Shown here in pieces: positions 1 to 44,539 of a stretch of DNA of 44,539 nucleotides. Source of the DNA: an uncultured bacterium (GTDB lineage: Bacteria > Cyanobacteriota > Cyanobacteriia > CAKZMO01); NCBI GenBank assembly GCA_964465285.1, contig CAYXJG010000002.1:1-44539 (forward strand). The letters are read 5' to 3'. The position numbers and the translations under genes were made by a program. Positions within the stretch are counted from its first letter, which is position 1. Every line of letters starts with the position of its first letter. Under the pieces are notes generated by a model. The model worked only from the letters and a program-made list of their open reading frames with translations. It had not been told where the DNA came from and made no database searches.

Positions 1-88
1 TCACGAAAAAATAGGGGTTTGGGGCGCGCTCCGCGCGCCCCAAACCCCTATTTTTTTCTTGTGAATTTGAGGACTTTGCCAAGTCGTG
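1..88 (+). mobile_element. MITE-like palindromic element, family A, copy A1 (left end cut by window edge)
   Basis: Perfect 19-bp hairpin arms ATAGGGGTTTGGGGCGCGC / GCGCGCCCCAAACCCCTAT, followed by right arm GTGAATTTGAGGACTTTGCCAAGTCGTG. Same layout as 7 other copies in the window. Confidence 0.75.
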
Positions 89-199
89 TTTAGTGTCGCG
101 GTATCGCCGCGCCGCGCCCTAAGATTTGGTTCAAATCTTGCCGTTTGGATGGGCTGCCTTGCCATAATTGAGGCAGATTTCTCAGTGAGGCGATCGCCC

Positions 200-1126
200 A
201 TGATTTTAGCCATTCCTCGATTCATTCCTACATCCTTTCGCACCAGCATCGCATCCACATTGGTTATCGTCGGTGTTGTCGGTGGCAGTGTGATGAGCTG
301 CGCCAGCAGTCCCCAGGACACATCAGAATCCGCTATTCTTGAGCAACGTGAAGTTGCCGCAGATAGTGCGGGAGCGAATCAAGTTCCTCAAAGTGCCGAG
401 TTGACAGCCCAGCGCGGAACCGCTGCGCCCCAGGCTCTCCCTCAGTTAGTCAAACGGGCAGAGCTGGTTCTTGAAGTTGATGCGGTCGATGATGCCATTG
501 ACCAAGCGGTGGCGATCGCCCGTCGCGTAGGAGGTGATGTGCTGCGCCTGCAAAACCAGACCCCACCCAATGAATCTATTCAGCACACGGCATTTCTGGA
601 ACTCCGCGTGCCCCAGGCGCAACTAGAGTCCGCCATCGACCAGCTCTCAGGTCTGGGTACGGTGGATCAGCAATACCTCACAGCGGAGGATGTATCTGCC
701 CAACTGGTAGACTACGAGGCACGGTTGCGGAACCTGAGGAAGGCGGAGGAAACGGTATTGGGCATCATGGATCGGTCGGGGGAAGTAAGCGACGTGCTGC
801 AAGTCGCCCAGGAACTCCGCAACATTCGCCAGTCCATTGAACAGATTGATGGACAGCTTGCTAATCTGCGAAACCAGGTCGCCTTTTCAACCCTTTCACT
901 CACTCTGGAAGCGAAAACGGCAGGTACCCCGAGCCAAACGACGGTTGTTACGCAGCTCGGCAACAGTTGGAAAGGGGCGACTCGCTCCGTGGCAGATTTC
1001 ACCGTTGACCTGATGCAAATTGGCATCTGGCTGCTGGTCTACAGCCCCTACTGGCTGGTGCTGGGAGGGGTGGGCTATGGTATCTATTGGCTAGTAAAGC
1101 GGGGCAAACGCCAATCCGCCTCTTAG
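200..1126 (+). CDS. DUF4349-like membrane/lipoprotein (start uncertain; ORF opens at 86 inside MITE A1)
   Basis: N-terminal hydrophobic signal ending ..GGSVMSCASS. Central coiled region LELRVPQAQLESAIDQL...LVDYEARLRNLRKAEETVLGIM. C-terminal TM helices IWLLVYSPYWLVLGGVGYGIYWLV. This architecture matches DUF4349 as I recall it. Confidence 0.55.
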   Translation: MILAIPRFIPTSFRTSIASTLVIVGVVGGSVMSCASSPQDTSESAILEQREVAADSAGANQVPQSAELTAQRGTAAPQALPQLVKRAELVLEVDAVDDAIDQAVAIARRVGGDVLRLQNQTPPNESIQHTAFLELRVPQAQLESAIDQLSGLGTVDQQYLTAEDVSAQLVDYEARLRNLRKAEETVLGIMDRSGEVSDVLQVAQELRNIRQSIEQIDGQLANLRNQVAFSTLSLTLEAKTAGTPSQTTVVTQLGNSWKGATRSVADFTVDLMQIGIWLLVYSPYWLVLGGVGYGIYWLVKRGKRQSAS

Positions 1127-1163
1127 AATCCCCTGAATCTTGGATGGCGAGTGTCGCTTAACT

Positions 1164-1268
1164 TATAGCAACGAAAGAGTTCGTGAAACCAAAACCATTT
1201 CAGGGAACCCGCGCTCCGCGCGGGTTCCCTGAAATGGTTTTGTCCTAACCAACCCTTTGGTTGCTATA
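1164..1268. mobile_element. MITE-like element, family C (TATAGCAAC...GTTGCTATA termini)
   Basis: Terminal inverted repeats TATAGCAAC / GTTGCTATA. Central perfect hairpin AAACCATTTCAGGGAACCCGCGC / GCGCGGGTTCCCTGAAATGGTTT. Abuts family B copy B1. Confidence 0.6.
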
Positions 1269-1372
1269 TACAGCGGTGTGCAAATTGGTTAAGCATACCC
1301 AAACCTGTTGAGTTGCGGCGCAGAGCGCCGCAACTCAACAAACTGTACTTAATGCGCTTGCACAGCGCTATA
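1267..1372 (+). mobile_element. MITE-like element, family B, copy B1
   Basis: GCGGTGTGCAAATTGG...GTTGAGTTGCGGCGCAGAGCGCCGCAACTCAAC...CTGTACTTAATGCGCTTGCACAGCGCTATA. Four copies in the window. Confidence 0.75.
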
Positions 1373-1444
1373 TTTAACCTGAGTTCAGGCTAAGCAGGTT
1401 CATGAAGGTTCATGAGTCATGGCTCTCATTCAAAATCGTGCTCC

Positions 1445-1542
1445 TTAGGGACTTGCAAGAAAATAAAGTACCCGGAAAAGAGCAGCGGGCGCAGCCCGCT
1501 GCTCTTTTCTTTCGGTATCTTTTTTAGCCGCAGATCCCTTAG
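1445..1542 (+). mobile_element. MITE-like element, family E, copy E1 (TTAGGGACTTGCAAG termini)
   Basis: TTAGGGACTTGCAAGAAAATAAAGTACCCGGAAAAGAGCAGCGGGCGCAGCCCGCTGCTCTTTTC...GCCGCAGATCCCTTAG. Copies also at 2940, 13138 and 39091. Confidence 0.75.
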
Positions 1543-1675
1543 TGTACCAGAGGAAATCAGCGTTGATTCTCCCGTGTAACAGACACACAGCACTAGCCAA
1601 ATCAATTGCGATGACGCCAGGGGGATGTCCTCATCCTGCTGTACTCTAAAGGCTGAAGTTGTGGGAACTATCTTC

Positions 1676-2656
1676 ATGAAGCGCCTCGTTTCGATTGCTG
1701 TCAGCCTGGTGATTCTTGCGTTCATCTACTGGAAGATTGACGTGCAGGGGTTGGTGGCGGTGTTTCGCAACTGCGATCGCCTCTGGATGGCAATCAGCCT
1801 TGGCATGGTAGTGCCCATCACCGCCATCACCGCATGGCGACTACAACAACTGGCTCCGCCTCAGGCAAGGTTGGGGTTTGGTGAAGCAAATCGGCTGATT
1901 CTCGCTGCTAGCAGCCTCAACATGGTGCTGCCGTCGAAAATGGGGGATATCGCCAAGGCGTATTTCATGCGCGATCGCGGACACCTCAGCGGCACCCTGG
2001 CGCTCTCACTGGTGGTGTTTGAGAAGACCTGCGACATGCTTTCACTGTTGCTGTGGTGCGTGTTTGGCCTCACCTTCTATAGGCCGAAAGACGGGTTGTT
2101 TTGGGTAATGACGGTCTGCATTTTTGCGGGGCTCGTGTTGGGGTCGCTGTTGTTGGTATCGCCCCGGTTCGCCAAAGGCTTCTTCAGTGTGGCAGAGGCG
2201 ATCGCCCCCAAAAAACTCCGCCCCAACCTTACAACTCTGCACCAATCTTGGCAGGAGATGCACGTTTACTTTTGGCGCGATCGCGATCAGCTCATGAAAA
2301 TTGCAGGCACCTCCATCGTCATCTGGTTTTTGCACCTGCTACAAATTTGGTTCTTCATCCTGGCACTAAACGCCTGGGCACCATTTTTAGCAAATTTGGC
2401 GCTATCTCCTCTGGCAATTTTGGCAGGACTCTTGCCGCTTACCTTTGCTGGAGTGGGCACCCGTGATGCTGCGTTAATTGTGTTTTACCAGCCTTTTTTC
2501 GATACACCCACAGCAGCGGCACTGGGGCTGCTCTGTACGTCTCGATATCTGATTCCGGCCATCGGTGGGTTACCTTTCTTGCAGCGGTATTTAACGGTAG
2601 TTAACGTGAGTTCGACAAGCACTCAGGACTTCGCTTCACATCCACCCCGCGAGTAA
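1676..2656 (+). CDS. Flippase-like / lysyl-phosphatidylglycerol-synthase TM-region family (UPF0104) membrane protein
   Basis: Polytopic membrane protein. Motif NMVLPSKMGDIAKAYFM after TM3 is typical of the LPG_synthase_TM family. Start chosen at MKRLVSIAVSL. Confidence 0.55.
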   Translation: MKRLVSIAVSLVILAFIYWKIDVQGLVAVFRNCDRLWMAISLGMVVPITAITAWRLQQLAPPQARLGFGEANRLILAASSLNMVLPSKMGDIAKAYFMRDRGHLSGTLALSLVVFEKTCDMLSLLLWCVFGLTFYRPKDGLFWVMTVCIFAGLVLGSLLLVSPRFAKGFFSVAEAIAPKKLRPNLTTLHQSWQEMHVYFWRDRDQLMKIAGTSIVIWFLHLLQIWFFILALNAWAPFLANLALSPLAILAGLLPLTFAGVGTRDAALIVFYQPFFDTPTAAALGLLCTSRYLIPAIGGLPFLQRYLTVVNVSSTSTQDFASHPPRE

Positions 2657-2831
2657 TACCAATTTTTGATTTTGGATTTTCGATTTTGGGTTGACAAACT
2701 CATAGTTGGCATAGGTTACAGGTTAGCTATCTGTAGTTCTACTTTCAAGAATTGGTGTAAACTGCGGGCTAGCTGTCAAGTCCGCTCAACGTGGACTCAA
2801 TCGCTCAAATCCTGATAGGACAGTACGTTAA

Positions 2832-2934
2832 CACGGCTTGGCAAGTTTCACGCAAAAATAGGGATTTGGCGCGCGCTCAGCGCGCGCCAAATCCCTATTT
2901 TTGCGTTGTGAATTTGAGAACTTTGCCAAGTCGT
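2832..2934 (+). mobile_element. MITE family A, copy A2
   Basis: CACGGCTTGGCAAGTTTCACGCAAAAATAGGGATTTGGCGCGCGC-TCA-GCGCGCGCCAAATCCCTATTTTTGCGTTGTGAATTTGAGAACTTTGCCAAGTCGT. Confidence 0.8.
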
Positions 2935-2939
2935 AACCA

Positions 2940-3037
2940 GTAAGGGATCTGCGGCTAAAGAAGATACCGGAAGAAAAGAGCAGCGGGCGCAGCCCGCTGC
3001 TCTTTTCCGGGTACTTCATTTTCTTGCAAGTCCCTAA
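2940..3037 (-). mobile_element. MITE family E, copy E2 (inverted relative to E1), 5 bp from A2
   Basis: Near-identical reverse complement of E1, including the GAGCAGCGGGCGCAGCCCGCTGCTC hairpin. Confidence 0.8.
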
Positions 3038-3271
3038 GTTCCTGTTCCCCTCTCAAAATCAGCGAACCGACCGTAATTAACTATCAAGCCCACAAATCTT
3101 GCGCTGCCTGCTGCGCGGGCAGCTCAGGGTCTTTGCAGGATCTTTAAGTTGGGGTTTAATTGTGCCGAGGTACTCATGTGTGCAATGGGGTTCCCAGAAC
3201 GAAATGTGTAATGGGATACAGTTTGCTGAAGGTAAACCTCTTTCAATAAACTCAACTTATCGTATCCAGAG

Positions 3272-4459
3272 GTGCAAACCACCAAAGCAATGCGCGATAT
3301 ACCAATCCTTCCAGAAGTAGACGCGACTGAAATGCCTGTGGCACCCAATGCCAAAGGTGTAATTCTTCAGTCTGTCACTAAAAAATATGGGCCTGTTGTC
3401 GCTGTTGAAAACGTTACCCTGGCTATCCCCGCAGGAACCTACTGCTGTTTGCTGGGGCCGAGCGGCTGCGGCAAAACCACCACCATGCGGATGATTGCAG
3501 GCCATGAGGAAATCACCACAGGGGATATTTTCATCGGGGATTTGCGGATTAATATGCTGCCCCCTGCCAAGCGCAACACCGCGATGATGTTTCAGAACTA
3601 CGCCCTCTTCCCCCACAAAACCGTGTGGCAAAACGTTGAATTTGGCCTCCGCATGGCAAAGGTGAAGGAACCCGAGTGCCGCACTCGCGTAGAAGAAATA
3701 CTCGACACCGTAGGATTGGGCACCTTCGCAAACCGTAAACCCCACATGCTCAGCGGGGGGCAGCAGCAGCGGGTCGCATTGGCTCGGGCACTGGTCACGC
3801 GCCCCCAGGTGCTGCTGCTGGATGAACCCCTCAGCGCCCTGGATGAGTCCCTGCGCGTTAAGACCCGCAGCGAACTCCGCAAGCTCCAGAAGCAGTTTGG
3901 TATGACGTTTATCCAGGTCACCCATAATCAGGATGAAGCCTATGCCCTCGCTGACCAGATTGTTGTGATGGATCACGGGCGCATTGACCAGGTGGGAACT
4001 CCACCGGAGATTTTTGCTAAGCCCATATCTAAATTCGTCGCCCAGTTCACCGGAGACAATAACATTTTTGAGGGCACGGTAATGAGTGCCGCCCAGGATG
4101 GTGATGATTGCCTCATTGAGATGGACGTCGATCCCCTGGGGACATTTCACTGTCGAGGGGAAGCGGTGCAGCCTGGGGTGCGTGCTGCGTGCAGTGTGAG
4201 GAGCGATCGCCTCTTCCTCAACTCTCTCCAGGCTCCCCAAGGTTCCATATTCGCATTCCCCCTGAACCACGTCACCGCTCGCATCACCGCCGTCGAGTTT
4301 ACAGGATACATCACCCGCGTGTCCCTGGCTCTGGAAAAAACCGGAACTGAGATTCTCTACAAAGCTCGCACCTCTGATTGGATGGAGCAGACCTTTGACG
4401 AGGGACAAGTTGTTCGAGTCGAGTGGCACCCCAAGGATTGCGTTTTCCTCGCTCACTGA
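3272..4459 (+). CDS. ABC transporter ATP-binding protein (PotA/FbpC-like, C-terminal TOBE-like domain); start may be 3290 or 3332
   Basis: Walker A GPSGCGKTT, signature LSGGQQQRVALARAL, Walker B LLLDEPLSALD, H-loop VTHNQDEA. Confidence 0.9.
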   Translation: MQTTKAMRDIPILPEVDATEMPVAPNAKGVILQSVTKKYGPVVAVENVTLAIPAGTYCCLLGPSGCGKTTTMRMIAGHEEITTGDIFIGDLRINMLPPAKRNTAMMFQNYALFPHKTVWQNVEFGLRMAKVKEPECRTRVEEILDTVGLGTFANRKPHMLSGGQQQRVALARALVTRPQVLLLDEPLSALDESLRVKTRSELRKLQKQFGMTFIQVTHNQDEAYALADQIVVMDHGRIDQVGTPPEIFAKPISKFVAQFTGDNNIFEGTVMSAAQDGDDCLIEMDVDPLGTFHCRGEAVQPGVRAACSVRSDRLFLNSLQAPQGSIFAFPLNHVTARITAVEFTGYITRVSLALEKTGTEILYKARTSDWMEQTFDEGQVVRVEWHPKDCVFLAH

Positions 4460-4468
4460 GGGAAGGCC

Positions 4469-4493
4469 CACTGTGTCTACTTCCACAGTGTTT
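4469..4493 (+). terminator. Possible weak hairpin terminator after the ABC ATPase gene
   Basis: Perfect 7-bp inverted repeat CACTGTG-N8-CACAGTG, followed by TTTA. Lies 10 nt after the stop codon. Confidence 0.3.
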
Positions 4494-4642
4494 ATGCGCC
4501 AATCTTCTAAGTGCGCATGCCACCAGGGAGACATCATTTCCGATATGCACACCATCCAAAATCTAATGATTCGCCAAATAGTTGACAGAAATTGCCGTGA
4601 ATATCGTATTGATTGATATTGATTGATATAGATTCGTTGGCT

Positions 4643-4678
4643 ACGCTCACATAAACGCTCACACAAACGCTCACACAC
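4643..4678. repeat. 12-bp tandem repeat x3 (ACGCTCACAyAA)
   Basis: ACGCTCACATAA ACGCTCACACAA ACGCTCACACAC. Preceded by TATTGATTGA x2 at 4608-4627. Confidence 0.85.
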
Positions 4679-4707
4679 AGAACGTTCATACACGTATAGG
4701 AAAAGCT

Positions 4708-6015
4708 ATGACCAAAATTTCTCGTCGTAATGTAATTCGCACCGGACTGGCAGCAGGGGCATTTCTTGCAACCACGCGCTGTGCCTCTGCTCCCGAAGGC
4801 ACTCCCAATAATCCTGCCCAGGGACCGGAAGTAACAACCAACTCCGCGAAGGATGTAACCCTGCGGCTTATCGGAACTGGAGTGTCTCAAATCAACGAAA
4901 TTCGGGACAAGGCACAGGAAGAACTGGGCTTTTCCATTGAGATGCGGGCACTTAGCACCGAAGAAAACAACCAGATTGCCATTACCCAGCCTGGGCAATA
5001 CGACATTTTTGATGGGGAATACTTCAGCCTGCCGCTGGTGGTTCCCTCTGGCAACCTCCAGCCTATCGACATTAGCAGAGTGAAAGACTGGGACAAGATT
5101 GTGTCCTTCTTCACCACTGGCAAATATAACGGAATGCCCGTCGAAACCTCCCAGGGAACCGCTCCCTACAGAGTTATGTACCTGACGGGGCCAGATTCTA
5201 CGGAGTTCTCGGAGACGCCGACCGATTTCGCCACCCTGATTCCCTTCCAGTACAACGCCGATACCCTGGGCGTTCGCCCTGATCTCGTCGGTCGCCCCAT
5301 CGAAAGCTGGGGGGAACTATTCAATGAAGAGTTTCGCGGCAAAACCTCCATTCTGGACATCCCCCAAATTGGCATGATGGATGCGGCGATGGTGGCTGAA
5401 GCCCTCGGCTTGATGACCTTCGGCGACAAAGGCAACATGACTCGGGCTGAGATTGATCAGTTAACTGACATTTTGAAGGAACAAAAGCGGGCAGGGCAGT
5501 TCCGCGCCTTCTGGAAGACCTTTGACGAGTCGGTCAACCTGATGGCATCTGGCGAGGTGGTGCTCCAGTCCATGTGGTCTCCTGCGGTGACTGCCGTGAA
5601 ATCTAAGGGAATGCAGTGCGTGTATGCACCATTGAAGGAAGGTTATCGCGGCTGGGGCGGCGGTATTGGCCTATCGAAGAATCTGGATGGTGTCGCCCGT
5701 GATGCGGCCTACGAATACATCAACTGGATGCTGGAAGGCTGGGTTGGCGCATTCCTGGGTCGTCAAGGTTACTACAGTGCGGCTCCCGAAAATGCCAAGA
5801 AATATATGTCCCAGGCAGAATGGGATTTCTGGTATGAAGGGAAGGAAGCGACTGAAGATATGGTCGATCCGTTCGGCAGTACCCTTGAGAAGGCGGGCAC
5901 CGTAAGGGATGGGGGGTCCTTTGAGGAACGCTTCGGCAACATTGTGGTGTGGAACTCCACGATGGAGGAGAACACTTACCTCGTCCAAAAGTGGAATGAG
6001 TTCATTGCCTCTTAG
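4708..6015 (+). CDS. ABC transporter periplasmic substrate-binding protein (PotD/PotF-like family 1) with twin-arginine signal
   Basis: N-terminus MTKISRRNVIRTGLAAGAFLATT matches a Tat motif (SRRxxI plus hydrophobic region). About 435 aa. Located between the ATPase and two permease genes. Confidence 0.8.
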   Translation: MTKISRRNVIRTGLAAGAFLATTRCASAPEGTPNNPAQGPEVTTNSAKDVTLRLIGTGVSQINEIRDKAQEELGFSIEMRALSTEENNQIAITQPGQYDIFDGEYFSLPLVVPSGNLQPIDISRVKDWDKIVSFFTTGKYNGMPVETSQGTAPYRVMYLTGPDSTEFSETPTDFATLIPFQYNADTLGVRPDLVGRPIESWGELFNEEFRGKTSILDIPQIGMMDAAMVAEALGLMTFGDKGNMTRAEIDQLTDILKEQKRAGQFRAFWKTFDESVNLMASGEVVLQSMWSPAVTAVKSKGMQCVYAPLKEGYRGWGGGIGLSKNLDGVARDAAYEYINWMLEGWVGAFLGRQGYYSAAPENAKKYMSQAEWDFWYEGKEATEDMVDPFGSTLEKAGTVRDGGSFEERFGNIVVWNSTMEENTYLVQKWNEFIAS

Positions 6016-6087
6016 GAACGAGACTTCAATAATGTGAACCAAATTTTAGTGGAGTGGAGCACCGCTCCACTAAGATACTCTATTAAG
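6011..6087. mobile_element. MITE family G, copy G1a (right end truncated); first bases overlap the stop codon of the binding-protein gene
   Basis: CTTAGGAACGAGACTTCAATAATGTGAACC...TTAGTGGAGTGGAGCACCGCTCCACTAA. The TAG of its terminus (6013-6015) is the CDS stop. Confidence 0.6.
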
Positions 6088-6097
6088 CCGCTTCACT

Positions 6098-6201
6098 CAG
6101 GACCGAGAATTAAATAACGTGAACCCAATTTTTATTAGGGCGGCGCGGCATCGCCGCGCCGCCCTAATAAAAAGGGATTTTATTTAATCTTCGTTCCTAA
6201 G
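6098..6201. mobile_element. MITE family G, copy G1b, flanked by 10-bp direct repeat CCGCTTCACT
   Basis: ..GAGAATTAAATAACGTGAACCC..TTAGGGCGGCGCGGCATCGCCGCGCCGCCCTAA..TTATTTAATCTTCGTTCCTAAG. Flanking direct repeats at 6088-6097 and 6202-6211. Confidence 0.75.
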
Positions 6202-6245
6202 CCGCTTCACTAAAAGGAACTGCTCAGTCTGCCTCAAAACCTATA

Positions 6246-7115
6246 ATGGCTCTCACCTTTATGTCTGTCTGGAAAACGATGAAACCCTACTTTCTGGTGA
6301 CGCCACAAACCCTGGTTTTTCTGCTTTTTCTAATCTTCCCCATTGTCATGATTACCGTCGTGAGCTTCTGGCAGTTCAACGGCTATGCAATGGTGCCAGA
6401 TTTTACTTGGGACAACTACGGGATCATCTTCTCATCGGGTGTAGCATGGCGAACCTATCTCAACACCTTTAAGTATGTGGTGCTGGTATGGTTCTTTGCC
6501 CTCATGCTGTCGTTCCCGGTGGCCTATTTTCTGGCATTTTATGTCGAAAGCTTGCGCTGGAAAGTCATCTTATTCCTCGTGTGCACTGTTCCCTTCTGGA
6601 CGTCAAACATCATCCGGAATATCTCCTGGGTGCCGCTGCTGGGGCGTGAAGGATTGGTGAATCAGGTTCTCCAGGGCGTGGGATTCATTCAAGAGCCGCT
6701 GGATTTCCTGCTCTATTCTGATTTCGCCATCGTCTTGGGACTGGTTCACCTTTACACCTTTTTTATGATTGCGCCCATTTTCAACAGCCTCATGCGCATT
6801 GACCAGGATTTGATGACGGCGGCGCGAGACATGGGGGCGTCGGGATTTCAGATTTTGCGGGAAGTCATTTTGCCCCTGGCGGCACCCGGCATTGCCATCG
6901 GCTCCATTTTCGTCGTGACCCTGGTAATGGGTGAGTTCCTGACGGTGCGCCTGATGGGGGGTGGACAGTCGGCGTCGGTAGGAAAGCTGATTAGCACCCA
7001 GATCGGCAGCTTGCAGTATCCTCTGGCAGCGGCGAATGCCGTTCTGCTGCTCATGGTGACGTTGGTGATGGTGACGGGAATTTTACGGGTGGTGGATATT
7101 CGGAAGGAGCTTTAG
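6246..7115 (+). CDS. ABC transporter permease (PotB-like)
   Basis: Six predicted TM helices. EAA-like loop MTAARDMGASGFQILREVILPLAAPG. Confidence 0.85.
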   Translation: MALTFMSVWKTMKPYFLVTPQTLVFLLFLIFPIVMITVVSFWQFNGYAMVPDFTWDNYGIIFSSGVAWRTYLNTFKYVVLVWFFALMLSFPVAYFLAFYVESLRWKVILFLVCTVPFWTSNIIRNISWVPLLGREGLVNQVLQGVGFIQEPLDFLLYSDFAIVLGLVHLYTFFMIAPIFNSLMRIDQDLMTAARDMGASGFQILREVILPLAAPGIAIGSIFVVTLVMGEFLTVRLMGGGQSASVGKLISTQIGSLQYPLAAANAVLLLMVTLVMVTGILRVVDIRKEL

Positions 7116-7153
7116 CTTGTATCTCAGCGTTGAAGGAGCCAAGGCTTAATCTT

Positions 7154-7257
7154 TACGACTTGGCAAGTTTCACGCAAGGATAAGGGTTTGAGGCGCGCGG
7201 AGCGCGCCTCAAACCCTTATCCTTGCGTTGTGAATTTGAGAACTTTGCCAAGTCGTG
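7154..7257 (+). mobile_element. MITE family A, copy A3 (between the two permease genes)
   Basis: ACGACTTGGCAAGTTTCACGCAAGGATAAGGGTTTGAGGCGCGC-GGA-GCGCGCCTCAAACCCTTATCCTTGCGTTGTGAATTTGAGAACTTTGCCAAGTCGTG. Confidence 0.8.
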
Positions 7258-7318
7258 TAGTCTTGACACCTGCAAGACTAAGAACAGATTTTGAAGTTGT
7301 GACGAAGAGAGAGTAACG

Positions 7319-8128
7319 ATGGGTAGGCGATCGCCAGCATTCTATTTACTAGCACTTTTCTTTGGGCTGTTTGTGCTGTTTCTATACGGCCCGATGATCA
7401 CCATTTTCATCCTGTCCCTCCAGGGACCGGATGGGACGCTGACGTTTCCCATTCGGAGCTTCGGGTTCTACTGGCTGGGGCAGGTCTTTCAGGAGCAGCG
7501 GGTGGGCAATTTTGTGGAGCCGTTTCTCCGATCGCTGGCGCTGGGATTTGCGGTGGCGGCGATCGCTATTGCCGTTAGCGTCCCTGCCGCCCTTGCCTTC
7601 CGCCAGCAGTTCCGGGGGTCAGCTCTCATTTTCTATCTGACCATCGCCAGCCTCATCGTGCCAAGCGTGCTAGTATCCCTGGGCATTGGCATCACCTTTC
7701 AGGTATTGGGATGGCAGACCAACTGGTTTAGCTCCGGGCTGGGGGCACACCTAACCTGGACGGTTCCCTTTGCCTTTCTCATCATGGTGGGAGTATTCAA
7801 TCGCTTTAATCCTTCTTACGAAGAAGCCGCCAGCGATTTGGGAGCCAGTCAGGTGATGACCTTCAAAGAAATTGTGCTACCGCTGATTGCGCCTAGTCTC
7901 ATTGGGGTGCTGATTTTAGGCTTCACCCTGTCTTACGATGAGTTCACCCGCACATCTCTGGTGTCTGGACAATACAATACCCTGCCCCTAGAGATTTTTG
8001 GCATGACCACCAACGTAACATCTCCCGCTCTCTATGCCCTGGGGACGCTCACTACTCTGTTCTCCTTCAGCGCTATCATCATCGCCCTGCTTGCGTATCA
8101 GGCCGTTTCCCGCCGCCAAAGTTCCTGA
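7319..8128 (+). CDS. ABC transporter permease (PotC-like)
   Basis: Six predicted TM helices. EAA-like loop EEAASDLGASQVMTFKEIVLPLIAPS. Confidence 0.85.
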   Translation: MGRRSPAFYLLALFFGLFVLFLYGPMITIFILSLQGPDGTLTFPIRSFGFYWLGQVFQEQRVGNFVEPFLRSLALGFAVAAIAIAVSVPAALAFRQQFRGSALIFYLTIASLIVPSVLVSLGIGITFQVLGWQTNWFSSGLGAHLTWTVPFAFLIMVGVFNRFNPSYEEAASDLGASQVMTFKEIVLPLIAPSLIGVLILGFTLSYDEFTRTSLVSGQYNTLPLEIFGMTTNVTSPALYALGTLTTLFSFSAIIIALLAYQAVSRRQSS

Positions 8129-8332
8129 ATGTGCAGTGGGGGAGCAGCATTGGGCGATCGCTTCACCTCATCAGACTATTCCCATGATTTGCGATAGGCT
8201 GGTTGAAGGATTGTGATTCTAAGATTGCGATCGCCCCGATAAATCGCTACTCTATAGCTTTTCTGGGGTGAGCGGCTCTTTTGTCATCGCTCCTCTGCTG
8301 GCCGCATCGCCGTGAATCTGCGTTCCGTATCC

Positions 8333-10702
8333 ATGACTCAAGCCATCGACTTCCTCAGCCAGTTGAATCCCTCCCAGCGTAAAGCCGTTGAGCACTACTG
8401 CGGCCCGCTGCTGGTGGTTGCCGGAGCCGGATCGGGCAAGACCCGTGCCCTCACCTTCCGCATTGCGAATCTCATCCTTAATCACCGGGTTGACCCGGAA
8501 AACATTCTGGCAGTGACCTTTACAAATAAGGCCGCCCGCGAGATGAAGGAGCGCATTGAGAAGCTGTTTGCCGAGTACGAAGCCCTGTCCCGCCACGGTA
8601 AGCCGCTGGAGGCGCTGAGCGAGTCCGACCAGATGCGGTTGCGCTCGCAGGTCTACAAGCAAATTACCAAATACCTATGGATCGGTACCTTCCACGCTCT
8701 TTGCGCCCGCATCCTCCGCTTCGACATCGAGAAATATCAGGACAGTCAAGGGTCGAAATGGACGAAGAGTTTCTCAATTTTTGATGAGTCCGATGCTCAA
8801 ACCCTGGTGAAAACCATCGTCACCCAGCAGTTGAACCTGGATGACAAGAAATTTGAGCCTCGGTCGGTGCGCTACGCCATCAGCAACGCCAAGAACCAGG
8901 GCTTGTCCCCAGAGGAGTTTGAACGGGAGCAGCCCAACTTCCGGGGACGCACCATCGCCAATGTTTACAGCGAATATCAGAAAGCCTTGGCAGCAAACAA
9001 TGCCCTGGATTTCGATGACCTGATTCGGGTTCCTGTGCAGTTGTTCCTCCAGAATGAGCAAATCCTGGGCTACTGGCACAAGCGGTTCCGCCACGTTCTC
9101 GTAGACGAGTACCAGGACACCAACCGCACCCAGTACGACCTGATTCGCTTGCTAGCAACGAATGGGGAGTCGATTGCTGACTATAAGAACTGGACACACC
9201 GCTCTGTCTTTGTTGTTGGAGATGCGGATCAGTCGATTTACTCCTTTAGAGCTGCGGATTTCACGATTTTGATGAACTTCCAGGAGGATTTTGGGGACGG
9301 ATTGCCCGACGACGACACCCGCACAATGGTGAAGCTGGAAGAGAATTACCGATCTACCGAGAACATTCTGCAAATCGCTAACGAGCTCATCGAAAACAAC
9401 ACCGAGCGCATCGATAAGATACTGCGACCGACCCGTGGAGCGGGGGAAACGGTGTACTGCTATCGAGCCGATGATGAGGTAGCGGAGGCGCAATTTGTGG
9501 TGGGCACCATTCGTTCCCTGGTGGCGGAAAATCCTGACCTGAGCTGGGGCGACTGTGCCATTCTCTACCGCACCAATGCTCAATCGCGGGCAATGGAGGA
9601 GGTGTTGGCGCGGTTCAGCGTGCCTTACACCGTGGTGGGAGGATTGCGGTTCTACGACCGGAAGGAAATTAAGGATGTGCTGGCGTACCTGAGGGCGATC
9701 GCCAATCCCTCTGACACGGTGAGCCTCAAGCGCATCATCAACACCCCCCGGCGCGGCGTCGGCAAGACGACGCTGGATCGACTGGACATGGCGGCACAAC
9801 AGTTGGGCGTCCCCCTCTGGGAAATCCTCCAGGACGAAACCTCCGTCAAGACCCTGGCGGGACGATCGGCACAGTCGGTGTTGGAATTCTCTCGCATCAT
9901 CCACAAGTGGCAGGAACAGGCAGACGACCTCTCCGCGTCGGAAATCGTCCAGGGTATTCTGGATGATTCCGGTTATGTAAACGCCTTGAAAGCTCAGAGC
10001 ACCGAAGAAGCAGACGATCGCCTCGGCAACGTGCAGGAACTCTACAACGCGGTTCTTCAGTTTGAAGAGGAAAATGAGGAGTCAAACCTGATGATGTTCC
10101 TGGCGAACGCCTCCCTCGCCTCTGACCTGGATGGACTGAATGACGACAAGGACGAAGTATCCCTGATGACCCTCCATTCCTCGAAGGGATTGGAATTTCC
10201 GGTGGTGTTTCTCATTGGACTAGAGCAGGGGCTGTTTCCCAACTATCGATCTCTGGATGATCCAGCATCCCTGGAAGAAGAACGCCGCCTCTGCTATGTG
10301 GGCATCACCCGCGCTCAGGAACGGCTCTACCTGACCCATGCCCGCGCACGCCGCCTCTACGGTTCCCGCGAGCCCGCCAGTCCTTCCCTATTCCTGGGCG
10401 AACTACCAGCGGAACTGCTGCTAAGCAACCTGGCGTCTGCTGTGCCAAAACGCTACGCCAAGCAGATTCGAGATGTGAAGCGGGAGCGGGGCGGTTCCCT
10501 CAAGCAGTCTCCCAAGGCCGTGGCAGACGGGCAGACCTTTGCGGTGGGCGATCGCGTCATTCACCCCCAATTTGGCCCCGGCGAGATTACCCATGTGTTT
10601 GGGGCGGGGGCAAAGATGTGCCTGGCGGTGAAGTTTGCTGGGCAGGGGCAGAAAATCATCGACCCAAAGCTCACGTCCCTCCAGCCTGTGCAATCATCAT
10701 AG
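8333..10702 (+). CDS. pcrA: ATP-dependent DNA helicase PcrA/UvrD (SF1)
   Basis: Motifs AGAGSGKT (Walker A), VLVDEYQDTN, VGDADQSIYSFRAADF, TLHSSKGLEFPVVF, YVGITRAQERL. ATG at 8333; the ORF opens with GTG at 8312. Confidence 0.9.
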   Translation: MTQAIDFLSQLNPSQRKAVEHYCGPLLVVAGAGSGKTRALTFRIANLILNHRVDPENILAVTFTNKAAREMKERIEKLFAEYEALSRHGKPLEALSESDQMRLRSQVYKQITKYLWIGTFHALCARILRFDIEKYQDSQGSKWTKSFSIFDESDAQTLVKTIVTQQLNLDDKKFEPRSVRYAISNAKNQGLSPEEFEREQPNFRGRTIANVYSEYQKALAANNALDFDDLIRVPVQLFLQNEQILGYWHKRFRHVLVDEYQDTNRTQYDLIRLLATNGESIADYKNWTHRSVFVVGDADQSIYSFRAADFTILMNFQEDFGDGLPDDDTRTMVKLEENYRSTENILQIANELIENNTERIDKILRPTRGAGETVYCYRADDEVAEAQFVVGTIRSLVAENPDLSWGDCAILYRTNAQSRAMEEVLARFSVPYTVVGGLRFYDRKEIKDVLAYLRAIANPSDTVSLKRIINTPRRGVGKTTLDRLDMAAQQLGVPLWEILQDETSVKTLAGRSAQSVLEFSRIIHKWQEQADDLSASEIVQGILDDSGYVNALKAQSTEEADDRLGNVQELYNAVLQFEEENEESNLMMFLANASLASDLDGLNDDKDEVSLMTLHSSKGLEFPVVFLIGLEQGLFPNYRSLDDPASLEEERRLCYVGITRAQERLYLTHARARRLYGSREPASPSLFLGELPAELLLSNLASAVPKRYAKQIRDVKRERGGSLKQSPKAVADGQTFAVGDRVIHPQFGPGEITHVFGAGAKMCLAVKFAGQGQKIIDPKLTSLQPVQSS

Positions 10703-10762
10703 GGCAGCAATACCAGGTGTGTGCGGATGAGGGGGCGATCGCCCTTTTATGACACAAATTTT

Positions 10763-10955
10763 TATAGCAATACACAACTTGGCAAGTTTCGCGCAAAATG
10801 GGGGCTTGGGGCGCGCTCCGCGCGCGCCAAACCCTGTGAATCTGAGAACTTTGCCAAGTCGTAAACAATACGCACTTAGGTTAGGACATTGGAGGAGAGT
10901 ATATCCCCCGCGCAGCGGGGGATATACTTTTGAACCTAAGTCCGTAGGGCGATAG
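10763..10955 (-). mobile_element. MITE family D, copy D1, interrupted by family A copy A4
   Basis: Left arm TATAGCAATAC (10763-10773). It resumes at 10863 as AAACAATACGCACTTAGGTTAGG...TATATCCCCCGCGCAGCGGGGGATATA...GTAGGGCGATA. Reverse complement of D2 at 13174. Confidence 0.65.
10774..10862 (+). mobile_element. MITE family A, copy A4 (degenerate, partly deleted), nested inside D1
   Basis: ACAACTTGGCAAGTTTCGCGCAAAATGGGGGCTTGGGGCGCGCTCCGCGCGCGCCAAACCC..GAATCTGAGAACTTTGCCAAGTCGT. Flanked by aGCAATAC / aACAATAC. Confidence 0.65.
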
Positions 10956-11021
10956 AATTTGGCACCGCTGGCTACAGTTTTTTGACTCAAAATCTTCAAC
11001 AATGCGGCAAACTGATGAGAT

Positions 11022-11124
11022 ATAGCGGTGTGCAATTGGTTCAGCACACCCAAATGTGTTGAGTGGCGGCGCACTGCGCCGCCACTCAACACACTGTACT
11101 TAATGCGCTTGCACAGCGCTATAA
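11022..11124 (+). mobile_element. MITE family B, copy B2
   Basis: TATAGCGGTGTGCAATTGGTTCAGCACACCC..GTTGAGTGGCGGCGCACTGCGCCGCCACTCAAC..CTGTACTTAATGCGCTTGCACAGCGCTATA. Confidence 0.8.
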
Positions 11125-11146
11125 CTGCGAAAGAACTGAGATCGAC

Positions 11147-12883
11147 ATGAGAACAGACCGGATTGCTAAGCTGCTCGGCATTGCCTTTTCCATAAGCCTG
11201 ATCGGGGGCGTCGCCTGCATCCCCACACCGGATACCTCCGAACCCACCAGTGAACCCGCCCGTCCCGATACGGACACCAGCACCTTAAGGTTGCTCTACT
11301 GGCAGGCTCCTACGATTCTGAATCCCCATCTTTCCACAGGCATCAAGGACGCCGAGGCCAGCCGCATTACCCTTGAACCCCTTGCCAGCTTTGACAATGA
11401 AGGCAACATCGTTCTATTTCTCGCGGCAGAAGAACCCACCCTGGACAATGGAGGCTTATCAGAAGACGGCAGAACAGTGGTGTGGACCCTGCGGGACGAT
11501 GTTCTCTGGTCAGACGGCACCCCCTTTACCGCAGCGGATGTGGTCTTCACCTACGAGTTCCTGACCAATCCAGAGGTAGGGGCAACGTCCTCTAGCGGCT
11601 ACGAAGTGGTGGAATCGGTCACGGCTCTGGATGACTACACCGTTGAAGTCACCTTCAAGGAGCCAAACCCTGCCTGGTTTCTGGTATTTATGGGAGCAAG
11701 CGGCATGATTCTGCCCCAGCACGTCTATGCAGACTATAACGGGGCCAATGTGCGCGAGGCTCCTGCCAACCTGATGCCCGTGGGCACAGGTCCCTATCGG
11801 GCGACGGAGTTTCGCCCCGGTGATGTGATCGTGTTTGAACCCAATCCCCACTATCGGGACGCTGCATCTCTGGCGTTTGAGCGCGTTGAGCTAAAAGGGG
11901 GCGGCGATGCGGCATCGGCAGCACGGGCGGTGATGCAGACGGGAGATGCCGATTTTGCCTTTAACCTCCAGGTAGAGGCGAATGTGCTGGAGCAGTTCAC
12001 GGGGACAGGACAGGTGGTATCCGGCTATGGTTCCCTCATGGAGAGAATTTTGCTGAACCAGACTGATCCAAATCAAGCCACCGCCGACGGCGTGCGATCG
12101 CACCTCGACTTTCCCCACCCTTTTTTAACGGACCCCCAGGTGAGAGAAGCCATCAGTCTCGCCATTGACCGCGACACCATTGCCGAACAGCTCTATGGCC
12201 CCACGGGTCAACCCACCGCAAACGTCATCGTTGCGCCCCAGCCGTTTGTATCTCCAACCACAACCTATACCTTTGCCACGGAACAAGCCGCAGCACTACT
12301 GGATGAAGCAGGCTGGGTAGACAGCAACGGCAATGGCATTCGAGATCAGGATGGGGTCGAAATGGAGATGGTGTTCCAGACCTCGGTGAACTCTGTGCGT
12401 CAGAAGACTCAGGAGATTGTGAAGCAAGCCCTGGAATCGATTGGGGTAGCGGTGGAGCTGAAGAGCATCGACGCCAGCATCTACTTCTCAGGAGACCCTG
12501 CTAATAACGACACCACGGAGAAATTCCAGGCAGACTTGCAAATGTACACCACAGGGAATACCAGCCCTGACCCTGGAGATTACATGAAGACGTTTACCTG
12601 TACCGAGATTCCTCAACCGGAGAACAACTGGGTCGGCTATAACGCTGCCCGCTACTGCAATCCTAACTATGATGCCCTCTGGCAACAGTCCACGACAGAG
12701 CTTGACCCCAACCGCCGCCAGGATCTCTTTATTCAGATGAATGACCTGTTAGTGGAGGACGCGGTCATTATTCCGGTGGTGCATCGAGCGGAGGCCATCG
12801 GCGTGGGCGATCGCCTCCAGGGTATCAATCTCACACCCTGGGATCAAAACACCTGGAATATTGCAGAATGGCGAAAGGAATAG
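11147..12883 (+). CDS. Family-5 (OppA/DppA-like) ABC substrate-binding protein; orphan, with no cognate permease or ATPase in the window
   Basis: Signal peptide MRTDRIAKLLGIAFSISLIGGVAC. About 578 aa. Conserved-looking segments WSDGTPFTAADVVFTY and GTGPYRATEFRPGD. The ORF's upstream extension (11063-11146) is translation of MITE B2. Confidence 0.8.
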   Translation: MRTDRIAKLLGIAFSISLIGGVACIPTPDTSEPTSEPARPDTDTSTLRLLYWQAPTILNPHLSTGIKDAEASRITLEPLASFDNEGNIVLFLAAEEPTLDNGGLSEDGRTVVWTLRDDVLWSDGTPFTAADVVFTYEFLTNPEVGATSSSGYEVVESVTALDDYTVEVTFKEPNPAWFLVFMGASGMILPQHVYADYNGANVREAPANLMPVGTGPYRATEFRPGDVIVFEPNPHYRDAASLAFERVELKGGGDAASAARAVMQTGDADFAFNLQVEANVLEQFTGTGQVVSGYGSLMERILLNQTDPNQATADGVRSHLDFPHPFLTDPQVREAISLAIDRDTIAEQLYGPTGQPTANVIVAPQPFVSPTTTYTFATEQAAALLDEAGWVDSNGNGIRDQDGVEMEMVFQTSVNSVRQKTQEIVKQALESIGVAVELKSIDASIYFSGDPANNDTTEKFQADLQMYTTGNTSPDPGDYMKTFTCTEIPQPENNWVGYNAARYCNPNYDALWQQSTTELDPNRRQDLFIQMNDLLVEDAVIIPVVHRAEAIGVGDRLQGINLTPWDQNTWNIAEWRKE

Positions 12884-12994
12884 CGAAACGTGGAGAGATC
12901 CGGAACGTTGCTTTTCCGGACGGTATGCACTCTTGCTGCAGCGGAGAAATTTACCCACCTAGCGCATAAAAGCATTCGTGCTTTATAATAAGCC

Positions 12995-13034
12995 CAAAAA
13001 GAATAAAAAACAGCCCGATGGAGCATGGGGCTGT
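12995..13034 (-). terminator. Intrinsic terminator on the minus strand
   Basis: Minus-strand RNA reads ACAGCCC-CAUGCUCCAUC-GGGCUGU followed by UUUUUUAUUCUUUUU. Confidence 0.6.
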
Positions 13035-13137
13035 CCGTGATATGCAAATGGGTGTTGCCAACAGAGTACCCTTCTGTGTCGTGGGACAGATGGGGGGTGT
13101 CACCCCTCATTGTTAGAGGAATGAAGTAAGGATAAGT

Positions 13138-13343
13138 TTAGCGACCTGCAAGAAAATTGCAAGAAAATAAAGATATAGCCCTACGGGCTTAGGTTCAAGG
13201 GTGTATCCCCCGCGCAGCAGGGGATACACTCTCCTACAATGTCTTAACCTCAGTGCGTATTGCTATATTGGAGGAAAGGGACAGTGGGCTTAGACCGCTG
13301 CCCCTTTTCTCCAGTATCTTCGATTTAGCCGCAGATCCCTCAG
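13138..13343 (+). mobile_element. MITE family E, copy E3, interrupted by family D copy D2
   Basis: TTAGCGACCTGCAAGAAAA(TTGCAAGAAAA)TAAAGA, then the D2 insert, then TTGGAGGAAAGGGACAGTGGGCTTAGACCGCTGCCCCTTTTCTCC..GCCGCAGATCCCTCAG. Confidence 0.65.
13174..13267 (+). mobile_element. MITE family D, copy D2, nested in E3
   Basis: TATAGCCCTACGGGCTTAGGTTCAAGGGTGTATCCCCCGCGCAGCAGGGGATACACTCTCC..GTGCGTATTGCTATA. Confidence 0.7.
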
Positions 13344-13478
13344 AGTACAATTCTTCTGAATTTTGAGAGTTGTTAAGCTAGGGGACATTCTTCCGAAAAG
13401 CCAGGTTTTGGAGGGTGGGCGGCAGAGTGGCGCACCCGCTAAGGCAAGGCATCACTCAAGGATTAGGGATCACACGGG

Positions 13479-13577
13479 GCGGTGTGCAATTGGTTCAGCA
13501 CACCCACATATGTTGAGTGGCGGCGCAGAGCGCCGCCACTCAACACACTGTACTTAATGCGCTTGCACAACGCTATA
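13479..13577 (+). mobile_element. MITE family B, copy B3
   Basis: GCGGTGTGCAATTGGTTCAGCACACCC..GTTGAGTGGCGGCGCAGAGCGCCGCCACTCAAC..CTGTACTTAATGCGCTTGCACAACGCTATA. Confidence 0.8.
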
Positions 13578-13666
13578 AAAGTTAAACCTTTTGGTTCGAT
13601 TTTTTGGTTCGATTTTGGCTTCGGCGGTATACGTAGCGCTAGCCACAGGCGATTACCTGCCCCTGC

Positions 13667-14335
13667 TCATGGCCGCTCAAAGACAACCGACAAGTTATTG
13701 GCAGGCATAGGGATTGTAGAACGGTGGCTTAAACCATTCGAGCGCGCCTCAGCCACCACGTCTGCTAAATCACGAATGCCCCACTCAGGGTTTTGCGATC
13801 GCAAGCTTTGGTCAAACGCTGCATTGCTGCTTGCTATATGAAAGCCATCCTGCTTAAACGGGCCATACAGATAGAGAACTCCACCTGCGGGAAGAACTCG
13901 CTTTGCCCCTGCCATCAATCCACGGCAAGCTGTCCACGGCGAGATATGAATCATGTTGATGTTAACAATGGCCGTGATGGGGTGGGCCACGAGGTCAAAG
14001 TACTTTGAGGATTCTGGTGCCTTATCTGAATCTGAGGCCGGAGAGTATTCTACAGGCCAGGCCGGAGAACACACATCAAGGGCGATCGCCCGGCACAAAT
14101 TATTCACCTGCTCAGCTTCTCGCCATGCATCAATACTCGCCCGCGCCATGGGATTCGGGTCTGAGGGAATCCAGCAGCGGGGCGCAACATGCTTGGCAAA
14201 GAAGACCGCGTGTTCTCCAGTCCCGCTTGCAATCTCAAGCACCGTTCCTGCATCGGGGAGGTGTTGCTGCAATACCTGGAGGATAGGCTGTTTATTGCGC
14301 TGAGTTGCAGGGGCATATTGGCGGAGGTCGGTCAT
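13667..14335 (-). CDS. DUF938-family SAM-dependent methyltransferase-like protein
   Basis: N-terminus MTDLRQYAPATQRNKQPILQVLQQHLP and SAM-binding-like VLEIASGTGEHAVFFA..WIPSDPNP, as in DUF938 proteins. Confidence 0.65.
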   Translation of the reverse strand: MTDLRQYAPATQRNKQPILQVLQQHLPDAGTVLEIASGTGEHAVFFAKHVAPRCWIPSDPNPMARASIDAWREAEQVNNLCRAIALDVCSPAWPVEYSPASDSDKAPESSKYFDLVAHPITAIVNINMIHISPWTACRGLMAGAKRVLPAGGVLYLYGPFKQDGFHIASSNAAFDQSLRSQNPEWGIRDLADVVAEARSNGLSHRSTIPMPANNLSVVFERP

Positions 14336-14541
14336 GGGTAAGCGTGGGGGTAAGGGAGCGAAGACGGAGAGAGGTGTATTCACGAAGCATCACCAACGGC
14401 GTCAGGCGTCAGGAGTATAGCGTCTTCGGCAGAAGAAATGCGAAGCGTTGCTGTTCGGGAAGCCTGTGCATCGTATGTCAAGTCTTAGCCAGGAGAGAGC
14501 GTTATTTACCCTGCTGCCTTCACCGTTTAATTCTCTTTTCT

Positions 14542-16509
14542 TCACCCTTCATCCTTCATGCCTTCTCCTTCTTTCCGGTTTTCTAAATACTGATTAAATC
14601 GCGTCTTGAGCTGTTTAACGGTCAGTCCTTGAGTCCAATATTCAACAAGGGCATTGCCGAAGGCCCAGGCGGTATGGTTGGGGGTGGATGGGTTATCAAG
14701 AAGCAGAGGCCAGAGGGCAAGGAGGTCAAACGAGCGACTATCAGAGTCGCGGCTAAGGAGCGAGAAAAGATCGTAGGCCATCTGTAGTTTACCAATGACT
14801 ACGGGCAATTGCTCAACGGGAATCTGCTCAGCAAGGAGGTAGGCTAGGGTAGGAGAACCTGTCGTCAGTGTAGAGAGAAACTTAAGAACAGGGCTTTTTA
14901 GGAGAGCCGTCAGTCCCTGAGTGGTAGACATCTGTAGGGTATAGCGGTCAATAATGCGGGCAGCGGCAGCGGCGCGGGTTTGGCGATCGCGCAAGAACCG
15001 GGCGAGGCGCAGTTCTTTGGCGGGATCAATCAACTCCAACAAGCTCATGGAGAGCGCGTCGGCGTTCCAGGGCGATCGCCCGGAGGCAGCGTCGGCAGTC
15101 ACTAGGGGGATGATGCGATCGCAGTAATCGCCTAACTGTTCAAAGCGATACTGGGTCGCATCTCGAATCGCTCGTTCTTTGGGCCTATCGCCCTGCTGCC
15201 AGTCATAGGGGGGAGTCCACTCGCGAATGGGGCGGAGGCGATCTACCTGGGTCACAATGATGACTTTAGGCAAATCTTCAACTTCAATGGTGAAATCTTT
15301 GAGGAAATCCGCATCCATTTGCAGAGCAGGGTCGAGGGCAGGCGTGACGAGTAGCAATAGGTCAGCCTTGCGAGCGTAATCGAGCACCAGGTCACGAAAG
15401 TCGGCGCGCTCAATCTGCTCGTATCCCGGTGTATCCAGCAGTTCCAGGTTTACACCTACCGACGTATGCCACTGGTAACTCTGAATTTGGTCGGTGCTGG
15501 GCAGCACGTCTACCTCCGCTGGGTCAGACTCGAACAGGGTGTTAATCAGACTGCTCTTCCCCGCTCCTGTGCGTCCTACTAGCAAAATACTGACGGGTTT
15601 CTGCTCGACCTGTTTTGTTGGTTCAGCTTTTTCAAGAATGTCCTGAATCGTTTGAGTCTTTGCCTTTGGCAGGGCAGAGGAGTCCTCGGTGGTGTCATCT
15701 CCCAGCAGGTTGGAGGAGGGGAGGGTGCCCCCATACAGGGCGATCGCCTGCCGGCAGAGGTTTTGCAAGGCTGCAACCCGCAACATCTGGCTCAGGTTGA
15801 TGATCAGTTCCTGGGTGGCGCGATCGCTTGTGGATTTGCTCGCCGTTTTTGCCACTGCTGCTGCTGGGTTCAATATCCACTGTGCCCAGTTCCAGATCTT
15901 CCAGATCTTCCGTGCTGATGGTTCTAAATTTTGGTATATCTCATAGCCCTGATAGGCTTGCCCCACTGTCACCTGGCTGAGTACGGGAGATAGCTGCTGC
16001 ATCCACCGATCCACATCATCAACCGTGCCCCGAATCAGGCCATAGGCCTGGGGCACATAAATGTTCAACAAAGGATATTTCACCTCTGGATGGTAGAGGT
16101 GCGCCACTTCAACAACTAATGAGCGACACCGCTCCCAAAACGTTGCCCAGTCCTCCCAGGCTGGAGGATCGTCTTTAGACTCGTCTAGAATCCGCTGAAG
16201 CGACTCCTCGGCTTGCCTGATCAGAGCACCGCTGTGATCGGAGATGTTCCTGTCGGGCATGGCGGCAGTGATGTCGTTGTTTGCTTCCGCGAGCATGGCC
16301 TGCACGTCCTGGACTGCTGAGCTAGTCCACTGCACCAGCAGCCACCGCCACCCCACAAACAGCAGGATAAACACTGCCCAAATCCAGTTCATTCTCCAGG
16401 CATGAATTTGAAAGCCCGCCGCTGCCAGGATGAATCCCACTACCAGGGCGATCGGAATCACCAACGCAATCCATTGCCAACGCTTAAGTTGCACCATGCT
16501 GATGTCCAT
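14542..16509 (-). CDS. Membrane-anchored GTPase (MMR_HSR1-type G domain) with long helical N- and C-terminal regions
   Basis: Two N-terminal TM helices (WIALVIPIALVVGFILAAAGF; IWAVFILLFVGWRWLLV). G1 is GRTGAGKSS, G3 is DTPGYE, and the G4-like motif is TQVD. The start lies 15 nt after the recG stop. Confidence 0.75.
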   Translation of the reverse strand: MDISMVQLKRWQWIALVIPIALVVGFILAAAGFQIHAWRMNWIWAVFILLFVGWRWLLVQWTSSAVQDVQAMLAEANNDITAAMPDRNISDHSGALIRQAEESLQRILDESKDDPPAWEDWATFWERCRSLVVEVAHLYHPEVKYPLLNIYVPQAYGLIRGTVDDVDRWMQQLSPVLSQVTVGQAYQGYEIYQNLEPSARKIWKIWNWAQWILNPAAAVAKTASKSTSDRATQELIINLSQMLRVAALQNLCRQAIALYGGTLPSSNLLGDDTTEDSSALPKAKTQTIQDILEKAEPTKQVEQKPVSILLVGRTGAGKSSLINTLFESDPAEVDVLPSTDQIQSYQWHTSVGVNLELLDTPGYEQIERADFRDLVLDYARKADLLLLVTPALDPALQMDADFLKDFTIEVEDLPKVIIVTQVDRLRPIREWTPPYDWQQGDRPKERAIRDATQYRFEQLGDYCDRIIPLVTADAASGRSPWNADALSMSLLELIDPAKELRLARFLRDRQTRAAAAARIIDRYTLQMSTTQGLTALLKSPVLKFLSTLTTGSPTLAYLLAEQIPVEQLPVVIGKLQMAYDLFSLLSRDSDSRSFDLLALWPLLLDNPSTPNHTAWAFGNALVEYWTQGLTVKQLKTRFNQYLENRKEGEGMKDEG

Positions 16510-16524
16510 TGAATCGGAGTTTCC

Positions 16525-19137
16525 TCAGGTAAAAATTGCGCCGCCCATGAGCTTGGTGTATCGATACTCCAGTTCTCCTTTAAGGGAAGGCCATTGTTTC
16601 AAGTCTGGATCAGTCACCATAATGTGCTCCGCAGCTTCGCGGGCAAGAGTTAGCACCTCTTGGTCATCTACCAGGCTTGCCAAAGCAAAATCCGGCAACC
16701 CAGACTGGCGCTTGCCCAACACCTCTCCTGGTCCTCGAAAGCGTAAATCCATCTCTGAGATAAAGAAGCCGTCCTGGGACTGTTCGAGCACCTTGAGACG
16801 CTGCTTGGCAGCATCTGCTTTGGAACTGTTCATCAGCAGGCAGTAGGACTGTTCTCCTCCCCGGCCTACGCGCCCCCGGAGCTGGTGCAGTTGCGACAGA
16901 CCAAACCGTTCTGCATGTTCAATGAGCATCACCGTGGCGTTAGGAACATCTACACCCACTTCAACCACGGTAGTGGATACCAGAACCTGGGTCTGGTTCC
17001 CGCGAAACTGCTCAATGGCGGCGTCTTTTTCCACCGAGGTCATGCGCCCATGGAGTAACCCCAGTTTAAACTCTGGGAACACAGTTTCCTGGAGGTGACG
17101 GTATTCCTCAATGGCAGATTTCAAGTCAAGCTTTTCAGACTCATCCACCAGAGGTAGCACGATGTATACCTGACGCGCTTGGGCGACTTCTCGACGTATC
17201 AAGTCATAGGCGTGGGTGCGATCGCGCCCTGTCAGCACGGTGGTTTGAATGGGTTTTCGTCCGGGGGGCAGCTCATCAACCTGGCTCACGTCCAAATCGC
17301 CATGCAGCGTGAGCGCTAGGGTGCGGGGAATAGGGGTGGCTGTCATCGTCAGCACATGGGGGTTGTCGCCTTTCTGCTGGAGCCGTGCCCGCTGGTTGAC
17401 CCCAAACCGATGCTGCTCGTCAATCACCACCAGGCCCAACCGCTGAAACTGAACGGGGTCTTCAATCAGGGCGTGGGTACCGACTAACAGAGGCAGTTCT
17501 CCAGTTTCCAGTTCTCCATGAATCTGCCGCCGCTTGGCAGTTTTCGTTGACCCCGTTAGCAACTCCACCGGCAAATGCAGCAGATTGAACCACTCCACAA
17601 GTTTGCGGTAATGCTGTTCTGCCAGCACCTCGGTGGGGGCCATGAATGCGGCCTGATAGCCCGCCTGGATGGCTGCAAGAATGGACACCACCGCCACGAT
17701 GGTTTTTCCTGACCCTACATCTCCCTGCACCAGACGATTCATGGGCACATCTTTTTGCAAGTCGGTGAGAATGTCGTTGATGACCCGCTGCTGTGCGCCA
17801 GTTAGCTCGAAGGGCAGGAGCTTGTAGAACTGGTCGATGAGATGTCCCGTCGGAGCTAGAACAGCAGTGGTGTGCTGCTGTTGCTGCTGCATTCGTCGCC
17901 TCAGCAGTCCCAGTTGAAGAAAGAAGAATTCATCAAAAATTAACCGACGGCGTGCCAGGGCAAGGGCATTGCTCTCAGGTGGAAAATGGATATGGGCGAT
18001 CGCCTCATGAATTCCAACGAGTCCGTAGTGCTCCAGTACGTCCCCTGGCAGGGGCTCCACTAGTTGAGTTGCGGCGGGCAAAGCGGCAACGACAGCCTTT
18101 CGCACGACATCAGCCGCTACCCCTTCCGTCAGGGGATAGACGGGCACCACGCGCCCCACCTTCATAGAATCAATAGAACTTCCAGCGTGGTCAATGACCT
18201 CGATTTGGGGATCATCCAGGGTCAGACCGTATTTGCTTTTTTTCACCAGGCCCGATGCCGCGACGACGGCTCCAGAAGGATACATGCGGCGGCGCTGTTC
18301 CTGCCATCCCCGGCTCTGGTAGCGCTGCCCTGGATAGAAGCGGCTTAGCTTCAACTGGCCAGTGCTGTCTTTAAGGGTGAGTTCAAAAATCGTGAGCTTG
18401 CGGTTTCGAGGACTGCTGAAGCAGGTGCAGCGGCGCACCGTACCAATGACCGTCACTGTTTCCCCGGCCTGCAACTCCCGGATCTTCACCTGGCGAGCAT
18501 AGTCGATGTGGTCGCGGGGATAGTAGAACAGCACATCCCGCACGGTGAATAGCCCTAGTTTGGCTAACCGTTCGCTGTTTTTGGGGCCAATTCCCGGTAG
18601 ATACGTCACCGCCTGGTCGAGGGTGATGCGGGAGTGCTTTTGTTGGGCGTCGATAGGCACCGTTTTGGGAACCTTTGCCTTGGGATGGTGGGATGAAGGG
18701 GCGATCGCCCCATTCCCCTGGGAACCCATTTTTGACCCACTGCCATCGTGCGGAACAGAGGTTGTTTGCGATCCAGGGTGAGCGACAGCTTCCAGCATTC
18801 GCTGGCTGCTGTATAGGGTTCGCCGGGTCTCTGCCACTAGATGTTGCCGCTGGGCAAAGCTCAAGCCATCGTAGTGCTCAAACTGCTCTGCTAGGGACTG
18901 CCACCGCTGCTGTTCTGCCTGGGGTAGCTGGCAGGGGGGCTGCCCCAGGCGTTGGTGCAAGAACTGGCTAAAGCGCTGTTCCCGCCCCATCATGTCATTA
19001 AATCCGTCATCAGCCTCAAACGACAGCGCCTTACGCAGCCGATCAACTCCCTTCAAATCCTGGGTGATATCGGCTGCCGAGGACTGGGGGGACGAGGGGG
19101 AAGTCGCCGACTGATGAACGTCAATCATCACTCTCAT
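16525..19137 (-). CDS. recG: ATP-dependent DNA helicase RecG
   Basis: Wedge/OB region followed by helicase motifs GDVGSGKT, VIDEQHRFGV, MTATPIPRTLA, QLHQLRGRVGRG. Start taken at ATG 19137 (or 19128), overlapping the upstream gene's stop. Confidence 0.9.
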   Translation of the reverse strand: MRVMIDVHQSATSPSSPQSSAADITQDLKGVDRLRKALSFEADDGFNDMMGREQRFSQFLHQRLGQPPCQLPQAEQQRWQSLAEQFEHYDGLSFAQRQHLVAETRRTLYSSQRMLEAVAHPGSQTTSVPHDGSGSKMGSQGNGAIAPSSHHPKAKVPKTVPIDAQQKHSRITLDQAVTYLPGIGPKNSERLAKLGLFTVRDVLFYYPRDHIDYARQVKIRELQAGETVTVIGTVRRCTCFSSPRNRKLTIFELTLKDSTGQLKLSRFYPGQRYQSRGWQEQRRRMYPSGAVVAASGLVKKSKYGLTLDDPQIEVIDHAGSSIDSMKVGRVVPVYPLTEGVAADVVRKAVVAALPAATQLVEPLPGDVLEHYGLVGIHEAIAHIHFPPESNALALARRRLIFDEFFFLQLGLLRRRMQQQQQHTTAVLAPTGHLIDQFYKLLPFELTGAQQRVINDILTDLQKDVPMNRLVQGDVGSGKTIVAVVSILAAIQAGYQAAFMAPTEVLAEQHYRKLVEWFNLLHLPVELLTGSTKTAKRRQIHGELETGELPLLVGTHALIEDPVQFQRLGLVVIDEQHRFGVNQRARLQQKGDNPHVLTMTATPIPRTLALTLHGDLDVSQVDELPPGRKPIQTTVLTGRDRTHAYDLIRREVAQARQVYIVLPLVDESEKLDLKSAIEEYRHLQETVFPEFKLGLLHGRMTSVEKDAAIEQFRGNQTQVLVSTTVVEVGVDVPNATVMLIEHAERFGLSQLHQLRGRVGRGGEQSYCLLMNSSKADAAKQRLKVLEQSQDGFFISEMDLRFRGPGEVLGKRQSGLPDFALASLVDDQEVLTLAREAAEHIMVTDPDLKQWPSLKGELEYRYTKLMGGAIFT

Positions 19138-20473
19138 ACCATGTAGATCGCCAGGTTGCTTCAGCATCCGCGACACATTTCTCTCGCTGGAGCTTTCGGT
19201 AGCTTTTCTCCAATGACCGCAGTTGAGCCGCCAATTCACGAATGCGCGATCGCCACGCCATCAGGGTGGGATTGTTAAATTCTAGTTCTTCTACCCGCAA
19301 TCGGACTGCCATCACCTGCATTAATTTTGGGTTGTCGCTATTGCCATTCGTTTCGACTAAGAGGCTTAGCACATTGGGCGAGCCCTCGGCCTCGCTCGAC
19401 GACAGCTCAGATTTAAGAACAGCTTCCAGGACGGCATCAGGTAGCTTCTTGGGCAGGATGCCAGAGGATTGCAGAAGCTCATTTGTCTTATCTGTTGCCC
19501 GTTTTACAATTTTCTGGATTTGGCTTTCCAAGCGCTCACAGCGGCGCACCAGTGCTTTAGGTGTGGGGCGCACAGGGGTCAGGGCAGGCATGGGAGGAAC
19601 GTGCTGATGAGCACCGTTAGACGATGCCACCGCATTCGCTGCATCATCCACCGCATTCGCTGCATCATGGGCATCCGGTGCAGCCATGCCGGACACGGCC
19701 TGAACAGGCGCAGCAGAATTAACATCAAGGGCTGTCAATTCTGGAGATGATGCCCCATCTAAGTCACTGGGTTCTGCGCCATCATCTACATTGTCATCTG
19801 TAAAGGAAACATGCACTGAAAAACTCTGAATATCCAAATCATTATCGTCTTCATCATCGTCGTCGGCGTCGGCGTCGGTATCCTCGTCCTCGTCTGAGTA
19901 GACAAACTGAGTATCAGCCAGGAAATCGAGAGCTACATTTTCAGGAATAATCAGCGCTTCCATCCGACCTGGAGGGCGATCGCCCTCCCCGCCTCCATCC
20001 TCATCAGAGTCTTCTCCACTCGACAAGGGGCGAAACGGAGCCTCGTCATCGTCCCTGCCCTCCTTATGAGACTCTTCAGCCAACATGCGCCGCACAAAGG
20101 CTGAAAGATTTCGCAGCATGGCATTATTGTCAAAGTCGTCGGTTTCCTCTTCAATGCCGTCAGCCTCTTTGGAAAAGGGAGCCGTGAGTGCATCCAATTG
20201 AGTGGGATTCAGCAAATTCTGCCGGGTTGTCTTGGCAAGGGTCTGGATAGCTTGCTGGAGGTGCTGGCGATCGCCCACAGATAGCTTAAGAAATCGTTGG
20301 GGGTATCCCTGGGTACATAGCCGATAGGTAGTCAAAACGATTTGTTGCTGAACCGCATTGCTGAGAACCGCTAAATATTCAACATACGTTTCACCCAACT
20401 CTTGGGCGATCGCAATCAACTCCTGCTCAAGATCATCAATATCTTGCTCAATGCGAGTAATTGCACGTGCCAT
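19121..20473 (-). CDS. Hypothetical protein: helical N- and C-terminal regions around an extremely acidic low-complexity core
   Basis: 450-aa ORF from MARAITRIEQDIDDLEQEL, with AAAGG 8 nt upstream of the ATG. Central run SDEDEDTDADADDDDEDDNDLD. C-terminal predicted coiled coil. Its 3' end overlaps the recG start. I recognise no family. Confidence 0.55.
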   Translation of the reverse strand: MARAITRIEQDIDDLEQELIAIAQELGETYVEYLAVLSNAVQQQIVLTTYRLCTQGYPQRFLKLSVGDRQHLQQAIQTLAKTTRQNLLNPTQLDALTAPFSKEADGIEEETDDFDNNAMLRNLSAFVRRMLAEESHKEGRDDDEAPFRPLSSGEDSDEDGGGEGDRPPGRMEALIIPENVALDFLADTQFVYSDEDEDTDADADDDDEDDNDLDIQSFSVHVSFTDDNVDDGAEPSDLDGASSPELTALDVNSAAPVQAVSGMAAPDAHDAANAVDDAANAVASSNGAHQHVPPMPALTPVRPTPKALVRRCERLESQIQKIVKRATDKTNELLQSSGILPKKLPDAVLEAVLKSELSSSEAEGSPNVLSLLVETNGNSDNPKLMQVMAVRLRVEELEFNNPTLMAWRSRIRELAAQLRSLEKSYRKLQREKCVADAEATWRSTWYESDD

Positions 20474-20609
20474 AGATTTTACCTTTCGTGGATTCCTCAT
20501 CCCTTGATGTCATCAGCATAACAAAACATTATTCAGACCATTAGAGCCTGTCCAAAAACTCACTAGAGTTTTTGGAATCTATTCCCCTGATAGGTTTTTC
20601 GAATAAATG

Positions 20610-20715
20610 CTTAGGATCAAAGATTAAATAAAATCTAATGTTAGTGGAGCGGCGCGGCACAGCTGCGCCGCCCTACTAACACTGGGTTCAAGTTATTTAA
20701 TTCTCGTTCCTTAGG
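20610..20715. mobile_element. MITE family G, copy G2, flanked by direct repeat GAATAAATG(CTTAGGA)
   Basis: CTTAGGATCAAAGATTAAATAAAATC..TTAGTGGAGCGGCGCGGCACAGCTGCGCCGCCCTACTAA..AGTTATTTAATTCTCGTTCCTTAGG. Flanking repeats at 20601-20616 and 20716-20731. Confidence 0.7.
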
Positions 20716-20735
20716 GAATAAATGCTTAGGAAAGT

Positions 20736-20840
20736 TATAGCGGTGTTCAAATTGATTGAGCATACCCAGGATTTGTTGTGAAGCGGCGCAGAGCGCCGCT
20801 TCACAACAACCTGTACTTAACGCGCTTGCACAGCGCCATA
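20736..20840 (+). mobile_element. MITE family B, copy B4
   Basis: TATAGCGGTGTTCAAATTGATTGAGCATACCC..GTTGTGAAGCGGCGCAGAGCGCCGCTTCACAAC..CTGTACTTAACGCGCTTGCACAGCGCCATA. Confidence 0.8.
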
Positions 20841-20860
20841 ACAAACAAATATATCAGGAA

Positions 20861-20893
20861 CACATCGGGGGCACATCGGGGGCACATCAGGGG
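20861..20893. repeat. 11-bp tandem repeat x3 (CACATCGGGGG)
   Basis: CACATCGGGGG CACATCGGGGG CACATCAGGGG, directly abutting MITE H. Confidence 0.85.
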
Positions 20894-20986
20894 TATAGAA
20901 ATCCGAAATGGATTGTGAGAGTCGGGGCGGGCTCAGCCCGCCCCGACTCTCACAATCCATTTCACAAATCACTTAGGAACGCTATA
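20894..20986. mobile_element. MITE-like element, family H (TATAG...GCTATA termini)
   Basis: Long perfect hairpin AAATGGATTGTGAGAGTCGGGGCGGGC-TCA-GCCCGCCCCGACTCTCACAATCCATTT. Single copy in the window, with the same architecture as families C and D. Confidence 0.55.
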
Positions 20987-21046
20987 TGACACCTCATACC
21001 TCTGATAAAAACATATGCACTACTCTTCTACTGTTCGATCAAAACT

Positions 21047-21150
21047 CACGACTGGGCAACGTTCTCAAATTCACAACGAAAAGATAAGAGTTTGGGGCGC
21101 GCTCAGCGCGCCCCAAACTCTTATCTTTTCGTGAAACTTGCCAAGTCGTG
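21047..21150 (-). mobile_element. MITE family A, copy A5 (inverted orientation)
   Basis: CACGACTGGGCAACGTTCTCAAATTCACAACGAAAAGATAAGAGTTTGGGGCGCGC-TCA-GCGCGCCCCAAACTCTTATCTTTTCGTGAAACTTGCCAAGTCGTG. Confidence 0.8.
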
Positions 21151-21360
21151 CCTTATATTTAGAATTAAGTCTTTAGAGCCAGCAGATAACCAGGCAGCTA
21201 TACTGCCACAGGCTACATTTTTAAATTGGGGAAATCCTCCGCTAAGCACAGGACTTCCTCAATTTAAAGATTAAGGTTATGACCTGGCAAAGTGTAGCCA
21301 CCATTCGCCTGGCAGTCCATTGGGATACAGACCTTCCAAGACAGGATATGCCCTAGATGG

Positions 21361-22212
21361 TTACTTTTTCTTCTTTTTAGAACCACCCTTTTTAGGGGCC
21401 TTCGCCGACTTAGGAGCAGCATTAGAAGCGCCAGCCTCAGACGCTTCAGCCTCAGAAGTCTCAGCAGCAGATGGCTGAGTCGGAGTTTCTTCTTTCTCAG
21501 CTTCTTCGACAACCTCCTCCGTCACACCAGCAGCGTCAGATTCAGCTTTTTTGTTCAGGGCTGCTGTCTGTGCAGCAACTTCAGCTGCAAAATCAGTCTC
21601 TTCCTTCTCAATGCCCTCACCCAAAACAAACCGGACAAACCGACGAATTTGGATGTTCTCACCAAGCTGACCTGCTGATTGCTTCACCAATTCATCCACA
21701 GTAATGCTCTGGTCGCGAATGTAGGGTTGGTCAAGCAGTGAAAGTTCTTTGAGACGCTTTTCGATCCGGCCCATGACAATTTTTTCTCGAATGTTTTCAG
21801 GCTTATTCGCCAGATCCTCTCGCCCCATTTCGACCGCCTTTTCCTTTTCAGCCATGCCTTTTGGAATATCATCAACGCTAACGTATTCTACATTCGGGCA
21901 TGCCGCGATTTGCATGGCGATATTACGGACAAGAGCCTGGAAGTCTTCATTTCGCGCTACAAAGTCAGTCTGACAATTCACCTCGACGAGAACGCCGATG
22001 CGCCCCCCCGTGTGGATGTAGCTGTCAACCAGTCCTTCGGCAGCAACCTTGCCTGCCTTTTTCTCTGCGGACGCAATTCCCTTTTGCCGCAGCCACTCAA
22101 TCGCTTTTTCGATATCACCGTCAACTTCTTTGAGCGCTTTTTTGCAATCCATCATGCCAGCGCCAGTTTTCTCACGAAGTTCCTTGACGAGTTTTGCAGA
22201 AATCTCAGCCAT
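21361..22212 (-). CDS. tsf: Translation elongation factor Ts with ~68-aa low-complexity C-terminal tail
   Basis: [27 protein letters not shown] (UBA-like N domain) and [16 protein letters not shown]. Tail ends ..[18 protein letters not shown]. Lies downstream of rpsB. Confidence 0.95.
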
Positions 22213-22475
22213 GTTTTACGTCCTAGTCTGTTCACTCACAATTATGATGTCAGAGCTATTTTGTCACTGTGTGGTCACAACAAAGGAATGAAAATTAAAT
22301 TGCCAGGCATAAAACTTGAGAGGATAGCACGGCACTGCCGCGCCGCCCTCCCAAAGTTCGAGACCATTCAATTCCTGTCCCTCAGTTAATCAATAGCAAT
22401 GGTTAAAACACTATCAGCCTTAATGACTAACTTAACGTGACGCTGCCAACATCCGCCATTCATAATGAATTGCAA

Positions 22476-23288
22476 TTAGTTGCTGTCACTGTCATCTTCT
22501 TCTGAACCTTCTGAGTCAGACTCCTCCTCATTGTCGTAGTCTTCCTCAGCACCGTCGTAATCATCATACATATCGACGTCATCATCATCATCGCCGCTAG
22601 TTAGCTCGCCGTGACGCCCTTCATAAATAGCGTCTGCTAGCTTGCCGATAATCAGCTTGATAGAGCGAATCGCATCATCATTTGCAGGGATAGGGATATC
22701 AACAACATCCGGGTCACAATTTGTATCTAGTAGCGAAACAATGGGAATCCCCAATTTTTCGCATTCCTGAACAGCGTTGTACTCCCGCTTCTGATCAACA
22801 ATGACGACGATATCCGGCACTTGGCGCATCATCTTAAGGCCACCCAGGTACTTCTGCAATTTCTCTAGTTCTCTCCGAAGAACAGCTGCCTCTTTCTTTG
22901 GAAGTAGATCCAGCGCTCCCGTTTCCTGGCGACGCTCCAATTCCTTCAGGCGATCAATCCGGGTTTTGATCGTCGTCCAGTTTGTTAACATTCCGCCCAG
23001 CCATCGTTGATTGACGTAGTAGGAACCGCAGCGAGCTGCTTCCTGAGCGATAATCCCAGCGGCCTGGCGCTTTGTTCCAACAAATAAAACTCGGCTACCC
23101 TTCTCTGTAGCATCGCGCATGAAACTGTAGGCTTCTTCCATGAGTTGCGCGGTTTGCACCAGGTCGATAATATGAACGCCATTCCGTGCTGTGTAAATGT
23201 ATTGCGACATTTTGGGATTCCAGCGGCGCGTCTGGTGTCCAAAGTGAACTCCTGACTCAAGCAGTTGAGCCAATGAAACAACAGGCAT
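22476..23288 (-). CDS. rpsB: 30S ribosomal protein S2 with acidic C-terminal tail
   Basis: [27 protein letters not shown], preceded by AAGGAGAAAAAT. The upstream in-frame ORF extension runs into MITE F1. Confidence 0.95.
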
Positions 23289-23434
23289 ATTTTTCTCCTT
23301 ATTCGGGTTTATCCTCCATCTGGCTTGTATCTCCTTAAATACAGAGACACCCGAAGAACCAGATGTGCGAAATTTAGACAACCTTTTTAAGGTAGCACAA
23401 TTGATCCTTTGGAATAATACTGCCTGGTGAGGAT

Positions 23435-23556
23435 CAGCAATTCTCATTATGGAAATCTAGGGAGCAAAAAGGTCGCCTGAGGCGACCTTTTTGCTCCCTA
23501 GACTTGTACAAGTGAGCGCCTGTAGGGCGCGAAGCTTCCTAAAATGAGAATTGCTG
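23435..23556. mobile_element. MITE family F, copy F1, with perfect 9-bp target-site duplication GGTGAGGAT
   Basis: TIRs CAGCAATTCTCATT / AATGAGAATTGCTG. Internal hairpins CTAGGGAGCAAAAAGGTCGCC-TGA-GGCGACCTTTTTGCTCCCTAG and GCGCC-TGTAG-GGCGC. TSD at 23426-23434 and 23557-23565. Confidence 0.85.
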
Positions 23557-23697
23557 GGTGAGGATGTTGGAAATCTCCTCCTGGATTTCAGGTTACGTGG
23601 GTGTCCGGTGAGTAGAGATATGGTGGCAACACTGATAACCTAGAGGATGTCCAACTCATTCGGTCTTGTTCACGCAGTGATTTCCAAAATGGTGACT

Positions 23698-26600
23698 ATG
23701 ACGAACGCATTTCTAAACCGCCTCTACAGTCCTGATCGCCCCGTCATTGTGTTCGACGGAGCAATGGGAACGTCTTTACAGACCCAAAACCTCACCGCCG
23801 AAGACTTTGGGGGCGCGAAGTATGAAGGGTGTAACGAATATCTAGTCATCACTAACCCTGAAGCCGTGAAGAAAGTCCACCGGGGATTTTTAGACGTGGG
23901 TGCTGATGTGGTCGAAACGGATACCTTTGGCGGCACCTCGATTGTGTTGGCGGAGTACGATTTGGGCGATCGCGCCTACGCACTCAACAAACGCGCCGCC
24001 GAGCTCGCCAAAGAAGTCGCCATCGAATACTCCACTCCCGACAAGCCTCGCTTCGTTGCTGGATCGATGGGGCCGGGCACCAAGTTACCCACCCTGGGGC
24101 ACATCGACTTCGACACCATGAAGGACGCCTACGTGGAGCAAGCACGGGGACTGATCGATGGCGGTGCCGACCTGTTGATTGTCGAAACCTGCCAGGACGT
24201 GCTGCAAATCAAAGCCGCCCTCAACAGCGTCATGGACGCCTTCGAGCAGACCGGGCAACGCCTCCCCCTCATGGTCTCTGTCACCGTCGAACAACAGGGC
24301 ACCCTGCTGGTGGGCACCGAAATCAGTGCCGCCCTCACCATTCTGGAACCCTACCCCATCGACATCCTGGGTCTCAACTGCGCCACAGGCCCCGACTTGA
24401 TGAAGGAGCACATCAAGCACCTGGCAGAGCACTCTCCCTTCGTCGTCTCTTGCATCCCCAACGCCGGACTGCCTGAAAACGTCGGTGGACAAGCCCACTA
24501 TCGCCTCACCCCGATGGAACTGCGCATGGCGCTCATGCACTTCGTTGAAGACCTGGGTGTGCAGGTCATTGGTGGCTGTTGCGGCACCCGCCCCGACCAC
24601 ATCCAGCAACTCGCCGAAATCGCCAAGGAGCTGACGCCCAAAGAGCGCCCCATCCGTCAGTCTTCCCTGATCAATGATGATGGTGTAATCAATGATGATG
24701 GTGTAAGAGCGAATGGTCATTCACCCCTACAGGGTGTGCGGAACCCCCTCAACTACATCCCCTCCGCTGCCTCCATCTACGCCACCCAGCCCTACGACCA
24801 GGACAACTCCTTTCTGATCATCGGCGAACGTCTGAACGCCAGCGGTTCCAAAAAATGCCGCGAAATGCTAAATGACGAAGATTGGGATGGCCTTGTCGCC
24901 CTTGCTAAATCCCAAGTGAAGGAGGGTGCCCATATTCTCGATGTGAACGTAGACTATGTGGGGCGGGATGGCGAGAAAGATATGCACGAATTGGTGTCCC
25001 GCCTCGTTACCAATATCACCCTGCCCCTGATGCTCGACTCCACTGAGTGGACGAAGATGGAAGCCGGACTTAAGGTGGCTGGGGGCAAGTGCATCCTCAA
25101 CTCCACCAACTATGAAGATGGGGACGAACGCTTCTTCAAGGTGCTGGAACTGGCGAAGAAGTATGGCGCGGGCATTGTTGTTGGCACCATTGACGAAGAC
25201 GGCATGGCTCGAACCGCAGAGAAGAAATTTGCGATCGCCCAACGCGCCTACCGCGACAGCCTCGAATACGGCATCCCCCCCCACGAAATCTTCTACGACC
25301 CCCTTGCCCTGCCCATTTCCACCGGAATCGAGGAAGACCGGGTGAATGGACGGGAAACTATCAAAGCCATGCAGATGATCCGTGAGAATTTGCCCGGTGT
25401 CCACATCGTCCTGGGTGTGTCAAACGTCTCCTTCGGCCTCAACCCCGTGGCGCGCATCGTGCTGAACTCCATGTTCCTGCACGAATCCATACAGGTGGGA
25501 ATGGATGCGGCGATCGTCAGTGCCGCCAAGATTCTGCCCCTCGCCAAAATCGACCCCGACCACCAAAAAATCTGCCGAGATCTTATCTACGATCGCCGTG
25601 AATACGACGATGCCGGCATCTGCACCTATGATCCCCTGACCAAACTCACCACCCTGTTCGAGGGCGTGAAAAAAGACGCCATCAAGCGCACTGCCACAAA
25701 AGATTTGCCTCTGGAAGACCAACTCAAGCAGCACATTATCGATGGTGAACGCCAAGGGCTCGAAGAGGTACTAGAAAAAGCTCTGCAAAAGCATCCCCCC
25801 CTCGACATCATCAATATTTACTTACTCGATGGCATGAAGACCGTGGGTGAACTATTCGGATCTGGACAGATGCAGCTTCCCTTCGTGCTCCAGTCTGCTG
25901 AGACGATGAAATCTGCCGTCGCTTATCTGGAACCCTATATGGAGAAGGCCGAAGGCGATGCCGGGAAGGGCATCTTCCTGATCGCCACGGTAAAAGGTGA
26001 TGTCCATGACATCGGCAAAAACCTGGTAGACATCATTCTGTCGAACAACGGCTACAAAGTCGTTAACTTGGGTATTAAGCAACCTGTGGACGCTATCATT
26101 GACGCCTATAGAAAACACAATGCTGACTGTATTGCCATGAGTGGCCTCTTGGTGAAATCTACTGCCTTCATGAAAGACAACCTAGCAACCTTCAACGAAG
26201 AGGGCATTACCGTACCTGTCATTCTGGGGGGTGCCGCCCTCACCCCCAAATTCGTTAACGAAGACTGCCAGAACGTTTACAAAGGACGGGTTGTCTATGG
26301 CAAAGATGCCTTCTCGGATCTCCACTTCATGGACAAACTCATGCCCGCCAAGAAATCAGAGGAATGGGACGACCTGAAAGGTTTCTTAGGCGAAGACTCT
26401 CCCAACGGCTCAACAACTCCATCTACGAACGGTAAGGGTGAGGCTAGCCAACCGCTCGACACGGCACAAGCACCGATCCCATTAAAACCTGCCTCCTCAG
26501 CCACTCCAGAAGCCGAAGACATCACTCGTTCTGAAGCCGTCACCCTCGACACCGGTCGCCCTACCCCACCTTTCTGGGGCACCAAAATCCTTAACCCCGA

Positions 26601-27387
26601 AGACATCCCCATGGAGGAAGTCTTCGATTATCTCGACCTGCAAGCCCTCATCGCCGGGCAGTGGCAGTTCCGCAAACCCAAAGACAAGTCCCGCGAAGAA
26701 TACGACGATTTTCTAGCTGAAACGGTGTACCCCATCCTGGAGCATTGGAAGCAGCGCATTCTCAACGAAAATCTGCTGCATCCTCAAGTGGTCTATGGCT
26801 ATTTTCCCTGTCTCGCCGACGGGAACTCGCTGCATATCTATGACCCTACAGTGGGAGCACACGGCTGTACGCCTTTACCGGAACCAGTGGCAACATTCAA
26901 GTTCCCCCGGCAAAAGTCTCTGCGTCGCCTCTGCATTGCTGACTTCTATATGCCCAAAGATTCGGAACCTGCACACTTCGATGTGTTCCCCATGCAGGCA
27001 GTGACCGTAGGCGACATTGCCACCAACTTTGCCAAGAAGCTGTTTGAATCTGACCAGTACACTGACTACCTCTACTACTACGGGTTGTCTGTCCAGATGG
27101 CAGAAGCTGTGGCAGAGTGGACCCATGCCCGCATTCGCCATGAACTCGGCTTTGGCGCAAAAGACCCCGAGAACGTTCGGGATATTCTGGCGCAGCGCTA
27201 TCAGGGTTCCCGCTATAGTTTTGGTTATCCTGCCTGTCCCAATATCCAGGATCAGTACATCCTGCTGGATTTACTGGATGCGGAGCGGATCGATTTGGTT
27301 ATGGATGAGAGCGAGCAGTTGTATCCAGAGCAATCGACCACGGCGATCGTGGCGTATCACCCTGCTGCCAAATACTTTAGTGCTTAG
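23698..27387 (+). CDS. metH: Cobalamin-dependent methionine synthase MetH (start 23698; alternatives 23689 and 23647)
   Basis: Hcy-binding domain [14 protein letters not shown], pterin-binding domain, B12-binding motif GDVHDIGKN, and C-terminal AdoMet-activation domain. Confidence 0.95.
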
Positions 27388-28073
27388 GTGACATCTTGTA
27401 TGGAAATGGTCATGATAGAAATCATTAAAGTATGCCAAAAAGTATGCCAAAAAACTTGAGAAGTGCCACTTGAGTCAACTTCTGCAAAAGTGGCTGGGCA
27501 TGATGGCGGATGGGGCGATTGGCCTGATGTGCCACATAACATCCTCCCATTCTCTGTGCCATCTACGAAGAATTTTGGATCTAGCTCATCACTCTTCTTG
27601 GTCTATACTCTTCTTGGTCTATTGGAGTGATTAGCAGGGTAATCGCATCTTAAACGAGTGCTCGTATAGATAGACTTAGGGATAAAATCAGCGAGTTATA
27701 ACGGGTTGACGCAGACCTATGGCTCTGTCATGGTCGGATATTCGAGTTAATTGCCTCCTAATATAACCGGTTGTCTTTAATCCCAGGATGGTCATCGTGT
27801 TGTCCGTCACGCCTTATCCGCCCCGCTAACGGCGAGGATTTTGAGCAGAAAGCCATTGTCCATTGCGGCGGTGTAGCGCTTCACCCTCACCAACGACCTC
27901 GGTAAAGGATTGCACCGTGAAATTGTCTCGCGCTAAAAAAATACCAATACTACCGTAATTTGTTATTAAGTTTTCCCAAAGCGGAGGCATATATGACCCA
28001 GGGCCATTTCATTCTCAAGGGAGTCCAAAGATGCTAGGATTTTTGACTAGTTCCAATTGATCTACTACCACAG

Positions 28074-28472
28074 TTGTTTCAGCAAATCATCATTCCCGAT
28101 GTGGTTCGGAAGGAAATGCTTGATCCCTCGGTACCATCTGTTCTTCAACGATGGATTACCCATCCTCCTTCCTGGCTTAAATTCCAGACTGTTTCCGGGG
28201 TTGATTCAACCTTAAATGTCCTCGATCTAGGAGAACAAGCTGCGATTACCCTTGCTCAAACCTTGCTAGCAGACTTGCCGATTATCGATGAACGTTTGGG
28301 AAGACGAATGGCTAGCGATCGGGGAATCCCAATTATCGGGACCCTTGGAATTCGAGATGATGCTGCAAGTCAAGGGTTGATCGAACTGACAGATGCAATC
28401 GAGCGATTACAACAGACGAATTTCCGCATCTCCCGTCGCATTATTCAAACATTGCTGGAAAGTAGAGGATAA
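28074..28472 (+). pseudogene. DUF3368 (PIN-like, VapC-related) toxin homologue lacking its normal N-terminus
   Basis: LDLLPQLFQQIIIPDVVRKEM...LDLGEQAAITLA..PIIDERLGRRMA..GIPIIGTLGI resembles DUF3368. The frame is closed by TGA at 28044. The only start is TTG at 28074, inside the conserved LLPQLF segment. No intact antitoxin gene lies upstream. Confidence 0.45.
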
Positions 28473-28620
28473 GCCATAGCACATAGGCGTGTAGAGCCGA
28501 CGAGAAAAGCCAGTGTTAGAGGTTATCTGCCGCCGCACAACTTCACCGTTAGGTGTCCTGGGTTAATGGGTGGTGCTTGATCTCCAGCTGCGGGCCTCCA
28601 GCATGATTGCAAGCTACAAG

Positions 28621-29949
28621 TCAGCCCCAAATTGCTCCGTAGATAATTCCGGATAGCGTTGCCATTGCGACCACCAAGGTCACGAACACAACGGTTTTCT
28701 TCGTGCCAATGATGCTGCGAATCACCAGTATATTAGGTAAGGATAAGGCAGGGCCTGCAAGCAATAGAGCCAAAGCGGGACCTTGCCCCATGCCATTGCC
28801 AATAAGTCCTTGCAAGATGGGGACTTCGGTTAGGGTAGCAAAGTACATGAAGGCTCCGGCGATCGCAGCAAAAAAGTTAGCGAAGATCGAATTACCACCT
28901 ACCGCCCATGTAATCCATGTAGAGGGAATCAGCGCTTCTTGTCCAGGACGACCCAGTAAAGCACCCGCCATCAGTACCCCAATCAACAAGAGAGGGAGAA
29001 TTTGTTTGGCATAGTCCCAGGACGATTCAAACCATTCTCCGGCTTCTCCTTTGCTGGTGCTAGTTAGCCAGGATAACCCAATCACCGCAGCCGAGAACGG
29101 CACGAGGGGCTGTTGCTGAAATTGCCAGGAAAGCACGGCTGTCACGCCGACAATCAAGATTACTTTGCCTGGATTAAGGTGATACCAGCCGATCAGAATG
29201 GCAGCCAGTGCCAGACCCAAGATGCCTGTGATCCACCATTTCAGGGTGTAGAAGACATACCACGCCCCCGCCGCCACATCGGGTCTGGCCCAGTTGGCAA
29301 AGACCAAAATGCCGACCAAGACGGCAAAGAAGAGGGCATTTTGCCAAAGGGGACGGGTTTCATCCTCATCAAGCAGCAGGTTGTTGGCTTTCACTGGCTC
29401 TAGCGCTTCTTTGCGGAAGATAAACTGCATCGCCAAGCCAATCACGATACCGAAGACGATTGCACCGATCGCCCTAGCAATACCCAACTGTAAGCCCAGA
29501 ATCCGGGCGGTGAGGATGATCGCCAGCACATTGATGGCAGGACCAGAGTAGAGAAAGGCGATCGCAGGCCCTAAGCCTGCACCCATGCGATAAATTCCGG
29601 CAAATAGGGGCAGTACCGTGCAAGAGCAGACTGCCAAAATGGTGCCTGATACGGATGCAACTCCATAGGCCAGCATCGGATTCGCTTTGGAACCCAGGTA
29701 TTTCATCACGGCATCCTGACTGATGAAAACCGCGATCGCTCCTGCAATAAAGAAAGCGGGAATTAGGCACAGCAGAACGTGTTCTTGGGCATACCACCGC
29801 ACTAAATAGAGGGCTTCCCAAAACGCATTACGCAGCCGTTCTGATTGTTGTAGTGCCTCAACAGGCAGGTAGAAACAGAGCACAAAAGCCGCCACAATTA
29901 GGGCGAGTGGCTTCCACTGTTCTCGCCAAAATGAACTTATTTGCATCAT
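28621..29949 (-). CDS. Permease of the PF03773 'predicted permease' (ArsP-like) family
   Basis: Roughly 10 or more hydrophobic segments and Cys-containing motif VCSCTVLPLFAGIY. Start at MMQISSF. Immediately downstream of the small thioredoxin-like gene, which is the usual pairing for this family. Confidence 0.75.
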   Translation of the reverse strand: MMQISSFWREQWKPLALIVAAFVLCFYLPVEALQQSERLRNAFWEALYLVRWYAQEHVLLCLIPAFFIAGAIAVFISQDAVMKYLGSKANPMLAYGVASVSGTILAVCSCTVLPLFAGIYRMGAGLGPAIAFLYSGPAINVLAIILTARILGLQLGIARAIGAIVFGIVIGLAMQFIFRKEALEPVKANNLLLDEDETRPLWQNALFFAVLVGILVFANWARPDVAAGAWYVFYTLKWWITGILGLALAAILIGWYHLNPGKVILIVGVTAVLSWQFQQQPLVPFSAAVIGLSWLTSTSKGEAGEWFESSWDYAKQILPLLLIGVLMAGALLGRPGQEALIPSTWITWAVGGNSIFANFFAAIAGAFMYFATLTEVPILQGLIGNGMGQGPALALLLAGPALSLPNILVIRSIIGTKKTVVFVTLVVAMATLSGIIYGAIWG

Positions 29950-30019
29950 TTTTCTCCAGGTAAAAAAGAGCCAGAAAAAGAGCCATACCAGCCCTTTTTT
30001 TAGCCCCAAAGCGGATACA

Positions 30020-30265
30020 TTACTCGACAGCAAGGAGCGGTTGAATTTGCTCTGGGGTGGGCAATTTCCCCTGGCTTACCAGTTGCCCATTGATGACTAG
30101 GGCGGGGGTTTTCATCACGCCGCGCTCGGCAATTTTCATGGGGTTGGTAATGTGCAAGACTTCTGCCTCTAGGTTGAGGTGGGCGATCGCCTCTTTAGCG
30201 TTCGCCTCCAATTGCTGGCACTTTTTGCAGCCGGTGCCTAAAATTTCGACAGTAAGTTGAGCCAT
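30020..30265 (-). CDS. Small thioredoxin-fold protein (redox-active disulfide protein 2 type)
   Basis: 81 aa. MAQLTVEILGTGCKKCQQLEANAKEA...KTPALVINGQLVSQGKLP, with a CxxC motif. Confidence 0.8.
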   Translation of the reverse strand: MAQLTVEILGTGCKKCQQLEANAKEAIAHLNLEAEVLHITNPMKIAERGVMKTPALVINGQLVSQGKLPTPEQIQPLLAVE

Positions 30266-30332
30266 GATTCCAATCTCCAAAATCTAGTTTCTAGGAAGCG
30301 CTTTGCAAGGTTTCACGTCGCTTCTCGGTTCT

Positions 30333-30364
30333 AGAATAAAGCCTATACTTTGGTATAAGGTCAA
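30333..30364 (-). promoter_or_regulatory. MerR-type promoter P1 (TTGACC-N20-TATTCT with internal dyad) for the thioredoxin-like/permease operon
   Basis: Minus strand reads CTTGACCTTATACCAAAGTATAGGCTTTATTCT. Dyad ACCTTATAC/GTATAGGCT lies in the over-long spacer. About 65 nt upstream of the ATG at 30265. Confidence 0.6.
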
Positions 30365-30394
30365 GGCTTTCCCTAATTTTCCTGCCTGAAAACC

Positions 30395-30496
30395 TGACTT
30401 GGCAAAGTTCTCAAATTTACAACGCAAGAATAAGGGTTTGGGGCGCGCGCCGCGCGCCCCAAACCCTTATTCTTGCGTGAAACTTGCCAAGTCGTA
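30395..30496 (-). mobile_element. MITE family A, copy A6, with 8-bp target-site duplication TGAAAACC
   Basis: TGACTTGGCAAAGTTCTCAAATTTACAACGCAAGAATAAGGGTTTGGGGCGCGC-GCC-GCGCGCCCCAAACCCTTATTCTTGCGTGAAACTTGCCAAGTCGTA. TSD at 30387-30394 and 30497-30504. Confidence 0.85.
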
Positions 30497-30550
30497 TGAA
30501 AACCCATTCCAATTTTGGGTCAACTCAGGGGGCGAGAACCGACGCCCAAT

Positions 30551-31232
30551 TTAGCGGTGAGGATGTTTGAGCAGTCGCTGCGGTATCCACCATAGATAGA
30601 CAATCATGCCCGTTAATTCCACCAACGGTTGCAAGACAACAATCGTCACCACGATTGACCAGGATGCTGGCAGTGCCAGGGCAAAAGGCAACACCACAAA
30701 GGAATTACGAGTGCCTAAGCTAAAGGCGAGTGTTCGATTTGCCGCAACGTCTAGTTGAAAGCATCGCCCGATCCAGTGCGCTAGGTAGCCATTAATCACC
30801 AGAAAAGCGACGAGCAGCCCAATAATGGGGGCGATCGCCGCCAGCGATCGCCCCGATAGTGTCTTGACTTGGGAGGCGGCGATCAGCAACAGCACCATGC
30901 TCAACAGGGGAATCGACAACCAAGCCGTGGCTTTGAGCCAGCGATCGCCCAGGGCCTGGGTTTTTGCCCATTGTTCTGTGATTAACGCGCTTCCCATCGG
31001 TAGCAAAATCAAGCTAAGGAAGGCATGACTAAAAGCGGCTGGCGCGAAAGGCTTGCCGCAGTTGCAGGAAGGGAACTTGGCAAAAGGTACTGTAGAGCAA
31101 CAGCCCGATCGCGATCGGGATCAACGGCTCCAGCACCGCCGCCTCAGCATGATGCCATCCCCAGGCTGCGCCCACCGCTAGGGCAACGAGATAAAACCAA
31201 ATTTGGTGACGTTCGAGGGTGAGCTTAGACAT
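30551..31232 (-). pseudogene. Fragmented ACR3/SBF-like (arsenic-resistance / bile-acid:Na+ symporter superfamily) transporter gene
   Basis: A 67-aa N-terminal piece (MSKLTLERHQIWFYLVALAVG..LLLYSTFCQVPFLQLRQAF) and a 153-aa C-terminal piece (..TLAFSLGTRNSFVVLPFALAL..) lie in different frames 17 nt apart. The combined length of about 220 aa is well short of the ~300 aa expected. Confidence 0.5.
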
Positions 31233-31285
31233 CGTGCCAATGTGTGAATGGACTGAACGATTATCCCAGCTTGGGTTTAAGCCAC

Positions 31286-31380
31286 TTAGGACTGACGCAA
31301 ATTCTCGCTAATCTCTCGGCTTTTCGTTGAGGCAAGGGGCTTAAGCCCCTTGTTTTTGCGTTTCACTGCGTCAGCCCTAA
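31286..31380. mobile_element. MITE-like element, family I (TTAGGACTGACGCA...TGCGTCAGCCCTAA)
   Basis: 14-bp TIRs and central hairpin CAAGGGGCTTAAGCCCCTTG. Single copy in the window. Confidence 0.5.
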
Positions 31381-31440
31381 TCCTTATACATAGACATACT
31401 ATTAAGGAATTGAACCGTTGATTTTAAGGTAGGAAATGCG

Positions 31441-32121
31441 ATGTACGTTTTGATCGGGGGGGCTGGCATGATGGGTCTGGAGCTAGCGAAAACCCTGCTG
31501 CACATGGGCCACACGATCGCCGTTGTGGATACCGATGCGTTGGCCTGCCAATATGCCCGCGAAAAAATTGGGGTGATGACGTTTGAGGGCAGTGCGGTGA
31601 ATACGACAACGCTATTGGAGGCGGGCATTCGCAAAGCCAAGATCGTGATTGGGACGCTACGAGAAGATGCCCTCAACCTGGCTTTGGTAACCCTTTCCAA
31701 GCACTATCAGGTTCCGCAAATTGTGGTGCGAATGCGCGATCGTGACTTTGCAGAACCCTATCAGCTTGCGGGTGCTACCCACATCATCAGCACCACTGAA
31801 CTGGCGATTAACCGGGTGGTGAATGCGATCGAATATCCCCAAGTCGATGCCATGATGCACTTTGAACAGGGGCAAGTAGAAGTGCTCAAACTCTCGATTC
31901 CCCAAGGCTGCACCATTGTCAACCGCAGCGTCGCTGAGATAGCCCAAGACCCCCGCTTTCCAGCAGGCACTCTGATCATCGGCTACCAGGCCCACCCCCA
32001 CGAAGAACTGGTGATCCCCAACGGCGGCACCCTGTTGGAAAGTGGCTCAACAATTCTAGCCGTGACCAAGCCCGAACTCGTCCGACAAATGCTCGATTTC
32101 ATGGGTCTATGCTCTCTCTAA
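31441..32121 (+). CDS. TrkA/KtrA-like K+ transport regulatory protein (TrkA-N plus TrkA-C)
   Basis: Rossmann motif MYVLIGGAGMMGLELAKTL..VVDTD. C-terminal TrkA-C-like segment VLKLSIPQGCTIVNRSVAEI. Confidence 0.8.
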   Translation: MYVLIGGAGMMGLELAKTLLHMGHTIAVVDTDALACQYAREKIGVMTFEGSAVNTTTLLEAGIRKAKIVIGTLREDALNLALVTLSKHYQVPQIVVRMRDRDFAEPYQLAGATHIISTTELAINRVVNAIEYPQVDAMMHFEQGQVEVLKLSIPQGCTIVNRSVAEIAQDPRFPAGTLIIGYQAHPHEELVIPNGGTLLESGSTILAVTKPELVRQMLDFMGLCSL

Positions 32122-33773
32122 TCATCTTTTAAGGACAACAGCTTTTCATCCAACCCTTGCAGATAGGCTTGGGCCGCCGTATCGGACAACAACCCCTGAC
32201 GGATGGCATCATTGATGGCCCCTTTTTCCGCTAGGTAAAGCCGTCGCCAGGTGCTGTCCAGGTGGTTTTGCTCCTTCAGGGGGATGATGCCATCCACCAG
32301 CCGCTGGTTATACAACTCACGCAGTTCTCGTTCAGAAGCCGCAATCCGAGATTGATAGGTGGCAAACAGTTCTTCATACAGCGCCTTCGGTAAACTGCCG
32401 AACTCCAATAAATGCTTGAGTTCTGCCTGGGCGGCTTTGGCTGAGATCATGTTGAGTTGGAGGGCTTCCATGCGCTGCCGCAGGGCGGAGGGCACGAATA
32501 GGCGCAGGCGTTTGACAAACCATGGCAGGCTCAGTCCCTGCGCGACCAACGATACCAAGACTGTGCTAAAAACCAGGGTAATCACCTCCGGGCGACCGGG
32601 CAGGGTAAACGGCAGAGTCAGGGCCAGGGCCATTGATAGGGAGCCTTTGACGTTGCCCGCAATCAACACATGCTGCCAGCGTAGTGGCAGGGGGCGATCG
32701 CAAAACCGCAACAAAAACAGGAGCGGGTAAATCGTCAGCACCCGGCCAATCTGATAGGCCAACACGGCCAAAAGGGCTGCCGGAATGGTTTGCAGAAGCA
32801 CTCTGGGTTCGACCTCGATCCCGACCAGCAAAAAGATGAAGGTGTTGACTCCAAATCCGGCATATTCCCAGAAATTCAAGAGGGTGACACGGGTCGAGGC
32901 CGAAGTGCGGCGAAACCCCAAATTGCCGATCACCAGTCCTGCAACTACCACCGCGATCGCACTCGACACCCCCAACACCTGCCCAATCTGAAAAGTACCC
33001 AAGGACACCGCCACCGTCAGCAAAATATTGCTCAGGGCATCATCCAACTGGCGAAACAAACCGATACACAGATAGCCCAGGCCGATCCCTAACGTGCCGC
33101 CGCCAACAAAAGCAATCACGATTTGTTGCACCCCCTCACCCAGGCTAAATGATCCCTGCAAATGGATGGTCGCCACCAAGCTCAACAACACCAGGGCAAT
33201 CCCGTCGTTAAACAAGCTCTCCCCTTCTACAATCGTGGTCAGCCGCGAGGGTACTCGCACACTCCTGAAAGTCACAATCACCGAAACCGTATCCGTAATG
33301 GTGAGAATGACCCCCACGGCAGCAGCGGTAATCCAGGCTAAATTCAGCCAGGCTTGCAACAACACCGACGTGATCACCGCTGACAGCACTACCCCCGGCC
33401 CCGCAAGTAACGCGATCGGTTTAATGGTGCTGCGCAATCGGCTGATATCTGTGTTGATCGCCGCTTCAAAAATCAAAATCGGCAAAAACAGGTTCAAAAT
33501 CACGTCTGGATTCAGCCCAATCGATTCTGGCAACGCCTGCTTGGTAATGGCCAACCCCGCCAGCACCAGCCCCACCACATAGGGAATCCGCAACCACCGA
33601 GTCACCAAGGCCACAGCGGTCGCCACCAGCAACAGGACGATCAGGGTGCTGACCAACCCAGTCACAGTGCCCGATGGCAAATCCAGGGTGGTATCCAGAG
33701 GAGCAGAGTTGAGCGTCGCTGCGAATCGAGCCAGTACCACGACAGAGCAATCCCCACGTAAAGAACCTGTCAC
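32118..33773 (-). CDS. CPA1-family Na+/H+ antiporter (NhaP type) with ~140-aa cytoplasmic tail; start uncertain
   Basis: Roughly 11-12 hydrophobic segments. Motifs LFLPILIFEAA and GESLFNDGIALVL are typical of NhaP/NhaS. Confidence 0.8.
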   Translation of the reverse strand: MTGSLRGDCSVVVLARFAATLNSAPLDTTLDLPSGTVTGLVSTLIVLLLVATAVALVTRWLRIPYVVGLVLAGLAITKQALPESIGLNPDVILNLFLPILIFEAAINTDISRLRSTIKPIALLAGPGVVLSAVITSVLLQAWLNLAWITAAAVGVILTITDTVSVIVTFRSVRVPSRLTTIVEGESLFNDGIALVLLSLVATIHLQGSFSLGEGVQQIVIAFVGGGTLGIGLGYLCIGLFRQLDDALSNILLTVAVSLGTFQIGQVLGVSSAIAVVVAGLVIGNLGFRRTSASTRVTLLNFWEYAGFGVNTFIFLLVGIEVEPRVLLQTIPAALLAVLAYQIGRVLTIYPLLFLLRFCDRPLPLRWQHVLIAGNVKGSLSMALALTLPFTLPGRPEVITLVFSTVLVSLVAQGLSLPWFVKRLRLFVPSALRQRMEALQLNMISAKAAQAELKHLLEFGSLPKALYEELFATYQSRIAASERELRELYNQRLVDGIIPLKEQNHLDSTWRRLYLAEKGAINDAIRQGLLSDTAAQAYLQGLDEKLLSLKDD

Positions 33774-33801
33774 ATTCTAGGAGAATGCGGAAACTCTGGC
33801 T

Positions 33802-34764
33802 TTAAGCCAGGGAAATCCGAGTTTCGTAGAACGGTTCTACGGGGCCGCTGACCACCATGGCCCCCACGGGAGCCGCCGTTTGCTTAAAACGAGGGTCGAG
33901 GTGCGAGTTTTCGTGATCCCACACCGATTCCCAAACGCCGTGCATCAGGTAGGCCCGCAGATCGCCATTGGGAAAGGCATTGCGCAGAATTTCGGTGCTG
34001 ACGGCTTTGCGATAGTGGCGGTTGTCGGCGGCTCCGGGGAGGCCGGAGTCCGTGGTAGTGGGCTGGTAGGTATCCTGGGCGATCGCTAGGAGTTCAGCGG
34101 TTTTGTCCTCAAAGGAAGTGAGAACCGCATCGGGAATCATGACATGGTTGGCAACGGTAACGTAGTTCCGCTCAGGCAAGTCCAGCGGTCGGCGTAGAAA
34201 GGCTTGAATATCATTGGCTTGGTGATAAATGGCACGGCGATCGCCAGCCACAACGGTTTGGAACAGCCCTTGATAAGTTGCCAACATCATGGGTGTTTTT
34301 TGAGGCCCATCTGGGGTCATGGCGTAGGCATGCAGGTGAGGAGCCACGACCGCCTCAAACCAGCGATCGACCTGAGCGACTTGCAGGGTGTCATAGTCGG
34401 CAAAGCGGACAAGCAGGGAATAGAAATAAGGCAGAGAATGAGCGGCGACCGCATCGACGTAGGCGTTAGCCAGCATTCCTTTATAAGCTTCGGGATAGTT
34501 TTTCACCATCGTTGAGTCTCCCGTCATCTGCTTCAGAGAGAGGCTAAGAAACCCTGCAGCGGATTGCAACTCTTGGGACTGGGCCTGAATCGACTCCAGC
34601 AACGCCGAATTTTCCGGTTCGGCGACGCGAATTTCTGCATAAAACGTGAGCACTCCTGCTGGGGAGGACGATGCAGGTAGGACACTTTGAGCAAATGCCC
34701 TGGGTGCAAACCCAAAAGCACCGAGAGCCGCTCCTGCCGTTAAAATATGACGACGCTTAACCAT
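33802..34764 (-). CDS. Tat-exported protein of unknown function (about 320 aa)
   Basis: [27 protein letters not shown] gives a twin-arginine motif plus an AxA cleavage site. AAGGA lies 8 nt upstream of the ATG. I recognise no family; a possible tandem alpha+beta repeat is discussed in the findings. Confidence 0.7.
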
Positions 34765-34860
34765 GAGGCATAATTCCTTCATCAGATTCATCAAACTGGA
34801 AAAGAATGACACACGAGGTCAGGACAACTATCAAGGGTTGACCCTGCCTGCGCTGTGTCG

Positions 34861-34892
34861 ATGATAGGGGCTGTACTAGGGTATAAGGTCAA
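34861..34892 (-). promoter_or_regulatory. MerR-type promoter P2 (TTGACC-N20-TATCAT) for the Tat-exported protein gene
   Basis: Minus strand reads CTTGACCTTATACCCTAGTACAGCCCCTATCAT. It begins 21 nt after the merR stop codon. The first 14 nt are identical to P1. Confidence 0.55.
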
Positions 34893-34912
34893 GCGATTTG
34901 GCAAAACTGTCG

Positions 34913-35308
34913 CTAATCGTTAGGGATGGTGTCTAACGCAATACAGGCGTTGTTGGGATTGGCAAATTGACACTGCTTCAGGATCGGCTGTAGCTCCCGT
35001 TGCAATGTTTGTAGTTGTTGGATTTGCTGTTCAATCTGGGCGAGCTTGTCTGCTAACCGCTCGTAGAGTGCTTGACAGGTGAGCGATCGCCCATCCTTAA
35101 GGGCAAGAATGTCTTTAATCTCATCTAAACTAAGTCCCAAAGACTTAGCCCGTGTAATAAAGGCAAGCCGATCCACGTCTTGTTGACTGAAGAGCCGATA
35201 TCCAGACTCTGTGCGCTGAGGTGGCGGAATTAACCCAATGCGTTCATAAAAGTAAAGGGTTTGCGGATTCAAGCCTAATTTTCGTGAAACTTCCCCAACC
35301 TGCAACAT
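34913..35308 (-). CDS. MerR-family transcriptional regulator, heavy-metal-sensing subgroup (three-Cys pattern)
   Basis: HTH MLQVGEVSRKLGLNPQTLYFYERIGL. Dimerisation helix. Cys at positions 78, 113 and 122, counted from ATG 35308. Confidence 0.85.
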   Translation of the reverse strand: MLQVGEVSRKLGLNPQTLYFYERIGLIPPPQRTESGYRLFSQQDVDRLAFITRAKSLGLSLDEIKDILALKDGRSLTCQALYERLADKLAQIEQQIQQLQTLQRELQPILKQCQFANPNNACIALDTIPND

Positions 35309-35339
35309 GGGCACCACTCCAATCCAACTTCATAAACCT

Positions 35340-35371
35340 ATGCTAAACCTTATACCAATTCATAAGGTCAA
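35340..35371 (-). promoter_or_regulatory. MerR-type promoter P3 (TTGACC-N20-TAGCAT) in front of merR itself
   Basis: Minus strand reads CTTGACCTTATGAATTGGTATAAGGTTTAGCAT. It contains the perfect inverted repeat ACCTTAT-N8-ATAAGGT. Confidence 0.6.
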
Positions 35372-35684
35372 GAGTGGCCGTTAAAGTTGAGTCAATCTGC
35401 CGGACATCTAATCGGGACAGGGAGAATCCTCACGAATCCCCCCTCCCCCCACGACCTGCAATGCCTGATGAGGTTTGTGGGAGCGCAGAGAAACCTCATC
35501 ATCTCAGGAAGTGGATTTCAAAATTCAGGAAATTCTAGATAACAAGCAATATTTCCAAATTTGTCACGAGTGTAGGAAGCGAGAACCCCGTGATTGGATG
35601 CATAATGATTGAATCTGCCAAGGTTGCGCCGAGAAGAATCATGGCGTTGTTTACTAAGCGCAAGCTATACGGGAGCTGAGTGTT

Positions 35685-35925
35685 ATGACTATCTCCTTGG
35701 ATTTACCATCAGAGTTAGAGAATGAGCTTTCTGCTGAGGCTTCCCAGCTTAAATTGCCTTTACCAGAGTATATTCTTCGCGTCCCCTCCTTTCGCCCTTT
35801 TCTACAAAACCCTCCCAAAACAGGGCTAGATTTTGTTGCCTACTGAGAAAGCGTTGGGGTGATCAACTCTCGACCCGATATCGCTAGCAGTCAGGAGCAC
35901 GCACGCAGGTTGCGCAATCAAGCTA
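35685..35925 (+). pseudogene. Small antitoxin-like gene with an in-frame TGA and a 3' end replaced by MITE A7
   Basis: MTISLDLPSELENELSAEASQLKLPLPEYILRV..PPKTGLDFVAY*ESVGVINSRPDIASSQEHARRLRNQAKH. The stop at 35844-35846 sits where relatives, as I recall them, have Trp (AYW). Confidence 0.4.
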
Positions 35926-36004
35926 AACACCAAAAAAATAGGGGTTTGCGGCGCGCTTAGCGCGCCGCAAACCCCTATTTTTTTGTGAAACTTGCCAAGT
36001 CGTG
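35926..36004 (-). mobile_element. MITE family A, copy A7 (one arm missing)
   Basis: AAAAATAGGGGTTTGCGGCGCGC-TTA-GCGCGCCGCAAACCCCTATTTTTTTGTGAAACTTGCCAAGTCGTG. Confidence 0.75.
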
Positions 36005-36243
36005 TTGGCAGACGGTTAAGCTCCACAGTGGTATGGCCTGGTAAATGTGGCCTTTGGTTGCAACAACGTCAATCGCCACTGCAACGCGATTGTGTGAACA
36101 AAATGTAATAAAAGCTTATCTTCCGATACCAGTTCCATCAAGTTATCCCTGCGATTATTACAAATCTTTGGGTTCTTTTAAGTTACTTTTCGAGAGAACC
36201 CGACTAAAGTCTAGGAAAAACACGTTTGATTTATCATTCGATT

Positions 36244-37683
36244 ATGGATCTTCTCTCCAATACCGTCGCTCTATCGCGCCTCCAGTTTGCGCTGACGGCG
36301 ATTTTTCACATGCTCTGGCCTGTACTCACGACAGGTATGGCTATCTACTTAGTCATCGTCGAAGGACTATGGCTCAAGACCCGTAATCCGACCTATTATC
36401 ACCACGCCCGCTTTTGGTCAAAGCTTTATGTCCTGAATTTTGGTATCGGTGTTGCCACAGGATTACCGATGGCGTTCCAGTTTGGTTTGAACTGGGCACC
36501 CTTCTCCGAATCTGTTGGCGATTTCTTTGGTACGATTCTTGGCTTTGAAGGCACCATGGCCTTTATGCTTGAAGCTAGCTTCCTCGGCATTATGCTATTT
36601 GGCTGGGATCGGGTGCCTGCTTTAGTTCACTACATTTCGACTATCCTGGTTGCCGTTGGTGCCAACTTGTCCACCTTCTGGATCTTGATGGCAAACTCCT
36701 GGCTTCAAACTCCTGCAGGTGGTGAGTTTGTGGATGGTAAATTTGTAGTTCATGACTTCTTCCAGGCGATGGCAAACCCGTTCATGGTGAACAGCTTCCT
36801 CCATATGTTCTTTGCCACGCTAGAGACTTCGCTCTTTGTGATTGGTGGCATTAGTGCCTGGTATCTGATAAACAAGCGCAATGAAGTATTTTTTGGGCGA
36901 TCGCTCAAAATTGTTGTAGGTGCTCTGGTTGTCATTGCCCCCCTGCAAATTTTCATCGGTCACCTCAGTGCTGAGCAGGTGTATCACTATCAACCGACGA
37001 AACTGGCCGCAATGGAAGCCCAGTGGGAAACCTTGCCTGCTGGACAAACTGCTGACTGGAGTTTGTTGGCACTTCCTAATGAGGAAACGGAGAGCAACAC
37101 TTGGGAAATCGTCGTTCCCAATGCGCTGGGCTATCTGCTGGAACTCAAGCCTAAGCTGACAGAACCTGTTCAGGGCCTCAAGTCCTGGCCGTCGGGCGAT
37201 CGCCCCCATATGGTCGGCCTGGTGTACTATTCTTTCCGCACCATGATTGGTATCGGCATGTTTTTTGCTGCACTAATGGCAATGACCGCTATCCAGTGGA
37301 TTCGTGGAAAGCTGGCTGCTCCTTATCTCAGTGAACAGCGATGGCTGCTGCGGAGCTGGATTTTTGCTGCCCCCCTGGGATATATCGCTGTAGAAACGGG
37401 TTGGATTGTGCGTTGTGTTGGCCGCCAACCCTGGACCGTCTATGGTGAGATACGCACGGTAGACGCCGCTTCAAATCTGCCCGCTGGTGAGATTTTGTTC
37501 TCCCTTTCCGGGCTAATGGCTATGTATAGCGTCTTCTTCATTGTCACCCTCTATTTTGGGAGCCGCATTATTCGCAATGGCCCTAATCTGAACCTGCCTC
37601 TGCCTCGGCAGAGCGGCGAAGTAGACCCCGCTCAGCACGAGCCAAATCGACGTCCACTAGAGAGTACGCAGCCTTCTAGTTGA
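36244..37683 (+). CDS. cydA: Cytochrome bd quinol oxidase subunit I
   Basis: MDLLSNTVALSRLQFALTAIFHMLWPVLTTGMAIYL...GWIVRCVGRQPWTVYG, the canonical CydA ends. Confidence 0.9.
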   Translation: MDLLSNTVALSRLQFALTAIFHMLWPVLTTGMAIYLVIVEGLWLKTRNPTYYHHARFWSKLYVLNFGIGVATGLPMAFQFGLNWAPFSESVGDFFGTILGFEGTMAFMLEASFLGIMLFGWDRVPALVHYISTILVAVGANLSTFWILMANSWLQTPAGGEFVDGKFVVHDFFQAMANPFMVNSFLHMFFATLETSLFVIGGISAWYLINKRNEVFFGRSLKIVVGALVVIAPLQIFIGHLSAEQVYHYQPTKLAAMEAQWETLPAGQTADWSLLALPNEETESNTWEIVVPNALGYLLELKPKLTEPVQGLKSWPSGDRPHMVGLVYYSFRTMIGIGMFFAALMAMTAIQWIRGKLAAPYLSEQRWLLRSWIFAAPLGYIAVETGWIVRCVGRQPWTVYGEIRTVDAASNLPAGEILFSLSGLMAMYSVFFIVTLYFGSRIIRNGPNLNLPLPRQSGEVDPAQHEPNRRPLESTQPSS

Positions 37684-37959
37684 GCGTAGAGCAATAATTA
37701 CATCAGGAGATGCGCTAAGTCATTCTGCATTTTTCGTAGGGCATACTCCAGAAGGATATGCTCTTACGAAAAATTGAAACCGCTGAAATTAAAGCCTTGC
37801 GTTAATTTTTGGGTGGGCAGTGCCCACTCTGCACGATTTTTGGGTGGGCAGCACTACCCGACTTAGGCCACCCTATGTTTAGGGGATTATCATCTAGCTA
37901 GAGGGTCTGTCCGTTAATCAGCCCCTTTACCATTCGCCTCCTCCCCCTTTCCCTTACCC

Positions 37960-38051
37960 GACTTGGCAAGCTTCATGAAAAAATAGGGGTTTAAGGGCGC
38001 GCGGTGCGCGCCCTTAAACCTTCATTCCTTCATAAACTTTGCCAAGTCGTG
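37960..38051 (+). mobile_element. MITE family A, copy A8, with 9-10-bp target-site duplication CCCTTACCC(G), inserted between cydA and cydB
   Basis: GACTTGGCAAGCTTCATGAAAAAATAGGGGTTTAAGGGCGCGC-GGT-GCGCGCCCTTAAACC..CATAAACTTTGCCAAGTCGTG. TSD at 37951-37959 and 38052-38060. Confidence 0.85.
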
Positions 38052-38083
38052 CCCTTACCCGAGTCATTCACGTCACTGCAATC

Positions 38084-39094
38084 ATGGAAACCCTTCAATA
38101 CTTTCTGCCCCAACTGTGGTTTGTTATCCTCGGCCTCTTTTTATTTCTCTATGTTTTACTCGATGGCTTTGATCTGGGTGTCGGCATTCTCTCTCTGACC
38201 TCTTCGACAGAGGAACGACGAGGCATTCTTATGACCAGTTTGGGGAATGTTTGGGACGCAAACGAAACCTGGTTAGTTCTTATGGGCGGGTCTTTATTCG
38301 GTGCATTTCCTCTAGCCTATGGAACGGTGCTAAATGCCCTGTATCTGCCAGCGGTCATCATGGTTGTCGGACTCATCTTTCGGGCGGTGTCTTTCGAGTT
38401 TCGGGAAAATGCAGATAACAAGCTCGTCTGGAACATCACATTTGGGGTCGGAAGTTTTTTGGCTGCGTTAGGGCAAGGCTTTGCCCTGGCTGCCATTTTT
38501 GAGGGCATTGCTGTAGATGAAGCAGGCCATTTCATTGGTGGTCCCTTTGACTGGCTGACCTGGCGCTCAGTAGTTGTAGCGCTGACATTGATTCAAGGAT
38601 ATGTGCTGATTGGCTCGGCATATCTTATCTTGAAGACGACAGGAGAATTACAGAAAACTCACTACAGGACTGCGAAACTTGCGGCGGTTACAACGTTTTT
38701 AGGAGCTGTGTTTATTACGGTAAGTGCTCCAATCTTTTCCGATGACGTGCGATCGCGCCTCTTCGACACGCCCCGAGTCTATCTTTTTGCCCTAATTCCA
38801 ATTTTTGGCACGATGTTGGTGATACTCCTACTCCGTAGCTTATTTCGAGAAGAGGAAACGACTCCCTTTGTCTGGACAGTACTCCTATTTACTTTATCTT
38901 TTGTCGGCCTTGGTTTCTTAATTTTTCCATATATTATTCCACCTAGCATCACCATTTATCAAGCGGCAGCCGACCCTGGCTCACTGGTCTTTATGGCGAT
39001 TTTTGTCGGCTTCCTCATTCCGATTCTGCTGGCATATACGCTCTATAACTATTTCGTGTTCCGAGGGAAAATTGCATCGGACGAATTCTATTAG
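38084..39094 (+). CDS. cydB: Cytochrome bd quinol oxidase subunit II
   Basis: METLQYFLPQLWFVILGLFLFLYVLLDGFDLGVGIL is the canonical CydB N-terminus. The ORF extension back to 38039 is MITE sequence. Confidence 0.9.
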   Translation: METLQYFLPQLWFVILGLFLFLYVLLDGFDLGVGILSLTSSTEERRGILMTSLGNVWDANETWLVLMGGSLFGAFPLAYGTVLNALYLPAVIMVVGLIFRAVSFEFRENADNKLVWNITFGVGSFLAALGQGFALAAIFEGIAVDEAGHFIGGPFDWLTWRSVVVALTLIQGYVLIGSAYLILKTTGELQKTHYRTAKLAAVTTFLGAVFITVSAPIFSDDVRSRLFDTPRVYLFALIPIFGTMLVILLLRSLFREEETTPFVWTVLLFTLSFVGLGFLIFPYIIPPSITIYQAAADPGSLVFMAIFVGFLIPILLAYTLYNYFVFRGKIASDEFY

Positions 39095-39157
39095 GGACTT
39101 GCAAGAAAATAAAGTACCAGAAGAGGGGCAAGCGAGCTTAGAATTGTTGTTTGGTGA
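39091..39157 (+). mobile_element. MITE family E, partial copy E4; its terminus overlaps the cydB stop codon
   Basis: TTAGGGACTTGCAAGAAAATAAAGTACCAGAAGAGGGG.., and the TAG at 39092-39094 is the cydB stop. Followed directly by F2. Confidence 0.6.
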
Positions 39158-39262
39158 CAGCAATTCTCATTTTGGGAAACTTCGCGTCCTATAGGCGCTC
39201 ACTTGTACAAATGTAGGCGACCTTTTTGTCCCCTACATTTTCATAATGAGATAGGAATTGCC
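39158..39262. mobile_element. MITE family F, copy F2 (inverted, internally deleted)
   Basis: CAGCAATTCTCATTTTGGGAAACTTCGCGTCCTATAGGCGCTCACTTGTACAAATGTAGGCGACCTTTTTGTCCCCTAC..CATAATGAGATAGGAATTGCC. Confidence 0.65.
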
Positions 39263-39352
39263 CGTCTGGTTTTGGTGGCTTGACGCCCTGCAAAATACGC
39301 AGTATTTACATAGTGCAACCCATACCCATATAAGAGTAGTGGCGATCGCACG

Positions 39353-40681
39353 ATGGTAACGGAATGGCTACGACGAGTTCGGGTACTTGACCCCCTTTCA
39401 CGAACGGATAGGGTCGCGGATGTGTGGGTCGTAAACGGGGTACTGGAGGCGATCGCCCACCCCGCTGACACGCCGCCGGCTGACAAAGACATCTCGGACA
39501 TCTGCATCACCGATGACTTGGGGTTGGTGCTGGCCCCAGGACTTGTTGACCTCTACAGCCACTCTGGGGAACCGGGCTATGAGTCACGGGAAACGTTGAA
39601 GAGCCTCACCGCCGGGGCGATCGCCGGAGGGTTTACTCGCCTCAATCTTTTGCCGGATACCTGGCCTGTACTGGACAATCCCGCCAGTATCGAGCATATT
39701 CGTCAACGCATTCATGCCTTCAGCCCGGTTCCCCATCTTGGAATTTGGGGTGCTATTACCTGCGAGGCTAAAGGCAAACAGATGGCTGAGTTTGGCGATC
39801 TTGTCCGCTCAGACGTGATTGGCTTTGCCGATGGGGTTCCTCTGGAAAATTCCGTTTTACTGCGGCGAGTGTTGGAATACAGTCAAGGGTTCCACAAGCC
39901 CCTGGCTCTGTGGCCGTGCGATCGCGCACTAACGTTAAACGGTTCTGCCCGCGAGAGCAATACCTCTATCCGCCTGGGACTCGTCGGCAACCCTGCCGCC
40001 TCTGAAACCACTGCCCTCGCGGCCCTGCTGGAGGCGATCGCCGCCGTGGTGACTTCTGTGTCTGACCAGACCTCTGCTGATGATGATGAGCATCGCTCTA
40101 CCCCCACCCATCTCATGCGCATCTCCACTGCGCGGGGTGTTGAACTGATTCAGTCGGCAAAAGCACGGGGGCTTCCCGTGACTGCTAGTACAACTTGGAT
40201 GCACTTGCTCTGGACGGTGCATGATCTGGCTCACTACAACCCCAACCTACGTCTTGAGCCGCCCTTGGGAACGGCGGAAGATCGGGCGGCTCTGGCAGAG
40301 GGCGTAAAAGCAGGTGTCATTGATGCGATCGCCATCGACCACACTCCCTACACATACGAGGAAAAGACAGTTGCCTTCTCCGATGCGCCTCCCGGAGTTA
40401 TTGGCCTGGAACTCGCCGTTGGGCTTCTCTGGGATCGCTTCGTTACTTCTGGCCAGTGGACTGCCTCAGAATTGTGGGCAGCCCTCAGCCTCCACCCTGC
40501 CCTCTGCATCAGCCAGCCTCCACCGACCCTCATGGTTGGGCAACCGGCGGAGATGGTGCTGTTTGCCCCAGATACATCCCGGAAAATCACCGTTCCCGCG
40601 CTACAATCAAAGGCATTTAATACTCCCTACATCAATCAAACCGTTCGGGGAACAATCCTCAAAACCTGGACACCTCCGTAG
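39353..40681 (+). CDS. Dihydroorotase-like amidohydrolase lacking canonical metal ligands (PyrC'-like, probably non-catalytic)
   Basis: Type I DHOase-like layout. Has [13 protein letters not shown] where DxHxH is expected, LMRISTARG where HxS is expected, and [11 protein letters not shown] where DHAPH is expected. Confidence 0.75.
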
Positions 40682-40763
40682 TAATCCGGTTAGCAGCAAC
40701 GCTGCCGCCATAGCGCTGCTCGCTACTTACTCTTATTCGCCCACCCTGCCGCGATCCTGCCCC

Positions 40764-41306
40764 ATGCCTTCTGAAGCCATCGAAATCCTCTCTGCCGAAG
40801 ACATTCGCCGTACGCTGACACGGCTGGCATCTGAAATTGTCGAACAGGCCGGTGATGTATCGTCGCTAGTGCTGATTGGAATTTACACGCGGGGCGTCCC
40901 CCTCGCCCACCTGCTGGCAAGTCAGATTGAAATGCTTGAAAACGTTCGCGTAGAGGTTGGCGCTCTAGACATCACCTTTTACCGGGATGACTTGGATAAA
41001 ATCAAGCTGCGCACCCCTGAAAAGACCAAAATTCCCTTTGACCTCTCAGGAAAAATTGTTGTGCTGGTAGATGATGTGATTTACAAAGGACGGACTATCC
41101 GGGCGGCACTAAACGCCGTGAACGACTACGGGCGTCCAGCCGCAATTCGGTTAGCCGTGCTGGTTGATCGAGGCCATCGAGAAGTCCCTATCCATCCTGA
41201 TTTTGTGGGTAAACAGTTACCCACAGCTAAAGAAGAAATTGTCAAGGTTTATTTAAGTGATGTGGATGGGCAGGATGCCATCGAACTGCTGCCGCGACCT
41301 CGATGA
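40764..41306 (+). CDS. pyrR: PyrR: bifunctional pyrimidine regulatory protein / uracil phosphoribosyltransferase
   Basis: 180 aa. [12 protein letters not shown].., PRPP loop [18 protein letters not shown], and [20 protein letters not shown]. The long ORF from 40314 overlaps the previous gene in another frame. Confidence 0.9.
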
Positions 41307-41320
41307 GTCTTTTCTCCTCT

Positions 41321-43051
41321 CTACTGCCGTAGCTCGTCACTGCCGGGGGCTGCCCAGCGGCAGGCAATGGGCATGCGCCAACCTGTACCGAAGGCGCGAT
41401 CGGTGACTTTTAAGCCTGGTGGGGCTTGCCGTCGCTTGAACTCGGCGCGGGTGACCAAGCGGACGACTTTGGTGACGATTGCCGGATCGTGGCCAGCGGT
41501 AACAATGGCTTTAAGAGACTGGTGCTGGTGGATGAGCCGATCCAGAATATCGTCCAGAACGTCGTAGGAGGGGAGAGAGTCTTGGTCGGTCTGGTCGGGT
41601 TTGAGTTCGGCGCTGGGGGGCTTTTGGAGGATGTTTGAAGGGATGATTTCGGTGGATTTTGGATTTTGGATTTTAGATTCTAGAGTGGAGGCACCTTGGC
41701 AGTTGAGCCAGTGGCAGAGGGCGTAGACGTGGGTTTTGGGAACGTCAGCGATCGCCCCGAGTCCCCCGTTCATGTCGCCGTAGAGGGTACAGTAGCCCAC
41801 GGCCATTTCGGATTTGTTGCCGGTGGTGAGGAGCAGGTGGCCGAACTTGTTGGAGATGGCCATGAGTAAGTTGCCCCGGATGCGGGACTGGATATTTTCT
41901 TCGGCGACGCCAAATTCGGTACCTGCAAACAGGTTTTCGAAGGTGTCGTCGTAGCCTTTCATTAAGGTGCCGATGGGTAAGATTTCGGTATGGATGCTGA
42001 GATTTTCTGCTAGGGCTTTGGCGTCGGTGAGGGAGTGGTTGGAACTGTAGGGCGAGGGCATGAGGACGCCCAGGACGTTGTCGGCTCCAAGGGCGGCTAC
42101 GGCGATCGCCGCCACCAGGGATGAGTCAATGCCCCCGCTGAGACCAATCACCACCTTGGCGAAGCCACACTTGTGGGTGTAGTCCCGCACGCCAAGCACC
42201 AGGGCGTTCCAGAGTTCTTCTTCGGGACAGGCGGGTTGGGGGGCGATCGCCCCTGGCACCAGATCACGGTTCTGGTCGTCTACGTTCACCATTACCAGAT
42301 CTGTTTGGAAGGCGGCGGCACGACAGCAAATTTCTCCGGTATGGCTGAAGCCGACGCTGCTGCCGTCGAAAATCAGGTCATCGTTCCCGCCTACTTGATT
42401 CACGTAGAGAATGGGGACGGAATAGCGGAGGGCGGCATGGCGCAGCATCGCTTCCCGGATGCCTTGCTTACCCAGGCTGTAGGGGGAACCGGACAGGTTA
42501 ACAATCAGCTCAGCTCTCTGCTGGGACAGGTCATTGAGGGGATTGGCGTGGTAATTGCGCCGCCCCCAAAATTCCTCATCGTTCCAGAGGTCTTCGCAGA
42601 TGGTGACGCCGATGCGGATGCCGTCTAGCACGAAGGTGTTGCTCTGGGAGTCTGGCTCGAAGTAGCGGTCGTCGTCAAAGACATCGTAGGTCGGCAGGAG
42701 TCGTTTGTGGAAGAACTGACGGACGGTGCCGTTTTCGAGTAAGGCAATGCTGTTGAAAAGAGGCTTACCTCCTTTTTCGGGCGATCGCACATTCCGTTCT
42801 GCCGTTCCCACCAGCACTGCCAGGTCGGGCGGGAGATCCTGCGCTAGTTGCGTAAGTGCCTCCGCCATCGCTGTGACGAAGTGGGGCTGCATCAGCAGAT
42901 CGCGGGGGGGGTAGCCTGAAATGGACAGCTCCGGGGTCAACATCAGCCGTGCCCCCTGGGATGCCGACGCTTGTGCGGCATCCAGGATGTGTTGGACATT
43001 GCCGTCAAGGTCTCCGATGGTGGGGTTGAGTTGGGCGATCGCAATTTTCAT
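41321..43051 (-). CDS. nadE: Glutamine-dependent NAD+ synthetase
   Basis: N-terminal CN-hydrolase domain (MKIAIAQLNPTIGDLDGN.., ICEDLW) and C-terminal NAD synthetase domain (GLSGGIDSS). Confidence 0.9.
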   Translation of the reverse strand: MKIAIAQLNPTIGDLDGNVQHILDAAQASASQGARLMLTPELSISGYPPRDLLMQPHFVTAMAEALTQLAQDLPPDLAVLVGTAERNVRSPEKGGKPLFNSIALLENGTVRQFFHKRLLPTYDVFDDDRYFEPDSQSNTFVLDGIRIGVTICEDLWNDEEFWGRRNYHANPLNDLSQQRAELIVNLSGSPYSLGKQGIREAMLRHAALRYSVPILYVNQVGGNDDLIFDGSSVGFSHTGEICCRAAAFQTDLVMVNVDDQNRDLVPGAIAPQPACPEEELWNALVLGVRDYTHKCGFAKVVIGLSGGIDSSLVAAIAVAALGADNVLGVLMPSPYSSNHSLTDAKALAENLSIHTEILPIGTLMKGYDDTFENLFAGTEFGVAEENIQSRIRGNLLMAISNKFGHLLLTTGNKSEMAVGYCTLYGDMNGGLGAIADVPKTHVYALCHWLNCQGASTLESKIQNPKSTEIIPSNILQKPPSAELKPDQTDQDSLPSYDVLDDILDRLIHQHQSLKAIVTAGHDPAIVTKVVRLVTRAEFKRRQAPPGLKVTDRAFGTGWRMPIACRWAAPGSDELRQ

Positions 43052-43092
43052 AAGATGCTGCCAGGTAAGAAATGGGTAAGACAAATACGTCA

Positions 43093-43154
43093 GGGCACAA
43101 ATGATTGGGGCACAAATGATTGGGACACAAATGATTGGGACACAAATTATCGGG
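43093..43154. repeat. 14-15-bp tandem repeat x4 (GGGrCACAAATGATT) between nrtR and nadE
   Basis: GGGCACAAATGATT GGGGCACAAATGATT GGGACACAAATGATT GGGACACAAATTATC. Confidence 0.85.
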
Positions 43155-43181
43155 CGCACAGCCGTGCGTCCCCACAGGAGA

Positions 43182-43928
43182 TTAAATAAACACCAGAGGT
43201 TTGTCTTTCAGAGGGGCGAATTTCTTAGCATCAAAGCGGTAAAGGCTGGCGGGACGCCCCGCCCCTCTCGACGCCTTGATGCCTGTATCGGTCAGAAACC
43301 CCAGCTTTAGCAATCGGCTGCGAAAGTTGGAATAATCCGAGAAATTTTCTCCTAAAATAATTGTATACAGTTGGTATAAATCGCTCAGGGTAAAGGTTTC
43401 TGGCAACACCTCGAAGGCAATGGGGCTGTACTCTAGTTTATTGCGGAGGCGCTGATAGCCGTATTTCAAGATTTGGTCATGGTCGAAGGCAAGAGGCGGC
43501 AGATGATCCAGGGGATACCAGGCGATGCCGCTGACCCCATCAGCAATCAGTTCTGCCTCAGCAAAGCGTACCAGGGCAAAGTAGCTGACCGACAGGTATC
43601 TGACTCCGTAACTATCTTCGGATTCTCTGGGATCACGTCCTGGCCCCCCGAAGGTGTAAAGCTGTTCCAGATAAAGATTTTCCACTCGGATCTTCTCAGA
43701 TAGGACTCGATACGCCCCATCTTCTAGGGATTCGCCCTGACGTACAAGGGTTCCGGGCAAGCTCCAGTTTCCCTCGTAAGGCTCATCGCGACGCATCACA
43801 AGTAAGACGAGTAAGCGACTCTGATCGGCGTCAACCGAGAAGATGACATTATCAACCCCAACCTTGAAGTCAGCGAGGCTGGCATTGACTAATGGGTGGG
43901 TAAGGTGCTCTTGGAGTGATCCTGACAT
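43182..43928 (-). CDS. nrtR: NrtR-like Nudix-related transcriptional regulator of NAD metabolism
   Basis: Degenerate Nudix box LPGTLVRQGESLEDGAYRVLSEKIRV, in which RExxEE has become RVLSEK. C-terminal winged-helix region FTLSDLYQLYTIILGENFSDYSNFRSRLLKLGFL..GRPASLYRF. Lies between nadD and nadE. Confidence 0.7.
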   Translation of the reverse strand: MSGSLQEHLTHPLVNASLADFKVGVDNVIFSVDADQSRLLVLLVMRRDEPYEGNWSLPGTLVRQGESLEDGAYRVLSEKIRVENLYLEQLYTFGGPGRDPRESEDSYGVRYLSVSYFALVRFAEAELIADGVSGIAWYPLDHLPPLAFDHDQILKYGYQRLRNKLEYSPIAFEVLPETFTLSDLYQLYTIILGENFSDYSNFRSRLLKLGFLTDTGIKASRGAGRPASLYRFDAKKFAPLKDKPLVFI

Positions 43929-44488
43929 TCGTATAGCTGTTTTTGGTGGATGTAAGCCTGGACGGGAGGTGTAACGGCATTGGGATTGCGCTCCTGACGG
44001 TAGGCGGTAGAAGAGATGGGCAGTCCTCGCATGTTGGCGATCGCCACCTCTGCCCCCACATCTTGCAGCCGATGGACGGCCTCTGGGTCAACCTCATAAC
44101 CGGGACGGGGAATCACCAGCAAGTCCACCTGGTGCAGCAACTCCTCTGCTCGATACCAGCTCAGAACCTTGCCCACCAAGTCGGAGCCGACCACCAGGGT
44201 AAAATCTGCGCCAGGCCATCGTTTTTGGGCACGCTGCACTGTCACCAGCGTCCTCGGACTACTCAACCGCTGATCACAGTGAATGTTGTATCGGGGGGGC
44301 TGAATGTCGGCAATCAGCAGCCCCAGCATTGCTGCCCGATGGTCAAGGGGCGTCTGGTGCTGCTTAAAGGGATTGTCCGACGCCCAAACCCAGACTTCGT
44401 CATAGTGATAGGACAGCCAGTTCAGAATTTGCTGATGGCCAGCGGTGGGGGGATCAGCACTTGTGCCAAAGAGAGCGATTTTGAGCAT
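43889..44488 (-). CDS. nadD: Nicotinate-nucleotide adenylyltransferase
   Basis: MLKIALFGTSADPPTAGHQQIL contains the (H/T)xGH nucleotidyltransferase motif. The 3' end overlaps the nrtR ORF by 40 nt. Confidence 0.85.
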   Translation of the reverse strand: MLKIALFGTSADPPTAGHQQILNWLSYHYDEVWVWASDNPFKQHQTPLDHRAAMLGLLIADIQPPRYNIHCDQRLSSPRTLVTVQRAQKRWPGADFTLVVGSDLVGKVLSWYRAEELLHQVDLLVIPRPGYEVDPEAVHRLQDVGAEVAIANMRGLPISSTAYRQERNPNAVTPPVQAYIHQKQLYECQDHSKSTLPTH

Positions 44489-44489
44489 A

Positions 44490-44539
44490 GGAGTGAGGAG
44501 TGGGGAGTGGGGAGTGGGGAGTGGGGAGTGGGGAGTGGG
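44490..44539. repeat. Heptanucleotide tandem array (GGGGAGT)n, STRR-like, running off the window edge
   Basis: GAGTGAG GAGTGGG GAGTGGG GAGTGGG GAGTGGG GAGTGGG.., starting 2 nt upstream of the nadD ATG. Confidence 0.9.

Follow-up and report, generated by a model that had tools for sequence, protein, structure and literature searches.

In the genome of a filamentous cyanobacterium, Leptolyngbyaceae/Elainellales-like, the two stem arms of short palindromic transposable elements change together, and the loops between the arms occur in both orientations. Judging from the sequences, both features probably result from template switching during replication at the hairpins, an explanation that we favour over selection, if with no great certainty.

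The window, i.e. the whole stretch of 44,539 nucleotides that was analysed, is an entire contig from a draft genome of 5.45 Mb in 633 contigs. With BLAST, 25 copies or fragments of eight repeat families were located (A 8, B 4, D 4, E 3, F 2, G 2, C 1, H 1; Table 1), close to the about 26 copies in nine families announced in an earlier note on this DNA; the statement that they fill the intergenic space was somewhat generous, since the elements make up 5.6% of the window. Perfect hairpins of at least 9 bp number 23. Genome-wide, the eight families occupy about 2,800 loci, or 4.3% of the DNA, with 39–1,352 dispersed loci per family (1,352 for family A), each element being about 100 bp long and without coding capacity; only five DDE_Tnp_1 matches stand against this load. 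Elements of the family A kind are also the cause of assembly fragmentation, as 385 of 1,266 contig ends (30%) lie inside A copies, so that the youngest identical copies are under-sampled. An Rfam search with the repeat families gave no match, and a comparison with a plasmid collection gave no sequence relatives.

Table 1 Repeat copies and fragments in the window (stem, perfect stem length; loop, spacer between the arms)
Feature	Position	Strand	Remarks
Family A, A1	1..89	+	cut off by contig start; loop TCC; arm GGGGTTTGGGGCGCGC
Family A, A2	2831..2936	+	stem 28 bp; loop TCA; arm GGGATTTGGCGCGCGC
Family A, A3	7153..7258	+	stem 27 bp; loop GGA; arm AGGGTTTGAGGCGCGC
Family A, A4	10771..10864	+	right arm lacks 12 bases; loop TCC
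Family A, A5	21047..21151	-	stem 28 bp; loop TGA (family orientation); arm AGAGTTTGGGGCGCGC
Family A, A6	30396..30497	-	stem 28 bp
Family A, A7	35904..36005	-	bulge side truncated; stem 27 bp; arm GGGGTTTGCGGCGCGC
Family A, A8	37955..38053	-	divergent subfamily; stem 15 bp; in cydA-cydB gap
Family B, B1	1266..1376	+	stem TGTTGAGTTGCGGCGC; loop AGA
Family B, B2	11018..11126	+	
Family B, B3	13474..13580	+	
Family B, B4	20735..20843	+	stem TTGTTGTGAAGCGGCGC
Family C	1160..1272	.	stem 25 bp; loop TCC
Family D, D1	1440..1546	+	terminus TTAGGGACTTGCAAG; stem GAAAAGAGCAGCGGGC; loop GCA
Family D, D2	2936..3040	-	directly adjoins A2
Family D, fragment	13273..13347	.	
Family D, terminal fragment	39091..39138	.	
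Family E, short form	6008..6090	.	
Family E	6090..6205	+	stem 21 bp; loop ATC
Family E	20600..20720	-	mismatches in stem
Family F	10864..10956	+	stem 14 bp; loop GCA
Family F	13172..13264	-	
Family G	23450..23560	+	terminus CAGCAATTCTCATT; stem 23 bp
Family G	39155..39250	-	
Family H	20895..20985	.	stem 29 bp

Family A, and the other repeats with it, are genuine MITEs, that is, non-autonomous transposons derived from insertion sequences (IS). What had earlier been termed MITE-like thus has the terminal inverted repeats, target-site duplications, empty site and autonomous IS with shared ends of true MITEs. The termini of family A, (A/T)CACGACTTGGCAA...TTGCCAAGTCGTG(T/A), are conserved at both ends (643–738 A copies), and the remaining families have termini of their own. 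A 7-bp duplication was perfect in 161 of 819 family A flank pairs and one off in another 58; with flexible offsets, 251 perfect and 187 one-mismatch duplications were found among 727 (null 1.8 and 24.6), so that a duplication of about 7 bp with at most one mismatch is present in 438 of 727, against some 26 expected. For family G, identical 9-mers flank 59 of 113 elements. The site of copy A3, which is bordered by TAATCTT/TAGTCTT, is empty in three relatives (G001, G002 and G014) in which the flanking genes are syntenic, the intergenic gap measuring 203 bp here versus 50, 82 and 93 bp, respectively.

The earlier note had proposed a search for autonomous IS elements with the family termini. This was successful for family A and yielded a candidate for family G (C59:12887-14306, with a weak DDE match), whereas for families B–F and H no autonomous IS with matching ends was found in the genome. 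The partner of family A is a 1.5-kb IS701-like element on another contig (C154:2361-3860) with identical termini. Its open reading frame encodes a DDE transposase of 453 amino acids with IS701 as best match, which scores 123 bits against the IS701 model NF033540 (E = 1.5e-35, positions 5–360 of 363), under the cut-off of 150 bits, and 26.9 bits, above the cut-off, against PF01609. The IS701 family makes a short target duplication of about 4–5 bp (ISfinder), which the duplication of about 7 bp in family A does not match. Family A consists of both ends of this IS701-like element joined to an unrelated, GC-tipped hairpin of 27 bp. An identity as REP/REPIN elements mobilised by a RAYT was rejected, as target duplications are present and a PF01797 profile search of the genome, in which controls responded, found no Y1/RAYT transposase.

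When the eight A copies of the window are aligned, 95% of the cells pair and both sides change in 11 of 27 pairs; none of 500 shuffles reached the observed value and slid registers gave at most 2. All arms quoted in the earlier note were recovered with an exact complement, both those of family A (Table 1) and those of family B (GAGTTGCGGCGC, GAGTGGCGGCGC and GTGAAGCGGCGC). Its picture of perfect stems holds in the window, where six of the eight A copies are perfect over 24–28 bp, but not genome-wide, where this is true of 194 of 778 A copies over 27 bp and of 325 of 738 over 24 bp. This imperfection and the occurrence of the 3-nt loop in both orientations are two points that the earlier note lacked.

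Across 613 A copies and 27 pairs, double compensatory cells numbered 2,166 and single-change cells 962, with up to 183 symmetric variants per column in the inner stem and 0–13 in the terminal repeats. Events were counted as nearest-neighbour links in a minimum spanning network of 738 complete A copies, which for repeats of 100 bp only approximates their history. By this count, 278 both-arm changes from paired to paired stand against 449 single changes in the inner 27-bp stem, and 7 against 721 in the outer region. The inner stem thus exceeds the terminal repeats about 40-fold in complementary changes of both arms (278 vs 7), which agrees with the earlier claim that paired changes need hairpin selection or intrastrand conversion and do not follow from neutral decay. 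In mid-stem the ratio of paired to single events even reaches 223:197. Mismatches accumulating in the stem at the rate of the arms, which would have refuted the earlier note, were not found (3.7% per column in mid-stem vs 5.9% in the outer arms).

The concerted events have a spectrum like that of point mutations. Exactly one concerted column was involved in 192 of 232 links, the events are spread evenly over columns, and 28 of 98 links at distance 2 consist of one compensated pair. Transitions account for 59% of concerted events and 64–65% of single changes, and the rank distribution of derived alleles is the same for both. Two thirds of the concerted events (67%) are private to one copy, and among such copy-private events they are about as frequent as single changes. 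There are clear subfamilies of family A with shared paired variants, all four allele combinations occur in 67 of 78 pairs of stem columns, and single-arm changes are found more often where stem columns are most polymorphic. In the five GC columns beside the loop, symmetric variants are nearly absent despite many single changes. Concerted events are enriched in stems relative to non-stem pseudo-pairs in families B, C, D, E and F as well, and their ratio climbs as stems become longer, from roughly 0.12 (16 bp) to 0.6 (27 bp). With outer-arm changes as an age proxy, which is noisy and truncated by the choice of copies, symmetric variants stay flat (0.081 to 0.091 per column) whereas mismatches do rise.

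The 3-nt loop of family A is found in its two orientations at a ratio of about 1:1, both for the common loops (TCC 129 and GGA 118; TGA 60 and TCA 59) and for rarer ones (CTC 23 and GAG 18; GAA 20 and TTC 16). Both orientations are present inside each stem haplotype, nearly all combinations of loops and stem haplotypes occur, and even copies that differ least have their loops oriented at random. With families B, C, D, E, F, G and H, in which both orientations were also seen, this applies to all eight families. The asymmetric bulge of family A is present once in 744 elements, absent from 19 and present twice in one, which indicates that the loop flips do not stem from crossing over between copies. 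Deletions of the centre at TTTG direct repeats recur on many different stem haplotypes and the family A consensus, as single-stranded DNA, has a predicted fold of -52 kcal/mol (z = -14); together we count these as pointing to hairpin formation in vivo. The independently assembled genome G001 of the same genus shares the architecture, has paired variants too and shows some flips. It also contains a subfamily with inherited stem mismatches and a skewed loop orientation (AAC 9, GTT 2), so that symmetrisation is not universal.

The hairpins of families A, C and E fit the sequence pattern of putative bidirectional terminators (GC-rich hairpin followed by a T-run) on both strands. A structured RNA under purifying selection was considered and rejected, since there is neither an Rfam match nor an enrichment of G.T wobbles: the ratio of G.T to A.C mismatches in the stem (189:154) is no more skewed than that of the terminal repeats (320:216).

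When replication switches template between imperfect inverted repeats, the arms are made alike and the spacer is inverted (PMC8604942; PMC8794818); in E. coli, template switching is a well-established source of mutations (PMC7202029). We favour it because both hallmarks of this known signature, one-step arm homogenisation and loop inversion, are found in family A. A point mutation would first strike one arm of the inner hairpin, after which the replication machinery of the host, erring at the folded hairpin, would recopy one arm from the other, with the nascent strand either folding back on itself or jumping to the opposite strand. In this single step the mismatch would be erased or mirrored onto the partner arm, and the loop would sometimes be inverted. 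The process would be limited to the part that folds without interruption, the asymmetric bulge of 11–15 nt being its putative outward bound. The GC tip beside the loop appears to be spared and would act as annealing primer, but sequence constraint on transposition-competent lineages explains the near-absence of symmetric variants there equally well. All families would be affected whatever their transposase, longer stems more strongly, and no selection on any individual copy would be needed. The flat course of symmetric variants along the age proxy is more easily reconciled with conversion at birth, or with inheritance, than with steady conversion in situ.

Selection on the hairpin, which we consider unlikely, would imply that an intact inner stem is needed for efficient transposition, for instance if the fold joins the terminal repeats, or else that copies are retained by the host because they serve as bidirectional terminators or RNA elements; a copy with mismatches would be a dead end, and stepwise compensatory double mutants would found new sublineages. 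Subfamilies with shared paired variants are in line with this, as are the terminator pattern of A, C and E, the full frequency of symmetric variants even in the 'youngest' class and their scarcity in the two parts whose sequence would be constrained, the terminal repeats and the GC tip. Compensatory changes in REPINs and bcr1 have been read in the same way. However, a two-hit route predicts paired changes at about 1% of single ones, far from the observed 278:449 and, in mid-stem, 223:197, and of the paired events, two thirds are confined to a single copy. Neither the loop inversion at about 1:1 within haplotypes and across eight families nor the lack of excess G.T wobbles is what such selection predicts, and it would need to act on about 2,800 loci. 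Given the loop flips, the absence of G.T enrichment, the point-mutation-like spectrum and the like behaviour of eight families with different transposases, conversion is preferred over hairpin selection. Conversion could also be ectopic, with short hairpin-centred tracts copying both arms from a donor among the roughly 1,000 copies, and with the palindromic inner part letting the donor align either way and so flip the loop. The four allele combinations in 67 of 78 column pairs and the nearly complete set of pairings between loops and stem haplotypes would fit, and tract ends within the stem predict the surplus of single-arm changes at the most polymorphic columns. Still, we hold this to be improbable, as the concerted events, mostly confined to one column (192 of 232 links), are distributed evenly over the columns and resemble point mutations in their spectrum, common alleles are favoured among their derived alleles no more than among those of single-arm changes, crossing-over products with no or two bulges are rare (19 and 1 of 764), and the process is unable to create the first symmetric variant.

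Regeneration coupled to transposition is quite doubtful. In this case a new copy would arise via a folded single-strand or hairpin intermediate, its mismatches being resolved and its loop orientation randomised at birth and not later, in accordance with mismatches but not symmetric variants rising with the age proxy, and with loops that are oriented at random even in copies that differ least. This age proxy is weak, however, and we know of no whole-element hairpin intermediates for DDE transposases that make target duplications. Moreover, the eight families behave alike despite different ends and duplications of 7 and 9 bp, which imply different transposases and argue for a host process. It is likewise rather improbable that a dedicated, element-linked process, rather than generic replication errors, resets arm symmetry and loop orientation. 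This might take the form of hairpin-copy transposition, with new copies made from a folded single-strand intermediate, a mode not known to us for DDE IS families, or of bidirectional terminators domesticated throughout the genome, whose hairpins a structure-specific repair activity keeps perfect. Finally, short-read de Bruijn assembly could scramble loop orientation and falsely symmetrise the arms of a palindromic high-copy repeat; the assembly is a draft of 633 contigs with 30% of contig ends in A copies, and Illumina sequencing is prone to errors in GC-rich inverted repeats. We regard an artefact as very unlikely indeed, since k-mers of at least 33, as inferred from element geometry, reach across the loop and one entire arm to include the first asymmetric base, which means that the reads fix loop orientation and each arm. 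In addition, some 960 single-arm mismatches are preserved, the same flips occur in families with stems of 16–20 bp, and the separately assembled G001 agrees in architecture and in having paired variants, with some flips as well.

To our knowledge, neither loop flip-flop nor a quantified co-change of arms has been described for cyanobacterial MITEs. Like the elements studied here, these share terminal inverted repeats with an IS and have flanking direct repeats; Nezha of Anabaena/Nostoc and the Microcystis groups are about 100–170 bp long, with very stable predicted hairpins and high intergenic copy numbers (PMC3184786). The present genome differs by its very high load (about 2,800 loci, 4.3% of the genome) and by a distant IS701-like partner for family A that nevertheless goes with a duplication of about 7 bp. 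Plastids descend from cyanobacteria. In chloroplasts, hairpins with inverted repeats of 11–24 bp undergo recurrent, homoplasious inversions with 'flip-flop orientations' (Kim and Lee 2005, as summarised in PMC12928735); these are single-copy non-coding hairpins compared between species, whereas here multi-copy mobile elements with 3-nt loops vary within one genome. REPINs are palindromic non-autonomous elements of about 100 bp in which compensatory changes on both sides of the hairpin spacer are 'common' (PMC3116915), but they make no target duplication and need a Y1 (RAYT) transposase, in contrast to the duplications and DDE partner found here in the absence of Y1. The dispersed bcr1 repeat of the Bacillus cereus group (about 155 bp) has 5-bp direct repeats and compensatory base-pair changes (PMC3184786); it is transcribed and its covariation is read at the RNA level, whereas the present hairpins have no wobble excess and no sign of an RNA role. 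Template switching elsewhere concerns individual hot spots in E. coli and yeast, or has been deduced from the phylogenies of RNA genes and coding genes, whereas in this one genome its proposed targets are thousands of paralogous hairpins, with a putative dependence on replication.

The origin of long perfect stems, and the way in which 'compensatory' change keeps them paired, have long posed a problem. A one-step answer has been put forward in the form of template switching, for which the evidence on stem maintenance is called circumstantial by its authors (PMC8794818). This genome is a natural experiment on the perfection of DNA hairpins, with thousands of paralogous hairpins of 14–29 bp and with built-in controls in the unpaired terminal repeats, the orientation-fixing asymmetric bulge and the families of differing stem length. 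In it, point mutation can serve as a direct yardstick for the rates at which changes are mirrored, loops inverted and centres deleted. It also holds a warning, as covariation in repeat hairpins is usually read as proof that an RNA or DNA structure is functional, yet mutation alone can bring it about.

The draft genome that holds the window comprises 5.45 Mb in 633 contigs, one of which (C2, 44.5 kb) is the window in its entirety. The gene content is that of ordinary chromosomal DNA, including MetH, RecG and a UvrD/PcrA-type helicase, and the closest relatives of the RecG protein occur in Leptolyngbyaceae, Elainellales and Oculatellaceae genomes at no more than 82% amino-acid identity. The window gave no matches in Rfam or tRNA scans. 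The octamer GCGATCGC, repeatedly present in the repeat listing of the window, corresponds to HIP1, a cyanobacterial palindrome. Searched by BLAST with a single reference for each family, the window yielded 25 copies or fragments of eight palindromic repeat families (A–H), together 2,481 bp, and a scan found 23 perfect hairpins, with stems of 24–28 bp in six of eight A copies and of 14–29 bp in the other families. Genome-wide, the same references gave the numbers of loci listed below, which add up to 234,840 bp (4.3% of the total DNA). As many as 385 of the 1,266 contig ends lie within an A copy, from which it follows that A-type elements fragment the assembly.

Repeat families in the genome: loci, loop orientations, and paired versus single events in the stem
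Family	Loci	Loop orientations	Paired vs single
A	1,352	TCC 129 / GGA 118; TGA 60 / TCA 59; CTC 23 / GAG 18; GAA 20 / TTC 16; GGC 14 / GCC 14	
B	312	AGA 53 / TCT 41	26 vs 127
C	39		10 vs 19
D	421	TGC 96 / GCA 71	13 vs 40
E	275	ATC 22 / GAT 21	9 vs 33
F	74	TGC 23 / GCA 14	6 vs 49
G	289	TGA 74 / TCA 24	
H	53	GCA 8 / TGC 7	

The repeats are classical MITEs and not REPINs. Family A has conserved termini, (A/T)CACGACTTGGCAA...TTGCCAAGTCGTG(T/A), outside which the sequence is random. The 7-bp flanks are identical in 161 of 819 end pairs and differ once in another 58, the remainder being random-looking; if the boundary is slid by 1–2 bases, a duplication with at most one mismatch is present in 438 of 727 copies, as compared to about 26 expected from shuffled flank pairings. 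The intergenic gap that carries copy A3 measures 203 bp here; in three related genomes the same genes lie 50, 82 and 93 bp apart, and the site is thus empty. A search of the genome with Pfam models led to a 1.5-kb element on contig C154 encoding a 453-aa DDE protein, for which the best model is IS701 (123 bits, under the curated 150). The asymmetric bulge of family A is subterminal sequence of the right end of this IS, and the hairpin core is unrelated to it. This true partner was reached solely by the Pfam search, not by the screen for A termini 0.4–4 kb apart, in which the candidate autonomous elements (C306 and C346, with duplication-like flanks, and C133) proved to be ordinary genes flanked by two MITEs. 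In family G, 59 of 113 copies are flanked by 9-bp duplications, and a candidate partner of 1.4 kb lies on contig C59. A Y1/RAYT transposase was not found in the genome, which together with the target duplications rules out REPIN/RAYT membership. Plasmid BLAST gave no related sequence. Only five DDE_Tnp_1 matches were obtained genome-wide for some 2,800 MITE loci, an extreme MITE-to-IS ratio, although short-read assembly may collapse IS copies.

The families often adjoin or nest. In one cluster, 38 interrupted A copies have G-family sequence in common inside the element, the G element being inserted in the AT-rich left arm. Examples are tabulated together with other repeats.

Positions of the IS element, nested or adjoining copies, and other repeats
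Feature	Location	Detail
IS partner of family A	C154:2361-3860	start CACGACTTGGCAAAGTTC, end GAGAACTTTGCCAAGTCGTG
G within A	C253:4811	
G within A	C91:2874	
G within A	C31, near 22177, minus strand	
G within A, example of duplication		CAAAAATAG
A2/D2, adjoining or nested	window 2831-3040	
A4/F1, adjoining or nested	window 10771-10956	
Tandem repeat between family B copy B4 and family H hairpin	window 20866-20893	GGGGGCACATC
cydA-cydB gap, A8 and other repeats	window 37684-38083	includes duplicated TTTTTGGGTGGGCAG motif (first sequence reading)
Short tandem array	window 43093-43152	15-bp unit GGGCACAAATGATTG x4
Short tandem array	window 44490-44539	7-bp unit GGAGTGG(G), runs off contig end

All sequences quoted in an earlier note on this DNA are present in the window, and its claim that both arms of the family A hairpins change together holds: in the alignment of the eight copies, 11 of 27 pairs are altered on both sides with 95% of cells paired, which none of 500 shuffles matched and for which slid registers give at most 2. 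Among 613 full-length copies genome-wide, the 27 stem pairs yield 13,277 consensus cells, 2,166 double compensatory ones, 723 pair-breaking single changes, 239 G.T pairs and 146 non-compensatory doubles. When left arms were aligned to reverse-complemented right arms in 738 complete copies, symmetric and one-arm changes per column numbered 0–13 and 15–88 in the terminal repeats, and up to 183 and mostly 10–41 in the inner stem; the five GC columns beside the loop had almost no symmetric variants and many one-arm changes. Stems do decay, since only 194 of 778 copies retain 27-bp perfection; mismatches per column amount to about 3.7% in the mid-stem versus 5.9% in the outer arms of the 738 copies. 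Private variants per column are unusable as a clock, because each alternative base recurs among these copies.

Events rather than cells were counted on a minimum spanning network of A copies, with links of at most eight differences. The inner stem gave 278 both-arm, paired-to-paired events and 449 single ones; for the outer region, which has about as many columns, the figures are 7 and 721. Paired events stand against new mismatches as 223 to 197 in 16 mid-stem columns and as 6 to 420 in outer columns, whereas a two-hit route would give paired events at about 1% of the number of single changes. Such counts show that concerted change is real and specific to the foldable part. It affects exactly one column in 192 links, two in 34 and three in 6; of 98 distance-two links, 28 consist of one compensated pair. 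The events are distributed across all mid-stem columns, two thirds are private to one copy, 59% are transitions (64–65% for single changes), and the derived alleles are those reached by single changes. Concerted change thus resembles a point mutation that is mirrored in the opposite arm. Families B–F show a similar but weaker stem enrichment of paired events, with both-arm fractions of 0–5% in non-stem pseudo-pairs, and the paired to single ratio climbs roughly with stem length.

Since the bulge fixes the orientation of every A copy, that of its loop can be read, and the two orientations are about equally common. Each stem haplotype includes both, as do the eight window copies, and flips occur in every other family as well. 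Crossover of flipped copies is expected to yield elements with no bulge or two; such elements are rare (19 and 1, against 744 normal ones), which indicates that flips are internal to the element. Pairs of copies with identical arms give little information on the loop mutation rate, as most of them are consensus-like copies of separate lineages that have not mutated.

Variability in family A is greatest in the central 19 bases (133 variants in 240 copies with the same flanking stem); among the variants are centre deletions and GCGC-to-GTGC/GCAC changes, the latter very common genome-wide in the GCGCGC core. The sequence pattern suggests a cytosine-deamination hot spot, possibly caused by m5C methylation at GCGC. 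Hairpin-less short derivatives recur on many stem haplotypes; their junctions lie at TTTG direct repeats, as slippage across a folded hairpin would give. Short forms of 52, 65–66 and 91 bp reflect recurrent loss of either one arm or the hairpin centre; in the 52-bp class, the TTTG junction occurs on at least 11 stem haplotypes, and one 66-bp form was apparently amplified after deletion, to about ten near-identical copies.

Template switching of DNA polymerase between imperfect inverted repeats leaves homogenised arms and inverted spacers as its signature (PMC8604942), is experimentally established for quasi-palindromes in E. coli (PMC7202029), and, for RNA hairpins, was proposed to produce compensatory changes and loop inversions in one step (PMC8794818). 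Chloroplast DNA hairpins likewise undergo recurrent loop flip-flop (Kim and Lee 2005, cited in PMC12928735). We consider it somewhat probable that template switching at the level of the host explains both arm symmetry and loop flips. The process would be active in eight families that differ in their ends and in the length of the duplication, would be more potent on longer stems, would halt at the bulge, and would seemingly spare the loop-proximal GC tip, which may serve as fold-back primer. As single-stranded DNA, the family A consensus has a predicted fold of −52 kcal/mol (z = −14). Mismatches of the G.T and A.C type number 189:154 in the stem and 320:216 in the terminal repeats, so there is no strand-specific tolerance of G.T.

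Selection on an intact hairpin, either because it aids mobility or because it serves as a bidirectional terminator (a pattern that the A, C and E hairpins match), would account for subfamilies and constrained zones; it leaves unexplained the loop flips and the fact that private events are paired or single in near 1:1 proportion, and we regard it as unlikely. Ectopic conversion between copies, which could shuffle stems and flip loops, we also regard as unlikely: all four allele combinations of stem columns are common, yet concerted events are single-column, evenly spread and mutation-like. Less probable still is a reset of symmetry coupled to transposition. In an underpowered regression restricted to copies selected for good termini, symmetric variants are flat against a weak age proxy and mismatches rise, which would fit such a reset, but unrelated transposases would all have to share it. 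That the assembly created the pattern is very improbable, given that a k-mer of at least 33 joins the loop to the first asymmetric base, that some 960 stem mismatches were retained, that short-stem families behave like long-stem ones, and that a congener assembled independently (G001) has this architecture too, along with paired variants and some flips.

Loop ratios in this congener are skewed. Its loci L099–L118 form A subfamilies of their own, with stems AAGGGTTTGGGG and AAGTGATTGAGG, and one subfamily has a stable, inherited arm asymmetry (GAGGAACC vs AAGAAATA), which implies that mismatched stems can propagate there. Coding DNA of same-genus genomes is only about 75–77% identical, too distant for comparing copies in situ. 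No same-species sequence was found by exact-protein look-up or by scanning metagenomes for a family A 22-mer, and no paralogous flanks were found in the genome.

Compensatory changes in repeat hairpins were described before for REPINs (PMC3116915) and bcr1 (PMC3184786), and cyanobacterial MITEs and the proposed template-switch mechanism are likewise known. The apparent novelty lies in the families themselves, in bacterial MITE loops that flip and flop near-equally, and in the quantitative argument for mutation, not selection, as the source of covariation. The genome is a natural experiment on the maintenance of perfect DNA hairpins.
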